Shown here piece by piece: positions 1 to 64,000 of a DNA stretch of 64,000 nucleotides (the stretch's first letter is position 1; every line of letters starts with the position of its first letter). The position numbers and the translations under genes were made by a program. The DNA is taken from contig CAYFWU010000002.1 of the NCBI GenBank assembly GCA_964347025.1, forward strand, positions 5,187 through 69,186. Direction: 5' to 3'. The notes beneath the pieces are model-generated. The model did no database searches. It was not told where the DNA came from and was given only the letters and a program-made list of their open reading frames with translations. This DNA comes from an uncultured archaeon (GTDB taxonomy: Archaea; Aenigmatarchaeota; Aenigmatarchaeia; QMZP01; QMZT01).

Positions 1-1046
1 CACCTCGCTGGGATGGCCTTCGGCCGCCGCTAGGTTTACGAGCCTCCCCTCTGCCAGAAGGTAGATCTTCCTCCCGTCCCTTAACGTGTATTCCTCAACG
101 TTGTCCCTTATGGTTTTCTTATCCTTGGATATGGATTCAAGTTCCGGTATGTTTATCTCCACATCGAAGTGACCTGAATTAGCTATTATCGCTCCTGATT
201 TCATAGAGGCTACGTGTTTTCCGTTGATCACGCCTTTATCTCCCGTGGCAGAAACAAATATGTCGCCTACCTCAGACGCTTTACTCATGGGCATTACAGA
301 AAAGCCATCCATCACAGCCTCCAGCGCCTTCAAAGGGTCGACTTCCGTTACTATCACGTTCGCTCCCATACCCTTTGCTCGCATTGCTATTCCTCTTGCG
401 CACCAACCGTAGCCGGCAACTACAAAGTTCTTTCCGGCTATGAGAACAGATGTGGAACGAAGGATGCCATCTATGGTTGACTGACCTGTTCCATAACGAT
501 TGTCGAAAAGGTATTTTGTATATGCATCGTTAATCGCTATTATAGGGTATTTGAGAACGTTGTCATCTTCCATCGCCCGGAAACGGATCACACCGGTCGT
601 TGTCTCTTCTGTCCCTGCAATTATGTTCTTCAGCAGATCTTCCCTCTTTTCGTGTATTCTCGTAACCAGATCCCCGCCATCATCCATCGTGATGTTGGGG
701 TTGAAATCCAAGACGCTGTCTATACACCAGTAGTAATCCTTGTTGTTCACGCCTCTCCAGGCGAAAACACTTATTCCATCCCTGACCAGGGCAGCAGCAA
801 CATCATCCTGCGTACTCAAAGGATTGGAGCCGCATAGAGCTACCTTCGCCCCTCCTGTCTTCAGTGTTTTCATCAGAACAGCAGTCTCCTTGGTCACGTG
901 CAGACAGCAAGCGATCGTTACCCCCTTCAGGGGTTTCTCCTTCTCAAAACTTTTTCTTATGTTCATGAGAACAGGCATGTGATCCTCTGCCCATTTAATT
1001 TTCATCTCTCCTTCCTTCGCAAGCTTCATATCCTTTACCTTGCTCA
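1..1046 (-). CDS. ahcY: S-adenosyl-L-homocysteine hydrolase; the C-terminus runs off the window
   Basis: Absent from the ORF track because the frame is open at the window edge. My translation from the ATG (revcomp of cat at 1044-1046) reads [42 protein letters not shown]...GTEETTTGV...[20 protein letters not shown]...[13 protein letters not shown]...SGHFDVEI...[19 protein letters not shown]. These are the adenosylhomocysteinase hallmarks as I remember them. Confidence 0.9.
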
Positions 1047-1106
1047 TAATCTCACCTCTTGAAAATGAATTTTTACATTTTAGTTTAAAAATATAAATAT
1101 ATAAGT

Positions 1107-2138
1107 ATGTTGAGACAGACGAAGGAAATGCTGGAGGCATTGAAGAAAAAGGAATCATACGATGAGCCTGTAAAGGAAATACGAATGATCCAGACACACA
1201 TCTCCTGGGTGTTTCTTACAGGTAATTTTGTTTACAAGATCAAAAAACCAGTGGACTTCGGGTTCCTTGATTTCACAACTTTGGATAAGCGTAAGAAATT
1301 CTGCAAGAAAGAGGTTGAAATCAATCGTATGTTCTCGCCCGAGGTATACCTAGACTTCGTACCTGTAAACAAGTTTGAAAACTATTCGATAAAAATAAAC
1401 GGCCCGGGAGAGACGATAGATTATGCAGTTAAGATGAAACAGCTTCCCCAGGAATTGCTCATGGACAAACTGCTGGATAAAAATCAGGTCGAAACCAAAG
1501 ACATAGAAAGGATTGTTGATATCCTTGTTAAGTTCTATTCAAAAACCCAGACCTTTCGTGATCCCCATTCGATCGGTTCTCTGGAAACAGTTAAATTCAA
1601 CTGGAATGAGAACTTCAAACAAACCAATCAATTCATAGGAAATACAATAGAGAAAGAAACATTTGAAACCATAAAAGGCAGAATAGAAAATTTCATGGAC
1701 AAGAACAAGGATCTTTTCGAAAAGCGATTGAAAGAGGGATTCATAAAATGGTGTCACGGGGACCTTCACTCGGGAAATATATTCATAATTGACGAAAAGG
1801 TCTACATATTTGACGCAATAGAGTTCAACGAACGCTTCGCAATTTCGGACGTGGCTAGCGATATTGCCTTTCTCTCAATGGATCTGGAGTTCAGAAAAAG
1901 GAAATACCTGTCCGAATACCTGATCAGAAAATACGTGGAAGACACCGGTGATGTTGATCTGGAAAAACTTCTGGATTTCTACAGATGTTATCGGGCGTAT
2001 GTCAGGGGGAAGGTGGTAAGCTTCCGGATAAACGACCCGAACATACCTGATCATGAAAAGAAGGAAGCGATTGACACAGCCAAGATATATTTCCAGCTGG
2101 CTAGGGAGTATGCCAAAAACCTACCAGATCACCAATAG
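1107..2138 (+). CDS. Aminoglycoside-phosphotransferase/choline-kinase-fold kinase (COG2187-like, kinase half only)
   Basis: 343-aa ORF. It has [29 protein letters not shown] and a catalytic-loop-like [11 protein letters not shown] followed by IFDAIEF, which is the APH-type HxDxxxxN...D pattern. Confidence 0.6.
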
Positions 2139-3126
2139 ATTCCATGCCCTGCTCATCCAATTTTTCAGACAGATGTTTGTTTATCCCTTTCGCAAGAAAT
2201 GGTCCCTTTGTCACAAAACCTGTCACGTAAGATACACATGTAGCTCCCCTAACGATTGCTTCGTAGGCTTTCTCCGGGCTGTCGATCCCCCCTGTTGCTA
2301 TTATCTTCAAATATCTTCCAAACTTGTCGTATATTCTTTCGACATTCATAAGCACGTTCTCATATAAATTGGGCCCACTCAGTCCTCCGGAGCCTATGGA
2401 CAGGCGTTCGTCTTTAAATGATCTGGTATTCCCGAAATTAACGACATCTATTCCCGAATCAACCGCATAAGGTATTATTCGCTTGTAATTGTTTTCTTCA
2501 AATTCTTTGTCTGGAGACAGCTTTATGATTATTGGCTTTTCTGTTAGGTTTCTGCTTTCCCTGAAAAGATCCTTCACCTTCTCAGGATATTTGCTGAAAT
2601 TCATACCGTTTTCTGTATTCGGGCAGGAGATATTCAGTTCGAACATATCTGCATAATTTTCTAGTCCGGAGACAACATCCAGGTATTCGTTTTTGTTATC
2701 ACCTGTTATATTCAGTATGATCGGCTTTTTTCTCCTGTGAGATTTCAGGAATTTTTTATATCCCTCCATACCCAGGTTCTCAAATCCGACACAGTTAACA
2801 AAGCCCTCACCTCTCCTGACGATCGTGGGTTCACGATTCCCCTTCTTTGGATATTTCGTCACCTTTAGCGTCACCCCTCCGAAGCCAAGCCTCATGGCTT
2901 TCTTTATTATGTGAGGTTCGTGATAGCAGGCGGAAAGGATAACAAGATTGGGAAGTTCGCAGTTGCCGATTTTTGTAAGAAGCCTCCCATCATCAGTTTC
3001 ATATCTTCCTAGGAATTCTATTGGAAACCTCAGAAAACTTCTTCCTAAATTTATAGCATAATCCTCAGGAAATTTTGAAAGAAAACCAGAATATAATTTT
3101 TCATACGCGTTTCTTTTTAGGGACAA
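2101..3126 (-). CDS. Dihydroorotate dehydrogenase family protein (class 1-like, Cys active site)
   Basis: 341 aa. Motifs: GFGGVTLKVTKYPKKGNREP, VNCVGFENLG, ELNISCPNT, GGLSGPNL, IIATGGIDSPEKAYEAIVRGA. The 3' end overlaps the convergent kinase gene by 38 bp. Confidence 0.7.
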   Translation of the reverse strand: MSLKRNAYEKLYSGFLSKFPEDYAINLGRSFLRFPIEFLGRYETDDGRLLTKIGNCELPNLVILSACYHEPHIIKKAMRLGFGGVTLKVTKYPKKGNREPTIVRRGEGFVNCVGFENLGMEGYKKFLKSHRRKKPIILNITGDNKNEYLDVVSGLENYADMFELNISCPNTENGMNFSKYPEKVKDLFRESRNLTEKPIIIKLSPDKEFEENNYKRIIPYAVDSGIDVVNFGNTRSFKDERLSIGSGGLSGPNLYENVLMNVERIYDKFGRYLKIIATGGIDSPEKAYEAIVRGATCVSYVTGFVTKGPFLAKGINKHLSEKLDEQGMESIGDLVGFWHTP

Positions 3127-3213
3127 TTCAACCCATCTCTAATTGTCCGCAAAAACTTTTATGGTTCACCATATTAGTTTATAAATTTCTGAAAACAATA
3201 ATAGAATGGGTTT

Positions 3214-3525
3214 TTATTTTTTCTTTTTCTTCAGACTGAATGATTCCTCACCGTATAGTGTTTGTTCATACAGTTCAGGATATTTTTCCAGTAGTTTCAT
3301 TCCATTTAAATTGGGATCGCCTATTTCCCAGACATATGAATTCTTTTTTTTGTCAAAGCCCTTTTTTATGAATCCCGCTTTCTCCAGAACAATCATGTTT
3401 GAAACGAGATTTTCCAGATTTCTTGGAGATTTATCAGCGACGTGATTTATGATCTCGTTTGTAGTGACAGGCCTATCTTGCTTGGTAATGATATCCTTCA
3501 AAAGGTTTAACGTTATTATTGGCAT
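3214..3525 (-). CDS. Small winged-helix-like DNA-binding protein (hypothetical)
   Basis: 103 aa. The TTNEIINHVADKSPRNLENLVSNMIVLEKAGFIKK segment looks like the recognition helix plus wing of a wHTH. The tail is lysine-rich. The antisense ORF 3206-3445 is low-complexity. Confidence 0.45.
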   Translation of the reverse strand: MPIITLNLLKDIITKQDRPVTTNEIINHVADKSPRNLENLVSNMIVLEKAGFIKKGFDKKKNSYVWEIGDPNLNGMKLLEKYPELYEQTLYGEESFSLKKKKK

Positions 3526-3544
3526 TTGACCACTCCATTAAATT

Positions 3545-4261
3545 TCAAGAGAGCTTGAAGTAAACCCTTCGGTTGTCCTTCCCTTTGTTCTCAGCCTTGA
3601 GGAATTCGATCTTTCCGATCTCCTTCGTTGATTTAACGTGCGTCCCGCCGTCAGCTTCCTTCACAAGACCCACGATATCAACGAGCCTTATGGTTTCAAC
3701 AGAAGGCGGAAGGACATTCGCGAGTTTGAAAAGGCTTTCATCCTTCAGAGCTTCCTCTCTTTTCATGTAGGACACGCGGATGGGAAGGTCCTTGTTTATG
3801 TAGTCGTTCGAGATCTTTACGTATTCGATCAGCTTTTCCTTGTCAAAATTTTCCAGATTCAGGTCAATCCTCGAATGTTCGAGACCCAGCTGGTTCCCTG
3901 TTATCAGAGCGCCCGTTTCCTTCTCTATAATCCCGCTGAGAACATGTGCTGCCGTGTGCATGCGCATGAGTAAATATCGTCTATCCCAGTTTATCACTCC
4001 CTTCACGACATCTCCTTCCTTCAAGCCTTCCTTGGAAACCTCGTGCGAAATCTTCCCTGAGAACTTTCCTACATATACAACCGGATACTCAACTCCATCC
4101 TTTATCATCTTCCCGGTGTCGTAAGGTTGGCCACCGGAATCAGGGTAGAAAGCCGTCCTGTCCAACACAACGAAGAACTTCTTCTCCCCACCCTTGGTTA
4201 CACTAACGACCTTTGCCTCGAATTCCTTCAGATACGAATCGTCCATGTAGAGAGCGTTCAT
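3545..4261 (-). CDS. alaX: Alanyl-tRNA editing protein AlaX (AlaX-M type)
   Basis: 238 aa. It has the zinc-binding HTAAHVL and GGTHV motifs of the Thr/Ala-tRNA synthetase second additional domain. Confidence 0.85.
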   Translation of the reverse strand: MNALYMDDSYLKEFEAKVVSVTKGGEKKFFVVLDRTAFYPDSGGQPYDTGKMIKDGVEYPVVYVGKFSGKISHEVSKEGLKEGDVVKGVINWDRRYLLMRMHTAAHVLSGIIEKETGALITGNQLGLEHSRIDLNLENFDKEKLIEYVKISNDYINKDLPIRVSYMKREEALKDESLFKLANVLPPSVETIRLVDIVGLVKEADGGTHVKSTKEIGKIEFLKAENKGKDNRRVYFKLS

Positions 4262-4263
4262 AA

Positions 4264-4359
4264 TAGCGGGAGGTGGAGACTCACCTCCCGAAGGAAGTTT
4301 TGAACCACCGACCTCTGGGTTATGGGCCCAGCGAGCACTCCAGGCTGCTCCATCCCGCT
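4264..4359 (-). tRNA. tRNA-Met(CAT), initiator-like, with a ~21-nt intron in the T-loop
   Basis: Revcomp reads AGCGGGA TG GAGC AGCCTGGAGT GCTC G CTGGG CCCATAA CCCAG AGGTC GGTGG TTCAAA[ACTTCCTTCGGGAGGTGAGTC]T CCACC TCCCGCT A. It has an A1:U72 pair and three G:C pairs closing the anticodon stem, which are archaeal initiator features. Position 33 is C. The gene is 96 nt, against 75 nt once the insert at plus-strand 4278-4298 is removed. Confidence 0.85.
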
Positions 4360-4445
4360 ATACCATTTGGATTGTTTTTAATTTCTATAAATTTAAATGA
4401 AACGTTTGTTATATAAGATTTGTTATTTTTGAATTTTTACTCAAA

Positions 4446-4628
4446 TCATACCAGAACGTAGATGAAAGGTGAAATAGGGGATGCTGTACTTATGAATATA
4501 AGAACGCTTACAAACAGGAGCATAAGTATTATGGGGAGCAACCACCATTTCTTGTTAACCTTCATGAAGTCCCAGAGATCTATGAGCAGGTAGAATCTCC
4601 TTCTGAAGGATGAAACCTTTCCTTGCAT
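4446..4628 (-). CDS. DUF5989-like small membrane protein (carbamoyltransferase-associated)
   Basis: 60 aa. LIDLWDFMKVNKKWWLLPIILMLLFVSVLIFISTASPISPFIYVLV matches my memory of the DUF5989 pattern (..LWxFLKxRKKxWLxPIIL.....APFIYxLF). Confidence 0.65.
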   Translation of the reverse strand: MQGKVSSFRRRFYLLIDLWDFMKVNKKWWLLPIILMLLFVSVLIFISTASPISPFIYVLV

Positions 4629-4664
4629 AACCTCAATTTAAATTTAATTTTATTATATTTATTT

Positions 4665-4898
4665 ATGATTCGGGACAGCAAATTTTTCAGATATCTTATA
4701 AGGGCTAGCAACTTTATTTCCTCTGCCGTAAACACGGTTCTCCTTTCAATCGTCTACTTCGTGGGGATAGGATTAACCTCTTTAATAGGAAAGGCCTTCA
4801 GGAAAAAATTTTTGGATACAGGGAAGACTGAGGCAAAAACATACTGGATCCAATACAAAGGAAAAAAATCCAAGGAATCTTACTACAGAACATTTTAG
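4665..4898 (+). CDS. SxtJ-like small membrane protein (short form)
   Basis: The track ORF begins at a TTG (4623); I prefer the ATG at 4665. VLLSIVYFVGIGLTSLIGKAFRKKFLDTGKTEAKTYW resembles the C-terminal hairpin of SxtJ-family proteins that accompany NodU/CmcH carbamoyltransferases. Confidence 0.5.
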   Translation: MIRDSKFFRYLIRASNFISSAVNTVLLSIVYFVGIGLTSLIGKAFRKKFLDTGKTEAKTYWIQYKGKKSKESYYRTF

Positions 4899-4906
4899 GT
4901 GTTTAA

Positions 4907-6592
4907 ATGAATATACTCGGAATTTCGTGCTATTATCATGATTCTGCAGCCTGCCTGATAAAAGATGGAAAGGTTGCTGCTGCAGCCCATGAAGAGAGGT
5001 TCTCAAGAATCAAGCATGACGAAGACTTTCCAATAAATGCAATCAACTATTGTCTCTCCGAGGGCGGGATTTCTATTGAGGACGTAGATTACATAGGATT
5101 TTATGAGAAACCCATTTTAAAATTCGACAGGGTCCTCAGCCAGTATCTTGAGACATTCCCCAGATCATTTGGAATGTTCATAAAAACAATGCCTTCGTGG
5201 CTGACGGAAAAGTTAAAGGTCCCATCCATAATAAGGAAGAAACTGAAGTACGAAGGTGATATACTTTTCATAGAGCATCATTTAGCGCATGCAGCTTCTG
5301 CCTATATGGTTTCCCCTTTCAAAAAGGCTGCCATCCTAACGATCGATGCAATCGGAGAGTGGACATCAACATCCCTTGGTCTTGGAGAGGGGAATGAAAT
5401 AACCCTGCTAAAGGAGATAAGGTTCCCGCATTCCATAGGCCTGTTCTACAGCACCATAACAGCGTATCTCGGATTCAGGGTGAACAATGACGAATACAAG
5501 GTTATGGGCCTCTCCGCATACGGGAAACCAACATACTACGAAAGGTTTAAGGAAATTATTGATATCAAGGAAGATGGAAGCTTTCGCTTGGACATGTCCT
5601 ATTTCGATTACCACCGAAGATTCCAGATGCCCAGCAAAAAATTTACAGAGGAATTCGGGTCTGCCAGGATTCCTGAATCAAAGATAGAACAGAAACACAT
5701 GGACATCGCTGCTTCCTTACAGAAAATAACAGAGGAGATTTTGTTCAAAATGCTGAACCACCTCTATGACTTAACGAAAACAGACAATCTCTGCATGGCC
5801 GGGGGAGTCGCGCTGAACAGCGTTGCGAACGGGAAGATAACCAAGAACACTCCTTTCAAGAAGGTATATGTTCAACCAGCCTCCACAGATGCTGGAACGA
5901 GTATGGGTGTCGCTTTCTTCATACACAATTCCATATTAGGGAAGGATAGGAAATACGTGCTTAACTCCGCTTTTCTGGGGCCTTCGTTTTCTGAAGATCA
6001 GATAAGAGAATTCCTGGATAAAAACAACATTCCCTATCAGGAATTTAAGGATGATAAAGATCTCGCTAGAAAGACAGCAGAGCTTATACACAAGGACAAG
6101 ATAATAGGATGGTTTCAGGGAAGGATGGAATGGGGTCCTCGAGCGCTAGGAAACAGGAGCATACTTGCGAACCCCTGCAATCCGAATACGAAGGATATCC
6201 TAAACAGGAAGGTAAAGCACAGGGAATGGTTCAGGCCTTTCGCTCCTGTTGTCCCGCTTGAAGACGCGAAGAGGTATTTTGATACGGATATGCCTGTTCC
6301 CTACATGACCATGGTTTACCCTGTCAAGGAGGAAAAAAGGAAATTCTTACCCTCAATTACGCACGTGGATGGTTCGGGGAGACTGCAGACGATAGAGAGG
6401 GAAAGGAATTCTCTCTACTACGATGTTATAAGGGAATTCGAGAAGCTCAGCGGATTCCCTGTTGTGATAAACACCTCTTTCAACGTCAGGGGCGAACCCA
6501 TTGTCTGCTCTCCTGAGGACGCTTACAATTGCTTCAAGGGAACAGGGATAGATCACCTGGTTATGGGCAAATTTCTGATCTCAAAAATTTAA
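4907..6592 (+). CDS. Carbamoyltransferase, NodU/CmcH family
   Basis: 561 aa. It has the family-typical N-terminus MNILGISCYYHDSAACLIKDGKVAAAAHEERFSRIKHD, plus HHLAHAASAY, GGVALNSVANG and the C-terminal NTSFNVRGEPIV. Confidence 0.9.
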   Translation: MNILGISCYYHDSAACLIKDGKVAAAAHEERFSRIKHDEDFPINAINYCLSEGGISIEDVDYIGFYEKPILKFDRVLSQYLETFPRSFGMFIKTMPSWLTEKLKVPSIIRKKLKYEGDILFIEHHLAHAASAYMVSPFKKAAILTIDAIGEWTSTSLGLGEGNEITLLKEIRFPHSIGLFYSTITAYLGFRVNNDEYKVMGLSAYGKPTYYERFKEIIDIKEDGSFRLDMSYFDYHRRFQMPSKKFTEEFGSARIPESKIEQKHMDIAASLQKITEEILFKMLNHLYDLTKTDNLCMAGGVALNSVANGKITKNTPFKKVYVQPASTDAGTSMGVAFFIHNSILGKDRKYVLNSAFLGPSFSEDQIREFLDKNNIPYQEFKDDKDLARKTAELIHKDKIIGWFQGRMEWGPRALGNRSILANPCNPNTKDILNRKVKHREWFRPFAPVVPLEDAKRYFDTDMPVPYMTMVYPVKEEKRKFLPSITHVDGSGRLQTIERERNSLYYDVIREFEKLSGFPVVINTSFNVRGEPIVCSPEDAYNCFKGTGIDHLVMGKFLISKI

Positions 6593-6617
6593 ACTAACAA
6601 ATATAATTATCTAACAG

Positions 6618-6923
6618 GTGTTTTGCTTGGAAGAGACAAACGATGATATCCTTATAACTGATATAATAAGGAAGGTCAGGGAAGAACTGAAAAACCTGGA
6701 GCTTGAGAAGAGTGCGGTGATGAACTCCTTGAAAGAAGTAAGCACAGAGATAAAGACCATAGACAGGAGAGAGGTGGAGCTGCGGGTTAGGATAAAGGAT
6801 CTCGTAAAAAAGGAATCAGAACTGAGCAAAAGAAAGTTCAAGCTTGAAAAAAGGCTTGAGGACATAAGGAAGAAACTAACAAAGGTAACAGAGGCTCGAA
6901 AATCAATCGCGCAGGCCTTCTGA
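6618..6923 (+). CDS. Coiled-coil protein (hypothetical)
   Basis: 101 aa with a GTG start. The K/E/L heptad-like composition is preferred over the antisense S/L/F low-complexity ORF 6611-6865. Confidence 0.45.
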   Translation: MFCLEETNDDILITDIIRKVREELKNLELEKSAVMNSLKEVSTEIKTIDRREVELRVRIKDLVKKESELSKRKFKLEKRLEDIRKKLTKVTEARKSIAQAF

Positions 6924-6925
6924 TT

Positions 6926-7423
6926 CTAAAAAATCTGCCAGTGAAGTAGGTCTTTAAGATCCTTCTTATCATGAGGTTTCGGATTCTTCTCAAAATATCC
7001 CAGAGGCAGGAAGCATACTATTTCTAGATTTTCAGGGATATTCAAGAGTTCCCTTACATCTCCTGTATCCTTCCCCAGCGCCGCGACGTAACATGATCCT
7101 ATCCCCAAGCTCTTAGCTGCAAGTATCATGTTCTCCGTTGCTAGACAGCAGTCCTCTTTAAACCTCTTCACTTCCTTGTCACCGCATACAACTATGCAGG
7201 CAGACGAATCCTTTATGAAATCCCCCCACTCGACCTGCTCGGCTATTTTCTTTAGCTTCGCCTTATCCGTTACCACAATGAATGCCCAGGGCTGGATGTT
7301 CTTTGCGGAGGGAGCGAGTCTCCCGCAGTCAACGATTTCTTCCAGGATTTTCATGTCAACATGCCTGTCCGTATACTCACGAATGCTCCTTCTGTCCTTA
7401 ATGAGGTTGATGAATTTGTTCAT
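6926..7423 (-). CDS. Nitroreductase family protein
   Basis: 165 aa. Motifs: RRSIREYTD, APSAKNIQPW, and a C-terminal region typical of small FMN nitroreductases. Confidence 0.8.
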   Translation of the reverse strand: MNKFINLIKDRRSIREYTDRHVDMKILEEIVDCGRLAPSAKNIQPWAFIVVTDKAKLKKIAEQVEWGDFIKDSSACIVVCGDKEVKRFKEDCCLATENMILAAKSLGIGSCYVAALGKDTGDVRELLNIPENLEIVCFLPLGYFEKNPKPHDKKDLKDLLHWQIF

Positions 7424-7445
7424 ACTAAAAAATTAGTCTTCCGAT

Positions 7446-8264
7446 TTAAAGATTTTCCTTCATATATCTGACTGCATTTCTGAAAATTTTTATTCCATCC
7501 CCCTCTTCTGGGACAGGCCCTCCATTTCTTTTCAGTTCACTTTTTATTCTTGTCCAATGCGGGTGGTTTGTGAAGTCATTATAGGCTTCCGGGTGAGGCA
7601 TCATTCCGAATATCCTTCCTGTCGGATCACATATGCCTGCGACATCATGTAATGATCCGTTTGGGTTATGAGGCCATTTGCCGTTCGCTGGCCTGCCTTC
7701 TCCATCCACATAATTCGCGACAACAAGATCATTTTCGTACAATTCTTTAAGTACATCATCAGAAGCAAAAAATTTGCCTCCACCGTGTCTTATAGGAAGA
7801 TACATGCCATCAATATCTCTGGTGAAAATACACGGAGAATCTTGATTGAATTTCAGGTAAACCCAATCATTTCTGAACCTGTTGGAATCGTTCTTGGTTA
7901 GCGTGACTTTCCTTTCGAATTTTTCACCAGTTCCCGGCAGAACGCCGAGCTTGACAAGGAACTGGAAACCATTGCATATGCCTATCATCGGTTTGCCGTC
8001 ACTGATAAACTTCTCAATATCTTCCATTGCCCTGTATTTAATATCCTTTGCTAACACGATTCCGGCGTCTATATCATCTCTATATGAGAAACCGCCTGGG
8101 AAAAACATGCAATCGTATTCATGAATTATTTTTGGGTTCCTTTTAACATCGGTTACATGAACTTCATATGTCAACGCTCCTGCCTTAGTGAAACTGTAAC
8201 CACTCTCTTTCTCGCAGTTTATCCCGTTTCCGCAAAGTATCATACAATTTGGTTTTCCTAACAC
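7446..8264 (-). CDS. purQ: Phosphoribosylformylglycinamidine synthase, glutaminase subunit
   Basis: 272 aa. It has the class I amidotransferase nucleophile elbow GICNGFQ and the MMPHPE histidine motif. It sits directly downstream of purL. Confidence 0.9.
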   Translation of the reverse strand: MLGKPNCMILCGNGINCEKESGYSFTKAGALTYEVHVTDVKRNPKIIHEYDCMFFPGGFSYRDDIDAGIVLAKDIKYRAMEDIEKFISDGKPMIGICNGFQFLVKLGVLPGTGEKFERKVTLTKNDSNRFRNDWVYLKFNQDSPCIFTRDIDGMYLPIRHGGGKFFASDDVLKELYENDLVVANYVDGEGRPANGKWPHNPNGSLHDVAGICDPTGRIFGMMPHPEAYNDFTNHPHWTRIKSELKRNGGPVPEEGDGIKIFRNAVRYMKENL

Positions 8265-8272
8265 ATGATCAC

Positions 8273-11200
8273 CTAAACCTCTCTGCTCTGCCAGGCAGCC
8301 TTCAAATGATTTATGTTTTCGTCTATCACGTAATTACCTCTACTCCCTTTAACCGTCATGTACGAATCCTCGGTAACCCTCCCAACGCATGCATAATTAC
8401 CTTTCATTGCCCTTTCGAATTCCCGCCTATTCTCAGGAGCAACAGTAACCACAAATCTGCTGTTGGATTCAGAGAATAGGAGGATGTCATCACTCTTTCT
8501 GGCTTTATGTGACGCCGGAACTTTCGACAAATCGACATGCGTGCCGTAACCTCCTGCGAACGAACTCTCTGCAAGGGCAACCGCTAATCCACCCTCAGAA
8601 CAGTCATGACATGATTCCACCAATTCCCTGCCCATCACATCGCTCACAGCCCTGTACATTTTCCTGGCTTTTCTGAGCCTTACCTTTGGAACTTTGTTCC
8701 CTGTTGAATTGTGAAGATTGTAATATTCAGACCCTCCCAACTCGTCATACGTCTTGCCAACAACGTATATGAAGTCTCCAGGGGATTTGAAATCCATAGT
8801 CACGGCTTTCCTAGAATCATCTATCTTACCGATTGCAGTCATGAGAAGAGACGGCTGTCCAGCTATTTTCCCCAATTTATTTCCATCTTTATCACATACA
8901 TTGTATCCTATACTCATGCTGTCCTTTCCGGATATGCACGGGGTTCCGAATCCCTTTGTGAATTTGTAAAGAGCCTTGTTTGCCCTGTCGAGCTGTGCCT
9001 CCTTATACTCGTCCCCTATGGGACTTGGCCAGCAGAAGTTGTCATTGAATGCAAGCCAGTCCAGGTTCCCCCCAACAGCTATCACGTTCCTTATACCTTC
9101 ATCTATCGCCGTTGCAGCCATCCAGTACGTGTCTATGTCGCTGTAGCTGGGTCTATGTCCGTGCGTCACTATCAAACCTTCCTTCGATTCCAGGTCAGGC
9201 CTTATGATCGAAGCGTCACTCGGTCCGTCATTATTTTTACCTACCAACGGTTTAACGACACTCCCGCCTTTGACTTCGTGATCATACTGTCTTATCGTCC
9301 ATTCCCTGCTGCAGATGTTCCAGCTTGACAGGAGTCCTGAAAGATCATCATCATACCTTTCCTTCCTTTCAATCTCCGGTTCCTTGTATTTCGGACGCTT
9401 CCAGTTCGCTGTCGCTTCCCATTGCGGAACCCCCTCGTGAACGAAATCCATGTCCAAGTAGGCAACTGTCTGATCCCCATATCTGACGTGAAATTTATCG
9501 GATTTGTTGAAATTACCTAAAATGGTTGCTTCCACTCCTCTCCTCTTTGCGAGTTCCAAAAACTTTCCCCTGTATTCCGGTTTAAGGACTACTGTCATTC
9601 TTTCTTGTGATTCCGAAACCATTATTTCCCAGGGGTCAAGGCCTGCATATTTCAAAGGAACTTTTTCCAGGTCTATTTCAAACCCTCCGGAAAGCCTAGC
9701 CATCTCGCCCACGGACGAGGAAAGTCCCCCTGCCCCATTATCTGTTAGTGTCCTAAAGTATCCGAGATCCCTGGCTTCCATGAGGAAGTCATACATTATT
9801 TTCTGCGTGTATGAATCCCCGATCTGGACAGCGGATGTCGGGGAACCTTCTCTCAAATCCTCAGAGGAGAAGGTAGCCCCGTGTATTCCGTCTTTTCCCA
9901 CCCTTCCTCCAACCATCACAACGTAATCTCCGTCAAGAACCTCTTTAACATGAGAAGGCTTACCGTTTATGTGAGGCGGTGATTTCGCCAGTGTGCCTAC
10001 ATGAACACATGGCTTGCCCAGGTAAGAATCATGAAAGTAGAAACCACCGCTTACGGTTGGTATACCGCTCTGGTTCCCCCCATCTTCCACACCCTGTCTC
10101 ACGCCCTCCTTGATTCTTGCAGGGTGGAGTATTTGCTGATTCTTGCTCTTGTAAGGCAGCTCTTTGCCGTAATCTGGCGGGGCAAAACAGAAGAAATCCG
10201 TATTTGCGAGCAGTTCCCCTCCCATCCCTGTTCCCATGGGGTCCCTGTTCACACCCACAATGCCCGTTATCGCTCCTCCGTAGGGATCCAGAGCAGAGGG
10301 AGCATTGTGGGTTTCTACCTTAAGTATGATATTCAGTTTGTCATTAAACCTTACGACACCTGCATTGTCAGTAAAGACAGAGACACAGAAATCTTTGTCA
10401 CCTTTCTTTTTCCTTATCTTTTCCGTCGCCCTTTGTATGTATGTTTTGTAAAGGCTGTCAATAATCCTGACAGGTATACCATACCGCTTGTAAAGAACCC
10501 GTTTGTTGAAGTTCTTATGCTTGCAGTGATCAGACCATGTTTGAGCCAAAACCTCTATTTCAGTATCTGTCGGACTTGCGGGAAGGCCATACTTCTTCCT
10601 TTCCTCCACCACATCAGGCCTGCTGAAATATTTACCAATGACCTTCATCTCCTTGAGGTTCAGCGACCATACGTTTTCATCACTGAGCCTCATGAGCTCT
10701 TCATCAGAAACATCGAGGTTTACATATCTCACCTGAGGTTTATGTTCACTCGTGACCTTCTTTACGTTGTAAGGCAAACCCTTTTTCCATCCCTGTGGAT
10801 CGAAGAGGGTTATGCTTTCTATCAAATCATTTGCAAGCAACTTGCGCGCGATTCTTTCCGCATCGTTTCTGGACAGATCACCTTTCAAGAAATATCTTCT
10901 TGAAGAATAGACGTTTTCACCCTCGGGAAACCCCTCACCACTTACATCCTCTATCGCTGTCCTTGCCGTATCTCCAACATTATCCTTGACCCCAGCTTTG
11001 TAACCAACCTCTATTCCGAAATCAAAATCACCCACATTAAGCTGCCTGTTTATTGAACTTGAGTGGACAACAGGATCCGCAAACAAATTTTCTTTCAGTT
11101 CCTCAAGCTGTCTCAAGGTCATTTCCCTGTCTATTGTATAGACGTTTGTACTTCTCACAGAATCAACATGAATTCCAAGGTTCCTCTTTATCCCCTCTCT

Positions 11201-11275
11201 TACCTTGTCACCCACCGGGTCTTTCAATTCACCCTTAAACCCAACCTCAACAAAATTGACCGACGATGCAGACAT
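8273..11275 (-). CDS. purL: Phosphoribosylformylglycinamidine synthase subunit PurL with an N-terminal tandem PurS-like extension
   Basis: 1000 aa. The PurL core starts near LAQTWSDHCKHKNF, around residue 245. The preceding ~225 aa contain two PurS-like units: VEVGFKGELKDPVGDKVREGIKRNLG... and IEVGYKAGVKDNVGDTARTAIEDV.... No separate purS is present in the operon. Confidence 0.9.
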   Translation of the reverse strand: MSASSVNFVEVGFKGELKDPVGDKVREGIKRNLGIHVDSVRSTNVYTIDREMTLRQLEELKENLFADPVVHSSSINRQLNVGDFDFGIEVGYKAGVKDNVGDTARTAIEDVSGEGFPEGENVYSSRRYFLKGDLSRNDAERIARKLLANDLIESITLFDPQGWKKGLPYNVKKVTSEHKPQVRYVNLDVSDEELMRLSDENVWSLNLKEMKVIGKYFSRPDVVEERKKYGLPASPTDTEIEVLAQTWSDHCKHKNFNKRVLYKRYGIPVRIIDSLYKTYIQRATEKIRKKKGDKDFCVSVFTDNAGVVRFNDKLNIILKVETHNAPSALDPYGGAITGIVGVNRDPMGTGMGGELLANTDFFCFAPPDYGKELPYKSKNQQILHPARIKEGVRQGVEDGGNQSGIPTVSGGFYFHDSYLGKPCVHVGTLAKSPPHINGKPSHVKEVLDGDYVVMVGGRVGKDGIHGATFSSEDLREGSPTSAVQIGDSYTQKIMYDFLMEARDLGYFRTLTDNGAGGLSSSVGEMARLSGGFEIDLEKVPLKYAGLDPWEIMVSESQERMTVVLKPEYRGKFLELAKRRGVEATILGNFNKSDKFHVRYGDQTVAYLDMDFVHEGVPQWEATANWKRPKYKEPEIERKERYDDDLSGLLSSWNICSREWTIRQYDHEVKGGSVVKPLVGKNNDGPSDASIIRPDLESKEGLIVTHGHRPSYSDIDTYWMAATAIDEGIRNVIAVGGNLDWLAFNDNFCWPSPIGDEYKEAQLDRANKALYKFTKGFGTPCISGKDSMSIGYNVCDKDGNKLGKIAGQPSLLMTAIGKIDDSRKAVTMDFKSPGDFIYVVGKTYDELGGSEYYNLHNSTGNKVPKVRLRKARKMYRAVSDVMGRELVESCHDCSEGGLAVALAESSFAGGYGTHVDLSKVPASHKARKSDDILLFSESNSRFVVTVAPENRREFERAMKGNYACVGRVTEDSYMTVKGSRGNYVIDENINHLKAAWQSREV

Positions 11276-12181
11276 TCATTCACCAATTCGAAATCCGTAG
11301 TAGGGAAGCTCTTCCATGTCCAACGAAACAGTGAAATCATCGATGGCTAACCTTCCCTTTGAAGTCAATTCAAGCGCCTTCGCATAGGTAGGACCGTCCC
11401 CACCCCACTTCATCTCATCCTGTAAATCATCACGGGCGTAATCAGCGACAGCTCCGATGTTCCACTCTCTAAGCTTTCTGGTAACAGATTTTCTTTTAAC
11501 AGGAAACTTTTTTGATTGAACCAGTATGGGACCCCCGTCAACTTCCTTCGTGAGTATGTGAACAGTGGCTCTTGTATATTCCTCCCCGTTCAGTACAGCC
11601 AATGTGACCGCGTCAGGGCCTGTGTATGCTCTTTTCCAGCCATTCTTCTTGATTATTTCAAGTAGACTTTTAACGTCACTTGGAATCCCCCCTTCACCTG
11701 CACGGAAAACCTCGAAAGGAATATAAAATTCTTCCTTCGCTTTCCTGAATATGTGGAGAGGGGCAGGGTGGACGTTGAAAACATGACTTTCGTGTTCGCT
11801 CAGCAGAGGGTCGCTTACAATATGCATGTAACCTGAAAGCGCTATTATGTCTGGATCGAATTGCTCAATGTCCCTGCAGACTTGTTCGTAATAGAATTTT
11901 CTGTTATCGAAAACCTTTGGATTGAGATTTTTCTCCTGGTAGAAGGTTTTCCTGTCGAGAATTATTACTGGAACTTCTTTATCCTTTGCTATGCCTATTC
12001 CCTTCTCTGCAGACTGCTTGTCAGTGAAGGCAGCGACGACTTTGTAAAGCTTTCCATGATTTGGATCGTTTTCAAGCATGTACTTCATGGATGAAGCTCC
12101 ACCAGAGAAAAAAACCATAACCCTCATCGGTTCATCTATACTTCCACTTTCATCAGTCCGTGGTTTGTATAGTAATTGCAT
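11276..12181 (-). CDS. Formyltransferase-family protein, PurN-like (GAR transformylase candidate) with a C-terminal extension
   Basis: 301 aa. Motifs: MVFFSGGASS, IIALSGYMHIV, FNVHPAPL (compare NxHPSLLP in PurN). It lies between purM and purL, and its stop abuts the purL start. Confidence 0.6.
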   Translation of the reverse strand: MQLLYKPRTDESGSIDEPMRVMVFFSGGASSMKYMLENDPNHGKLYKVVAAFTDKQSAEKGIGIAKDKEVPVIILDRKTFYQEKNLNPKVFDNRKFYYEQVCRDIEQFDPDIIALSGYMHIVSDPLLSEHESHVFNVHPAPLHIFRKAKEEFYIPFEVFRAGEGGIPSDVKSLLEIIKKNGWKRAYTGPDAVTLAVLNGEEYTRATVHILTKEVDGGPILVQSKKFPVKRKSVTRKLREWNIGAVADYARDDLQDEMKWGGDGPTYAKALELTSKGRLAIDDFTVSLDMEELPYYGFRIGE

Positions 12182-12192
12182 AAAAATTACCC

Positions 12193-13233
12193 TTAATACC
12201 TACCGATATCTATACCGTTTACGATTATCTTACCCTTTCCCTCCTTCAGTTTACCTATCTCTCTAGCTCTCAACCCATCGTGCTCAACTCTTTTTATAAG
12301 ATCTCCAGGTCTTGAAGTACCCAAAACCATCACATGTCCCATATTGAAAGTTCTGTACATCTCCCTATCGGACACATTTCGTCCTTCCTGTATGACTTGA
12401 AATATTGTGTTGGGTCTCATATCAAATTCTATTTCGGCATCCAGTTTCTTAGGCAAGATCCTGGCTATATTTCTATATCCGCCTCCTGTTATAGGGGCGA
12501 AAAAGTAAACCTTTTCAGTATTTTTCAGCTTGTGCATTAATTCTGAAATTATAAGGCTCGGCGAAGTCAGTTCTTCAATTAATGTTCTGTCGGTTACCCT
12601 TTCATTTAGATCGTATATATTTAGCTCGTATAATTCTCTGGCCAAAGTAAGACCATTTGACTGTAAAGTATATCCTCCTCTTTCCTGATCATAACCTTCA
12701 ATTCCTACTATGGACAAACCTTTGGTCAGGTCACTCCTCCGGGCTATGAATTCTTTGTGTCTTTTTTCGTCTTCAAGTCCAACAGCTGTTCCGGCCCAAT
12801 CGAACGTCCCTTCCTTTATCTGGTCAGGCAAAGTTGCCGTTTCCCCGCCAGCAATGAAAACCTTTGCCTTTTCACAGGCCTCTCTCAAACCCCTGTTCAT
12901 TTGTTCTGCAAGTTTTTTGTCCATCTTGGGCAGGGCGACATAATCGACGAAAAATATAGGGTCTATGAACTCAGCCGCAAGATCATTAACATTCATCGCC
13001 AGTAGATCGTAAGCTGCACCAGATACATCTCCCTTCTTTATATAACAGATGATCTTGCTCCCTACGCCATCCGTGCTTATCCCTATTGCCTTCCCATACT
13101 CGTACGCATAACCCGCAAATATCCCAGGAAATTTCTCAATGCCTGCGGTCAAGCCTTTAACGAATTGACTTTCACGGTATGTACTAACACCCGATTGTGC
13201 ATATGTTCTTCCCTTTCCCATAAAAACCCTCAA
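12193..13233 (-). CDS. purM: Phosphoribosylformylglycinamidine cyclo-ligase (AIR synthetase)
   Basis: 346 aa. GISTDGVGSK, NVNDLAA and IAGGETA motifs of PurM. The start may be the internal Met four codons downstream. Confidence 0.9.
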   Translation of the reverse strand: MRVFMGKGRTYAQSGVSTYRESQFVKGLTAGIEKFPGIFAGYAYEYGKAIGISTDGVGSKIICYIKKGDVSGAAYDLLAMNVNDLAAEFIDPIFFVDYVALPKMDKKLAEQMNRGLREACEKAKVFIAGGETATLPDQIKEGTFDWAGTAVGLEDEKRHKEFIARRSDLTKGLSIVGIEGYDQERGGYTLQSNGLTLARELYELNIYDLNERVTDRTLIEELTSPSLIISELMHKLKNTEKVYFFAPITGGGYRNIARILPKKLDAEIEFDMRPNTIFQVIQEGRNVSDREMYRTFNMGHVMVLGTSRPGDLIKRVEHDGLRAREIGKLKEGKGKIIVNGIDIGRY

Positions 13234-13285
13234 AACTTGTTATATTAAATAAAGAAAAAAATTTTTTATTGGTATATGTTTCCAA

Positions 13286-13768
13286 TCACTTGTTGAACCT
13301 GTCGTAGAATCTCCCCAGCAAGTAACCGAACGCCAGGAAGAAAAGTATGTTTAGAGGGGTGAACATGATGAACGTGGTCTGTACCATTACCAGGGGGAGA
13401 CCTGATCCCGGGAAGGCGAGTTCTGCGATACCTGTCCCTATTATCAAAAGAATAACGAAACACAGGCCTTTCCTTTTCGAGTTCTTCCCCAGAAGTTCTC
13501 CATGAAGAATCATGAAAATAATACCCAGTATCGCCCCGACTATCAGCCCGCTCATTATCGCCCCGGGTATGCTCATAGCGACAGTGATAGGGTAGACCTG
13601 CTCAGCTGTTATAGGGATATCGTAGGGGACACTTGCGAACTGTGCCTGGATCTGCTTTATGATATCGTCTTTCATAACGATGGTTATCGCCAGGGCAACG
13701 ATCCCGGTGAGAAACCCGTATACCGCTCCTGCGACCACCCCTGTCTTCAACCCAGGCTTCCATTTCAT
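13286..13768 (-). CDS. Integral membrane protein (hypothetical, about 4 TM)
   Basis: 160 aa with four long hydrophobic segments. No motif recognised. Confidence 0.5.
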   Translation of the reverse strand: MKWKPGLKTGVVAGAVYGFLTGIVALAITIVMKDDIIKQIQAQFASVPYDIPITAEQVYPITVAMSIPGAIMSGLIVGAILGIIFMILHGELLGKNSKRKGLCFVILLIIGTGIAELAFPGSGLPLVMVQTTFIMFTPLNILFFLAFGYLLGRFYDRFNK

Positions 13769-13808
13769 ATAACCACTAATGATTTCTGTATTAATAAAAA
13801 GAAAGGTC

Positions 13809-14558
13809 TCACTCCTCTACCCTTGGAGCGAGTATGAACGAAAGGTTAATCTTGTCGATGGATTTGAAGTTCAATCGCATGGGGTAGTCCGTTCCAAACT
13901 CAACATCTACCTGTTCAGAGAGTTTTGCTGCCTTTATCATCTTTTTCAGGTATTCTAAGGGATATCTTGACTTCAGAGGTTCGGACGAGTCCAGTTTTCT
14001 CAAACCCTCTTCACCCTTTTTCAGCTCAAGCTGCGCGGAAGAAACGTCTCCCTTTGCCCACATCTTGAAAAGATCAGGATGCGCTTCAAAAACGACGGAA
14101 TCATCCACTATGTCCGCGTCTGAAATCCCTTCCTCCAAAACGCTCGAATCCAGTTCGACCTTGCCTTTGAAATCCAGCTGGTCTACAGGAGGTTTCTCAC
14201 CCGTTATATCAAGAAGAGGTAGCTCGAATCTCCTTCTACCTCTCCCTTCAAGGACAACCTCCAAAAAATTTGTTCCTTCATCCTTTTTAAGGGTAACCTT
14301 ATCCTCGTTTTTTATCCTCTTAACGACTGCCACAAGGTTGGCGAGATTCAAACCTAGCGAATCCTCACCAGTAACCTTGAAATCATCAAAGGCCGATGCC
14401 AACAACTGGAAGTTCACAACAGCTATCATGCTCCTGTCTGGAGATAACAAAGACATCCCGTTAGAATCAACCTTGAATACCCCCTCATCAATAATCTCCG
14501 ATATTATTGGAATTGAATTCTTCAACAGGTCCACATTGGACAGACTTATCTTAAACAT
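13809..14558 (-). CDS. pcn: DNA polymerase sliding clamp (PCNA)
   Basis: 249 aa. It begins MFKISLSNVDLLKNSIPIISEIIDEGVFKVDSNGMSLLSPDRSMIAVV and has the two-domain length and C-terminus typical of archaeal PCNA. Confidence 0.9.
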   Translation of the reverse strand: MFKISLSNVDLLKNSIPIISEIIDEGVFKVDSNGMSLLSPDRSMIAVVNFQLLASAFDDFKVTGEDSLGLNLANLVAVVKRIKNEDKVTLKKDEGTNFLEVVLEGRGRRRFELPLLDITGEKPPVDQLDFKGKVELDSSVLEEGISDADIVDDSVVFEAHPDLFKMWAKGDVSSAQLELKKGEEGLRKLDSSEPLKSRYPLEYLKKMIKAAKLSEQVDVEFGTDYPMRLNFKSIDKINLSFILAPRVEE

Positions 14559-14574
14559 ATCCTCACCTCACTTC

Positions 14575-14913
14575 TCAAACACTTTCCCTTTCCAGTTCGT
14601 TAACCTTTTTGTAAAGATCGAGATCAACATCCTTCATATCCTGGATGACCTCTCCCTGGATTTCGACCCCGTCTTCAATTGGTATTGTCCTGCCAAAAAC
14701 CCTGACCAGGTGATTTGTTTCGAATTCCACAGGTTCCGCGAAACTCACATTTATCTTCCCTGTCCCGTCGTCGATCACTATTACGTTATCCTTCTTGTCT
14801 ATTATTGTTCCAAGCAAGCGAACCCGAACGTCGCCCTTGTCTATCTCCGATACCCTCTTCCCGAGGGATGGAAGTCTCCTCGGTGAAACAAATCCTTCAA
14901 GTGTTTCTGGCAT
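14575..14913 (-). CDS. OB-fold nucleic-acid-binding protein (RPA-associated/RPA14-like candidate)
   Basis: 112 aa. VRVRLLGTIIDKKDNVIVIDDGTGKINVSF...LVRVFGR is a classic OB-barrel pattern. It is immediately upstream of pcn on the same strand. Confidence 0.55.
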   Translation of the reverse strand: MPETLEGFVSPRRLPSLGKRVSEIDKGDVRVRLLGTIIDKKDNVIVIDDGTGKINVSFAEPVEFETNHLVRVFGRTIPIEDGVEIQGEVIQDMKDVDLDLYKKVNELERESV

Positions 14914-14983
14914 ATATTACCTTTATATTGATTGAAAATTTATAAGCGTTAGTTTTATATCGAACCAAAAACAAATCTAGATT

Positions 14984-16408
14984 ATGAGATATTTATTCAT
15001 AACAATCTTCCTATGCCTTTCGCTTTTGGCTGTTCCTGCCCTTTCACTGGAGAATAACATGTACTTCTCTGTCAGTCCTTACACGGACTACAGCTGTGTT
15101 TACGTGAACCTGCCGCAGGACTTAGGTCTGATATCCGTTGAAAATAATCTGGAATCGATAATTGAGGCAAACAAGGAGGAGAGCCTATGGGTGGATACAA
15201 CGTACAACAAGGTTGTTGTTAATCCCGGAGTTTTGAACAAGAATCCCCTTTGTTTTTATTATCCTGGAAGGGGCGAAGGCGACTTCTCTTTCTACAAGGT
15301 AAAGGTTTATTCCCCCGGCACAGGGGTTTCAAACGAGATGTCAGGAGGTTTATGCATTTCCGAATACGACGATATGGATGGCGGGCCGAATGCAACACAG
15401 ACAACAAACATATGTAAATTGCTGAATGACAACGCCGATCTGTTTGATCTCCAGTTCAAGTACGAAACCAGTTTTGCCAATCCAGGGGAAACCTTGACGA
15501 AGACCATCTATCTGACGTCCTATGCAAGGCTTAACATAGACCTGACGATAATAACAACCCTCCAGTCAGATTTCGGAAGCCAGACCGTTTCCACGTCCCC
15601 TGAACGTCCATTGGTGACGAAGAGCTTCAAGGTAAAGGTCCCGAGCAAGGAAGGTGAATATTCCCTTATAGTATTTGCCAAAGTCAGGGGGTGCGGACTG
15701 AAGCTTTGCGAGAAGGAGGTGGAGGGCAAGATAAACGTGGCAAGCGATTTCGTAAACAAGGGTTTTGTAACAACCATTGTCCCCAAAAACATAAACCTCA
15801 AGACTCCTCAGGAAACAATTTACAGGTTGTTGATCACAAATTACGAAGATTCTGATGAATTCTCGATAGAAACCAATTCTGACCCTTCGGTAAGCATAGA
15901 CCCGAAATCGATAACTACATCCATTGGCAAAGACGAGGAAAAGACCTTGACCTTCAAGGTGACCCCACCCTCGGCCGAACCCACCCTCTACAGACTTTAC
16001 TTCAAGGTTAAGACGAGCAAGGCGGAAAAAATGGTCAACGCTTACCTAACAGTCGGTGAACTCTTGACAGATGCTTTCCGTGAGTCAACAAACCTTGAGA
16101 ACACCCTAACAGATCCTCTCGCTCTGAACAAGATAACGCTTGCAAAAAATGAATTCATAAACAGCTACAACACCAGTTCCTATGGGGATGAACTGGACGA
16201 TTATGAGAAGTTCAAGGAAGATCTGGATAATGCAAGGACCGGTTTAAACGGAAACGGCATTCAACCACCACCGCCACCAGACGGTATCGGAGGACTAGAC
16301 TGGATATGGTTCGTGATACCCGTGGTAATAATAGTAGTCGTTCTCCTATTCTTCATTTTCAAGAAATCCAGGGTTGTAAAGGACCTGGAATATCCTGAAT
16401 TTGAATAA
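14984..16408 (+). CDS. Secreted, C-terminally membrane-anchored surface protein (hypothetical)
   Basis: 474 aa. Signal peptide MRYLFITIFLCLSLLAVPALS, a PPPPPDG linker, then the TM WIWFVIPVVIIVVVLLFFIF followed by KKSR. Confidence 0.6.
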   Translation: MRYLFITIFLCLSLLAVPALSLENNMYFSVSPYTDYSCVYVNLPQDLGLISVENNLESIIEANKEESLWVDTTYNKVVVNPGVLNKNPLCFYYPGRGEGDFSFYKVKVYSPGTGVSNEMSGGLCISEYDDMDGGPNATQTTNICKLLNDNADLFDLQFKYETSFANPGETLTKTIYLTSYARLNIDLTIITTLQSDFGSQTVSTSPERPLVTKSFKVKVPSKEGEYSLIVFAKVRGCGLKLCEKEVEGKINVASDFVNKGFVTTIVPKNINLKTPQETIYRLLITNYEDSDEFSIETNSDPSVSIDPKSITTSIGKDEEKTLTFKVTPPSAEPTLYRLYFKVKTSKAEKMVNAYLTVGELLTDAFRESTNLENTLTDPLALNKITLAKNEFINSYNTSSYGDELDDYEKFKEDLDNARTGLNGNGIQPPPPPDGIGGLDWIWFVIPVVIIVVVLLFFIFKKSRVVKDLEYPEFE

Positions 16409-16432
16409 AAATATAAAAAAAGATTAATTCTT

Positions 16433-17449
16433 ATGAAAAACGTTTTTTTGTTCGTCCTGTCAGGAGAACATAAAACCCTTCCTATAGCGGAGCTGGAAGC
16501 CGTTCTTTCGCTAGCTAATGATTTCGACCTCTTGGAAACAAAAAAGAATTTTGCAATTTACAAGACCTCCCGTTCGGGTTCAAGGTTTCTGAAAATCCTT
16601 TCCAGACGCCTTGCCCTTACGCATTCCATTCACAAGTTCATCGGTTCATGCTACTGGAAGGACATTGAAAAATTTCTTAATGCCCTTCCCAAGTTTGAAA
16701 TGCCTTACAGGGTGAGGGTTCGTCTTTACGAAAATAAGGAAAAAACAGAGTCCCTTGAAAAACAAATCGGTGGACTGGTTTCCGAGATAATCAAGAGATC
16801 CGGAAGGAAACCGGTAATCAAACTGGAAAAACCCAAGACATCACTTGAATTTTTCATTACAGGGAACGAGGTTTACTGCTGTTCGAAGATCTTGGAAATT
16901 GACAAGAAACCCTTCGCCGACAGGAGACCCAGGAAAAAGCCTTTCGTAAAACCCGTATCCATGGACCCCAGGATCGCGAGGGTGATGGTGAACCTTTCGA
17001 GAAAGGACAGCGGACGAATCCTTGATCCTTTCTGCGGGACAGGAGGAATACTAATCGAAGCGGGCATTATAGGACTGAAGCTATTCGGAGTGGACAGAGA
17101 CGAGGAGATGGTCAAAGGATGTAAAAGGAATCTTGAATTTTTCAATCTAAAGGGAGAGGTGAGAGAAGGGGATGCAAGAAACCTCGAAAAATCTTTCGGA
17201 GGGAACTTTTTCGATGGGATCGTGACAGATCCTCCATACGGACGACTTTCGTCTACAAAAGGGAGTGATACTGAAAGTCTGTACAATGAGAGCATGGTAT
17301 CAATTGAAAGGGTTTTGAAACCCGGAAGCTTCCTGGTAATGGCTGTACCAACAAATATTAATATAAAGACAAAAATGAAATTAATAGAAATCCACAGGGA
17401 AAGAATCAACAGGAGTCTTGAAAGGAATATAATGGTTTACAGAAAGTGA
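16433..17449 (+). CDS. THUMP-domain tRNA (guanine10-N2)-methyltransferase (Trm-G10 / aTrm11 family)
   Basis: 338 aa. It has a THUMP-like N-terminal half, the SAM-binding motif LDPFCGTGGILIEAG and the catalytic VTDPPYG. Confidence 0.8.
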   Translation: MKNVFLFVLSGEHKTLPIAELEAVLSLANDFDLLETKKNFAIYKTSRSGSRFLKILSRRLALTHSIHKFIGSCYWKDIEKFLNALPKFEMPYRVRVRLYENKEKTESLEKQIGGLVSEIIKRSGRKPVIKLEKPKTSLEFFITGNEVYCCSKILEIDKKPFADRRPRKKPFVKPVSMDPRIARVMVNLSRKDSGRILDPFCGTGGILIEAGIIGLKLFGVDRDEEMVKGCKRNLEFFNLKGEVREGDARNLEKSFGGNFFDGIVTDPPYGRLSSTKGSDTESLYNESMVSIERVLKPGSFLVMAVPTNINIKTKMKLIEIHRERINRSLERNIMVYRK

Positions 17450-17461
17450 GGAGGTCGAAGC

Positions 17462-17758
17462 ATGAAAGCAGTGTTTTTCATCCCATCAGAGAATTACTCG
17501 AAGGCGAAGAACCTGGTTTACGAAGACGATTTGATATCAAGGCAGTCAATAAACTTCCGAGAATCCAAGGCGCTTGGACTGAAGAAGGAAGGTTATTATC
17601 TGGAGATTGATGGTTCTGAGGAGGCAATAAAAAAATTGGCTGAACTGCTCAAAGATCTCGGGAAAGAGGTCGATAAAAAGGAAAAAGAAGAGGTTCTGCA
17701 GAAAATATCTGAACAGGAAGAATCAGCAGCGGCAGGGTTTGGTTCAATTTTCGGCTGA
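17462..17758 (+). CDS. Small acidic protein with a ribosomal-stalk-like C-terminal tail (hypothetical)
   Basis: 98 aa. It ends ...KKEKEEVLQKISEQEESAAAGFGSIFG*. See the finding for this interval. Confidence 0.55.
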   Translation: MKAVFFIPSENYSKAKNLVYEDDLISRQSINFRESKALGLKKEGYYLEIDGSEEAIKKLAELLKDLGKEVDKKEKEEVLQKISEQEESAAAGFGSIFG

Positions 17759-17765
17759 ATTGACT

Positions 17766-17788
17766 GACGCATATTTTTAATATGCGTC
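17766..17788. promoter_or_regulatory. Perfect 10-bp inverted repeat (GACGCATATT ttt AATATGCGTC) containing a TATA-like core
   Basis: Read directly from the sequence. It lies 8 nt after the stop at 17758 and 12 nt before tRNA-Gly at 17800. It could be the upstream terminator hairpin, the tRNA promoter (TTTTTAATA about 25 nt upstream), or both. Confidence 0.35.
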
Positions 17789-17799
17789 TATCGACATGT

Positions 17800-17957
17800 G
17801 CGCCGGTAGTCTAGTCTGGTAGGACACAGGCTTGCCAAGTGGAAACCGCCTGCGGGTTTCCACCCATCCCGCAGCCACGTAAAAAGCCTGTAACCCGGGT
17901 TCAAAGGGCGTATGAAGCGGACAAGTCTGCTTCTGTCTGAAGTTCCCGGTCGGCGCA
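17800..17957 (+). tRNA. tRNA-Gly(GCC) with two introns (canonical 37/38 and T-loop)
   Basis: GCGCCGG TA GTCT AGTCTGGTA GGAC A CAGGC TTGCCA[47-nt intron 17838-17884]A GCCTG TAAC CCGGG TTCAAA[38-nt intron 17906-17943]T CCCGG TCGGCGC A. The mature length would be 73 nt. The anticodon-loop intron contains the hairpin GTGGAAACC...GGTTTCCAC. Confidence 0.8.
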
Positions 17958-18031
17958 TAATATGGTTTAAATGGTTAAACCTGACTTCTAATTAATTAAT
18001 TTATTTATTATTGCAAAGCGAAATAATAAAC

Positions 18032-18559
18032 ATGAAAATATTTGGTAAATCAGAAAAGGATAAACAACCACCTAAGCCTCCCAAGCCACCAGTACCAAGC
18101 AAACAGGCGAGACCAGGAGCTGATACCGGACCAAGCAGGGTAAGGCTCCCTCCATTGAAAATTTCTCAACCGGAAAGTTCTCCTGAGGGTTCACCACCAC
18201 TCTTCATAAAAGTTGATAAGTACAGGGACGTGATCAGGAACATGCGTAACCTAAGATCATACATTCTCAACCTGAGGGACGCCCTGGATGTTCTGGAAGA
18301 CATCCAAAAGGAGCTTGCAAACGGTGTTCACATAGCTCAGAAAACCTTGGATGAACTGAATGTCATTCTTTCATCTCTGGACTCATTTTTCCTGAAACCG
18401 AACATAGTTGAACACGAGGAGAGAGAGGAAAAGATTGAACATGAAGAGTACAGACCTCGTCATCCAGAGGCCCCAGCACCTAGAGAAGTGGAGGGTTACG
18501 TAAGGGATGTTTACGGTGAGCTTGAAAGGCTAAGAAACCAGCTTAGATCAATAAGTTAA
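18032..18559 (+). CDS. Proline-rich N-terminus plus coiled-coil protein (hypothetical)
   Basis: The track ORF starts at a TTG (18011); the ATG at 18032 is preferred. It has PPKPPKPPVPSK, then PLFIKVDKYRDVIRNMRNLRSYILNLRDALDVLEDIQKEL. No family recognised. Confidence 0.5.
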   Translation: MKIFGKSEKDKQPPKPPKPPVPSKQARPGADTGPSRVRLPPLKISQPESSPEGSPPLFIKVDKYRDVIRNMRNLRSYILNLRDALDVLEDIQKELANGVHIAQKTLDELNVILSSLDSFFLKPNIVEHEEREEKIEHEEYRPRHPEAPAPREVEGYVRDVYGELERLRNQLRSIS

Positions 18560-18594
18560 ATATAAAAACTACTTTTAGTATTTTATTATAACAG

Positions 18595-18769
18595 GCGGGG
18601 GTAGCCAAGTGGTCAAACACATTAATGGACTAAAGGCGATAGCGTGGTCTTGAACTCTGATTCAAGATGATGTCGATGCTCAAGACCTATTCACTTAGTG
18701 TGTTCCTGGGTTCGAAGGGCGCATGATTCCGATTTCATCGGAATCCGTCTGGAGTTCCCAGCCCCCGCA
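18595..18769 (+). tRNA. tRNA-Leu(CAA) with three probable introns (D-loop, anticodon stem, T-loop)
   Basis: GCGGGGG TA GCCAAGTGGTCAA[~17 nt, 18617-18633]AGGC G ATAG[35 nt, 18643-18677]G CTCAAGA CCTAT TCACTTAGTGTGTTC CTGGG TTCGAA[39 nt, 18717-18755]T CCCAG CCCCCGC A. After removal the class II tRNA is 84 nt with discriminator A73. Exact intron borders are ambiguous by 1-2 nt. Confidence 0.75.
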
Positions 18770-18834
18770 TATTGCTGGAACTCTGATTTTCCCTGCACAT
18801 AAAATTTTTAAATCCAACAGGTATAGGATAAATC

Positions 18835-19089
18835 ATGGCTGAGGAGAAAAAACTTATTGGTAAGGTGACCCATTACTTTACAAACATAGGTGTTGCGGTC
18901 ATTGAATTGGAAGATACTCTGAAGGTAGGGGACGAGATTTCTATAGAGGGAGCGACTACGAATTTCACACAGAAAATCGATTCGATGCAGATAGAGCACG
19001 AGAACGTGAAAGAGGCGAAGAAAGGGGACTCTATCGGATTGAAAGTGAGCGACAGGGTAAGAGAAGGCGATCAGGTTTTCAAGGTCTAA
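18835..19089 (+). CDS. Translation-elongation-factor-like small beta-barrel protein (EF-Tu domain 2-like)
   Basis: 84 aa. LIGKVTHYFTNIGVAVIELEDTLKVGDEISIEG...VKEAKKGDSIGLKV...REGDQVFKV matches the standalone EF-Tu domain II-like barrel family as I remember it. Confidence 0.6.
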   Translation: MAEEKKLIGKVTHYFTNIGVAVIELEDTLKVGDEISIEGATTNFTQKIDSMQIEHENVKEAKKGDSIGLKVSDRVREGDQVFKV

Positions 19090-19135
19090 ATGTTCGACGA
19101 AAGTATTTAAACCTCCCCTATTTTTAATAGTTAAT

Positions 19136-21217
19136 ATGCCTTACACCCTGATAATAGCAGAAAAACCAAGCGCTGCAGAGAGGATAGCCAATGCGCTAGC
19201 TGATGACAAGGCTGAAAAAATAGGAAAATCAGGAATTTTCCATTTTCGATTGAAACATGGCGGGAAGGAGATAGTTGTTGTCCCCGCTGTCGGTCATTTA
19301 TTCGTTCTTGATCAGAAGGGCTCGAATACCAAATGGACTTACCCTGTTTTTGATGTTTACTGGAAGCCCACCTTCGAAAACAAGAACAGTCTCTGGGCAA
19401 AGAAATATTACAACAACATTGTTAAACTGGCCAAGGGAGCGAAAGAATACGTATCAGCATGCGATTACGATATTGAAGGATCGACAATCGCGTACAATAT
19501 CCTTAGGTTCATATGTGGAGTGGAGGACGGAAAGAGAATGAAATTTTCGACTTTAACAAAGAGCGATCTTCTGGATGCATATAAAAAGGCTTCTCTGCAC
19601 CTCGATTTTCCCCAGGTAGAGGCAGGATTGACGAGGCACACGCTTGATTTTTTGTGGGGTATTAATCTTTCCAGGGCTCTGACTCTGGCCCTCGAGAAGG
19701 CGGGCGGATACTGGACGCTGTCCGCTGGAAGGGTGCAGGGACCAACCCTGAATATTCTGGAGGAGAGGGAGAAAGAGATCGAAAAGTTCGTCCCTGAACT
19801 TTTCTGGGAGCTTGAGCTCTACGGAATAATAAACGGAGAAGAGATCTTGGCCTTGCACGAGGGGGGGAAGTTCTGGGAAAAGGAACAGGCTGAAAATATC
19901 CTGAACAAATGTAAAGGGAAGAAAGCGAAGGTCGAATCTATCGAGAAAAGAATGGTTAAGCAGCCACCTCCTGTCCCCTTTGATCTGACAACCCTGCAGA
20001 GGGATGCTTTCCAGAATTTTGGTTATTCTCCCAAGATGACGCTTGACATCGCTCAATCACTCTATGAACAGGCTCTCATCTCCTATCCGAGAACTTCGAG
20101 TCAGAAGTTACCGACAAAGCTAGGTTTGAAAAACATAATAGAGAAAATCTCAAGGCAAAAAACCTACTCAAAACTCTGCGGAAAGCTGATAGAAAAAGGG
20201 AGATTCTTTCCCAAGGAAGGAAAGAAAGACGATCCCGCTCACCCCTCGATATTCCCGACGGGTCACCTTCCAAAGAAGTTGAACTCATATCAGTCCAGAA
20301 TATACGATTTGATAGTTAGAAGGTTTCTCTCCACTTTCGCTGACCCCGCTTTAAGGGAGCACGTAACAGCAGTAATGGATGTTAACGGGGAAAAATTCAA
20401 GATTTTCGGAATGACCACGCTTAAACCAGAATGGATGGAGTTTTACGGGAAATACGCTAAATTCAAGGAGCAGGCTCTTCCAAAAATGAACAAGGGAGAT
20501 GTTATAGAAAACCCTGAAGTTCGAATGAACGAGAAAGAGACCACACCCCCAAACCGCTACTCTCAGGCATCCATACTGAAGATCATGGAGGATCTGGGTC
20601 TCGGAACAAAAGCGACTCGTGCTCAAATCCTTCACACGCTCTACGAAAGGGAGTACATACGTGAAAAGTCGATAAAGGTTACAGCACTTGGCTCTGCTGT
20701 GGTGGATGCCCTGAAAAAGCACTGCCCTGAAATAATATCAGAGGAGCTCACCAGGAATTTCGAAAAGGACATGGAACTCATACAGGGCGGAAAGGGAAAG
20801 AGGGAGAAGATAGTTAAATCAGCCGAGGAGGAACTTAAAAGAATCCTGACGAAATTCAAGGAACACGAAATCCACATAGGTTCGGAACTGAAGGAGGGTG
20901 TCAGGGAATTTGAGGAGATCGAACATTTCATAGGCGTTTGTCCTGAATGCAAGGGAGAGCTTCGCATCATCCGTTCACACGCAACCCACAAACGTTTCGT
21001 CGGCTGCTCCGGCTATCCTAAATGCAAACACGGTTTCCCACTCCCGCAGAAGGGAAAGCTGACAGTTCTCGAGGAAAAATGCGAGAACTGCGGACTGAAC
21101 ATAGTTCAGGTTAAGCAATTCAAGAGAAGACCCTGGAAGTTGTGCGTGAAATGCGGGTTCGTGATCAAGAAGAAAGATAAAACCGCAAAAAAGGAAACAA
21201 AGAAGAAAAAAGAGTAA
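19136..21217 (+). CDS. topA: DNA topoisomerase, type IA (TopA)
   Basis: 693 aa. It has the Toprim N-terminus LIIAEKPSAAERIA, the active-site region ISYPRTSSQKL and C-terminal Zn-ribbons (CPECKGEL...CSGYPKC, CENCG...CVKCG). Confidence 0.9.
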   Translation: MPYTLIIAEKPSAAERIANALADDKAEKIGKSGIFHFRLKHGGKEIVVVPAVGHLFVLDQKGSNTKWTYPVFDVYWKPTFENKNSLWAKKYYNNIVKLAKGAKEYVSACDYDIEGSTIAYNILRFICGVEDGKRMKFSTLTKSDLLDAYKKASLHLDFPQVEAGLTRHTLDFLWGINLSRALTLALEKAGGYWTLSAGRVQGPTLNILEEREKEIEKFVPELFWELELYGIINGEEILALHEGGKFWEKEQAENILNKCKGKKAKVESIEKRMVKQPPPVPFDLTTLQRDAFQNFGYSPKMTLDIAQSLYEQALISYPRTSSQKLPTKLGLKNIIEKISRQKTYSKLCGKLIEKGRFFPKEGKKDDPAHPSIFPTGHLPKKLNSYQSRIYDLIVRRFLSTFADPALREHVTAVMDVNGEKFKIFGMTTLKPEWMEFYGKYAKFKEQALPKMNKGDVIENPEVRMNEKETTPPNRYSQASILKIMEDLGLGTKATRAQILHTLYEREYIREKSIKVTALGSAVVDALKKHCPEIISEELTRNFEKDMELIQGGKGKREKIVKSAEEELKRILTKFKEHEIHIGSELKEGVREFEEIEHFIGVCPECKGELRIIRSHATHKRFVGCSGYPKCKHGFPLPQKGKLTVLEEKCENCGLNIVQVKQFKRRPWKLCVKCGFVIKKKDKTAKKETKKKKE

Positions 21218-21265
21218 TTAACTACTTCTAGATAAATACTTAAAGCTTTCTATCAATAATCAAGC

Positions 21266-22078
21266 ATGAAGCCCCAAAATCCAGAAAATGACACCATAGA
21301 ATTCAGGAATGATATGGAAACACTTAAGGAACTCAAAAGAAAGAATCCATATCCTACGATTCATGATGTCGATTCTGAGCTAACGTCTGCGCTTTACACA
21401 CCAGAGAAGGGCATAAAATGGGATGACGTTGGATCAGTAGTTGTAAATCTTGATAGTATTAAAATTTTGAAAGTATTGGAACCCATATGGGACAGGAATG
21501 CAGAAATTTACGCAATAACGATGGTGAATGACGATCTTACATTTGAGAATAAAAGCGAAGAGAACCCGACGAATGTACACTCATTTGGGATTTTTGATAA
21601 AGTCAAAAAGAACGACACCATCAATTTGAAAAACTATCCGATTTACACTTACAAATGCGCAGAGAAAGGGGTGACACCCGAACAGCTTGTATGTAAATTC
21701 CTAATCATGGAGTCTGACCAAAAGGATCGCGAAATAGGAGACATTCTCGAGCATATCAGGGAAAGGGAAGAATACAAGCGAGCTGTCGATATACTCAGAA
21801 AATACCCCAAACCTGAAGTTTCAATGATCACCATCGTAACTGATTTGGTTTTTTCTGCAATCACGAAGGCACTTGAGACCAATAAAGACGACCAGGTAAT
21901 GCTGAGTTATGACGGGTTTCATAAATGGATTAACAAATTAGGTTTTGGAAGACACCGTGACCGGAATCGGAATGCGATCTTAAATTACAGTATACACCTC
22001 CCGCCTTACTACATCGTAAAGGCAATGGAACAAAATGATATTCCTATAATAGGGAAAGATAAAAAATATCATAAATAA
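21266..22078 (+). CDS. Hypothetical cytoplasmic protein (orphan)
   Basis: 270-aa ORF with no signal peptide or TM segment. No motif recognised. Confidence 0.4.
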   Translation: MKPQNPENDTIEFRNDMETLKELKRKNPYPTIHDVDSELTSALYTPEKGIKWDDVGSVVVNLDSIKILKVLEPIWDRNAEIYAITMVNDDLTFENKSEENPTNVHSFGIFDKVKKNDTINLKNYPIYTYKCAEKGVTPEQLVCKFLIMESDQKDREIGDILEHIREREEYKRAVDILRKYPKPEVSMITIVTDLVFSAITKALETNKDDQVMLSYDGFHKWINKLGFGRHRDRNRNAILNYSIHLPPYYIVKAMEQNDIPIIGKDKKYHK

Positions 22079-22079
22079 T

Positions 22080-22763
22080 CTAAAAAATCCTGAACCCGGA
22101 TGGTCTTACACCTTCTTCCACTATCTCAAACTTAACTGATTTACCCTCAGGGATCGATCGGTGTTTCATGATTGTCGCTTTCCTTTCACCCATTTTCCCT
22201 GTGTGTTCCACGAAAATGATTGATTTTGACCAGTACTTGATCGAGTCCCCTCCTATTATCCGGTTCTCTCCTGTTTCCCAGTCCTTGAAGGTGTGTGCGG
22301 TTATCACTACAGGGATTTTCCTTTTCCTTGCTATGTTTGAGAGGACCGAAAGCTGAACAGAAAGCTCTTTGTTCGCCTCGAGCGTTTCTTTCGTTGGATC
22401 TGCGCATTTCAGGCGATAGAGAGCGACAGAAGAGTCGAGAACTAACATATCGAAATCTTGGTTCTCCAGGTTCTTTATAACGACTCCCTGTTCCTCGAAG
22501 GTTTTCGGCTCTATCAGAATCATATTTTTGAATATATCTTCGTTACCCATGGATATCTGTTTAACCCTTTCGGGAGATAGCCCGCCTTCTGTATCTATGT
22601 AAACCACTTCCCCCCCTTTTATTATGCAATCAAGTGCAGCGAGTATGCACAAGTTCGTTTTCCCTACTCCGGGGGGTCCGTAAAAGTTCGTGATCGCCCC
22701 CTTTTCAATCCCCCCTGTTAACGAGTGGAAGGGCTCGGGAAGAAGAATCTTTTCCGAGTTCAT
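22080..22763 (-). CDS. radB: DNA repair and recombination protein RadB
   Basis: 227 aa. It has the Walker A motif GPPGVGKTNLC and a Walker B-like LVLDS. The short RecA/RadA-core-only length is typical of RadB. Confidence 0.85.
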   Translation of the reverse strand: MNSEKILLPEPFHSLTGGIEKGAITNFYGPPGVGKTNLCILAALDCIIKGGEVVYIDTEGGLSPERVKQISMGNEDIFKNMILIEPKTFEEQGVVIKNLENQDFDMLVLDSSVALYRLKCADPTKETLEANKELSVQLSVLSNIARKRKIPVVITAHTFKDWETGENRIIGGDSIKYWSKSIIFVEHTGKMGERKATIMKHRSIPEGKSVKFEIVEEGVRPSGFRIF

Positions 22764-22797
22764 AGAAAATAATTGTTTGGTAATTTTAAATAAAAGA

Positions 22798-22976
22798 CGC
22801 TGGGACTGGGAGTTTCGAGCGAAGCAGACTCATCTGCTTCATGCGCCCTTCGAACCCAGAACCCCGTAAGGGGACTAGCTACCTGGGAAACGCAAGCTTT
22901 AGCTGCTGTTTTCGCTAAAGCCTTTTGGATAAAAGGCTTTTTCCAGGCTAGCGCGTTGCCGTTCCGCCATCCCAGC
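22798..22976 (-). tRNA. tRNA-Ser(GGA) with two introns (canonical 37/38 and T-loop)
   Basis: Revcomp reads GCTGGGA TG GCGGAACGGCAACGC G CTAGC CTGGAA[60 nt, plus-strand 22881-22940]A GCTAG TCCCCTTACGGGGTT CTGGG TTCGAA[37 nt, 22812-22848]T CCCAG TCCCAGC G. The mature form is 82 nt with a class II variable arm and discriminator G73. Confidence 0.85.
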
Positions 22977-23009
22977 TTTATACCTAATTTATTGCGAGCA
23001 GTTTTAAAA

Positions 23010-23156
23010 TTATTTCTTTATCCTGTTTGCGCAGTTTCTGCACAAACCAGAACTAGCATCGAAGTGTTCGCTGCATACGATCGCCCCGCAAAATCTGCAG
23101 GAATGCGCTGGTTTCGCTACCTTCCCGCATATTGAACACAATCCAGATACCTGCAT
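23010..23156 (-). CDS. Small C4 zinc-ribbon protein (48 aa, below the ORF-track cutoff)
   Basis: My translation: MQVSGLCSICGKVAKPAHSCRFCGAIVCSEHFDASSGLCRNCANRIKK*. It has two CxxC pairs plus an extra CxxC. It lies between tRNA-Ser and the 1400-aa gene. Confidence 0.55.
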   Translation of the reverse strand: MQVSGLCSICGKVAKPAHSCRFCGAIVCSEHFDASSGLCRNCANRIKK

Positions 23157-23165
23157 TAAAACACC

Positions 23166-26100
23166 TCATGTCCTTATTATGACAGTTTCCTTCTCCCTCT
23201 TTCTCCTCACTTTCCTTTCAGTCCTTCTCCTTATGACGTAATAGGCTCCTAGGGCCAGGAGACCCACCACTATCACACCTATTAATATCTCGATTGCCGG
23301 GACTCTCTCCCTGATACCTGGAACCACGGACTGCGTCATGTTGGCGGAATATCTTATCAGATCCCTGCAGTTCTGAAGTGCGGTCTCTGTAAGATCCCTT
23401 GCCTTCCCTATATCTCCCTTTCCGAGTTCCCTCTCGGCCTGAACTATGAGCTCAGTCAGGTCCAGGCATTCAGGATTCTCCTCAAAAAGGTCCTTTACAA
23501 GCTCTATCCTCTCCTCAAGCTTGGTCCGGTTCTCAAATATATTCTCTAGGTATATGACCGTTGACTGGTTGAATTTCGGACTGCCCACTTTACCTATGAT
23601 CTTTATCTCATACCTGTCCTTTGTTAAATTGTAAGCATCTATTGTCAGCTCTGCGGTCGCGTTTTTATACGTCTCCAGTACACTTATTTTAGCCGGGTCC
23701 ACGGACAGGGAAAAATCATCCTTTTCGCTGGTCTCGGTCACTATATTTATATCGTTCAGGGTAACATCTCCAGTGTTCTTGAAGTTCACAGGAACAACGG
23801 TCTTTGTATTGGACTTTACTTGTACGGGAGAAATAACTGTTATCGTAAGCGAGGCTATTCTGGTCACCACTGTAGCGGTCCCGCTTGTCGTATGCTGCAC
23901 AATTGTCTGGGTCTCTGTCTCCACGTAAGTTACATTTAATGTTATGTTGTTACTTGATATCTCAAATTCCGAATCGTTAAAGGTGAAAATTATGTAGTCC
24001 ACCCCATACCAGTCAGGTGCCGGCGTGAGCGTTGCCTGTGTTGTATTCTGATTTATCGAGACTGATATGGAACTCGGCTCTCTGGTAAAAGAGTATGTGA
24101 GAGCGGTGTCGTCATCCGATACATTGTTCTCGTTATCAGGATCCCTCATGTAATAACTGAGATTTGGATATATCTGATGCGGGATGTTCATGGGCCAGGT
24201 TTGGGGAGTCAGTATGTCCACGAAAAGCACAGGTGGTCTGTTCTTATTCGTAACGTTGACATCCCACCAGTCCAGTGTTGTATAAATACCATCTGTAATC
24301 CTCAGGGTGAAGTTGTGCGTCCCATTATTTATCCCTGAATCTTCAAAACTTGATTTATATGTAATACTTCCTGCCTGTCCCCCGCTACCGTGGCAATCTG
24401 AAATCGTCCTGTTAAGAACACCGTTCTTGTACCATCTGCAGGTCAGCGGATCCCCATTCGGATCGGAAACAGTAATGAAAAATGTTATGCTGTCGTTCTC
24501 CACCAGGCTCCTGTTGGTTGGGTCGGTAAACCACACATCAAGGCTAGGTGGCATGTTCAACATGTTTACAGTGAAATTTATAACCTGCCAGCCTGTTGAA
24601 TTGTAAGGGCTCGTGGTGTTCCCGCTATCCCTTACTGTCGTATTGATGGTGTAGTTGCCTATATCATTGTAAACAGGGGTGAAATTCACAACACCGGTCG
24701 TTTCATTAACTGTAAAAATTGAACAATTCGTATCGTTTACATTAATCTTAGAGCAGTTCAAAAAGGTCAGGTTGTAGTAGAATGGCGTGTTGCCCTCCTC
24801 GTCCGTTGCATTGACACTGAGATTCATAAGGAACGTAACGTTTTCCCATGCAGTTCTGTTCGAGAAGTTGAAAACAGGAGGATCGTTGACCGCATTTATT
24901 GTGAGGTTGAATTCAGTCCAGTCGATCGAACCGTTGCTATCGGTAACGCTTATGTTCATTAAATACGTCAGGTTATACGTATTGTTGGCCCATGAATCAT
25001 TGGATGGTGTAAAGTTCAGAACGCCTGTTGTTGAATTTATGCCGAAGAAGTTAAACCCAGAGATGATGGTCAGGTTATACGTCAAGGTATCGTTGTCTGG
25101 TGTTTGCATGTCTAAATCCGTCGTGTTCTCCCCCACGTTACATATGTATTCTATATCTTCGTTCGTAGAGTTCGCACAAGAAAAATTCAGAACAGGCGGA
25201 TCATTCAGATTCCAAACCGTGAAATCCACAAGGATGGAATTCTCCCTCCCCCACGTGTCGTTAACAATGATCTTTATACTGTAGTTCCCCACTTGGGAAT
25301 TGTTCACAGATGTGTAATTCATTATTCCCATGGTTATGTTCTCCGAAACCCAGAAGGTCGTATCCGTATCTATAGGGAACAGCGTGTTGTTCAGAAGCAC
25401 GCTGTTATAATAGGTCTCTGTTCTGAACGTTATATTGTCAGCAGTTGCGTTATCGAGGTCTGTTGCATTGATCTCAAGGTAGAAGGACTGGTTCTGCCAG
25501 GCCGTCTGGGCAGGGACAGAGGTAATTATATTTGGTTGGTAATCCGCAATTAAGGTGAGGTTGAACTCCGCCCAATCGGTCAGGTTCCCACCGTCCGTAA
25601 CCGATATGTTTAATGTGTAGTTACCGGCGTCTTTTTTCAGGGGGTTCGTATAGTTTATAACACCCGTCTGGTCGTTTATTCCGAATATAGAACAATTGGT
25701 ATCACTTTGATTCACCTTGGAACAGTTGGTGAAATTCAGATAGAAGGTAAGCGTTCCGTTAACCGGATCTACATAAGGAACGTAGGCGGGGAAATCGTCC
25801 GGATCTGTTGTGTTCTCCTCGATGTCGCAGTAGTATTCAAGGCCTTCAACAGAGTAGTTCTTGCAGTTAAAGCTTATGTTGGGAGGATCGTTTATGTTCG
25901 CAATAGTGACGTTGAAGACTGTCCAGGCTGTTCCATTCACCCTTCCATCATAAACCGAGATGTTCACTGTGTAATTACCTACCTGGTTGGGTGATACGGT
26001 GTAGTTAAGTGTTACATTACCGAGGCTCGTCCCGTTGTCCAGGTAAACCGTCTGATTAACCGTTACGGGGAAGAGACTTGTGTTGTGATAAAAAACAGAG

Positions 26101-27368
26101 AGATTTCGATAGAGTGCTGTCGTATTGAAAACCAACGTTCCGTTATCTATGTCACTCGCGTTTATAACAAGCGTTACGCTTTCGTTTTGTGTCCAGAACT
26201 GGTTCTGTACGCTGTCAATAACAGGACGGTCATTTATGTCAATGACCATGAAATTAACAACCTGGTATCCTGTCGCGTTCGGCAGCCATATGTATGGGGG
26301 GATGCTTGTTCCTGTAAGGTTGTCTCCAGGATCTGTTGCTGTGAAATTTATGCTGTAATTCCCGACATCAAAATTTTCGAAAACAGTTGTTCGGTTTATT
26401 ATACCACTTTGATTATCTATCGAGAACAGACCCGAACAGTTCGTTACGTTCGAATGCTGCGCATTGAACGGCCTGTAGCAGGAAATGAATGTTGTGTTAA
26501 AGTAGAACGTATTGGACTCCTCATCACTTGCGTCAATATCAGCATAAAAAGAAGAGTTCTGGTAAGAGCTTGATGGAACACCTGAGAGGGTAGGCTTGTC
26601 ATTGACTGCATTAACTATGAATTCCTTGTCAGCTGTCGCCCCTTCTCCCACCGCATCCTTATCCAGAAGCGTCACAAAGAAATCACCACAATCCGAATCA
26701 GTCGTGATATCAACTGTAACATTCCCATTTGCATCCATTGAGAAACCGGTAAATTCCGTCCCTGCCTTATATCCGTAGGTAAGGTTATTTTCATCTATGT
26801 CATCTATATCATAACATTTTTCGCTGAAATTGTATAGACATACCGTGTCTTCAGAACAATTTATGCTTCCAAGTGGAACGTATATGCCCGCCGGCGTGTT
26901 CGTAACTGACATGTTGTCTGTCGTGTTGAGTATTTCGTAATCTTGGGAAAAACCGTCACACGTTACATTCCAGAAGTAAAATCCCCTTGAATCGAATGTT
27001 TTGCTGTATTCATAAATTTTAGAAGTTGAATTGAACGACATGCTATTGGTGCTCCAGTTGCCTGTTTCATTGAAACTTATGTTGCACTCGACACCGGATC
27101 CGTTTATCGATTCCCCTGAGGTCAGATTTGTGAAGTTTGCGAAAAACTCGGCTGTAGTTGTTGCGTTAGGTCCGCCTCCTTGGGGACTACCATCGGCATA
27201 AACCTTGTAAGATCCTCCTTCAGGGTCGGTGATGTCCCAGATTTCGAGACTTGCATTATTACCTGTCACAGAAGATGTTGAGGATACATTGGGTGCCAGT
27301 GGGAAGAAAAGAACTACGAAAGTGATCAATATTATCAAGACTATTAATGCGCCAGCATACCCCTTCAT
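23166..27368 (-). CDS. Giant cadherin-like repeat surface protein, hyper-sequon-rich, with a C-terminal TM anchor
   Basis: 1400 aa. N-terminal signal/anchor ALIVLIILITFVVLFFPLAP. At least 7 repeats are delimited by cadherin-like xNDxP boundaries: NAVNDKP, DINDRP, NINDPP, NLNDPP, AVNDPP, NMLNMPP, NKNRPP. The C-terminus has the TM ILIGVIVVGLLALGAYYVI followed by RRRTERKVRRKREK. Confidence 0.8.
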   Translation of the reverse strand: MKGYAGALIVLIILITFVVLFFPLAPNVSSTSSVTGNNASLEIWDITDPEGGSYKVYADGSPQGGGPNATTTAEFFANFTNLTSGESINGSGVECNISFNETGNWSTNSMSFNSTSKIYEYSKTFDSRGFYFWNVTCDGFSQDYEILNTTDNMSVTNTPAGIYVPLGSINCSEDTVCLYNFSEKCYDIDDIDENNLTYGYKAGTEFTGFSMDANGNVTVDITTDSDCGDFFVTLLDKDAVGEGATADKEFIVNAVNDKPTLSGVPSSSYQNSSFYADIDASDEESNTFYFNTTFISCYRPFNAQHSNVTNCSGLFSIDNQSGIINRTTVFENFDVGNYSINFTATDPGDNLTGTSIPPYIWLPNATGYQVVNFMVIDINDRPVIDSVQNQFWTQNESVTLVINASDIDNGTLVFNTTALYRNLSVFYHNTSLFPVTVNQTVYLDNGTSLGNVTLNYTVSPNQVGNYTVNISVYDGRVNGTAWTVFNVTIANINDPPNISFNCKNYSVEGLEYYCDIEENTTDPDDFPAYVPYVDPVNGTLTFYLNFTNCSKVNQSDTNCSIFGINDQTGVINYTNPLKKDAGNYTLNISVTDGGNLTDWAEFNLTLIADYQPNIITSVPAQTAWQNQSFYLEINATDLDNATADNITFRTETYYNSVLLNNTLFPIDTDTTFWVSENITMGIMNYTSVNNSQVGNYSIKIIVNDTWGRENSILVDFTVWNLNDPPVLNFSCANSTNEDIEYICNVGENTTDLDMQTPDNDTLTYNLTIISGFNFFGINSTTGVLNFTPSNDSWANNTYNLTYLMNISVTDSNGSIDWTEFNLTINAVNDPPVFNFSNRTAWENVTFLMNLSVNATDEEGNTPFYYNLTFLNCSKINVNDTNCSIFTVNETTGVVNFTPVYNDIGNYTINTTVRDSGNTTSPYNSTGWQVINFTVNMLNMPPSLDVWFTDPTNRSLVENDSITFFITVSDPNGDPLTCRWYKNGVLNRTISDCHGSGGQAGSITYKSSFEDSGINNGTHNFTLRITDGIYTTLDWWDVNVTNKNRPPVLFVDILTPQTWPMNIPHQIYPNLSYYMRDPDNENNVSDDDTALTYSFTREPSSISVSINQNTTQATLTPAPDWYGVDYIIFTFNDSEFEISSNNITLNVTYVETETQTIVQHTTSGTATVVTRIASLTITVISPVQVKSNTKTVVPVNFKNTGDVTLNDINIVTETSEKDDFSLSVDPAKISVLETYKNATAELTIDAYNLTKDRYEIKIIGKVGSPKFNQSTVIYLENIFENRTKLEERIELVKDLFEENPECLDLTELIVQAERELGKGDIGKARDLTETALQNCRDLIRYSANMTQSVVPGIRERVPAIEILIGVIVVGLLALGAYYVIRRRTERKVRRKREKETVIIRT

Positions 27369-27469
27369 GGAGAGTACCCTCTAAGTAATATTATGTTTAT
27401 GAACAATTAAATAAGAAGATTTTTTCTAGATCAACTCAAATTTATATTGGTCCTTCCTAATAATTTATT

Positions 27470-28462
27470 ATGGTTGAGGTTGAGGGGATAGAGGAAGGCT
27501 TAGTAGAAAAATATATGAGAAGCCTGGAAACCATACGAAGAGAGATAGGAAAGATAATTGTTGGTCAGCAAGAGGTTGTGAACGGCCTGCTTCTTGGCTT
27601 GCTGTGCAACGGGCACGTATTGGTGGAGGGAGTTCCTGGAATAGCAAAAACCTTATTGATACGTTCCCTCGCTAGAGTTACAGGTTGCAAATTCAAGAGG
27701 GTACAGTTCACTGTTGATCTTCTGCCAACGGACATAACAGGGATAACGGCTTACCACAAAGACAAGGGGTTTTACGTCGTGAAGGGACCGGTATTTACAA
27801 ACTTCATACTTGCGGACGAGATTAACCGAGCGCCGCCAAAGACTCAATCAGCTCTGCTCGAGGCAATGGGGGAGAAACAGGTAACTATAGGAAAGGAAAC
27901 GTTCAAACTTGATGATCCTTTCTTCGTCATGGCAACACAGAACCCGATAGAGACAGCAGGAACGTACCCCTTACCTGAAGCGCAGATAGACAGGTTTTTG
28001 TTAAAACTTTTCATGTATTATCCGAACACTGACGAGGAAAAGAAGATTTTGAGAAAGAATATAAACCTTTACAAGTTTGATGAATTCGGACTGAAACCTG
28101 TGATATACCCCAATGACATAATAAAGATGCAGCAGGATGTCAAGAAGATATACATGAGCAAAAAGATAGAGCAGTACTGCGTTAACCTTACGGATGCCAC
28201 GCGAAATCCGAAGAAATACAAGATTAAACTTGGAAGATACGTCCAATGGGGCGGTTCCCCGAGGACATCGATAGGATTGTTCATAGTTTCCAAGGCAAAT
28301 GCCCTTATCCACGGTAAGAACTTCGTGATCCCTGATTTTGTCAAGGAGATCGCTCATTCTGTTATAAGACACAGAATTATCTTGAATTACGAGGGTCTGG
28401 CAGAAGGTATAAAAACAGATGATATAGTAAAGGAGATCCTAGCTAAGGTCCCTGTCCCATAA
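27470..28462 (+). CDS. MoxR-family AAA+ ATPase
   Basis: 330 aa. Walker A GVPGIAKT and Walker B/sensor ADEINRAPPKTQSALLEAM; the MoxR length fits. Confidence 0.9.
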   Translation: MVEVEGIEEGLVEKYMRSLETIRREIGKIIVGQQEVVNGLLLGLLCNGHVLVEGVPGIAKTLLIRSLARVTGCKFKRVQFTVDLLPTDITGITAYHKDKGFYVVKGPVFTNFILADEINRAPPKTQSALLEAMGEKQVTIGKETFKLDDPFFVMATQNPIETAGTYPLPEAQIDRFLLKLFMYYPNTDEEKKILRKNINLYKFDEFGLKPVIYPNDIIKMQQDVKKIYMSKKIEQYCVNLTDATRNPKKYKIKLGRYVQWGGSPRTSIGLFIVSKANALIHGKNFVIPDFVKEIAHSVIRHRIILNYEGLAEGIKTDDIVKEILAKVPVP

Positions 28463-28507
28463 ATACGAATTCTAAATTTTTAATTAAGTCAAGACAAATA
28501 TATAATC

Positions 28508-29425
28508 ATGAAAATAACCAAGATAACCAAGAAAAAGAAAAGTCTCCATCTGGATGTTGTTGCCCTTGTTAAGAAACTTGAGGTCATAATCAAGATTCTT
28601 GTGAACACACAGGTTTCGAGCAGATACAGAAGCGTGTTCAGGGGCAGGGGGCTGGAATTTGAGGACTTCAGGGTTTACACTCCCGGGGATGATGCAAAGG
28701 CGATTGACTGGAAGGCGAGCGTGCGGTCAAACGATATATTAGTTAAAGAGTACAGAGAGGAGAGGGACCTTGATGTTTATTTTTTGCTGGACGTGAGCTC
28801 ATCGATGATATTCGGTTCAACTGAAAAGCTAAAACTTGAGTATGCAGCAGAATTCGTGGCTGCATTCTCTTACTTCGTCATGAAGGCGGGTGATAAGGCA
28901 GGGCTTATAATGTTCAGCGATAAGGTGGTTAATGTCGTTCCAACTTCCACCGGTGATCAACATTTCTACATAATGTTACGTTCGCTGGTGAATGCCAGCC
29001 TTTACGGGGGCGGATACAACCTGAGCAAGGCAATAAAATTCTTGATGAATACGACAAGGCAGAGGGGTTTGCTCATTGTAGTTTCAGATTTCATAGGTCT
29101 GGAAAAGGGCTGGGATAGAATTGTAAAGACAGCGAGCGTAATGTTTGACGTAATTGGGGTAATGGTAAGGGACCCGAGGGACGAGAAACTCCCCAAGGAC
29201 ACAGGACAGATTGTTATTGAAGATCCGTACACAGATGCGAACGTGGTTCTCGACCCAAGAATGATAGCACCAGCCTACGAAAGATACGTTAGGAGAGAAG
29301 AAGAGAAGGTAAGAAAAGTGTTTTTAGGTTGTAATGCTGATTTCCTAAAACTCTCAACATCCGAATCGTTCGCGAAACCACTGATAGAGTTTTTCATAAA
29401 GAGGAGGCGGGTATCATCGATGTAA
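28508..29425 (+). CDS. DUF58 (vWA-like) protein, MoxR partner
   Basis: 305 aa. FEDFRVYTPGDDAKAIDWKASVRSNDILVKEYREERD, then LLDVSSSM. This is the DUF58 signature. Confidence 0.85.
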   Translation: MKITKITKKKKSLHLDVVALVKKLEVIIKILVNTQVSSRYRSVFRGRGLEFEDFRVYTPGDDAKAIDWKASVRSNDILVKEYREERDLDVYFLLDVSSSMIFGSTEKLKLEYAAEFVAAFSYFVMKAGDKAGLIMFSDKVVNVVPTSTGDQHFYIMLRSLVNASLYGGGYNLSKAIKFLMNTTRQRGLLIVVSDFIGLEKGWDRIVKTASVMFDVIGVMVRDPRDEKLPKDTGQIVIEDPYTDANVVLDPRMIAPAYERYVRREEEKVRKVFLGCNADFLKLSTSESFAKPLIEFFIKRRRVSSM

Positions 29426-29472
29426 CATTCTCAAATCCTCTTTATCTTTGGTTTCTGGTAGCCATACCTCTA

Positions 29473-30348
29473 ATGGTTCTTGCCCATTATTTAAGTCTCA
29501 GATTCACGAGGAGGAAGGCCCTCAAGTTTGCCAATTTCCCTGCAATAGAGAGTATAACAGGCAAGAAGATACTATCCAAAAACTACACGCTGTTGATACT
29601 GAGATTGGCAACCCTTTGTTTGCTGATATTTTCTGTGGCCGGAACCACCCTTTGGTATGAAGGACAAACTAGCGAATTTGATTTCATGCTGGCAATAGAT
29701 TCCTCAGGAAGCATGATGGCGACAGACTACACACCAAACAGGCTTGATGCCGCAAAGGGAGCTGCTCTCCTATTTGTTGATAACCTTCCGGAAAGATCAA
29801 ATGTTGGCATAGTTTCATTTGCCGGGGTAAGCTTTATCAAGCAGAAACCTACCTCCGATCTGGGAAAGATCGTAGGAGCAATAGAGAACATTTCGATAGA
29901 ACCTGTCGGAGGAACAGCGATAGGCTCCGCCATCATAACATCTTCTAACCTTCTTTCCGAGTCCGAACAGGCAAAGGTTTTGATCCTGCTGACCGACGGT
30001 CAGAACAACGTGGGACCTTCGATTGAAACCGCGATAGAATATGCGAACGAAAACTACATAACTGTTAACACAATAGGAATAGGAACAGAGGAGGGCGGCG
30101 GCTTCCCAAATCTGACATTCGTTTCAAAGCTCGACCCAAACACACTTAAGTTAATCTCAAATTCCACGGGCGGTAAATACTACGGGGCAAGGAATGAAAC
30201 AGCGCTTTCGGAAGCTTACAAAGAGATCGCACTTTCCAGTATACAAAAACTTTCAACAAACCTTTCGCTCCTTTTCCTGTTCTTGGCGATTATACTACTA
30301 TTCTTGGAATGGGGCCTTGCAAACACGAAATACAGAACACTACCATAA
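29473..30348 (+). CDS. vWA-domain membrane protein, BatA-like. The annotated ATG probably truncates the N-terminus.
   Basis: 291 aa from the ATG. It has the MIDAS motif AIDSSGSM and a C-terminal TM. The conserved BatA-type N-terminal segment (DVTFSNPLYLWFLVAIPL) lies in-frame upstream of the ATG with no canonical start codon. See the finding for this region. Confidence 0.75.
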   Translation: MVLAHYLSLRFTRRKALKFANFPAIESITGKKILSKNYTLLILRLATLCLLIFSVAGTTLWYEGQTSEFDFMLAIDSSGSMMATDYTPNRLDAAKGAALLFVDNLPERSNVGIVSFAGVSFIKQKPTSDLGKIVGAIENISIEPVGGTAIGSAIITSSNLLSESEQAKVLILLTDGQNNVGPSIETAIEYANENYITVNTIGIGTEEGGGFPNLTFVSKLDPNTLKLISNSTGGKYYGARNETALSEAYKEIALSSIQKLSTNLSLLFLFLAIILLFLEWGLANTKYRTLP

Positions 30349-30368
30349 AACAATTTATTTAGAATTAG

Positions 30369-32879
30369 TTATTTCTCCTTACCCAAACTTCTCATTATCT
30401 TGTTATACAACTTTATTATTTTTATGGTCTCCTCGTAAAGCTCCTCTTTCTTCTTATCCGGTATCTTGTCATAAAGGAATCTTATTTCGGAATAGATCTC
30501 ACTCGCTCCCTTGGAGTCCCTTCTCTTCAGAGCCTCCTCACCATCATATATCAGTTTTCTGAGTTTATCAAAGGTTTTGAGATCCTCCTTGGTAAACTTA
30601 ACTTTCTCCTTTGGCTTTTCCTTGACCTCCTTCAATTCCAACTCTATCTTTTCCTTTCTCGCCTCTGGCTCAATCTTTTTCAATTCCTTTTCTGCCCTCT
30701 CTCCGAGGGCATCCTCCATTTTCATTCCTGTCAGCCCCTCAACTATTCTTATGGCGTCCTTTATGGTAAGTACAAGTAATGTAACGGGAACTTCCTCTTT
30801 TCCATACTCTATCTCGGAAATACGTATTGAAAAGTGCGTTATCAGATCGGCAAGGTCTTTCTTTAATTTCTTCCTCCTGACAATTTCATTCAACTCAATG
30901 TAGGTGAATTTACGTCTCACCTCGAAAATCTTTGCAAAGAAGTTCCTCATAACCTTAGCGAATTCAGCTGATATCCTTCGGACGGGTTTCTTTCCAATCT
31001 CAAGCTGTATCATGTGAAGTCTTCGAAGGGTTGTGACACCCAGAAGCTGTACGTCAGTTAATATTGGTTTCTTCCTCCTTCTGTATGCCAAAGCAAGCAA
31101 ATACCAACCCCTGTAGAGCAGTATGGATGCCAGGGAGAGCGAAATTATAACGATCAGGTATTCACCCATAAGAAAACCGCAATCCTGGAAACAAGTGAAT
31201 ATCTCGTCTTTCTCGCATACACCGTCCCCGCATTTGGCCGGTATAACTATTTCACAGGGCGGGCAGGGTCCGCCACAGTCTATCCCGTCCTCGCAGATGA
31301 TTGTACCGTCTACCATTCTGTGGCAATTCTTAAGCTTATCGCTGCAGGTGGGACATGGCGGACAGGGTCCTCCACAATCCACAAGTATTTCACAAGATCC
31401 GTGGTGGCAATTCTGTACCTCGTCATTGCAGCTTGGCTCCGGTACGTACGTACAAGGTCTCATTTCAGATGGTTTGTCGAAGGTAGTCCCGCATTCGTTC
31501 TCATCCCAGCATTTCCTCGTCTGTATCTCATAAACAGGACATACGGACCACTCGGAACACCTCCAGTTCTCTATGCATACAGGCGGGGCAGCGGTAGGTG
31601 GAACTCCTCCGCTGGGTGGCGGCTCTATCGGAACATCTTTGACTATTAAGGTCCAGTTATGATAATCTGTCAGCAGACCATCTGATACTACCACGGTCAC
31701 GTTGTGTGTCCCGGCCGAGTCATAGCTTGCATAAAACACATAGCTGTCATTGATCTGACCTGATAATTCTGCTCCATTGAAGTACCATTGTGTCGAGGGC
31801 GTGGTTCCGTCTATATCTTCCTTGGTTATCCAGAAAAGTTGGGACTGCCCCTCACTGATTTCAATGGTGTAATTTTCAGGGTACCATGAAGTTATGTTGG
31901 GCGGGTGGTTAACCGCGACCACAGAGAAACTTATAACCTCCCAATCCCAGCAGATGGTATCCGATACCGAGATGTTTATCGTATAGGTTCCGTTATAGGT
32001 CTCGTTAACAAAGAAATTGATTATGCCTGTTATGGGGCTTATGTTGAAGAATGTTGAATTGTCGTAGAACGTGAGATTTGACCATGCCGGTATGACATCA
32101 TTATCGCTTGCGTTAACATCATAAAAATAGGTCTCGTTTATTATCGCTGTCTGCGCCCCTATCACATCCATAGCAGGACAATCGTTAATGTCCAGAATTG
32201 TGAATCTTACGGACTGCCAGTCCATGAGATCGTATGGATCCTTAACCCATATTATAACATCATGCACACCCACATCCATCTGGGTTGGGGTGAAATCTAT
32301 ATCCCCTGTGTCAGGGTCTATATCGAAAAACGTTGCTGTATCCCCGAAAGTTAACGTGTCGTTATCAGGGTCCGATGCGGTCACGGTGTAAGTGAAATGA
32401 TCACTCTGGTTTATCTCAAAGTCCGGTATAGGGTCGAGGATTGGAGCATAATTTTTCGGTATTACATTGAACTCCACAAATTCAGAATCCTCTTCAAGAC
32501 CACAGGTCCCATACAGCGTTATCCATACCCAGTGTACCCCGCTGTCATTCTCATTGGGGGTGAAGGAAATAATACCCGTCGTCCCATTGATTTCAAAAAG
32601 ATAAGTGTTATCGGTGAAGTAAGCACTCGTTTCGTTTCCTGTGTAGTTTACATCATAGAAATAAGGGTCCTCAACATACGCTGTCTGATTGCCTATGGGA
32701 ACGAGCTGGGCATTGGGATACGCGGTACAGGTATCAACGTAGCCTATCGCCTCTGTTGTAACCTTTGCTTCCATTCTCATAATATAAACCAAAACCTGAA
32801 GCATGAAAACAACTATAAAAATCACAATCAAGATCGCTATCACATTGTTTGAAACCTCTCTCATGCTAAACCCAAACAT
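30369..32879 (-). CDS. Bitopic receptor-like surface protein: Ig/cadherin-like repeats, Cys-rich DCGGPCPPC modules, a TM, and a ~260-aa K/E-rich cytoplasmic tail
   Basis: 836 aa. N-terminal anchor VIAILIVIFIVVFML; domain boundaries DINDCP and AVNHPPN; Cys modules LVDCGGPCPPCPTC and GIDCGGPCPPC; a second TM YLIVIISLSLASILLY followed by RRRKK and a long charged tail. Confidence 0.75.
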   Translation of the reverse strand: MFGFSMREVSNNVIAILIVIFIVVFMLQVLVYIMRMEAKVTTEAIGYVDTCTAYPNAQLVPIGNQTAYVEDPYFYDVNYTGNETSAYFTDNTYLFEINGTTGIISFTPNENDSGVHWVWITLYGTCGLEEDSEFVEFNVIPKNYAPILDPIPDFEINQSDHFTYTVTASDPDNDTLTFGDTATFFDIDPDTGDIDFTPTQMDVGVHDVIIWVKDPYDLMDWQSVRFTILDINDCPAMDVIGAQTAIINETYFYDVNASDNDVIPAWSNLTFYDNSTFFNISPITGIINFFVNETYNGTYTINISVSDTICWDWEVISFSVVAVNHPPNITSWYPENYTIEISEGQSQLFWITKEDIDGTTPSTQWYFNGAELSGQINDSYVFYASYDSAGTHNVTVVVSDGLLTDYHNWTLIVKDVPIEPPPSGGVPPTAAPPVCIENWRCSEWSVCPVYEIQTRKCWDENECGTTFDKPSEMRPCTYVPEPSCNDEVQNCHHGSCEILVDCGGPCPPCPTCSDKLKNCHRMVDGTIICEDGIDCGGPCPPCEIVIPAKCGDGVCEKDEIFTCFQDCGFLMGEYLIVIISLSLASILLYRGWYLLALAYRRRKKPILTDVQLLGVTTLRRLHMIQLEIGKKPVRRISAEFAKVMRNFFAKIFEVRRKFTYIELNEIVRRKKLKKDLADLITHFSIRISEIEYGKEEVPVTLLVLTIKDAIRIVEGLTGMKMEDALGERAEKELKKIEPEARKEKIELELKEVKEKPKEKVKFTKEDLKTFDKLRKLIYDGEEALKRRDSKGASEIYSEIRFLYDKIPDKKKEELYEETIKIIKLYNKIMRSLGKEK

Positions 32880-33291
32880 TGAGGTAAACTACCTGAAGCT
32901 TACCTGTATAGTTACCGATTTCCACATCCGTCGGAACTTCACAGCTGACTGATACGTTTTTCGATTCGCTGGGATCAAGAATGAAGTTGTTTTCCGAAAC
33001 ATAGACCCATTTTGATAAATCACCAAATGTTTTTATCTGTATCATATGTGGTCTGTCATCATTATTGTCGATTATTATCTTTCTTGTGGCCAGACCTCCT
33101 TTTCTGACCTTACCAAAGTATATAGCATCCGTATCCGTATTTATCCCTATCATCTTTCCTCCAACCACCTTTATGTGCATATCAACCTCTTCTGTCGAAA
33201 AGATAACAAAGTTCTCAAACCACAAATAAACGAAGGAAACAGCAATTATAACAACAGCGACAACAGCCAAAAGTTTGACCCCTCTTTTCAA
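32866..33291 (-). CDS. N-terminally anchored single Ig-like (PapD/ASH-like) domain protein (hypothetical)
   Basis: 141 aa. MKRGVKLLAVVAVVIIAVSFVYLWF, then IYFGKVRKGGLATRKIIIDNNDD...FILDPSESKNVSVSCEVP...GNYTGKLQV, a beta-sandwich pattern. Confidence 0.55.
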   Translation of the reverse strand: MKRGVKLLAVVAVVIIAVSFVYLWFENFVIFSTEEVDMHIKVVGGKMIGINTDTDAIYFGKVRKGGLATRKIIIDNNDDRPHMIQIKTFGDLSKWVYVSENNFILDPSESKNVSVSCEVPTDVEIGNYTGKLQVVYLNVWV

Positions 33292-33340
33292 GATACCACC
33301 AATATTTAAATTTGGTCAAAAAGAGTTAAATGCTTTCCAA

Positions 33341-34546
33341 TTAAGACAACTTTTTCTGTATAAACTTCTTCCTTCTTCTCCTCAGGGTTAAAACCGCCAT
33401 AATAGCGAATATTATTATCAGTATTATCACAGCGATCCACATGGGGTTTTTCACGATAAAGTCCAGGAATGACCACTCTTCCTCCACAACCTCCAACGTG
33501 AAGTCCATGGTATCGGTTCCGTTCAGGTAATAGAGCGTCGCTGTCCCCTGATATTCCCCTGGCCCCATCGCCTTCGAGGTGTCCCAGAAGTTGACGAAGT
33601 CTGTCTTTTTCCACGGATAGAGGGTTGAACTTGCACTCTGCGAACCTCCCGAATAACCATCTTTTTTAACATTAATGGAAACGTATGCGTTTTCCATTTT
33701 CTGACTCCAATAGCTTATCACAGTGGTTTTTATCGTTCCTATCGTGCCGTTGGTGATCTTTTCTGAGGTTACATTCAGTATCTTCGCGCTGGGCGAACCC
33801 ACTCTGAAGTCCTCGGAAGTGAACGTGCTGAAACCATCATAATCAATTGTCGCGTTTGCCAGGTACTCACCAGGCTCAACACTAGCCAGCCATTCAGCCT
33901 TAAATTTGGTCCACACCGAATGTTCCATGGATTCGCTGTTGGTTTTGACAAAGGCTATTTTATTTCTACCCTGATCGTAAATATCAATCGTTCCTTGTGC
34001 ATTTTCTATGGTTTGATTCCCTCTGTTTATTGCATCTATCGTGAATTTAACTATCTCGTTCACCTCTCCGCTTTCAACAGTTAACTCCGCCTCCACATAC
34101 TTGCCGGGGTACGCGAGGTGAATTATCAGGTCTGCTCCGACCCGCACCCTTCCTCCCACACCGGTCCCTCCGCTTCCGTCTGACCCGGTAACCACTTGGC
34201 CTGCCCAGATCCAGAGTCTGTGTCTCCCCGGTTTTTCCAGTTTTTCAGGCAACTGAACAACAACATCAGTACATTTAGTTCCGGTTGGCGTGGCCTTTGG
34301 ACCCAGTACAAAGCGTTTCTCGCTTATGGTCACGTATTCAGTCAGGTTTCCCTCTGCGGTCATCTCTACTTCGAAGTAACCTTGGAGAGAATTAGAGACG
34401 CAAACGTTTCTTTCAACCCTCATATTTGGCTGAAAATCGTACTCGCCCAACCCCCCTGGGGATATGCCTAGGGCAAATACGTTTGTTGGGAATATAAAAA
34501 TAAATATAAAAATAATTAAGAGTGTTTTTTTCACCATACTACTCAC
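33341..34546 (-). CDS. Secreted three-domain Ig/CARDB-like protein with a C-terminal TM anchor (paralogue of 38527-39795)
   Basis: 401 aa. Signal peptide KTLLIIFIFIFIFPTNVFA, LGISPGGLGEYDFQPN, YPGKYVEAELTV..., and the C-terminal TM WIAVIILIIIFAIMAVL followed by RRRRKK. Confidence 0.7.
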   Translation of the reverse strand: MSSMVKKTLLIIFIFIFIFPTNVFALGISPGGLGEYDFQPNMRVERNVCVSNSLQGYFEVEMTAEGNLTEYVTISEKRFVLGPKATPTGTKCTDVVVQLPEKLEKPGRHRLWIWAGQVVTGSDGSGGTGVGGRVRVGADLIIHLAYPGKYVEAELTVESGEVNEIVKFTIDAINRGNQTIENAQGTIDIYDQGRNKIAFVKTNSESMEHSVWTKFKAEWLASVEPGEYLANATIDYDGFSTFTSEDFRVGSPSAKILNVTSEKITNGTIGTIKTTVISYWSQKMENAYVSINVKKDGYSGGSQSASSTLYPWKKTDFVNFWDTSKAMGPGEYQGTATLYYLNGTDTMDFTLEVVEEEWSFLDFIVKNPMWIAVIILIIIFAIMAVLTLRRRRKKFIQKKLS

Positions 34547-34561
34547 GTTACTGAAATTTAC

Positions 34562-35299
34562 TTAACAGTTGTTTGATCCCTCAACTGTCACTGTCGTTTG
34601 CTTTCCACCCTCTGAAGTATCTGACGGCAAACCCAGCATAAAGTGAACTCTCATTTCGTCCGTACACTGAGATGCGTTCAGCTGAGTACAGATTGTGGTT
34701 GCTGATGTTCCGACATCTGTCCATTCCTCTGTGAGCGTTCCGACACAGGAATCCGGATAACCGGTTCCGGCACAGGTCGTACTTCCCCAGGTGCTCTCAT
34801 TCTGCTCTCCTGACATCTTGAATTCCGGTGTTTGTGCTGATCCTCCTATCCATGATTGCGGCGTGGCTGCTGCATAAAGCTTTATGCATGTCGATTCGTC
34901 GTTACCGTCGTTCTCAATTACGAATGGATCGGCGCAATTTCCTGAATCGTCGTTACCGCTTTTTCCATATGTACAATTGCCTTCTGTGTTGTTCCCCTCG
35001 CTTCCATTGTTGAAAAAACCTGCGTTGTTACGATCTCCCCACTGGTTTGACTCGTTGGAGTAAATTCGGTGTATAGTAGCTGTGTTGGTGTAACCGCTTC
35101 CGAAGAGAGTCTCGTTTCTAATCAGGGTTATGGATACCTCGCTCGTTATAGTCACGTTGGATTTTCCCGTTCCTGAGGTCGCAAATCCTGTATACTGCAA
35201 AACAGGAATCAGTGTTATCGTGTTCGCCAGTCCTACTATGGAAACCACTATGGCCACTATTAACAAACCTGCAAGCAAATTGTTTGATATTTCAGCCAT
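34562..35299 (-). CDS. Secreted Thr/Ser/Gly/Asn-rich protein with 8 Cys; candidate fibre or minor subunit (hypothetical)
   Basis: 245 aa. The N-terminus MAEISNNLLAGLLIVAIVVSIVG is homologous to the N-terminus of the adjacent 77-aa ORF. Confidence 0.6.
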   Translation of the reverse strand: MAEISNNLLAGLLIVAIVVSIVGLANTITLIPVLQYTGFATSGTGKSNVTITSEVSITLIRNETLFGSGYTNTATIHRIYSNESNQWGDRNNAGFFNNGSEGNNTEGNCTYGKSGNDDSGNCADPFVIENDGNDESTCIKLYAAATPQSWIGGSAQTPEFKMSGEQNESTWGSTTCAGTGYPDSCVGTLTEEWTDVGTSATTICTQLNASQCTDEMRVHFMLGLPSDTSEGGKQTTVTVEGSNNC

Positions 35300-35342
35300 A
35301 TCTATTTTTCCTCCTATTTATATCTTTATCAAAAGAGCATGA

Positions 35343-35576
35343 CTACTCTGTTTCACTCCCGCCAAGAACCTCAACTCCAACCACACCGCCGCTAAAAGTG
35401 GCAGGACTGGAGCTTTCCGGGTTCAGGATAGTTACACCCACGACCCCTGAACCTTCTGGTGGAGGGGCAACAGGAGCTACATAGAGATTGCTCAATATGG
35501 CATAGGTTCCCATTATCGATACTAAGACCAAGACCATAACGAGAACCAGCAATAATCTATTATCTATTTTAGCCAT
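35343..35576 (-). CDS. Small secreted/anchored protein, candidate major subunit (hypothetical)
   Basis: The track ORF uses a TTG at 35585; I prefer the ATG at 35576, giving 77 aa: MAKIDNRLLLVLVMVLVLVSIMGTYAILSNLYVAPVAPPPEGSGVVGVTILNPESSSPATFSGGVVGVEVLGGSETE. It is preceded by the duplicated 29-bp element. Confidence 0.55.
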   Translation of the reverse strand: MAKIDNRLLLVLVMVLVLVSIMGTYAILSNLYVAPVAPPPEGSGVVGVTILNPESSSPATFSGGVVGVEVLGGSETE

Positions 35577-35577
35577 C

Positions 35578-35635
35578 AATACCAACCCTCAAGCTTTATA
35601 TGAATAAATACCAACCCTCAAGCTTTATATGAATA
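35578..35635. repeat. Perfect tandem duplication, 2 x 29 bp (AATACCAACCCTCAAGCTTTATATGAATA)
   Basis: Copies at 35578-35606 and 35607-35635 are identical by direct reading. On the coding (minus) strand each copy reads TATTCATATAAAGCTTGAGGGTTGGTATT, with a TATA-like ATATAAA and an SD-like GAGGG. The proximal copy ends 1 nt before the ATG. Confidence 0.9.
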
Positions 35636-35686
35636 TATTTGTCTTAACTTATTTAAATTTATACTACACCAACCATTTATGGTTAT

Positions 35687-38005
35687 TTAAACCCTTTCCA
35701 CACCAAGATTTACCTTATCCCCCGTGGCCCCTTTATTCTCTATCGCCAGCCTGCTGTAACCCCTGCCTACGCTCAAAGTATCGTTGATATCCACATTATC
35801 ATAACTCAGCACTATTTTCAAAGGGTATTTGTTCCCCAGGCCATAGGAAAACGTGGGTGAGATTTGTGACAGGAATTCGCCCTTCTCTATCATATCAATT
35901 CTCTGGTTTACCTGCCTCCAGTCCCCCCTGGAAAAAACGAGGAATACCACAGAGTTTTGAAACCTCTGATCTGTTCGCATCTCATAGTTTCCTGAGCCTG
36001 TGGATGCATGTATTGATAACGGATTGTCAGGGGAAACAACGAGTGAGGTGAGGATGTTATTCATGTAGGACGCCAGGTAGTAATGAGGAGGATTAACATC
36101 CGTATACGGGCTTATCTGACCAAGCTGCGTGAAGGTTTTTTCTCCTGCTCCGGGGATGTATATGCTGGCTGAATCCCACGTGTTGTTAAACAAAATCTTT
36201 ACCTGAAAATTCAGGGAAACAACGGCTATCTTTTTGAAATCATGATTCCTTCTGTTCTCGTCATCAGTTGCCGTGACATTTACCAGCCAGAGTCCTGCGG
36301 CATTTCCCGGAAGCGTGTAGTTGTACTCGTATATGTAACCGTTGGCTATTTCCGATACATTCGTCATATTCGCGTTATTCACTATCGTAGCCCCCAAATT
36401 ATTTTTTATGACAATGGTTGCATTTGCCAGATAATCCCTTCCGTTACCGCTGGTCACACTCGCTCTCGTCCTGACCATCCTGTTGGGTTTGAAAACGCTC
36501 GTCTCAACAAGCGCCCGGGTGTAAGTTTTGACCTGAACAACCGGCGGGCCAAGACCCTGGAGATGCACGATCAATAACTTGCTGGTCGTCAGATTCTCGG
36601 AGGTCTGGTTCGAGGGGTAGCCTGTTTTGTTGACATCCACCGTATAATTGGTGTAGAAGGATTTCCCTGAGGGTGTCTGGTTGTACTCGCTGAGGACCTG
36701 TCTTGGTATGTAGCCGGAAGAGTTGGTCTGACCGCTGAACCATGAATAGTTATAGGTATCCGTTACGCTTACATTCGCGTTTGCAACAGGGGTTTCAGAC
36801 GTGTCCCTGACCTGTATGTCCAGATACCACTTGACCCAGATTACCGCACTTGAGCTTACGGAAACATCATTCTTATCGAAGGTGGAGTTTATGAAGTAGT
36901 TGTTTGAGGAGCCTGTCACGACAATCTGATAATCCGAGGACGCGCTTATGACGGTGTCAATCACGTAGTTGTTGTCGGTGTTTGAAAAGCTCACACCATC
37001 ATCGTCATTCGAGTGTATATAAGATCCTGTAAGGTTGTTGTTTGAACTAGCACTTATCGCTATCCCATCGACATCGTTTGCATAACTCTCTATACCTGTC
37101 ATAACATTGCTGGAGGAGCTGTCCATGTGAAGACCGTTCAGTGTATTGTCGGAAATAATAGCATTATCAACCCTGTTACCGTTGGAGGAGGATTCAAAAT
37201 AGATTCCGTAGCCCGTGTTGAGAGAGCTGTTCACACCGGTTATATTATTGTTCGTTGACTGGGAAAATCGAATGCCTGTGTTCCCGTTCGATTTGACATT
37301 GCCTCCCTCTATCCTGTTTCCAGATGACGATCCCAAATAAATTCCCCTTACCTGGTTTGACGTTACGTTGCTCTCATAGATAACGTTACCAGTGGTGGTA
37401 ACGAAATTAACGCCGTCCTGGGTGTTTAAACCTACGTATGTGTATTCGATCCTGCTGTTGTTCGAGGCCGAGAACCAGAACCCGTGATTCGTATTGTTCG
37501 AGACGTTTCCATGGCTGAAGTTGTTACCCAGGGAGGAAAGAAAAACCACACCATAATCATTATTCAGATAAACCGTGTTGTTGGTGAAGTTGTTGTAATT
37601 AGAGGAGGAGAATGCGTTTATACCTCTGTTTGTAATGGATGTGATGAGGTTGTTGTATATCTTGTCATCGGTTGAAGAGGACATATAAATTCCGTACGTC
37701 CAGTCGGATATCTCACAGTTACGGACAGTCACGTTATCGTAGTTTACAATGAATACCCCGTAAGTGTCACCACCATCAACACCGTCTATCCTATAACCCT
37801 GGCAATCCAGGATCACATCATTCGCCTGAACATCCATGCATGTCGAGTTCGTGGAATTCCAGATGTCCTGTGTTAAATTGTAGGTCTCTCCTTGTGTGTC
37901 CAGAACCGAACAGTTATCTATATTGACCGATAAAACAGGTTGTGCATTTAATAACGCGAAGATGATGGTCATGAATGCCGCTATCCAAACACCCTTCCCC
38001 CACAT
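35687..38005 (-). CDS. Secreted right-handed parallel beta-helix (NosD/PbH1-like) repeat protein
   Basis: 772 aa. Signal VWIAAFMTIIFALLNAQPVLS. It has many ~22-residue repeats of the type N.I..N...GI.l..S..N.i..N, for example VRNCEISDWTYGIYMSSSTDDKIYNN. Sequon-rich. Confidence 0.7.
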   Translation of the reverse strand: MWGKGVWIAAFMTIIFALLNAQPVLSVNIDNCSVLDTQGETYNLTQDIWNSTNSTCMDVQANDVILDCQGYRIDGVDGGDTYGVFIVNYDNVTVRNCEISDWTYGIYMSSSTDDKIYNNLITSITNRGINAFSSSNYNNFTNNTVYLNNDYGVVFLSSLGNNFSHGNVSNNTNHGFWFSASNNSRIEYTYVGLNTQDGVNFVTTTGNVIYESNVTSNQVRGIYLGSSSGNRIEGGNVKSNGNTGIRFSQSTNNNITGVNSSLNTGYGIYFESSSNGNRVDNAIISDNTLNGLHMDSSSSNVMTGIESYANDVDGIAISASSNNNLTGSYIHSNDDDGVSFSNTDNNYVIDTVISASSDYQIVVTGSSNNYFINSTFDKNDVSVSSSAVIWVKWYLDIQVRDTSETPVANANVSVTDTYNYSWFSGQTNSSGYIPRQVLSEYNQTPSGKSFYTNYTVDVNKTGYPSNQTSENLTTSKLLIVHLQGLGPPVVQVKTYTRALVETSVFKPNRMVRTRASVTSGNGRDYLANATIVIKNNLGATIVNNANMTNVSEIANGYIYEYNYTLPGNAAGLWLVNVTATDDENRRNHDFKKIAVVSLNFQVKILFNNTWDSASIYIPGAGEKTFTQLGQISPYTDVNPPHYYLASYMNNILTSLVVSPDNPLSIHASTGSGNYEMRTDQRFQNSVVFLVFSRGDWRQVNQRIDMIEKGEFLSQISPTFSYGLGNKYPLKIVLSYDNVDINDTLSVGRGYSRLAIENKGATGDKVNLGVERV

Positions 38006-38080
38006 ACTTTATAATTTGTACTCAATTAAATAATAGTTTAAATCTCGAAAGGATATAAAATTTAAAACCAAGGAATATGC

Positions 38081-38530
38081 ATGAAAGACCCCAGATTTTA
38101 CATTCTTCCTATCATTTCAATAATTCTGATCGCGGTAATCCTCTTCAGACCTGACATAACTGGATTAGTTGTGGGAGCGGGAGAACCCGCGGATGGGATA
38201 AAACACCTGACCGGTAAGGTTAGGATAACCATTTACGATACCATAATACCAGAGGATTCGGTCGTTACGATCTTCCTTGGTGACCAGAGTTCAAGCATGC
38301 CGATAAAGGAATTCATAGAGAAGTCAGGCGGTATTTACGAAGTTGAGTACGGGCGAATCCCTGACATAGGCTATGAAGGATACGGTTACGCTGGCGAGCA
38401 TTTCTACACACTCGATCTTTCAGAATTCGACCTCGATCTGGATCTGGAACCGGGTGAATATACCCTGATAACAGAGGTCAGCTATGAAAACTTCGTCATA
38501 TCAAGTACAGCAGAAGACATAGTTGTTTAA
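38081..38530 (+). CDS. N-terminally anchored small protein (hypothetical)
   Basis: 149 aa. FYILPIISIILIAVILF then ITGLVVG. It is the only plus-strand gene inside the surface region and is convergent with the 422-aa gene (4-bp stop overlap). Confidence 0.45.
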   Translation: MKDPRFYILPIISIILIAVILFRPDITGLVVGAGEPADGIKHLTGKVRITIYDTIIPEDSVVTIFLGDQSSSMPIKEFIEKSGGIYEVEYGRIPDIGYEGYGYAGEHFYTLDLSEFDLDLDLEPGEYTLITEVSYENFVISSTAEDIVV

Positions 38531-39795
38531 CCACTTCTCCTTCTTCTCCTGAAGTAGAAGAACCACCCCATGTTTATCATTATCAGTATTATGACGAGCG
38601 GCGTCAGTACATCGTATCCCCCTTCCTCCTCTCTCCTGAGGACCTCTGCCGTCACGCCGATTATTTCAGTTGTAAGGCTTTCGAGCTCTATGTATGTCTT
38701 CAGCTTCCTTTCCGTTGTTTTACCAGCGTAGTGCAGGATAAGCTTCGCATCGTATACCCCCTTCTCAACACCCACAGTGTCCCAATACGCCAGCAACGTT
38801 TCCTTTTGAAGAGGTTCGATGTCAACAGAAGCTGATTTAAAACTAGTAACTACATCTCCCTTGGGATCTGTTATTATCATCTCAGCATACACATTTTCGA
38901 TCTTCTCGTTCCATTTGCTCTCGACCAAAATATTGAACTTCGCGACTCCGCCGAGCCTGAATCCTTTCACTGTCACCTCCTTAACCTCTACGAAAAGATT
39001 TCCCACATAGAAGTTATCTTCCTTTCTTGCGAGATTCCCGTCGTAATCCAAGGTCGCTACCGCATGATAAACCCCTGGGTTTACATCGGCTTTCCAGTAT
39101 GCTGCCAGATCCTTCCTCTCCTTTGATTTTATAGATATCTCATCTGTTTCTATCGTAGCGATCACTTCGTTGGTCGGACCTTTTATTTCAACAGTCGCCT
39201 TCGCTCTTCCTATGTTCTGCGTTCCTAGGTTGTAAACCTTTACAAAGAAGTTCACAGTTTCAGACGGCTGGGCCTCGGCAATTGACAGGTCCATTTCCGC
39301 ATACTTACCCGGGTATGGAACCTTTACAAGCAGCTGATGGATTACGGCAGTGGTGGCTATCACGAACTGCCCTTCGATTTCTTCAGCCTCCATTCCAGGC
39401 GGGAGTTCCATGACAACTATCTTTCCCCAGTGCTCACCAGGTTTGTCGATCCTTTCAGGCAACCTTACAGTGTAGGTGAAGGGCTTGGAGTTGTCAGATT
39501 CCTTGAACTCAACAAGATTCTTTTCCAGGGTTACGTAATCCTTCAGATCGCCTTCCACGTAGACTAGGGCATTGAATGCCTTGTGATCGTTGTTGAGGAT
39601 ATCGAAATTGACCTTCTGGAAGAGATTTGGCTCGAAATCTACGGTTTTTCTACCAGGCGTTACCCCTATCCCTTGAACGCCCTGTGAGAATACGCCTAGG
39701 GCTAACACCAACGTCAGCATCACTACCAAACCCCTAAACCTGCTCTGCCTTGACATTTTCCTCTTCTCCCACTTCCAGGGATTCATCAACCCCAA
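38527..39795 (-). CDS. Secreted three-domain Ig/CARDB-like protein with a C-terminal TM anchor (paralogue of 33341-34546)
   Basis: 422 aa, with an alternative start at 39756. Signal GLVVMLTLVLALGVFSQGVQG, IGVTPGRKTVDFEPN, YPGKYAEMDLSI..., and the C-terminal TM PLVIILIMINMGWFFYF followed by RRRRRSG. Confidence 0.7.
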   Translation of the reverse strand: MGLMNPWKWEKRKMSRQSRFRGLVVMLTLVLALGVFSQGVQGIGVTPGRKTVDFEPNLFQKVNFDILNNDHKAFNALVYVEGDLKDYVTLEKNLVEFKESDNSKPFTYTVRLPERIDKPGEHWGKIVVMELPPGMEAEEIEGQFVIATTAVIHQLLVKVPYPGKYAEMDLSIAEAQPSETVNFFVKVYNLGTQNIGRAKATVEIKGPTNEVIATIETDEISIKSKERKDLAAYWKADVNPGVYHAVATLDYDGNLARKEDNFYVGNLFVEVKEVTVKGFRLGGVAKFNILVESKWNEKIENVYAEMIITDPKGDVVTSFKSASVDIEPLQKETLLAYWDTVGVEKGVYDAKLILHYAGKTTERKLKTYIELESLTTEIIGVTAEVLRREEEGGYDVLTPLVIILIMINMGWFFYFRRRRRSG

Positions 39796-40222
39796 GTACG
39801 AAAGACCCGGTCAACCTATGTAAAACAAGGTCGACGTTTCCTGAGTTCTTAACATCATCACCTGCCCTCGAAAGACTCACGCTCGACCCTATCGTTAGCT
39901 TACGAACGCCACTCGAAAAGACCCCGCTGTTAACCTTCCAGTAATACGTTCCGAAATTCAGGTCGTTAACGAACCTGAAGGAATTTCCGGAAACCTTTGT
40001 TGAGAAGGGTGAAGTGAAGCCGGGATCATCATCCAAGAAAAGATCGTATTCATTATGCAAACCGTTCCACACGAATTCAGGCCTTCTCTCTGTTGTATAA
40101 ACCCCGTCAGCCGGTTCTATCAAAGGGATAGTCGCTATGTTTACAAAGAGGTAAACAAGCAGACCTATGACTAACAAATTCGTTAGTACCACCCCAAATT
40201 TCAAGATTTTAAGTTTCACCAA
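39734..40222 (-). CDS. N-terminally anchored Fn3-like module protein (hypothetical)
   Basis: 162 aa. TM VVLTNLLVIGLLVYLFV, then PADGVYTTERRPEFVWNG...YDLFLDDDPGFTSPF...GTYYWKV. It overlaps both neighbouring genes. Confidence 0.5.
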   Translation of the reverse strand: MVKLKILKFGVVLTNLLVIGLLVYLFVNIATIPLIEPADGVYTTERRPEFVWNGLHNEYDLFLDDDPGFTSPFSTKVSGNSFRFVNDLNFGTYYWKVNSGVFSSGVRKLTIGSSVSLSRAGDDVKNSGNVDLVLHRLTGSFVLGVDESLEVGEEENVKAEQV

Positions 40223-41795
40223 TATACCACCCTGTGAATATAAGGGTTGAAGACTTCGCCCCTGGAGGTTCGTCGAGCGGAACCATTATCTGCATTTCGA
40301 CTTCAGCCGAATCGTTGTTATCCGTGTAATTCAGGGAATCTATGAATGTAACATTGACCAAGGGGACGTTAGTCCATGTTGTGGTTGATCCACTCCAATT
40401 GAATGCCCCAATCTCACCGGAGAACCAGTCAACAGAGTAGTTGAAGTAGTCCGAAGGGAGGCCGGCTGAAACCCAGAGAGAATCCATCGCGGAAACATTC
40501 GCGTCTATTATGCAGTTCCCGTCGTTATGCAACCCGAATGGATTCGGAGCACCATCAGATGTGTCGTTCTGGTAACCCAGGGGCCTGTCTTCTCCGAAAT
40601 CAACCAGATCAGGTGAGATGGAAATGGAAACGTTTGTATCTATTGTGAAGTTCCATTTCACGCTCTCCGTTCCGTTCTCGTACGAATCATACGCCTTTAC
40701 GGACCAGTTGTAGTAGTAGTTGTCATCCCCGAAGTACTGCAATTCGCTGGGTGGTGTATAGTTGAGTTCGCTGGTACTTGCATACCTGTCGTCACTTGAG
40801 CAATCCCCTCCCCCCAACTTAAAACAGCTTATGTTTACGAAGTACGTGAGAGAATCACCATCCGCGTCACTTGGCTCGTTCCATTTTAGTGTTGGCGTTC
40901 GGTTGGTGAAGTGATCCCCATTTGGAGGGGAATCCAGAATGACCTGATCCGGTTCGTCATTCTCTCTGAACAGCCTCTGCGATTCATTGCCCCACATGCC
41001 GTTCGAATCGTTCGCGTAAACATTGAAGTAGTATGTCGTCCCGTCAGCCGTGGCCTTCGTTATGTTACAAAACACGTTACTCCCGCTCCCTATCATTTCC
41101 ATTGTCTCATTCTGCGCATCCGCGGCCCCCACCTTCCATTCAAGAATGCACGTATCCACGCTTGTCTGCGAATCCGCTGTAACGGATACGTTTATAATCA
41201 CGCTGTTGTTGATCTGTCTAGAATCATTCGCCGGGGTCGGATCTTCATACATTACGCTCAGATCAGTCGCAACCCTGCAGCATATCTTTTTCTCGTACTG
41301 ATCGCAGGGCCCTATATGCGAATCGGTGTCATTGTTTACAGAGGCATTCGAGCTTGCCATGGAAGCGAAGCACTCCCTGTCGCTAGGGCAGGCGCTGTCC
41401 ACGTACGTGCAGTTAAAGTAACCGGGCGTTGTAAACAGACAGACACTGACACCGTAAATTATCCCAGGCCCTGAATAATCACCTCGCTGAACGTGAGAAT
41501 TCGTTGTGTCGTTAAGTCTCAGAAAAACGCCACCGCACCCGGACGCCAGGGTCGAGTTAGAATTACAGCACACGACGTAATCATACGTTCCGACAGAAAC
41601 ATTCTGGGCATGCGCATTCCGGTAACCCCCCGTGTCGTTTTCGAGGTAGATAACATCCGTGAAAGCGCAGGTCTGGTTTTCCATTATCGTGCAGTTGAAA
41701 TCACCTGCCGCTGACGCCAGGTATACGAAAACCATGGAGAGAAGAAAAATTAGCTCAAAGATCATTAAGTTGCTTCCCCTGGAACTTTTTTTCAA
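40209..41795 (-). CDS. Secreted Cys-rich, sequon-rich protein with an Fn3-like module (hypothetical)
   Basis: 528 aa. Signal LIFLLSMVFVYLASAAG. The N-terminal domain repeats N(A/S)H...Y..vCC-type motifs, followed by PPNGDHFTNRTPTLKWNEPSDADGDSLTY. Confidence 0.6.
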   Translation of the reverse strand: MKKSSRGSNLMIFELIFLLSMVFVYLASAAGDFNCTIMENQTCAFTDVIYLENDTGGYRNAHAQNVSVGTYDYVVCCNSNSTLASGCGGVFLRLNDTTNSHVQRGDYSGPGIIYGVSVCLFTTPGYFNCTYVDSACPSDRECFASMASSNASVNNDTDSHIGPCDQYEKKICCRVATDLSVMYEDPTPANDSRQINNSVIINVSVTADSQTSVDTCILEWKVGAADAQNETMEMIGSGSNVFCNITKATADGTTYYFNVYANDSNGMWGNESQRLFRENDEPDQVILDSPPNGDHFTNRTPTLKWNEPSDADGDSLTYFVNISCFKLGGGDCSSDDRYASTSELNYTPPSELQYFGDDNYYYNWSVKAYDSYENGTESVKWNFTIDTNVSISISPDLVDFGEDRPLGYQNDTSDGAPNPFGLHNDGNCIIDANVSAMDSLWVSAGLPSDYFNYSVDWFSGEIGAFNWSGSTTTWTNVPLVNVTFIDSLNYTDNNDSAEVEMQIMVPLDEPPGAKSSTLIFTGWYIGET

Positions 41796-41873
41796 GATAT
41801 CCCCCTCCCTCTAAAACACGCATTCCTTCCAATTATAATCTTGGTGGCTAAGAAATAAAAAACGACTCTGAAG

Positions 41874-42464
41874 TTAAAACTTACATCCCGTCAGACTTTC
41901 AATCCACTCAAGGGATTTGACACCTGTGTGTATCTGGTTGTTGTAAACGATCGAAGGTATCTGCTGTATTCCAAGCTGCTGGCATGCCTGCAGGTTCGCT
42001 CCTGTACAGTCCACATAGATCTTATTCGCGTAATTCCCTATCGTTAGCAACTGCTGAACTGTGTTGGGCTCGCTCTTTTGACCGAATACGATCAGGCCCT
42101 TCGAACTCAGACATTCCGCGAAATCCTTTTCCCTCTCCAACCTAACGAGGGTTTCCGAAACATCCATGATGTTCTCGGTCAGGAACTTCCCGTCCTTGGT
42201 CGCATAAAGCTCCCTGATAACATCACCGCTAGCGAGCTTCAGCCTGATCAGTATCTTGTAAATATGTCCTTCATCCTTCACGCTCAGAACCTCCACTTCG
42301 CCCTCCGTCAACATCTTATAAACACTCTCCACGCTGTCCAGAACCTGTTTCTGAGAGCCCGCAGTGATCGTATTCTGAAGGAACATGAAAGCAAGAATGA
42401 TCACAAGAACAACAATTACACCAATGTAAACCAGATCTTTTTTCATTGGTTTTCTCGAAGCCAT
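41874..42464 (-). CDS. Membrane-anchored extracytoplasmic thioredoxin-fold protein lacking the CxxC active site
   Basis: I prefer the start MASRKPMKKDLVYIGVIVVLVIILAFMF at 42464; the track ORF extends to 42578 through F/L-rich junk. The C-terminal FAECL..GLIVFGQKSEPNTVQQ....IYVDC......ACQQLGIQQIPSIV.N...H.G...LEWIESLTGC matches the VKOR-associated Trx-like domain pattern, but SEPN replaces the redox CxxC. Confidence 0.6.
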   Translation of the reverse strand: MASRKPMKKDLVYIGVIVVLVIILAFMFLQNTITAGSQKQVLDSVESVYKMLTEGEVEVLSVKDEGHIYKILIRLKLASGDVIRELYATKDGKFLTENIMDVSETLVRLEREKDFAECLSSKGLIVFGQKSEPNTVQQLLTIGNYANKIYVDCTGANLQACQQLGIQQIPSIVYNNQIHTGVKSLEWIESLTGCKF

Positions 42465-42479
42465 ACAATAAAAATGTAG

Positions 42480-42643
42480 ACATAATTTAAAAAAGTTAAA
42501 TAAAAAGAAAAACAAAAAGGGACTAAAGGAGCTTTTACTTCCTCGTCCCTTCTTGTATCTTTCCTGTTTTGGAAGCAAGCGACGGAGCAGAACGCGAGTA
42601 AGCGCAGCTCCTTTCTGCTTAAGCTCTTTCTTGAAAAGAGCTT
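42480..42643 (-). terminator. Hairpin at the stop codon plus a downstream oligo-T tract (candidate terminator of the fibre gene)
   Basis: A 9-bp stem AAGCTCTTT/AAAGAGCTT (42621-42643) overlaps the TAA of the 1399-aa ORF. On the minus strand, 42486-42519 reads as T-runs (ttttgtttttctttttatttaactttttt). Confidence 0.3.
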
Positions 42644-45600
42644 ATCCTAACTGGATGATCACGTTGCCGCTGCTCGAGCTTATTGTCAGATTCCCGTCGC
42701 TGTCCACCGTGAAGTTCGCGTAGTCGACGTTGTCCGTATGCGTTAACACTAACTGAGAACCACTGTTGTCTAGGACCTCAAGTATTGCGTCCGGAGTTGA
42801 GTCTCCTATACCGACTTCACCGGTATTTAATATGTATATTTTCGCAGCATTATTTGTGATTAACCGCAAATTATGGTTAGTTGTGGTGCCAAAAAGCGCT
42901 TCGTTTACCCTTGCGCTGATTTTGGCTGTTACACCGTCTGTGCGGTTTACTTCAAGAACTGCATTAGCACTGCTATCTGCTATTTCCAAATCTACATTAG
43001 GATTCGACGTCCCGATGCCGACTTGATCACTTGAACCATCAACATACAATGTATCAGCTATGTTGGTAACTCCATCGCTGTCGCTGTCTATGGTTACATT
43101 ATCTGTCGTGGTCGCTCCTCTAGTCGTAACAGTCTGCAACGTATCGCTCTCGCTTCCCAATACATTGCTCAGACAGTTTCCTCCCTGTATGCAAACATCG
43201 GTCGTTGCATTGATGTAATTTGTTGAGTTTATGTTACCTACAACATCGAGTTGTTGCTGTGGATCCGTCGTCCCGATGCCGACCTTGCCGTTTGGTACCC
43301 AAATATCTCCTAAACCAGCAGTGTCGGTGGCGAATTGTATAGCATCTACTTCTGAACTGCCATCAGATGCACCGATTGAAAATGGACTGCCTGCACCATG
43401 CGGCACATCCAAATAACCATAACGTCCAGTAGCTGCCCTTGTTAGTCTGAAAGCCCCATCAGAAGTATGATTAGTGAATATCTCAAAGATGGTTTGTGGA
43501 ATAGTTGTGTTTATGCCGATGTTGCCGTCTGCATCAATGACCAAATCGCCCCACCTATCATTAGTGAAAAACCTTAACTGGTCATAGGTCTTAGCTCCTA
43601 CATAACCATTTCCGCCAAAAACTGTCATTTCGATTTCCACATCACTTGTACTATCTCGTACTGTTATTCCAGTGTCTCCAGTACTAGTTGCCAAAATGGT
43701 TGTGTATGATTGTCCTGCATCTGTTCCATTCCCAACATGTAGTAACCGATTCGGACTAGCTGTCCCGATTCCGACTTGATCACTTGAACCATCAACATAC
43801 AATGTACCAGATATGTTGGTCAATCCATCGCTGTCGCTGTCTATTGTCACATTGTCAGTAGTGGTCGCTCCTCTAGTCGTAACAGTCTGCAACGTATCTG
43901 ACTCGCTCCCCAATACATTGCTCAGACAGTTTCCTCCCTGTATGCAAACATCGGTCGAAGAGTTTATAGTTCCCGTTGCGTTTATATCACCTTTCACATC
44001 CAGCATATTTTGTGGAGTTTCCGCGTTGATGCCGACCTCACCTGAACTTAATACCGTTAACCTTATTAGATCAGATGTTGCTAATCGTAGTCCCAGATGA
44101 GGGGCAGCCGCTGTCGTGTCACCTATATCCATAAAGCCTCCTTGGACTCTTATTAATGCGAGGTTGCCCGTTTCGTTGACAAAATTTATCACAGGGGCAC
44201 TCGCATTAACATCTATTGATCCCGAATTGACTTCCAAATTTCCTGACACGTAAAGTCTGTTGCCGTCCGTCGTTGTCGAGCCTATGCTGACGTTGCCGCT
44301 CCCGTCAGGTATTATGTATACAGGTCCGTCACCGTTTGTATAGTAGGGGATTTGAATCTTTGGAACTGAAATCCAGGCCGTTTCAATTGTGCTTATATTA
44401 AGAGTATTTTTATTCCGGACCCTGAACTGGTTGCTGAACATCCCATCTGACATAGATGTGACGTTATCGGTGGCGTTTATATTACCAACTACATCCAATT
44501 CCTGCTGCGGGGTCTGCGTCCCAATGCCGACTTGATCACTTGAACCATCAACATACAAGGTATCTGCTATGTTGGTAACTCCATCACTGTCGCTGTCTAT
44601 CGTTAGATTCTGATCAGTTGTTGCTCCCCTGTCTGCTACGCTGTCCAGTGTATCGCTCTCGCTTCCAATACCATCATCCTCTGAACAGTTCCAGTAAGAG
44701 CCACTTGAAACCCATTTCAAAACCTCTCCGTTTGAACAGCTCTGGTTGAGAACAACCGTGTCCGAGCTTATCTCTATACCATTCCCTACATTCACAAGGA
44801 CGTTATCTCCACTCGTTCCCAGACCATCACCGTCATTAATAGCCAACACACCATTCGTATAGCTGATACCAGTCCCTGCAGAACCACTCGAAAGGTTCAC
44901 TCTCGGCTGAGGACCGCCGGGATCCGTGACAGTTATTCCCCAACCTTGCAATACGTCCGTGACATCTCCAGTTCCACCAGAGTCATCATCACTGGCGCAT
45001 ATCCAAGCGCTTTCCGTGTTATTCCACTTCAATACCTCTCCATCCGCGCAGCTCTGGTTCAATACGACTGTATCAGAGCTTATCTGTATACCATTACCCG
45101 TGTTCACAACTACATCATCTATATTGATTCCTAGACCAGACCCTGCAATAACTTCTACATTGTCGCCGCTGGTTTGTAAACCACTTCCCGCGTTCACAGA
45201 AAGGACACCCTGCGAAAAGGCCAGACCATCACCAGCGGAAAAGCTCGAAAGGTTCACTCTCGGCTGAGGACCACCAGAGTTCGTAACGTTTATTCCCCAA
45301 CCTTCTAACACAGCCGTGATATCACCGCCGACAACGCTCAGACAGTTTCCTCCCTGTACACAAACATCAGTTGTCGCATTGATGTAATTTGTTGAGTTTA
45401 TGTTGCCATGAACTTCTGTGTTGAGATTGTAGCTCGGGCTTCCTATCATTAACTGGTTCGCAGCGGTGGTGACAGCTTCCCTACCAAGGGCGACGCTGTT
45501 ATCATGGATGGCATCTGCCTCTGCTCCCAGTGCTGTTGCGTATTGTCCTGTCGCGTTTGCTGAGTCTCCCAATGCTGTCGCGGCAGTTGCTGTGGCTCTT

Positions 45601-46841
45601 GTATAGTCTCCTATTGATGTTGCACTATTCCCTGTTGCTTGTGCAAGTTCCCCTATTGCTGTTGCGTGGTCTACTGTTGCGTCTGAGTTGAGTCCCACTG
45701 CCGTTGAATAATCTCCTGATGCATTTGCTGAGTACCCTAGCGCTACTGCGTTTGATCCTGTTGCTTGCGCTCCATAACCCAAAGCTGCTGCGCTTACACC
45801 TGTTGCATCTGCATCGGCTCCCAAAACTACTGCGAACTTTCCTGCGGCGTTTGCATTCATTCCTATCGCTATTCCCTTTTCCTTTGGTGCATCTGAATAA
45901 CCACCCAGTGTTATTGAGTATTCACCTGTCGCATTTGCAGTATTTCCAATAGCAACTGTAGTGCCGTTTGTTGCTTGTGCATTGGTCCCTATTGCCAATG
46001 AATTGCTCCCTGTTGCTGATGCACTGTCTCCTATAAAGAAGAAGGTAGGCATGGTGATGTTCCCGCTGATGTTCATGCTCGTATTAACGTCAATAAAGGT
46101 TCCGTAATCAGTTATCGAGCTGTTGCCGAGCGTGAACTGACCTGTCCATTTTGGTATTATATTGGCTCCTCCGTTTCCTGTGACGTTACCTCCTGAGTTC
46201 TCATCGAGTGCACAATCCCAATCGTTCGCAGATGTCCTCTTAAGTATTTCACCATCAGAACACGTCAATCCATCAGGCATTATCTCATCATAGAAGATCA
46301 CGCTTCCTGTAGCATTGACATCACCAACTACATCCAGCTCCTGCTGCGGAGTTGCTGTTCCTATTCCAACTCTGTCTGATGTGTCATTAATGTACAGGAT
46401 TCCGGATAAGTTAACAGCATTTTCCACTCCCGAGGCAACTTCAAATCGGTAAGTTGGTGTACTCGTCCCTATTCCAACCCTCCCATTCAGCGAATCCACG
46501 TACAAAGTATCGGTGCTAACTGTGAAGTTCTGGGTGACGCTCAGGTTGTTCGGGAATACGAAGTATCCCGATTCGAACGTCCCTGACGATATCCTTGAAG
46601 CCGCATGACCCGGATCAGCCGGGGAGGCCTGAACTGTTGTCACCAGGGAGGTGAGACACGCGACCAAAATGATCGATAGAGCTACCGCTAAACAAGGTCG
46701 CGCTCTGGGCTTCGCCATTTCACACAAACCGGCTAACTCAGAGCCAATTTGTCTGGAGTTACTAACGAAGGTATATGCGTTCCTTAACGAACGCAGGGCC
46801 ACCTCCAGTATGGCGAAGATTACGGTTGCAAACCAGTTCAT
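42642..46841 (-). CDS. Secreted giant fibre protein: YadA-head-like 14-residue beta-roll, fibre-shaft-like repeats, and repeated (V)GIGT..P...L(D/E)V modules
   Basis: 1399 aa. The likely real start is 46718 (MAKPRARPCLAVALSIILVACLTSLVTTVQA|SP, a signal peptide). Residues ~271-470 form 13-14 exact 14-residue repeats (SLAIGTNAQATNGT / TVAIGNTANATGEY / ...). There is no C-terminal TM. Confidence 0.8.
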   Translation of the reverse strand: MNWFATVIFAILEVALRSLRNAYTFVSNSRQIGSELAGLCEMAKPRARPCLAVALSIILVACLTSLVTTVQASPADPGHAASRISSGTFESGYFVFPNNLSVTQNFTVSTDTLYVDSLNGRVGIGTSTPTYRFEVASGVENAVNLSGILYINDTSDRVGIGTATPQQELDVVGDVNATGSVIFYDEIMPDGLTCSDGEILKRTSANDWDCALDENSGGNVTGNGGANIIPKWTGQFTLGNSSITDYGTFIDVNTSMNISGNITMPTFFFIGDSASATGSNSLAIGTNAQATNGTTVAIGNTANATGEYSITLGGYSDAPKEKGIAIGMNANAAGKFAVVLGADADATGVSAAALGYGAQATGSNAVALGYSANASGDYSTAVGLNSDATVDHATAIGELAQATGNSATSIGDYTRATATAATALGDSANATGQYATALGAEADAIHDNSVALGREAVTTAANQLMIGSPSYNLNTEVHGNINSTNYINATTDVCVQGGNCLSVVGGDITAVLEGWGINVTNSGGPQPRVNLSSFSAGDGLAFSQGVLSVNAGSGLQTSGDNVEVIAGSGLGINIDDVVVNTGNGIQISSDTVVLNQSCADGEVLKWNNTESAWICASDDDSGGTGDVTDVLQGWGITVTDPGGPQPRVNLSSGSAGTGISYTNGVLAINDGDGLGTSGDNVLVNVGNGIEISSDTVVLNQSCSNGEVLKWVSSGSYWNCSEDDGIGSESDTLDSVADRGATTDQNLTIDSDSDGVTNIADTLYVDGSSDQVGIGTQTPQQELDVVGNINATDNVTSMSDGMFSNQFRVRNKNTLNISTIETAWISVPKIQIPYYTNGDGPVYIIPDGSGNVSIGSTTTDGNRLYVSGNLEVNSGSIDVNASAPVINFVNETGNLALIRVQGGFMDIGDTTAAAPHLGLRLATSDLIRLTVLSSGEVGINAETPQNMLDVKGDINATGTINSSTDVCIQGGNCLSNVLGSESDTLQTVTTRGATTTDNVTIDSDSDGLTNISGTLYVDGSSDQVGIGTASPNRLLHVGNGTDAGQSYTTILATSTGDTGITVRDSTSDVEIEMTVFGGNGYVGAKTYDQLRFFTNDRWGDLVIDADGNIGINTTIPQTIFEIFTNHTSDGAFRLTRAATGRYGYLDVPHGAGSPFSIGASDGSSEVDAIQFATDTAGLGDIWVPNGKVGIGTTDPQQQLDVVGNINSTNYINATTDVCIQGGNCLSNVLGSESDTLQTVTTRGATTTDNVTIDSDSDGVTNIADTLYVDGSSDQVGIGTSNPNVDLEIADSSANAVLEVNRTDGVTAKISARVNEALFGTTTNHNLRLITNNAAKIYILNTGEVGIGDSTPDAILEVLDNSGSQLVLTHTDNVDYANFTVDSDGNLTISSSSGNVIIQLG

Positions 46842-46887
46842 TTCTCTTCACCTCCCCTTTGTGACTTATTGGTCACCATGATATCAC

Positions 46888-48975
46888 CTAAAAGTCCGAA
46901 TAGTAATGGAAATCATTTTTGAAGTACATATTGCCGGTTGCGGCATCTATGTAACCTTGGACATTACCTCCTGAATCTTTAATTATGAAGTCATCCCCTC
47001 CCGAAGGGTTTAAGCTTTCCGTGTGTATGAACCTGCCTGTCGTTGCAAGGTTTCCGTATTCATCTATGTAGAGAACTGGCGTTCCTCCTGAATTGTGTAT
47101 TATGAAGCTGTTGTCAGGAGGAGAAAGCGAACCCTGATCATACGAATACGAGCCCTTGACATCAACATTCCCGAACTGATCAAACCTTGCGACGAACCCT
47201 GTGCTGTTTTCTACAAAAAGGCAGGGATTTGATGAATCACAGGTAGTGTTCGAGCCACCTTCGGTTATGTTCTCATCGCAGTCATTATCCACGCATAAGT
47301 ATTGCGTCGCCCCTTTCAAGCACTGCGCATCTGTCTGGCAGTCGTACCAGGTTCCCGAGCTGCACCAATCGTTATCACCATCGTTATCCACGTCTTTGTC
47401 CGTGTCTCCACTTGATGCGAAACAATTTCCGCCCTGATCTGCGGGATCATAACAATCCGATGCTACTTCATCCCAGTCATTGTCGAATGGACAACCATCT
47501 GTTGGTATACATAGATCCCAAGTGCCGCAGGTGTTGCAGATACAACCATCCGCGTTGTCGCATGCGCCGCCACCCGCCGTTCCTGCATATTCCGTGTCCT
47601 GCATGCAGTTCCCGGATGTGCATGCAGTTTCTAAATCACAATCTGAAAACCCATTGTTCCTCGTGTAAATACAATCGTTGCTTGTACAGGCTTCGGCACA
47701 ATCGGTGCCTCCGTAACATGTTTGAGAACTTTCCCCTTCTGCATACTCTCCTGCCGGGTCGCAGTGACCTGTAGTAGTACAATCTACCCAAGTGTTAGAG
47801 CTTGAACATACATCATCATCCGCGTTGGAATCAACGTCCGCTGTTCCGGAAAGTGCATAGCACGTATCAGCATCAACGCAGTCGGTCGAAGGATTGCAGC
47901 AGGCGTCTGTTGATGCTGGCGGGTTTTCTATAGAAGCCCCATATAAACCGGTTAGATAATTCTCCCCGCTGTCATCACCACAACATTCCGCAGTGGTTCC
48001 GGCATCGAAAGAGAAACCACGGGTCGGTCCCCAGCAACTCCCTCCCGAACACCCGGTCGCCCCCTCGCTGCAGTCACACCAGTTCTCATCTCCGTCCCAG
48101 CTTACAGTGTAAAGGTTAAGGGGGCCTGAAGTCCCTGAAGTTTCGTTTTCGTAGAGGTTGCAGACAGAGGGCGTATCTCCTCCGGATGCATTGGCAGTTA
48201 CATTCGCGGTGTACTGACCTTCTGTCGGGCAGAACGTGTATCCAAGCGTGTAGTTCCAGCTCTCGTTAATCCAAAATGGACTGGCGTCACATACACCTGT
48301 CTGTTCCCAGTAAGTCATTGTATACGTATCTGTAGTCCCCCCTCCTGATGGGGCTGTAACATTGACCCACATGTCAGCGACATCACAGCAGTGACAGGGA
48401 ACCACATCCGTTCCTGTGCAGTCTGCCCAGTTTTCAGCGTACACTTCCTCTCCCAGAAAAGAGAATTTCAGATAGTGATGACCTGTCTGCAGGATTCGCA
48501 GAACCAGCTTCCCTTTTTCACTGCATTCCCAGTCCCTTGCAATGATCTTTCCGTTGTCTATCCCCTCAGTCCATGTATCGCTTTTACCTTTTCCGGAGAA
48601 ATGCCTCTCCACGCTCGCTAGCTCATCGCCGCAGTAGAGCTGGAGGAACTCGACATTCCTCTGGAAATACGTCTTCTGGTAGGCCTCTATTTCCAGATCT
48701 CCCTTCCCCTTGGTCTCGAACTCTACGATCCACCTCCCCCACACTGTAGGTTTGGAAACGGGATTCAGGATCTTTATGTGTTCGGTTTCGTATTCGAGTT
48801 CGGGTTGCATCTCTCCCTTTGGGAAGATCAGGTTCATGAGCATTTCCCAGATCGTTGTTTGTTCAGCTCTAACCTCGATGGGGAATGCTGATAGGATTAG
48901 ACAGATCGTTATTCCTATTACCAGTATCATTTTCTTATTCATTTCCGCCTCCCAGAGTAATGATTGGAGCTTCAT
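46888..48975 (-). CDS. Secreted cysteine- and aspartate-rich protein (hypothetical)
   Basis: 695 aa. The likely start is 48942 (MNKKMILVIGITICLILSAFPIEVRA), overlapping the regulator stop as ATGAATAA. The centre has dozens of Cys with D-rich stretches (GDTDKDVDNDGDNDWC). The C-terminus has repeats F.I.(N/D)SGG..v.YID..GN. Confidence 0.65.
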   Translation of the reverse strand: MKLQSLLWEAEMNKKMILVIGITICLILSAFPIEVRAEQTTIWEMLMNLIFPKGEMQPELEYETEHIKILNPVSKPTVWGRWIVEFETKGKGDLEIEAYQKTYFQRNVEFLQLYCGDELASVERHFSGKGKSDTWTEGIDNGKIIARDWECSEKGKLVLRILQTGHHYLKFSFLGEEVYAENWADCTGTDVVPCHCCDVADMWVNVTAPSGGGTTDTYTMTYWEQTGVCDASPFWINESWNYTLGYTFCPTEGQYTANVTANASGGDTPSVCNLYENETSGTSGPLNLYTVSWDGDENWCDCSEGATGCSGGSCWGPTRGFSFDAGTTAECCGDDSGENYLTGLYGASIENPPASTDACCNPSTDCVDADTCYALSGTADVDSNADDDVCSSSNTWVDCTTTGHCDPAGEYAEGESSQTCYGGTDCAEACTSNDCIYTRNNGFSDCDLETACTSGNCMQDTEYAGTAGGGACDNADGCICNTCGTWDLCIPTDGCPFDNDWDEVASDCYDPADQGGNCFASSGDTDKDVDNDGDNDWCSSGTWYDCQTDAQCLKGATQYLCVDNDCDENITEGGSNTTCDSSNPCLFVENSTGFVARFDQFGNVDVKGSYSYDQGSLSPPDNSFIIHNSGGTPVLYIDEYGNLATTGRFIHTESLNPSGGDDFIIKDSGGNVQGYIDAATGNMYFKNDFHYYSDF

Positions 48976-49186
48976 TCCTTGGTTCAGCGTTTTCCGTCAG
49001 TGAAAAGAGCTTCGCCTTGCCAACATCCCTTCTCTTAACATGACCCTTCGCTTCAAGAACAGCGAGGTATTTAGAAGCTGTTACACGATGGACATTCGCC
49101 TTTTCGGCTATCTCAAGAATGGTGAGAGAAATATCGGATTTTCTTAATACGTCAATTATCAACTCCTCTAAAAAATCAGGACCCAT
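48935..49186 (-). CDS. Winged-helix transcriptional regulator (first gene of the surface gene block)
   Basis: 83 aa. TILEIAEKANVHRVTASKYLAVLEAKGHVKRRDVGKAKLFSL is an HTH plus wing. Confidence 0.75.
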   Translation of the reverse strand: MGPDFLEELIIDVLRKSDISLTILEIAEKANVHRVTASKYLAVLEAKGHVKRRDVGKAKLFSLTENAEPRNEAPIITLGGGNE

Positions 49187-49213
49187 TTACCCAACCCTTT
49201 GAAGGCGAAAGCC

Positions 49214-49266
49214 TTAGACATCAGTGACTAACATTAATGTCTATTTTTAGACATTAATGACTAACA
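49214..49266. promoter_or_regulatory. Candidate operator: a 12-bp perfect inverted repeat embedded in two 20-bp direct repeats
   Basis: CATTAATGTCTA tttt TAGACATTAATG lies at 49232-49259. TTAGACATCAGTGACTAACA (49214-33) and TTAGACATTAATGACTAACA (49247-66) are 18/20 identical and 33 bp apart. The site sits in the 165-bp divergent region between the wHTH gene and the Dpm1-like GT2 gene. Confidence 0.5.
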
Positions 49267-49351
49267 CCCCATTAATTAATTATTGGTATGAATCCTATAT
49301 ATTTTTTATCTCTATATAACTTATAGTCTGTATCTGGAAAATGGTGTTAGA

Positions 49352-50062
49352 ATGCAGAAAGTAAAGAAAGATATTGTTTCCATTGTGATACCAACATACA
49401 ACGAGAGGGAGAACATCGAGGTGCTGATACCCAGAATTTTCGACGCCCTTGAAAAGAAAAAGGTAAAGGGAGAAGTGATAATAGTTGATGACAATTCTCC
49501 TGACAAGACAGGAATTGCGGCAGAGGGATTTAAAGAGAAGTACAGGGTCAATGTTATACACAGGAAGGCTAAACTTGATTTATCTTCAGCTGTCTTAGAA
49601 GGTTTTAAAATAGCGGAGGGAGAAATAATTGGAGTGATGGATGCTGATATTTCACACCCTCCTGAATCAATACCAAAACTGGCGAAACCAATATTCAAAG
49701 GAGAGGCTGATTTTGTTGTTGGCAGCAGATACATGGAAGGAGGGGAAATAAAGGATTGGCCATTAAGCAGGATTGTTATTTCGAAATTCGCTGGTTTTAT
49801 GGCGAGAGGTTTAACTAACATTAAAGATCCGATGTCAGGCTTCTATTTCTTTAAAAGAAAGGTCATAGAATCAGTTAACCTAAAAACAACCGGATATAAG
49901 ATAGGATTGGAAATTGTTGTCAAGGGAAGATACGGGAAGTTGAAGGAGATTCCTTATACCTTCACTCAGAGAAAAACTGGAGAAAGCAAATTTAGTTTCA
50001 AGGAAGTTTTAAATTATGTCACAAACCTTTTCAAATTGTACTGTTACAAGGTAAAGAAATGA
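49352..50062 (+). CDS. GT2 glycosyltransferase, dolichyl/polyprenyl-phosphate mannose (or hexose) synthase-like
   Basis: 236 aa. VSIVIPTYNERENI, IIVDDNSPDKTG, VMDADISHPPE, VVGSRY. Confidence 0.8.
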   Translation: MQKVKKDIVSIVIPTYNERENIEVLIPRIFDALEKKKVKGEVIIVDDNSPDKTGIAAEGFKEKYRVNVIHRKAKLDLSSAVLEGFKIAEGEIIGVMDADISHPPESIPKLAKPIFKGEADFVVGSRYMEGGEIKDWPLSRIVISKFAGFMARGLTNIKDPMSGFYFFKRKVIESVNLKTTGYKIGLEIVVKGRYGKLKEIPYTFTQRKTGESKFSFKEVLNYVTNLFKLYCYKVKK

Positions 50063-50443
50063 TCACTCGATATCCAACCACTGCTTTTTCATGGCAATAC
50101 TTTCCAGACAGGCTCCCTTCAAACCCTCTTCTAGTATGTCCTCACACATTCCCTCCTCCAGCGAAACCCTTGCTATACAGAAAATCCTTATATCCCGATC
50201 GTCTATCATTTCGCATAGTTCGAGGTCCGAGTTTATCTCAGCCACGTCGGAAAGACAGAAATCCCTATTCTCTGTTTTTTCACAGTCCCCAAGCTTAGGA
50301 TATTCAGGGTATGTAGAACTAAGGCTTTGTGGTTGCTGGGTTTCATGTTCTATCTCCCCTGTTGGGAGAGTGACCTCGAACGGTATGAATAGCACGACCA
50401 AGACGACAACAATCGCTATCAGGACATAGAGAAGGACCCTCAT
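50063..50443 (-). CDS. N-terminally anchored small Cys-repeat protein (hypothetical)
   Basis: 126 aa. TM VLLYVLIAIVVVLVVLFIPF, then four to five repeats of the form ...C(L/E/I)....A. Confidence 0.4.
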   Translation of the reverse strand: MRVLLYVLIAIVVVLVVLFIPFEVTLPTGEIEHETQQPQSLSSTYPEYPKLGDCEKTENRDFCLSDVAEINSDLELCEMIDDRDIRIFCIARVSLEEGMCEDILEEGLKGACLESIAMKKQWLDIE

Positions 50444-50495
50444 AATAAAAACAGTGTTAAATAAAAATAAATAACTTTGATTTTCAATCTATAAA

Positions 50496-51545
50496 ATGCT
50501 CAAACTCTTAAGACCTGTTTTGAGAACAAAGATAAACAGGAAATTCGATAGATTCAACCTACCCTACAAGGTAAATCTGCACATAACCTATTCTTGTAAT
50601 TCCAGATGCAAAACCTGTTTCATCTGGGAGAAATACAGGAAAAAACCTGAGCTGAAAGACAGGGAGTTAAAGACAGACCAATGGAAAAGGTTTTTTGAAA
50701 ATTTAGGCGACAGACTTTACTGGGTTTCAATAGGAGGTGGAGAACCTTTCATGAGGGATGATCTGGTGGGAATAGTCTCCTCCATGAATACAAAAAATTT
50801 ATGCGTACTGAGCATTAATACCAACGGCCAGCTGACAGAAAAAATATACAAAACAATGAAAGAATTGCTGGACATGATACCTGAGAATGTCAGGGTATTT
50901 CTTGCAGTGAGCCTTCTGGGTTATGAAGATACACACAACCTTGTTTCGGGAAAGGAAAACGCATTCAAAACTTCAGAAAAAACATACAAGAAGTTGGAAT
51001 CTTTACAAACAAAATATGAGAACCTTTACCTTGAAAGGGAACTCGTGGTTAACAAATACAATGTTAATGAGATGCACAAAATAGCGGAAAAACTCAATGA
51101 AGAAAAAATTCCCTTTACACTCACATTTTCACAGGAATCAGATTATTACGATAACATGGGAAAGAACGTTGGATTATCCTCAAAAGAAAGGAAATTGGTT
51201 GCTAATATCTTAAAGAACTTGCGAATCCCCAGATACCAACGTGTAGATATAATTAAAGAGGTGTTCAAGAAAACCGCGATTAAATTCTTCGAAAGCGGAG
51301 AAATTCCGAAATGCTATTCTTCATGGTGTTCTGTTAGGATAGATCCCTACGGAAACGTCCATCCATGTATCATGAGAAACGAGCTTATAGGTAACCTTGT
51401 CGAAAATGAGATGGACCTAGAGAAGACTATGCAGAGAAGCGAAAAACTCAAGAAAATACAGGAAGAGATAAAGAAGAAGGAATGTTCCTGCTGGACTCCC
51501 TGCGAGGGTTATCAGAGTATTGTTCAAAATCTATCGTTTTTATAG
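50496..51545 (+). CDS. Radical SAM enzyme with a SPASM/twitch-like C-terminal Cys cluster
   Basis: 349 aa. CNSRCKTC is the CxxxCxxC motif; the C-terminus has CYSSWCSVRIDPYGNVHPC...CSCWTPC. Confidence 0.8.
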   Translation: MLKLLRPVLRTKINRKFDRFNLPYKVNLHITYSCNSRCKTCFIWEKYRKKPELKDRELKTDQWKRFFENLGDRLYWVSIGGGEPFMRDDLVGIVSSMNTKNLCVLSINTNGQLTEKIYKTMKELLDMIPENVRVFLAVSLLGYEDTHNLVSGKENAFKTSEKTYKKLESLQTKYENLYLERELVVNKYNVNEMHKIAEKLNEEKIPFTLTFSQESDYYDNMGKNVGLSSKERKLVANILKNLRIPRYQRVDIIKEVFKKTAIKFFESGEIPKCYSSWCSVRIDPYGNVHPCIMRNELIGNLVENEMDLEKTMQRSEKLKKIQEEIKKKECSCWTPCEGYQSIVQNLSFL

Positions 51546-51546
51546 T

Positions 51547-52878
51547 TCAGATTCTTAAAACTGTTTTCAGAAGCGTGACAAACATCTCGTAATCCCCTTT
51601 TTGTAAAAGGGTTTGTGTGTTTAAAATGTAGTTCAGGTAGTAGTATGTAAACCTCAGCTCGGTGTTTGAAACCCCTGAAAAGTTATGGTTTCTTGAAAAA
51701 TCGAATTCAATCCAGTCCTCTGTTGATTTCGGTTCAGAGAAGCCGTTTTTAACCAGGAAATTGTATAGGGAAGTTTCGGGATACGGCTGATAAAATCCTG
51801 CGTAGAGTACGCTCTTTAATCTCCTTGCAAGTTTTGCTGTTTGGGAGAGATCCTTCCTTGTTTCAGTCGGGATATCAAGCATGAAGGAAGCGACTGACCT
51901 CAAACCTATTTCATTGGAGAAGTCAAAAACGTCAATGATCTGTTTAACGCTGGTTCTTTTGTTTAGGAAATCCAGCATTCTCTGCGAACCGGATTCCACC
52001 CCGAAGAATATGTATTCGCAATCGTTTTTCTTGAATTCCTTAAGCATTTTTTTGTTAACATTGCTGACCCTAAACTGGCAGCCCCATCTTAAATCATGGC
52101 CTTTGAATAATCGAGACAATTGTATGGCTCTATCAGGATCGCTACCAATTAAATTATCCTCATAGTCTACCTTCAGGGCCTCTATTTTTGGATAAGAATT
52201 CAAAAGGTTTTCAAGGTTCTCTCTTACTCTCTTCAAAGAATAAGGTCTCCACCCTTCACAGTAGAAAACCTTGTTGTAGCAGAAGTTACAATCGTAGGGG
52301 CAACCCCGGGAAGTAGGCAGAGCCATTGTCCTAAAGCCCCCAATCCATTTGAAGGTATAATCCTTAACATCTATGATATCCCAGGGTATTGGGGACAGGG
52401 AATCGAGATTTTTGACAGGTTTTCCTGGAAGATTGGACCTTATCTTTCCATCATCCTTAAAAACTATGCCTTTCACCCTTTTCGGATTTTTCAGGTTGTT
52501 GATAAGATCACTGAAGATTAAATCTCCTTCCCCGGCAACAACGAAGTCCACGTAATCCTCTCTAATTACCTGATAAGGTAGGAGGGATGAATGAACGCCA
52601 CCCCACACCACTTTAGCCTGTGTGTTTTCCTTTGAGAATTTCGAAATTTCAACACAGGACTTCAGAGACTTTCCCGTCCAGCCAGTAAGCCCTATAACGT
52701 CGGGATCCGATTTCTTGATTTTCTTTTTAACCCGATCAATAGGAAGTTTATTGCAATCCAGGATTTCAACATCATTTCCCTCTTTCTCTGGGAGAGCCGC
52801 TACCTGAAGCAGACCCAAGGGTATTGAAGGAACCTTACCGGGAAATTTTGTTTCAGGATTTATGAGCAATATTTTCAT
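51547..52878 (-). CDS. B12-binding-domain radical SAM enzyme
   Basis: 443 aa. It has an N-terminal cobalamin-binding-like Rossmann domain (MKILLINPE...DVIGLTGWT) and TSRGCPYDCNFC. Confidence 0.8.
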   Translation of the reverse strand: MKILLINPETKFPGKVPSIPLGLLQVAALPEKEGNDVEILDCNKLPIDRVKKKIKKSDPDVIGLTGWTGKSLKSCVEISKFSKENTQAKVVWGGVHSSLLPYQVIREDYVDFVVAGEGDLIFSDLINNLKNPKRVKGIVFKDDGKIRSNLPGKPVKNLDSLSPIPWDIIDVKDYTFKWIGGFRTMALPTSRGCPYDCNFCYNKVFYCEGWRPYSLKRVRENLENLLNSYPKIEALKVDYEDNLIGSDPDRAIQLSRLFKGHDLRWGCQFRVSNVNKKMLKEFKKNDCEYIFFGVESGSQRMLDFLNKRTSVKQIIDVFDFSNEIGLRSVASFMLDIPTETRKDLSQTAKLARRLKSVLYAGFYQPYPETSLYNFLVKNGFSEPKSTEDWIEFDFSRNHNFSGVSNTELRFTYYYLNYILNTQTLLQKGDYEMFVTLLKTVLRI

Positions 52879-53938
52879 GCTTCCTCCTCAGCAGGGAATC
52901 AAATGCTATGTTCAACTCTTCCTGACAGTTCCATACACATTTCTCACAATCCAGCAAACTAGAACGTAGAGTTTCATATGAATCCGAATACCACAAATCC
53001 TTAATATCGTTATTACGTATATTTCCTATTTTATTTCCAAGCCAAAACATTCCATAACATGGATACAAATCTCCGTTTGAATCAATCGACAACGTTAAAA
53101 AACCAGCTCCACAGGCTCTTGACCTCTTCCCATTAAGAATAAAATTTTTGATCGTTTTAAGATATTTTTCAGTGTTGTCTATGATTCCTTCCTCTCTTTT
53201 TATTTTTATCGTCTTATTGATAATTTCATTGATCTGATCTTTTTGCTTTTCAGAGAAATACAAGGATTTTTTCCCAATGAAATTATGCACTGGTATGAAA
53301 CCTATTTTTTTAACTCCTAGGCCGTTTAAGAAATCAACTGTCTCCAGAACCCTGCTTGAGGTCTGAGGAGATATCAGGATATTCACTGTTATCTTCGACT
53401 TTTTGTTTGAAACATTCAACAAATTTTTGATTCCCAAGACCACTTTCTTATGAACACCTCTTCCTCCCCTCAAATTATCGAATATCTTGGGATCATCCGA
53501 ATCCAGGGAAACAGATATCGTATCAACTCCTGTGTTAACCAATTTTTTGGCCATCTTTTTTGTTATCAAGGTTCCGTTGGTGGATATGTCAAGGAGCATA
53601 CCCTTGCGCTTTACGTAAGTCATGATATCGAGTATATCCTCCCTTATTAAAGGTTCCCCCCCGGATACGGATAAGGTTGTTACTCCAAGTTCAGCAAGAT
53701 CATCAATAAGTTTGAGTATCTCTCCCTTTGACATTTCTTTGTTTTCTGATTCCCACAAATTACACATTTCACACCTGAGATTACACCTTCTGGTGATGAT
53801 CAAGGTTGTGAACAAAGGTGGGTGTTTTATTCTCCACCCTCTCAGGTAAAGATAAACACGTATAAAATTAAGAAATTTTTTAAAACCTTTGGTATGGAAA
53901 AAATCCCCCCACACATAACTTTTGTATTTTTCCCTCAT
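52853..53938 (-). CDS. Radical SAM enzyme with a SPASM-like C-terminal domain
   Basis: 361 aa. RRCNLRCEMC; C-terminal CGAGFLTLSIDSNGDLYPC...CEKCVWNC. Confidence 0.8.
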   Translation of the reverse strand: MREKYKSYVWGDFFHTKGFKKFLNFIRVYLYLRGWRIKHPPLFTTLIITRRCNLRCEMCNLWESENKEMSKGEILKLIDDLAELGVTTLSVSGGEPLIREDILDIMTYVKRKGMLLDISTNGTLITKKMAKKLVNTGVDTISVSLDSDDPKIFDNLRGGRGVHKKVVLGIKNLLNVSNKKSKITVNILISPQTSSRVLETVDFLNGLGVKKIGFIPVHNFIGKKSLYFSEKQKDQINEIINKTIKIKREEGIIDNTEKYLKTIKNFILNGKRSRACGAGFLTLSIDSNGDLYPCYGMFWLGNKIGNIRNNDIKDLWYSDSYETLRSSLLDCEKCVWNCQEELNIAFDSLLRRKHENIAHKS

Positions 53939-53939
53939 C

Positions 53940-55502
53940 TCAATCCTCAGTTTTATAGAGTGAAACGCATACCTTGCTTTCCAAAATCTTCAATTTACGT
54001 TCCTTTTCGAGCTGTTCGAAAACAGGTCTTCCATGCCCGAAAAACGTGGTGCCGCACATTGTATGGTTTATATATAAGTAATATATTTCTTCCCCACTTT
54101 CGCATCCTGATAAAGATGTACTTAGGTGTTTATCGGGGAGCAGTATTTCCATAACCATTTCAGGATTACACATACAAAAATTTGATTGGGAGTCCTCGAT
54201 AAGCAAACAGTCTTTATCCTTAACGTAACTTCCAAAATGTATTATATCATCAATAAGACAATCATGTTTTTCAAAGGCAAAAACATTTGTGCCCGAATAG
54301 AAAAGGAATAATATTAAAATAAGTACCGCAAAAACACCCGTGGTTCTAACCACGTACGGTATCCTTAGTGAAGACTTGTTCTCCGTAATCCACTCAATCA
54401 AATCCTTTGCCTTGAAAATACCATAACCCATTAAGATCGCTATCGATGGCTGCAGTGTTAACTGATAGACTTGAGGGCTGGTGTAGAGTGTCGCCCAGTA
54501 GAGACCGTAAAATAGGAAAAATAATATTATCCAGGAAATCGGGAAGATTAAATTGCGTTCCTTCAAGACAAAAAGAAGTGAAAATAAAAGGAAAAAATAG
54601 AGAATTGTTGGATAAAAACTCGGGTGTGCCAAATTTGAAGAAAGATGATACTGTATGTTTGGTATAAGATAACTCAATGAGAATGTGTAAGGACGCTCCT
54701 CATAGTGCGGATCCCTTACCGGACCATAGATATCGTCACCTGTTATATAATAATAGCTTACAGGTATCATGAAAATCAGGAATATAACCAAAGGGATTTT
54801 CAATTTTTCTATCTTTAATTTGTCTCTGTAGAGAATAAACCCTATGATGAACAAGGGTACGAATATGGAATTGTCTGTTCTTACATGGAGGGAGAACACC
54901 AAAAGGAGGAAAGATAGGAGGTAAACACCCCTCTTCTCAAGCCTGAGTGAGATTAGGAAAACAAGGATTGTTAACGTGACGAAAAAAACAGAGGTTATTT
55001 CACTTATATTGAACTTTGCGTATATGACAGACATGGGAAAAAGAGAGTATATCATGGAGGAGAACAAAGCCACATCATCCCTCTTGAACAGAATGTATGC
55101 AAGAAGGAAAACTATGAAAATTGTTAGTGAGCTAAAAACCAAATTCAGGTAAAAAATCGTATTGTAGTTTGAACCGAACAAAAAGAAACCTGTGGCTATC
55201 AGGAACGAATATCCCTTGGGATGCCAGAAATCCTCCACCCCCCGACCTTCCAGCATGTTAACTGAGGTTTTTACATAATCCCAGCACAAACCATCATAGG
55301 AGCCGCATGTAGGGGAGGCAAATCTCAGATAAGAGCCAAGAATAAAAATTAAGATGAATGCTATCCAGACATGTATTTTAATTTTTTTGAAGAGAGAGAC
55401 TATATACCTTATATTCAATAGAAATAGCACGCAAATTAAAACGAAGTTGATAAGCAGTATGTAAATCAAATTGTAGGAAAGGAAGGACTGAAAATCAAAC
55501 AT
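53940..55502 (-). CDS. Polytopic GT-C-type glycosyltransferase (ArnT/PMT, GT39/GT83-like)
   Basis: 520 aa with more than 10 predicted TM helices and a C-terminal soluble domain of about 100 aa. It belongs to a family of three paralogues in this island. Confidence 0.55.
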   Translation of the reverse strand: MFDFQSFLSYNLIYILLINFVLICVLFLLNIRYIVSLFKKIKIHVWIAFILIFILGSYLRFASPTCGSYDGLCWDYVKTSVNMLEGRGVEDFWHPKGYSFLIATGFFLFGSNYNTIFYLNLVFSSLTIFIVFLLAYILFKRDDVALFSSMIYSLFPMSVIYAKFNISEITSVFFVTLTILVFLISLRLEKRGVYLLSFLLLVFSLHVRTDNSIFVPLFIIGFILYRDKLKIEKLKIPLVIFLIFMIPVSYYYITGDDIYGPVRDPHYEERPYTFSLSYLIPNIQYHLSSNLAHPSFYPTILYFFLLFSLLFVLKERNLIFPISWIILFFLFYGLYWATLYTSPQVYQLTLQPSIAILMGYGIFKAKDLIEWITENKSSLRIPYVVRTTGVFAVLILILFLFYSGTNVFAFEKHDCLIDDIIHFGSYVKDKDCLLIEDSQSNFCMCNPEMVMEILLPDKHLSTSLSGCESGEEIYYLYINHTMCGTTFFGHGRPVFEQLEKERKLKILESKVCVSLYKTED

Positions 55503-55543
55503 CTAAACACCAATATTCTTTTAAAGATGTTAGGAATTAAAAG

Positions 55544-55969
55544 TTAGTAGTTCATCTCTATTTTATCACTAATCCGGTTCATCTTGCTGTTGTAACATTC
55601 TCTCGAGCAACACCATTCCAGAGAGAAACTACGAATATCAACATCGCTTTCGCACGGAACAAGTTTCAATACCCCCGTCTTTCTGCTATTGAGAGGTTCA
55701 TTTACAGTGTAATCAGCCGGCAGACTCACATTAGTCTTGACCCCAAATGGAACCACGATCTTTATGCTCGTTATATCCTGCTGGTTTGGGTTGTAAAAAG
55801 GAACCATCAAATACCCATCAACGCATTTCCCATTTCCATATTCTATTGCACACTCAGGATTGTAAAAAGTAAAATAATCCTCCCAATACATCCTTGCTAA
55901 CGAGATAATAACCACAACTATCACTATGAAAAGAAAAAGCTTCTTTTTTCCTCTTTCTTGAATTTTCAT
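55544..55969 (-). CDS. N-terminally anchored small Cys-containing protein (hypothetical)
   Basis: 141 aa. TM LFLFIVIVVVIISLA, with 7 Cys in the ectodomain. Confidence 0.4.
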   Translation of the reverse strand: MKIQERGKKKLFLFIVIVVVIISLARMYWEDYFTFYNPECAIEYGNGKCVDGYLMVPFYNPNQQDITSIKIVVPFGVKTNVSLPADYTVNEPLNSRKTGVLKLVPCESDVDIRSFSLEWCCSRECYNSKMNRISDKIEMNY

Positions 55970-55988
55970 TTACTCCGACCCTGAGTAT

Positions 55989-57644
55989 TTATGATTTTAC
56001 GGAATTGATTTTATATAAACGGAAGGTGAAAGAATCCCCCTCAATGACCTTTGATTTCAAATCTGAATAATTTTCATTCAAATCTATCTCAAATTCTTTG
56101 AAAATTTCAAGTTCGAATTTCTCATGCATTTCTCTGCATAACCTTTTGTATTCCTTGTCCACTGCCTCATCATCATATATGGCTTTGGAAGCATTGCAGT
56201 ACATATCTTCAAAGAACAAAACACAATCCCCCAATCCGTTCAAAATACCCGGATCTTCCAGAACATATCCTATAGTAAAGGGTCTGAGATGTCCGGCTAT
56301 GAAAGGTTCAGAATCAACCACCAGTATCACACACTCTCCCAGATTCCTTTCCATGTAAAGCATAGCTTCCCTTTCAAGGTAAGGCTCCCTCTGTTCCCAT
56401 AGATAGAGCCTCGTATTCACTTTTGTTGGACTTCTCTGAACCAAAGCCAGGTAGGGATAGAATGCAAAGGATAAGAGCAATAAAATAGCTATTGAAATAC
56501 CCAAGGAAATTCTGGGATCAGGTTTTTTGAAAACCATTTTTTTTGCAGATTCCTCTAGGAAAGATATCCCTCCTGCCCAGAGAACAATAACCATTATATA
56601 CCCAATCAGTAAAAGTCTCTCCTGAGGGAATTCAAATGAAAGATAAACGACGATGAAGGTCAATATCCACAACAAGAGAAAAAATAATTTTTTTCTTTCT
56701 CTTATAAGCAGGGAAGCGGCCCCGATAAGAAAAAACAATATGAAGTAAGAAGGAAAAAATGACGGATTTATAAACAATCTTTCTGCAAAGTAAATATTTT
56801 CACCCAGTGCCGCAGTGCTAAGTATGTGCTGATAATATCCGTATGCATGCGGATTTTCTTCTGAAATGAGTGTTGCGTAGTAAGCAGTGCTTATCAAAAA
56901 AGGTGTAACAAGGAGTATTGATAATATCCAGGGAGACCAGTATTTGAGAGTTCTAAAACCCTTCCTTAGATCTTTGTCAAAAAGCAAAACCATAATTCCA
57001 AAAACTAAAATCAAAACAACAAATTCAAGCCTTGAACACACAGCGAGTGATAAAGAAACTGCGGCAAGCATTCGTGATCTGAAGCCTCTGTTTTTAAAAT
57101 AAAATAAAAAACAGAAGAGAGCTAACATGGCAAAGAATATTGATGATGTATTCGACTCCATACTGCCTGAGACCAAAATGTGTAGGGGGAAAAAACTAAG
57201 CAAAAGAGCAGAATACAGAGCCGCTCCCTCCCTTTCAAAAAGAAGGTAAGTGACAAGGAAGATGACAAGAACTGATAAAGCTCCTAAAAACAGATTTAAG
57301 GAGTAAAAGACGCTCAAGCTCGATCCGAATATAAGGAAGGTTAGAGTAATCAGAAACGGATACGTGATTGATTTTTCCAGTGCCAAAGCGATATTGCCAC
57401 TTAGAATTTCCTTTGAAACCTTTCCAAACGAATATTCGTCGTGTAGCGTGAAAAACATTTTCGGAGAGATACTTATCGTAAAGAAAGCAAAAATGAAAAT
57501 TATAAGAAGCATTATCCATGTGGTTTTTCTTATTCTGGATAGATGTTTAATAATATCCTTCAAGTTAAAGTAAAAGAGAACGATCATTAAAAAAAAGCAC
57601 ACAGATAGCAAGAATATGTGGATAATTGAAATATTCACCAACAT
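55989..57644 (-). CDS. Polytopic GT-C-type glycosyltransferase (ArnT/PMT-like)
   Basis: 551 aa, multi-TM. The first loop carries HDEY, comparable to the acidic DE motif of PMT/ArnT loop 1. It has a C-terminal soluble domain. Confidence 0.6.
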   Translation of the reverse strand: MLVNISIIHIFLLSVCFFLMIVLFYFNLKDIIKHLSRIRKTTWIMLLIIFIFAFFTISISPKMFFTLHDEYSFGKVSKEILSGNIALALEKSITYPFLITLTFLIFGSSLSVFYSLNLFLGALSVLVIFLVTYLLFEREGAALYSALLLSFFPLHILVSGSMESNTSSIFFAMLALFCFLFYFKNRGFRSRMLAAVSLSLAVCSRLEFVVLILVFGIMVLLFDKDLRKGFRTLKYWSPWILSILLVTPFLISTAYYATLISEENPHAYGYYQHILSTAALGENIYFAERLFINPSFFPSYFILFFLIGAASLLIRERKKLFFLLLWILTFIVVYLSFEFPQERLLLIGYIMVIVLWAGGISFLEESAKKMVFKKPDPRISLGISIAILLLLSFAFYPYLALVQRSPTKVNTRLYLWEQREPYLEREAMLYMERNLGECVILVVDSEPFIAGHLRPFTIGYVLEDPGILNGLGDCVLFFEDMYCNASKAIYDDEAVDKEYKRLCREMHEKFELEIFKEFEIDLNENYSDLKSKVIEGDSFTFRLYKINSVKS

Positions 57645-57685
57645 TCAGTAAGTTTTTGAATCCAAATTTTAAAAACAAATGCCGA

Positions 57686-59026
57686 TCAGGATACCACGAA
57701 TCTTAATCCCCGAAGTCCCCTTTTAAAATCACCGAATGATGTTATTTTTCTTAACTGATTGAGGATGTAGCCAGCTCTCAGGTAATACCTTCTGTACAGT
57801 TCCTTCTGGATTTCCTTAAGATCACTTTCCGTGAATTTACAAAACCCTTTCTGCCCCCTTCCGTGCATTTCCGAACCCGGGTATATCGTTATCGGATTGA
57901 ACTGAACGTAGTCCGGTTTCAACATTTCCATCAATCTTAAAGTTTTTTCTATGGAACCTCTGGTTTCTCCCGGAGACCCTATAATTAAATAAGAGAGTAT
58001 TTTTATCCCTACCCGTTTTGTCATTTCAAAAGCCTTCCTCGTTTCATATGAGTTCATATTCTTTTTTATGTTGTTTAAGATTTTTTGATCACCGCTTTCA
58101 GCTCCGTAGGCTATTACTGAACAACCTGCTTTCTTCATTTTTTCCAGCAAATTTTTATCAACCAGATCAACCCTCGTCGCGCAAACCCATTTTATGTCGA
58201 AATTTTCCTTAATGATGATATCGCATATTTTTTCGGTTCTCTTCTTGTTTACCGTGAAGTTATCATCGTAGAAGACAATGTTTTTTAACTTTTGTGCATC
58301 TACAACTTCCCTGAGTTCATTAAACGCATTTTCAACACTTCTTTCCCTGTAAGGGCCATAAACACTCCTCGAGCAGTAAACACATTCGTAAGGGCAGCCC
58401 CTGGCGGTAAGAAATGTAGTCATCGGCCTGTCTATCAGTACGTGGTTGTACATGTTCGTTTCTAACAATTCACGTGATGGGAACGGGATGGAATCAAGAT
58501 TTTTAGTGAAGTAAGGCTTGTTTACGTGTATCTTGTTCTTTATCCTTAAACCAAGACCTTTCATGAGTTTTAATTTTTTTTCATTCCCAAGATTTTCAAT
58601 AAGATTTTTGAAAACAATTTCCTGATCACCTCTTACAACGAAATCCATATATTCTAGAACGCGTTCAGGAAACACGCTAGCAAATGGCCCGCCAGCAACT
58701 GTTATAACATCTTTTTCTGTCGATTTTAGTTTACTAAAAAAGGATTTTGTCCAAAGTTCGAAGTCTCCCATTACGAAGTCGCAGTAATTGTTTGGGATAA
58801 CTCCGACAACGTCCGGTTTGCTTTCTTTTACCTTCTCTACGCAGTCTTCTATTTCAATTTCTTTCGCGTAACAGTCTATTATTTCAATGTCGGCCATTCC
58901 CTTTAGCGAGGAGGCGATGTACGCAAGGTTCAAGGGAGGAGGCACGAATAATTTCTTGTATCCGTCTAACTTGCCCCACCCTGGATTTATCAGACAAACC
59001 TTAATCTTATCACCTTCGAAAACCAC
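57686..59026 (-). CDS. B12-binding-domain radical SAM enzyme
   Basis: 446 aa. It has an N-terminal B12-binding-like domain and ARGCPYECVYC. It is a paralogue of 51547-52878. Confidence 0.8.
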   Translation of the reverse strand: MVFEGDKIKVCLINPGWGKLDGYKKLFVPPPLNLAYIASSLKGMADIEIIDCYAKEIEIEDCVEKVKESKPDVVGVIPNNYCDFVMGDFELWTKSFFSKLKSTEKDVITVAGGPFASVFPERVLEYMDFVVRGDQEIVFKNLIENLGNEKKLKLMKGLGLRIKNKIHVNKPYFTKNLDSIPFPSRELLETNMYNHVLIDRPMTTFLTARGCPYECVYCSRSVYGPYRERSVENAFNELREVVDAQKLKNIVFYDDNFTVNKKRTEKICDIIIKENFDIKWVCATRVDLVDKNLLEKMKKAGCSVIAYGAESGDQKILNNIKKNMNSYETRKAFEMTKRVGIKILSYLIIGSPGETRGSIEKTLRLMEMLKPDYVQFNPITIYPGSEMHGRGQKGFCKFTESDLKEIQKELYRRYYLRAGYILNQLRKITSFGDFKRGLRGLRFVVS

Positions 59027-59104
59027 ATAAAAATTTAATGAAAATTAAATTTAAAAACCCAAACAAAGGGAAATTCTATTTAAAATTACCAAGAAATTAT
59101 AAAC

Positions 59105-59809
59105 ATGAAAAAATACGAGATTTCTTTTCTAATACCTGCATTCAATGAGGAAATGAACATAAAAAAAGTTTTAGGAGACATAGATTCTGTATCACGTTTT
59201 TTGGGACTCAGGAAATACGAAATGATCGTTGTAAACGATGGTAGCACTGATAACACGAAGATAATTCTGGAATCTCTGCAAAAGAAATTTAATGTTATTA
59301 AAATCATAAATTTTGAAAAGAACAGGGGTTATGCTGACGCCTTTAAAGAGGGCTTCCGAGTTGCGAAATGCCCTCTGATCTTTTGCACCGATGCCGATGG
59401 GCAATGCAACATAAAGGAACTGAAATCTCTTCTGAACGTGATGGAAAAATATAATTGCGACCTTGTTTTCGGTTACAGAAATAAAAGGAAAGATTCGGTC
59501 GGGAGGATTCTAATCAGCTATGTATTCAACAGACTTTCCAACAATTTATTCAGTTTGAATTTGAGGGACATAAATTGCCCGTTCAAACTTTTTAAAAAAA
59601 GAGTACTTGATAATATTCAAATAAAATCAAAAGGGTTTTTGGTTGACCTTGAATTGGCAACAAAGGCAAAGAAATATGGATTTGTCATAAAACAAACCCC
59701 AGTTACGCACTACCCAAGACGAGCAGGTAAATCAAAGTTTAGATTAAGAACGATATTTGAAACGTTTTATGGTATGTTAAAATTGAGAAAGGAACTAGGA
59801 AGTTTGTAG
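59105..59809 (+). CDS. GT2 glycosyltransferase
   Basis: 234 aa. ISFLIPAFNEEMNI, VVNDGSTDNT, CTDADGQ. Confidence 0.8.
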   Translation: MKKYEISFLIPAFNEEMNIKKVLGDIDSVSRFLGLRKYEMIVVNDGSTDNTKIILESLQKKFNVIKIINFEKNRGYADAFKEGFRVAKCPLIFCTDADGQCNIKELKSLLNVMEKYNCDLVFGYRNKRKDSVGRILISYVFNRLSNNLFSLNLRDINCPFKLFKKRVLDNIQIKSKGFLVDLELATKAKKYGFVIKQTPVTHYPRRAGKSKFRLRTIFETFYGMLKLRKELGSL

Positions 59810-59818
59810 GACGATAAC

Positions 59819-61504
59819 ATGATATTCTACGAATCACCAGTATTGGAAGTTTTAAAGGGGTTTCTGACGTACGGCATGTTACCGATACTCGTGATTCATA
59901 TAGCACTGATAGTGTTGCTTCTTTACATTTGCAGAGATGATCTCAAAAAAAACATAAGGCTGGACAAAAGAGATCTGGTCTACATTTTTATAATTTTCGT
60001 TCTTTTTGCCTCTTCTATTTTTTATCTGGCGGAAAACAACAGAATATGTCTGGAGTTTCAGGACCAGGGATGGTATTCACTCAAAATAGCAAAGATAATG
60101 GCCAGAACCGGAAGATATCAAAGTTCTGAATTTTCAGTTAATGGTCTCGGTGAGAACCCCGAATGCGCTATTTATGGTTTTCCTTCAAGAATGGAAGGAA
60201 CGCCCTTCGTATTCTTAATTGCATTCTTGTTGATAGGTCCCAATGTTTACATAAACCTCTGGATTAATCTGATATTTTCACTCTTGTTTTTGATAACAAC
60301 CTACATTTTGATGTCATTCTTAACTAAAAACAAAGAAATAGGTTTGATAACTTCGATAACATTTTTAATTTCTCCGCTGTTTTTGGTATATTCACTTTCC
60401 CACGAAAACATGATATCTTTATTTTTCCTTTCCCTCTCACTGCTTTTCATTCTGATTTCGTTTAGGATAAACAAATTATACTCTTACATGCTCACATTTC
60501 TGATAATTGGCTTCGCTGCAAGAATCAGGCCGGAGAACACAGTTCTTTTTGCCATCTTCTTCATACTGGTTTTTGCTTTCAAAAGGAAACTTTTCAAGAA
60601 TAAAATTTTCATAAAAAACATTTCCTTTGCCCTCGTTCTGGCTTTGATATTGGGAGTATCATTCGTTATGCATGTAATATTTATCCCGAGATTCTGGGGA
60701 ATAGAATTCATGGGACCGGAATACGAAGGGATTCACCCATTCGCGACTGGAACATTCTTAGAAAATCTTATTGGACACTCTTCTACCTTTTTGGAATTTA
60801 ACGGCGAGGTGATAATGATTCTTTTGGTTATAGGGTTTGTATACAGCCTTTCTAAACATAGAAAAGTACTTTTACTCTTAATACCATCCATGATACCATA
60901 TGTCCTCGTTTATTTTTTCTATGCTCACGGAGGATATAACTATACATACCACCTGAACTTTTTCCTGATACCAATAGCCGGAATGGGAATCTATCTGCTC
61001 TATGAACTGATAAAATTACCCTCAAAACATATACCTCTAAAGAAGGATTTCATTTTACCCGTAATATTCTCGATAGTGGTATTTTTGCTGTTATTTACAG
61101 TGAGCATCTCCCGGATAAATTCATGCAAAATTGGGACAGTCGAATTTCTTGATGGGATGAATGAAGTTTCAGGAAAGTTCAGAAAGAACGACATCATAGT
61201 AACAGGGAGGGACGATTTTGCAAGTGTTTTGAATTACTTAACAGAAAGCTGTGTTATATACACGGCCTTCACAACCGATGGTATAATTATCAAGCAATAT
61301 GAAAGGGAAGAATGGGGTATTATAGAGAACTTTATAGCAAACAATGAAAACAGGGTCCTTTATTTCATGCCAAAGGAGGACGTAACCACAAACTATTACT
61401 ATTACGAGGGAATGCTCGGTAAACTCTCGCAAGTTTTTGATCTCGAAATCATATTCGAGAATGATGTTTCGAAGGTCTATGAGATCAGGAATAAACAAAG
61501 CTAA
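59819..61504 (+). CDS. Polytopic GT-C-type glycosyltransferase (ArnT/PMT-like)
   Basis: 561 aa, multi-TM, with a C-terminal soluble domain. It begins 9 bp after the stop of the upstream GT2 gene. Confidence 0.55.
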   Translation: MIFYESPVLEVLKGFLTYGMLPILVIHIALIVLLLYICRDDLKKNIRLDKRDLVYIFIIFVLFASSIFYLAENNRICLEFQDQGWYSLKIAKIMARTGRYQSSEFSVNGLGENPECAIYGFPSRMEGTPFVFLIAFLLIGPNVYINLWINLIFSLLFLITTYILMSFLTKNKEIGLITSITFLISPLFLVYSLSHENMISLFFLSLSLLFILISFRINKLYSYMLTFLIIGFAARIRPENTVLFAIFFILVFAFKRKLFKNKIFIKNISFALVLALILGVSFVMHVIFIPRFWGIEFMGPEYEGIHPFATGTFLENLIGHSSTFLEFNGEVIMILLVIGFVYSLSKHRKVLLLLIPSMIPYVLVYFFYAHGGYNYTYHLNFFLIPIAGMGIYLLYELIKLPSKHIPLKKDFILPVIFSIVVFLLLFTVSISRINSCKIGTVEFLDGMNEVSGKFRKNDIIVTGRDDFASVLNYLTESCVIYTAFTTDGIIIKQYEREEWGIIENFIANNENRVLYFMPKEDVTTNYYYYEGMLGKLSQVFDLEIIFENDVSKVYEIRNKQS

Positions 61505-61543
61505 AAGATTAAAGTTTTTAAATCATTTATTGATTGTGGTTGA

Positions 61544-62482
61544 ATGAAAACACTCGTTACAGGAGGAGCGGGATTCATAGGCTCTCATTTAGTTGATGAG
61601 CTGATCAAGAGAGGTTATTCTGTCAGGGTTCTGGATAACTTGAGTTCTGGGAAGAAAGAGTTTATTGAACATCACTTCAACAATCCTAATTTTGAATTCC
61701 ATAAAGTTGATCTCTCGGATGGTAATATAGATAAATATTTTCATGGAATAGATAGGGTTTTCCATTTGGCGGCCAACCCAAAGGTTAGAATAGGGGCTGA
61801 AAAAACAAGAATAGACTTGGAACAAAATATCTTGGCTACGCATAACGTTTTGGAAGCCATGAGGAAGCAGAGGGTTAAATCCATTTTTTTCACGTCGTCA
61901 TCAACTGTTTACGGTGAAACGAAAAAACTGCCAACAGAAGAGAACCACTCGCCTCTGCAACCAATTTCTTTGTACGGTGCCTCTAAGCTGGCTTGTGAAG
62001 CCCTCATTTCCGCATACTGTCACACCTTTGGTATGAATTCTGTTGTGTTTAGATTGGCGAATGTTATAGGGAAAAGAAGTACGCACGGTGTTGTTTACAA
62101 CTTTACCAACAGGTTGAGAGAGAATCCAAATGAACTTAAAATTCTCGGAAACGGCCTGCAGAGTAAATCATACATCTACATAACTGATTGCATAGAAGGG
62201 ATGATACTAGCTGCAGACCAAGCAAAAAAACCATTCGAAATTTTTAACATAGGTTCCGAAGATCAGGTTACTGTGAAAAGGATAGCTGAACTCATCTCGG
62301 GAGAGATGGGAATAAAACCGGATTTTAAATTTGCCGGAGGAGAGAGGGGGTGGAGAGGCGATATACCCGTAATGCTTCTGGATGTTTCAAAGATTAGGAA
62401 ATTCGGATGGAGATCCAAACACAACTCCGAAGAGGCTGTTAAAAAGACAACAAAGGATTTGCTTAACAATTTCAAAGCTTGA
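61544..62482 (+). CDS. NAD-dependent nucleotide-sugar epimerase/dehydratase (SDR)
   Basis: 312 aa. It has the TGGAGFIGSHL Rossmann motif and the catalytic YGASK. Confidence 0.85.
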   Translation: MKTLVTGGAGFIGSHLVDELIKRGYSVRVLDNLSSGKKEFIEHHFNNPNFEFHKVDLSDGNIDKYFHGIDRVFHLAANPKVRIGAEKTRIDLEQNILATHNVLEAMRKQRVKSIFFTSSSTVYGETKKLPTEENHSPLQPISLYGASKLACEALISAYCHTFGMNSVVFRLANVIGKRSTHGVVYNFTNRLRENPNELKILGNGLQSKSYIYITDCIEGMILAADQAKKPFEIFNIGSEDQVTVKRIAELISGEMGIKPDFKFAGGERGWRGDIPVMLLDVSKIRKFGWRSKHNSEEAVKKTTKDLLNNFKA

Positions 62483-62489
62483 TGATGTT

Positions 62490-63584
62490 ATGATATTGAA
62501 AAATACAGCTCAGTTTTTCAACATCCTTTTTTCAAAGTCTTTAGGATTCAGGCCTAAAGGCCCCTTGTTTCTTTATTTAGAGGTCACCAGGAAGTGCAAC
62601 CTAAAATGTGAATTCTGCAACATATGGATGGTTAAGAAGAAGGATCCAAAAATGATGAATAAGGAGATGAGAACAGACGAGATATTAAATATAATAGGAG
62701 ATGCGAAGGAAATGGGGGTCGAGGTTGTGGATATAGACGGAGGGGAACCCCTGCTGAGGAAGGATATTTATGAAATAATAAGCGAAGTTGAGAAACAGGG
62801 AATGAAGGCTGTTCTTGCCACGAATGGAACACTGATAACAGAAAAAATAGCGAAAAAATTAATTGATTCTGGTTTGGCCTCTGTGCTGGTCTCTCTGGAT
62901 GCTCCCACATCTGAAAGGCATGATAAAGTGAGGGGGGTGAAGGGCTCATTCAGAAGGGCGGTCAGTGGCATAAAAATTCTGAGAAAGGTAGGCAGGGATA
63001 AAATAAAGATAGGCATAAATTCTCTGATCACAAGGGAAAACATTGATCTTGTGAAGATGGCCAAGTTCGCTAAATCAATTGGGGTTGACGGTATAAGGTT
63101 CCTTCCCTACCATTTAATTTACCCTCACAATATCTACTCATTACAGAACAAAGAACTTTTCATCAGAAAAGAAGATGATATCAAGAGATTGGAGAAGGAA
63201 ATAGAGGACTTGTTGAAATTTATTCCTGAAACAGGAATGTACACAAATTCCGCCCCATTTCTGAGGGGAATTTCTGATTACTTCAGAGGGAAGAGCGAAG
63301 TGGGGAAATGCTATGCAGGTTATCTATATTGTGATATAAATTGCTACGGTGATCTGATGCCATGCCTGATAAGGGAAAAAACCGTGAACGTACGAAATTC
63401 CTCATTCAAGGATATCTGGGATTCGGAGGAGTTTGAAAAAATAAGAAAAGAAATATCGAAAACCGCATGCAAGAACTGCTGGCATTCCTGTTATATAGAA
63501 CCAAACATAAGGATGTCACCCTTTTATATAATGAAAAACTGGAGAACTGTTTATCAGGAGATCAGATCGTACCTGAACGTTTAG
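62490..63584 (+). CDS. Radical SAM enzyme with a SPASM-like C-terminal domain
   Basis: The track ORF starts at 62382 inside the epimerase gene; I prefer the ATG at 62490 (MILKNTAQFF). RKCNLKCEFC; C-terminal CYAGYLYCDINCYGDLMPC...CKNCWHSC. Confidence 0.8.
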   Translation: MILKNTAQFFNILFSKSLGFRPKGPLFLYLEVTRKCNLKCEFCNIWMVKKKDPKMMNKEMRTDEILNIIGDAKEMGVEVVDIDGGEPLLRKDIYEIISEVEKQGMKAVLATNGTLITEKIAKKLIDSGLASVLVSLDAPTSERHDKVRGVKGSFRRAVSGIKILRKVGRDKIKIGINSLITRENIDLVKMAKFAKSIGVDGIRFLPYHLIYPHNIYSLQNKELFIRKEDDIKRLEKEIEDLLKFIPETGMYTNSAPFLRGISDYFRGKSEVGKCYAGYLYCDINCYGDLMPCLIREKTVNVRNSSFKDIWDSEEFEKIRKEISKTACKNCWHSCYIEPNIRMSPFYIMKNWRTVYQEIRSYLNV

Positions 63585-63591
63585 CTGGATA

Positions 63592-64000
63592 TCAACTACC
63601 AATTGTAACTTCAAGTTTAATTCTGATTATCTCAAAAAACTGTGAAAGACTGTCCCTGAAGAGATTCATCTTCGTTTCCTTTCCCTCTTTCCATTTGACG
63701 GCAATTTCCTTTATGCTGTAACCTTTATTTTTTGCCCTTACCAAAAATTCGAGATCCCAGCTCCATTCACTGTTTCTTATTTGTTTGTTTAGGTTCACGA
63801 ATACCTTCCTTTTGAACCCCTTGAAACCGCACTCCGTATCTGTTAATCCCAGGCCAGGGAAAAACATTCTAACAAAAAAATGATAGATCTTGCTGAGTAA
63901 AAATCTTTTCAAGGTCCTGGAAGTTTCAGAGCTCTTCAAATATCTGGAACCTATAACCACATCATATTCCTCCAAAAACCTCATAACATCCTTTACATTT
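63592..64000 (-). CDS. GT2 glycosyltransferase, N-terminus outside the window
   Basis: The frame stays open upstream of the Met at 63984 (...NVKDVMRFLEEYDVVIGSRY...). DVVIGSRY and TDTECGFKGF are typical of the GT2 C-terminal half. Confidence 0.7.
   Translation of the reverse strand, partial: NVKDVMRFLEEYDVVIGSRYLKSSETSRTLKRFLLSKIYHFFVRMFFPGLGLTDTECGFKGFKRKVFVNLNKQIRNSEWSWDLEFLVRAKNKGYSIKEIAVKWKEGKETKMNLFRDSLSQFFEIIRIKLEVTIGS

Follow-up and report, generated by a model that had tools for sequence, protein, structure and literature searches.

A candidate multi-cassette locus for extracytoplasmic glycosylation with radical SAM enzymes in a member of Candidatus Aenigmarchaeota

In three-component glycosylation systems, lipid-linked sugars are epimerised ahead of their transfer by a GT-C enzyme (PMC11127046). 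Remodelling of a lipid-attached hexose has also been proposed for HpnI (a GT2) acting with HpnJ (a B12-binding radical SAM enzyme, B12-rSAM), and for calditol synthase (PMC13459092). The archaeal island described here would share its logic with archaeal AglD/AglS and with the three-component systems of bacteria. It differs from a three-component system in being a multi-cassette version, in which radical SAM (rSAM) enzymes would remodel the sugar before GT-C transfer. The reading that we favour, with a probability of about 0.55, is a multi-cassette extracytoplasmic glycosylation locus with rSAM tailoring enzymes inside the cassettes. No description of its GT2/B12-rSAM/GT-C core module was found in the literature searched.

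The host is a tiny, symbiotic-type archaeon of the Aenigmarchaeota (DPANN). The source contig, 107 kb long, belongs to a Candidatus Aenigmarchaeota MAG, in keeping with the archaeal assignment in an earlier, sequence-only reading of the window (the whole stretch of 64,000 nucleotides that was analysed). Positions 49352-64000 form a low-GC block, as that reading had proposed: GC is 0.36-0.39 in the island and 0.43-0.48 upstream, and the island lies 6-10 points below its flanks. The gene inventory given there was recovered in full at the same coordinates: three Dpm1/ArnC-type GT2s, three GT-Cs, two B12-domain rSAMs, three SPASM/twitch rSAMs, one SDR epimerase/dehydratase, and two small anchored proteins with six Cys each. 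The endpoint at 64000 was too short, however. The low GC carries on past the end of the window, and the island reaches at least the window-equivalent position 73584 (at least 9.6 kb further). Two further rSAM genes lie in the additional stretch, one for the third B12-rSAM and one for the fourth non-B12 rSAM, along with genes for two more PMT_2 proteins, a DegT aminotransferase, a second SDR, and an FAD oxidoreductase. These bring the whole known island to at least five GT-C and at least seven rSAM genes. Within the window, five of 14 adjacent genes encode rSAMs; if rSAMs make up roughly 1% of genes, we roughly estimate this density to be far above chance.

Two compact operons are found in the block. 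The minus-strand operon has six genes (B12-GTC-small-GTC-SPASM-B12) and the plus-strand operon has four (GT2-GTC-SDR-SPASM); gaps between genes are at most 41 bp in both. They diverge from an A/T-rich intergenic region of 78 bp (59027..59104), which on reading of the sequence is a putative promoter region. The paralogs diverged long ago, with identities of 25-26% within GT-C pairs, 31% between the two B12 enzymes, and 25-36% within the SPASM set. None of the GT2, GT-C, and rSAM genes tested in the window reaches an NCBIfam family cut-off, and all family scores fall far short of the curated thresholds.

The closest solved relatives of GT2a and GT2b are polyprenyl-phosphate monosaccharide synthases, which bears out the Dpm1-like label that had been applied to GT2a. 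GT2a (49352..50062, plus strand; 236 aa) carries a catalytic domain like that of dolichyl-phosphate hexose synthases (Dpm1/DPMS type; PF00535, 5e-33) and lacks a TM domain. Its best PDB match is 5mlz, the Dol-P-Man synthase of P. furiosus (5e-60, residues 9-231), followed by ArnC, while its top NCBIfam matches are PgfS, AglJ, and ArnC, all under cut-off. GT2b (59105..59809, plus strand; 234 aa; PF00535, 1.5e-29) opens the plus-strand operon and is also of the polyprenyl-phosphate sugar synthase type, matching DPMS (1e-16), ArnC (4e-15), and a GtrB-like protein (2e-9) in the PDB. The call of a third GT2 at 63592 holds as to family, but only the C-terminal part of this minus-strand gene (63592..64000) lies in the window, from which the gene runs out. 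The complete gene for GT2c, found on L003 at 11103-11801, encodes 232 aa, with 28% identity to each of the other two GT2s.

Are the polytopic membrane proteins really GT-C enzymes? They are paralogous, as had been suggested, and the fold was recovered by AlphaFold2 and Foldseek for the 551-aa and 561-aa proteins. The 551-aa protein (55989..57644, minus strand; PMT_2 2.6e-12) was modelled with a pLDDT of 84.6 and a pTM of 0.88, and its top 37 Foldseek matches in the PDB are all GT-C enzymes, including STT3, PglB, AglB, ArnT, DPY19, AftB, ALG9, and PMT. Its first extracytoplasmic loop carries a D69-E70 motif, of which D69 is invariant in the alignment, and its C-terminal alpha/beta domain contains Cys. 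The divergent 561-aa protein (59819..61504, plus strand) has no Pfam match; BLASTP links it to its two paralogs (1e-10 and 2e-7) and to a PMT_2 protein from CPR (1e-19). The top 22 Foldseek matches of its model (pLDDT 74.9, pTM 0.81) are again all GT-C enzymes, among them PglB (1.9e-6) and ArnT (4.8e-6, target-normalised TM-score 0.52), and its D82 is kept in at least 90% of 30 homologs. The 520-aa protein (53940..55502, minus strand; about nine TM segments) is classed as a GT-C from its PMT_2 match (7.5e-10); it keeps the Asp that corresponds to D69 in the alignment with the 551-aa protein. The conserved Asp lies in the loop that follows the second N-terminal helix. Since this loop comes after a K/R-rich cytoplasmic loop, the catalytic Asp is predicted by the positive-inside rule to face outward. 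A WWD(YG) motif is absent from the three window GT-Cs, as noted before, and from the two just past the window.

The remaining genes of the block include the SDR nucleotide-sugar epimerase/dehydratase (61544..62482, plus strand; 312 aa), which matches Epimerase (1.8e-54) and GDP_Man_Dehyd (1.9e-50) in Pfam and, under cut-off, GalE, RmlB, and LegB in NCBIfam. The two small proteins each have one N-terminal hydrophobic segment and six Cys, as first described, with no Pfam or NCBIfam match. In the 126-aa protein (50063..50443, minus strand) the six Cys form three C-x(9-12)-C repeats. The 141-aa protein (55544..55969, minus strand) is encoded between two GT-C genes, and a related contig encodes a 59% identical ortholog at the equivalent position, but no homologs were detected in 80 cross-phylum loci.

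The rSAM enzymes were not placed in any well-characterised family: none reaches the cut-off of any curated one. The B12-binding 446-aa enzyme (57686..59026, minus strand; Radical_SAM 3e-25, B12-binding 3e-14) opens the minus-strand operon; its best NCBIfam match is HpnJ (164 bits against a cut-off of 578) and its best PDB match is AprD4 (4.6e-25). The 443-aa enzyme (51547..52878, minus strand; B12-binding 1.6e-17, Radical_SAM 8.6e-16), 31% identical to it, closes that operon and is nearest in NCBIfam to BchE and HpnJ, far under cut-off. The nearest characterised relatives of the B12-rSAMs are a functional mixture: AprD4 dehydrates a sugar, QCMT methylates a protein, OxsB contracts a ring, and HpnJ and BchE are also among them. 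The analogy once drawn with the C-methylases GenK and Fom3 is not preferred to others. The best solved relatives of the SPASM/twitch enzymes include the peptide maturase SuiB, MoaA, and BlsE. The 361-aa enzyme (52853..53938, minus strand; Radical_SAM 2.3e-26, SPASM 2.2e-9) matches SuiB and MoaA best, and its C-terminal Cys 276/294/331/334 fall in invariant Cys columns (alignments A5/A6). The 364-aa enzyme (62490..63584, plus strand; Radical_SAM 2.4e-28, SPASM 8.6e-9), whose start agrees with the public gene call, is closest to the cytosylglucuronate decarboxylase BlsE (4.7e-15), then to MoaA. The 349-aa enzyme (50496..51545, plus strand; Radical_SAM 1e-11) has CxxxCxxC at C34/C38/C41 and a marginal SPASM/twitch C-terminus (22.5 bits, cut-off 21.5), and is 25% identical to the other two.

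Do these genes keep company in other genomes? Two related contigs, L005 and L094, retain blocks of the island. The first keeps the order B12 (72%)-GTC (43%) ... SPASM (40%)-GTC-small (59%)-GTC (79%), with an extra cassette inserted in the block; here the ortholog of the 446-aa B12-rSAM lies beside a GT-C ortholog, the SPASM ortholog is that of the 361-aa enzyme, and the 79% match is a fragment of an ortholog of the 520-aa GT-C. The second keeps SDR-FAD-rSAM-GTC (72%)-B12-PMT-carbamoyltransferase. Gene order is mosaic across relatives.

A wider survey covered 80 GTDB species loci from Bacteria and Archaea, anchored on relatives of the B12-rSAMs. A Dpm1-like GT2 was present in 34 of these, adjacent to a B12-rSAM gene (gap <400 bp) in 19; GT2 genes numbered 11.9 per 100 kb at distances up to 1.5 kb from the anchor and 0.5-3.2 further out. 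Loci anchored on SPASM enzymes served as the control, and the comparison was limited to loci of at least 6 kb. GT2s were found in 32/69 B12-anchored and 6/42 SPASM-anchored loci (p = 5e-4), and GT-Cs in 12/69 and 0/42, respectively (p = 3e-3). Only 12 of the 80 B12-anchored loci carry a GT-C of the present type. GT2 adjacency rises with similarity to the 446-aa enzyme, from 3/36 in the bottom quartile to 17/35 in the top quartile, and a GT2 adjoins 9 of its 12 closest GTDB relatives. Operons of GT2 and B12-rSAM, some with GT-C, recur in DPANN, CPR, Acidobacteriota, Planctomycetota, PVC-group bacteria, and Gammaproteobacteria; many B12-anchored loci are co-directional GT2-rSAM-GT-C operons, with compact examples in Acidobacteriota (GT2-B12-carbamoyltransferase-GT-C) and a PVC-group bacterium (GT2-B12-GTC). 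The association of B12-rSAM, GT2, and GT-C is specific and cross-phylum. The island is real. Its arrangement, which the earlier reading did not recognise as a pathway, is not peculiar to this genome, since such operons recur across phyla. A specific link to GT2 and GT-C genes across genomes is seen only for the B12 enzymes; relatives of the SPASM enzymes, whose tie to glycans is weak, lack it.

The island adjoins surface-protein genes, which had been described as rich in sequons. This is true of a 1400-aa protein (110 N-x-S/T observed, about 31 expected) and a 1399-aa protein (43 observed, 23.5 expected), but the adjacent 695-aa protein has 9 where 7 are expected, so it shows no enrichment. 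A secreted protein with 6.5% Cys adjoins the island. The minus-strand block of surface-protein genes begins with a gene, also called on the source contig, for an 83-aa winged-helix regulator (48935..49186, minus strand; weak HTH_11, TrmB, and MarR matches in Pfam), taken here as context only. This gene does diverge from GT2a, as claimed, across 165 bp (49187..49351). This region, read from sequence, contains the palindrome ACATTAATGT, the repeated element GACAT..GACTAACA, and TATA-like A/T boxes of putative function about 30-55 bp upstream of the GT2a start. Co-regulation of the island with the surface genes is a guess.

Could the end product be a lipid? In a scheme modelled on what has been proposed for calditol synthase and, in the case of bacteriohopanetetrol cyclitol ether, for HpnI/HpnJ, the GT2s would attach a hexose to a membrane lipid, which could be dolichol or host-derived archaeol/GDGT. 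The B12-rSAMs would then make a carbocyclic or otherwise altered head group, and the GT-Cs would extend or move these lipids. Two of the three B12-rSAMs indeed have HpnJ as their top NCBIfam match, at 164 and 188 bits, although these scores are below one third of the 578-bit cut-off. The adjacency of GT2 and B12-rSAM resembles hpnI-hpnJ (PMC13459092); however, the GT2s look like DPMS, ArnC, and GtrB, and HpnI is absent from their NCBIfam matches. An FAD protein resembling HpnE/phytoene desaturase and an rSAM whose tail weakly matches DUF3463 (HpnH-type) are encoded just past the window, and the tetraether synthase Tes is among the weak rSAM matches. At least five GT-Cs, each with a conserved catalytic Asp, fit such a product poorly, and the SDR, DegT, and the carbamoyltransferases of related operons indicate glycan sugars. 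A lipid end product is unlikely.

SPASM rSAMs are typically peptide maturases, and in a RiPP-like alternative the SPASM/twitch enzymes would cross-link or modify the 126-aa, 141-aa, or Cys-rich 695-aa proteins, which the GT-Cs would glycosylate outside. The maturases WgkB, PapB, StsB, SuiB, and SkfB do occur among the NCBIfam/PDB matches, but all maturase scores are far under cut-off. Consistent with this idea are the two 6-Cys proteins, the retention of one beside GT-Cs in a relative, the adjoining 6.5%-Cys secreted protein, and SPASM relatives elsewhere that have no tie to GT2 or GT-C. Both small proteins, however, are membrane-anchored, are 126-141 aa long, and lack a leader/core layout; the 141-aa protein has no homologs in the cross-phylum loci that share the module; and the short gaps leave no space inside the operons for unannotated precursor genes. 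The link between B12-rSAM and GT2 would also be left unexplained, and we consider peptide maturation improbable. Slightly less probable again is loose accretion, by which a horizontally acquired, fast-shuffling surface-variation region would have gathered glycosylation genes and unrelated rSAM genes (with cofactor, tRNA, or lipid functions) that form no single pathway. The GC difference, the mosaic gene order, and the tandem arrays of rSAM paralogs without GT genes in L023, L028, L060, L099, and L106 are as accretion would predict. By contrast, rSAM and GT-C genes are interleaved in tight operons, orthologous rSAM/GT-C pairs persist in relatives at 40-79% identity, and the adjacency of B12-rSAM and GT2 is statistically specific across phyla.

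For the favoured glycosylation locus, we infer substrates, rSAM chemistry, order of steps, and acceptor as follows; any role for the small Cys proteins would be conjectural. The SDR epimerase/dehydratase would make nucleotide sugars in the cytoplasm, with contributions from DegT and the second SDR past the window. The soluble Dpm1/ArnC-type GT2s would charge dolichyl phosphate with monosaccharides. Remodelling of the sugar, either lipid-carried or nucleotide-linked, would fall to the B12-domain rSAMs and probably also to the twitch/SPASM enzymes; the reaction could be deoxygenation, ring contraction, oxidation/epimerisation, or C-methylation. The visible island contains no flippase candidate, and a transporter encoded outside it would flip the product. 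Each GT-C paralog, through its conserved Asp, would then deliver the sugar to one specific acceptor at the surface. Possible acceptors are glycans or Ser/Thr of the many surface proteins whose genes lie close by, or else a different polymer of the envelope; protein O-glycosylation is a guess, and extension of N-glycans is equally possible. As GT-C genes outnumber GT2 genes in the known stretch (five against three), the cassettes would not be strictly one-to-one. The presence of many old paralogs side by side suggests several donor/acceptor pairs, and hence that this tiny archaeon may build a diversified surface glycan coat.

The low-GC gene block that begins at window position 49352 continues beyond the end of the window. 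Sequence past position 64000 was read on contig WVXR01000359.1 (107,161 bp; GCA_011773405.1; Candidatus Aenigmarchaeota, DPANN), which extends 36.7 kb beyond the window end and whose record coordinate equals 100726 - w for a window position w. The claim that this is an A/T-rich island was borne out: GC content is 0.43-0.48 upstream and 0.36-0.39 from about 50 kb onward, and the low GC persists to at least window-equivalent 73.5 kb. All genes named in the sequence-only reading were recovered by ORF listing and Pfam, with four qualifications: the 561-aa GT-C protein, the 349-aa radical SAM (rSAM) enzyme, the GT2 at 63592 and the extent of the island. The GT2 reported as a gene within the window at 63592 is the tail (63592-64000, minus strand) of a 232-aa gene running off the window. 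Five rSAM and three GT-C genes are indeed present in the window, but this is not the whole arrangement, since the known part of the island holds at least five GT-C, seven rSAM, three GT2, two SDR and one aminotransferase genes.

Two tightly packed operons diverge from a 78-bp A/T-rich spacer. The minus-strand operon, running from 59026 to 51547, encodes a B12-rSAM (an rSAM with a B12-binding domain; 446 aa, 57686-59026), a GT-C (551 aa, 55989-57644), a 141-aa protein, another GT-C (520 aa, 53940-55502), a SPASM rSAM (361 aa, 52853-53938) and a second B12-rSAM (443 aa, 51547-52878). The plus-strand operon (59105 to 63584) consists of a GT2 (GT2b, 59105-59809), a GT-C (561 aa, 59819-61504), an SDR and a SPASM rSAM (364 aa, 62490-63584). 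Past the window follow, in order, a DegT/PseC/ArnB-like aminotransferase, a third B12-rSAM (460 aa), a PMT_2 protein (572 aa), a second SDR (305 aa), an FAD oxidoreductase (435 aa), a fourth non-B12 rSAM (371 aa) and a further PMT_2 protein (576 aa). The FAD oxidoreductase passes the cut-off set for NF005560, an NCBIfam model that carries the name 'hypothetical protein'; its likeness to HpnE and to phytoene desaturases is weak. In all-against-all BLASTP the paralogs share 25-26% identity among the GT-Cs (E 1e-7 to 1e-22), 29-31% among the B12-rSAMs, 25-36% among the SPASM rSAMs and 28-30% among the GT2s; the island paralogs are old and not the products of recent duplication.

What are the GT2 enzymes likely to make? 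GT2a (49352-50062, plus strand) matches the catalytic domain of the dolichol-monophosphate mannose synthase (DPMS) of Pyrococcus furiosus (PDB 5mlz) at 5e-60, and GT2b matches DPMS (1e-16), ArnC (4e-15) and the GtrB-like sll0501 (2e-9). Because of these matches, both are of the polyprenyl-phosphate monosaccharide synthase type, with the activity itself predicted; neither has a predicted TM helix. PgfS is the top NCBIfam match for both, at 74-80 bits against a 500-bit cut-off, and the similarity to AglJ (6e-21) is also far under cut-off. No NCBIfam match reaches its cut-off for any of the GT2, GT-C or rSAM proteins of the window.

The assignment of the polytopic proteins to the GT-C fold has held up. 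Since a PDB sequence search with the 551-aa protein gave no match at an E-value of 1 or better, its fold was examined by modelling. In its AlphaFold2 model (pLDDT 84.6, pTM 0.88), the top 37 Foldseek PDB matches are all GT-C enzymes: STT3, PglB and AglB at about 1e-7, then ArnT, DPY19, AftB, ALG9 and Pmt4. The likeness to STT3 and PglB is at the level of fold only (TM-score about 0.5, 12-14% identity). For the 561-aa protein (pTM 0.81), which has no Pfam match, the top 22 Foldseek matches are likewise all GT-C enzymes, with a target-normalised TM-score of 0.52 against ArnT. The 520-aa protein is grouped with them through BLAST homology and its PMT_2 match. PMT_2, a broad family that includes ArnT-like enzymes, exceeds its cut-off in two of the proteins, at 39.7 bits (520 aa) and 47.7 bits (551 aa), and PF02366 (PMT) falls under its own (21.7 vs 22.7).

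True PMTs (PMT/GT39) have a luminal MIR domain and a DE motif. The MIR domain is absent from every GT-C paralog scanned with Pfam, and of the three window proteins just the 551-aa one has a D-E pair, with D alone in the 520-aa protein and D-Q in the 561-aa protein. As the sequence-only reading had noted for three proteins, the WWDYG motif, which lies in the C-terminal domain of AglB/STT3/PglB oligosaccharyltransferases, is missing; this extends to all five paralogs, including the two past the window, none of which has a WWD-type motif. The Pfam scans gave no STT3 match. In the 551-aa GT-C, D69, within 'LHDEYSF', is invariant in alignments of 10 and of 24 sequences, and D82 of the 561-aa GT-C is conserved in at least 90% of 30 homologs. 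D69 opens the helix that comes next after TM helix 40-59, and a K/R-rich loop lies upstream of it; because it follows this loop and helix, the positive-inside rule predicts that the conserved, putatively catalytic Asp of the first extracytoplasmic loop should face outward. An exhaustive HMMER profile search returned 898 representative GT-C clusters at E <=1e-30, the best 150 nearly all full-length. The subfamily is sizeable and uncharacterised, with its own Cys-containing C-terminal domain. Its apparent rarity in a word-indexed search (8, then 26 matches) was an artefact of sensitivity.

In the HMM classification none of the rSAM enzymes reached an NCBIfam cut-off, maturase families included. 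The 443-aa and 446-aa enzymes both score above cut-off for PF02310 and PF04055, and the cysteines C211/C215/C218 of CxxxCxxC are invariant. They carry the class B domain set, an N-terminal B12-binding Rossmann domain and a CxxxCxxC core, and may use cobalamin. HpnJ and BchE are the best NCBIfam families for the B12-rSAMs, but at 164.4, 129.8 and 187.8 bits against the HpnJ (TIGR03471) cut-off of 577.6 the three do not qualify as HpnJ equivalogs. The family profile, searched against solved structures, finds the aminoglycoside diol-dehydratase AprD4 first (9e-50). AprD4 is not known to use cobalamin, although its N-terminal domain is similar. It is followed by 9CCB, then by OxsB (ring contraction) and the methylase TokK. 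The 9CCB structure is QCMT, the methyl-coenzyme-M-reductase glutamine C-methyltransferase (PMC12931638), and the same review marks AprD4 as an 'unrelated' enzyme in its similarity network for radical SAM enzymes that depend on B12. Sugar-ring chemistry, considered on the strength of the AprD4 and OxsB likeness, was dropped because the second-best match is a protein methyltransferase; with relatives so mixed in function (AprD4, QCMT, OxsB, TokK), the chemistry of the B12-rSAMs cannot be read from the nearest structures.

The SPASM-like calls are clear for the 361-aa and 364-aa enzymes (PF13186, 37.9 and 36.0 bits) and marginal for the 349-aa enzyme at 50496-51545 (22.5 bits against a cut-off of 21.5). 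Solved relatives, at modest E-values, are BlsE (a sugar-nucleoside decarboxylase), MoaA, SuiB, PqqE and BtrN. Beyond CxxxCxxC, nine homologs share four invariant C-terminal cysteines, and the four closest ones have a fifth. With four or five invariant, the pattern suggests one auxiliary cluster (twitch-like), which would fit better than the full seven-Cys SPASM motif.

Does the association of these families recur elsewhere? In Falkowbacteria, a CPR bacterium, GT-C homologs lie next to rSAMs (two PMT_2 and six rSAM genes), and an Acidobacteriota MAG has a GT-C homolog in an operon whose four genes encode GT2, B12-rSAM, carbamoyltransferase and PMT_2; two further GT-C homologs have no adjacent rSAM. 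With the B12-rSAM alignment as anchor, 80 loci at 26-36% identity were obtained from GTDB species genomes, spread over many phyla of bacteria and archaea, and HMMs built from the island proteins were run against them. A Dpm1-like GT2 occurs in 34 of these loci, in 19 of them adjacent to a B12-rSAM gene (gap under 400 bp), and a GT-C of the island subfamily in 12. The loci also hold SPASM rSAM (14), SDR (13), DegT (6) and carbamoyltransferase (3) genes, and other polytopic proteins near the anchors include PMT_2 and YfhO members and several without a Pfam family. No GT2-rSAM or GT-C-rSAM fusion was found among the 80. Distance to the anchor served as an internal control: up to 1.5 kb from it there are 11.9 GT2 genes per 100 kb, and beyond that 0.5-3.2. 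Adjacency also follows similarity to the 446-aa enzyme: an adjacent GT2 is present in 9 of its 12 closest relatives, and in 17/35 of its top-quartile relatives against 3/36 of the bottom quartile.

The external control consisted of 80 metagenome loci anchored on SPASM rSAMs, the comparison being limited to loci of at least 6 kb. A GT2 was present in 32/69 B12-anchored and 6/42 SPASM-anchored loci (Fisher p = 5e-4) and a GT-C in 12/69 and 0/42 (p = 3e-3), values that are indicative only, since the sets come from different collections. Because SPASM relatives do not sit with GT2 or GT-C genes, the assignment of the SPASM enzymes to a glycan is weakened. Gene maps show co-directional modules in archaea (Iainarchaeum, Nanohalarchaeota, Nanoarchaeota and Pacearchaeota) and in bacteria (Portnoybacteria, Nealsonbacteria, a PVC-group bacterium, Planctomycetia, Gammaproteobacteria and Acidobacteriota). 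The Iainarchaeum set (L014) comprises GT-C, GT2, B12-rSAM and SPASM genes. Separately, tandem arrays of 5-8 same-family rSAM paralogs were seen for B12-rSAMs (loci L023, L028, L032, L047 and L060) and SPASM rSAMs (L099 and L106), some with no glycosyltransferase nearby. The Falkowbacteria locus L008 (Candidatus Falkowbacteria MFGB01000024.1) combines in one co-directional run an NRPS module, an aminotransferase, a phosphopantetheinyl transferase, a GT4, two PMT_2 GT-Cs, a methyltransferase and six small rSAM paralogs.

The context of the island is chromosomal, as indicated by housekeeping genes for a 1000-aa fused PurS-PurL FGAM synthase (8273-11275, minus strand) and a type IA topoisomerase (19136-21217, plus strand); Rfam found no RNA genes across the whole 64 kb. 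A NodU/CmcH-type carbamoyltransferase (561 aa, 4907-6592, plus strand; Carbam_trans_N 7e-91, Carbam_trans_C 7e-74) lies 45 kb from the island; this type also occurs inside GT2-B12 rSAM-GT-C operons of Acidobacteriota (L009, L081) and in a related island, L094. Two surface-type proteins of about 1400 aa are encoded at 23166-27368 and 42642-46841, both on the minus strand. One, with Big_9/cadherin-like repeats, has 110 N-x-S/T sequons where about 31 are expected, and the other, with YadA-head repeats, has 43 against 23.5; the two are candidate glycosylation targets. A 695-aa secreted protein next to the wHTH gene (46888-48975, minus strand) is 6.5% Cys, has no Pfam family and shows no sequon enrichment (9 vs 7 expected). 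The divergent spacer between the wHTH gene and GT2a (49187-49351) contains the palindrome ACATTAATGT, two copies of the element GACAT(C/T)A(G/A)TGACTAACA and two TATA-like boxes, which may be an operator and promoters.

Which known systems does the island resemble? Three-component systems include GtrB/GtrA/Gtr*, CsbB/GtcA/YfhO, and polyprenyl-phosphoribose synthase/MATE flippase/GT136 with an auxiliary epimerase; auxiliary enzymes of this kind can alter the lipid-linked sugar ahead of GT-C transfer (Kelly et al. 2024, PMC11127046). The island shares with them a GT2 of the polyprenyl-phosphate monosaccharide synthase type and a GT-C, here predicted to act outside the membrane. It differs in its archaeal host, in its five or more tandem GT-Cs, in the rSAMs, with and without a B12 domain, embedded in its operons, and in that no flippase was seen: no protein of GtrA, GtcA, MATE or Wzx type was found in the window, where at least three TM segments are predicted only for the three GT-Cs and for a 4-TM protein of 160 aa that lies at a distance of 36 kb. 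Since the host is an archaeon, the lipid carrier is presumably dolichyl phosphate.

In Haloferax volcanii AglD/AglR/AglS, a Dol-P-mannose synthase (GT2) and a PMT-like transferase extend a protein-bound N-glycan on the outer face of the membrane. This is an archaeal precedent for GT2 plus PMT-like transferase, and the island adjoins genes for sequon-rich surface proteins. The Agl pathway, in contrast, is not known to involve rSAM enzymes, and similarity to Agl23 (weak, 3e-5, far under the NCBIfam cut-off) and AglJ is the only likeness to named Agl proteins among those tested. Neighbourhoods of arCOG00563 PMT/STT3-like genes have been described (PMC5898192). In Streptococcus mutans, the Pgf system (PgfS GT2, PgfE epimerase, PgfM1/PgfM2 GT-C) O-glycosylates surface adhesins (PMC12041528). 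It resembles the island in combining GT2, SDR epimerase and GT-C proteins, and its genes lie beside those for the surface proteins they modify; however, the PgfM proteins are YfhO-type and the island GT-Cs PMT_2-type, Pgf lacks rSAMs, and PgfS scores far under cut-off. The logic of the Arn pathway for lipid A aminoarabinose (ArnB aminotransferase, ArnC GT2, ArnT GT-C) is repeated past the window by a GT2, a DegT aminotransferase (ArnB 4.8e-60) and a PMT_2 GT-C, and ArnT is among the best structural matches of the island GT-Cs. In contrast to Arn, scores are under the equivalog cut-offs, ArnA and ArnD are absent, and a B12-rSAM lies between aminotransferase and GT-C; the Arn pathway modifies lipid A, which archaea lack.

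The best-supported reading is that the island is a multi-cassette version of the GT2/flippase/GT-C logic known from Gtr, CsbB-YfhO, Arn, Pgf, the GT136 system and archaeal AglD/AglS, to which the rSAM enzymes would add a tailoring step. Such a step has precedents: auxiliary epimerases change a lipid-linked sugar ahead of its transfer by a GT-C (PMC11127046), and HpnJ and calditol synthase are rSAM enzymes with a proposed rearrangement of a hexose on a lipid (PMC13459092). A pathway for a glycolipid or cyclitol head group was scored lower. HpnJ, of the B12-domain rSAM type, and calditol synthase (Cds) are proposed to rearrange a lipid-bound hexose placed by a GT2 (PMC13459092). The island is like the hopanoid cyclitol ether enzymes HpnI/HpnK/HpnJ in pairing GT2 with a B12-domain rSAM, and HpnJ is the best curated match for two of its three B12-rSAMs. 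The HpnJ scores are nonetheless far under cut-off, the GT2s are Dpm1/ArnC-like and not HpnI-like, and the Hpn/Cds pathways have no role for GT-C transferases, of which the island has at least five. Also scored lower was peptide maturation, with the small Cys proteins as substrates. The only small genes of the island encode the 126-aa and 141-aa membrane-anchored proteins, each with six Cys; no RiPP precursor with leader and core was found near the rSAMs, and the two operons have no room for unannotated precursor genes because their gaps are 41 bp or less.

Is the island instead a loose accretion of unrelated genes, an explanation likewise scored below tailored glycosylation? Conservation in related MAGs was confirmed, with blocks retained in two related Aenigmarchaeota islands. 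The gene order of the first, L005 (ENA ERZ27248172 and GCA_964412565.1), is B12-rSAM (72% identical to the 446-aa enzyme), GT-C (43%), an extra inserted cassette of DUF2079, B12-rSAM, SPASM (40%) and GT-C (38%), a 140-aa small protein (59%) and a GT-C 79% identical to the 520-aa protein. The second, L094 from a JGI metagenome, has a GT-C 72% identical to the 576-aa paralog; here SDR-FAD-rSAM-GT-C is retained, together with additional genes for a B12-rSAM, a PMT protein, a carbamoyltransferase and further rSAMs. The island is thus kept block by block, with cassette content that is mosaic. The four-gene block SDR(305)-FAD oxidoreductase(435)-rSAM(371)-GT-C(576) is common to the continuation of our contig (L003, 16112-21095) and L094 (6631-11731). 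Adjoining a B12-rSAM in L094 (3475-5423) are a ferredoxin-like protein (DUF362/4Fe-4S) and a protein of 268 aa with 8 TM segments and no Pfam family, candidates for an rSAM electron donor and for a transporter or flippase, respectively; neither has a counterpart in the window.

The glycosylation reading has weak points of its own: no flippase is visible, GT-C and GT2 numbers are unequal, and the SPASM enzymes have no link to glycans outside such islands. Architecture, fold, conservation and association are established for the island, and we infer the pathway steps. Sequons for N-glycosylation abound in the surface proteins encoded nearby, and with this the extension of an N-glycan would fit at least as well as O-glycosylation. 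A broader proposal is tentative, with a probability of roughly 0.3: a widespread 'four-component' system, expanded in DPANN and CPR, in which B12-rSAMs would make deoxy, branched or ring-contracted (carbocyclic) sugars directly on polyprenyl or dolichyl phosphate and GT-Cs would install them on surface proteins or polymers. Here it could include enzymes of archaeal O-glycosylation, which to our knowledge are undefined so far. The literature searched, with partial coverage, on radical SAM with GT-C, three-component, polyprenyl, DPANN and Aenigmarchaeota does not describe rSAMs in GT2/GT-C systems. The GT2/GT-C logic is already known; rSAM enzymes within it seem to be new, a negative in partial literature and not proof.

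If the glycosylation reading is right, radical SAM chemistry would be routine in a widespread class of lipid-carrier-dependent surface glycosylation, and sugars not yet seen in prokaryotic glycans would be predicted. Compact operons, such as the Acidobacteriota GT2-B12 rSAM-carbamoyltransferase-GT-C, are testable and could be expressed in tractable hosts. The island would supply concrete candidate enzymes for archaeal extracytoplasmic glycosylation, O-glycosylation included, and a working hypothesis for two large uncharacterised groups, the GT-C subfamily (898 clusters at <=1e-30) and a clade of B12-domain rSAMs. DPANN and CPR organisms live attached to host cells, and a glycan coat diversified by tandem cassettes could bear on their host recognition and evasion of viruses.
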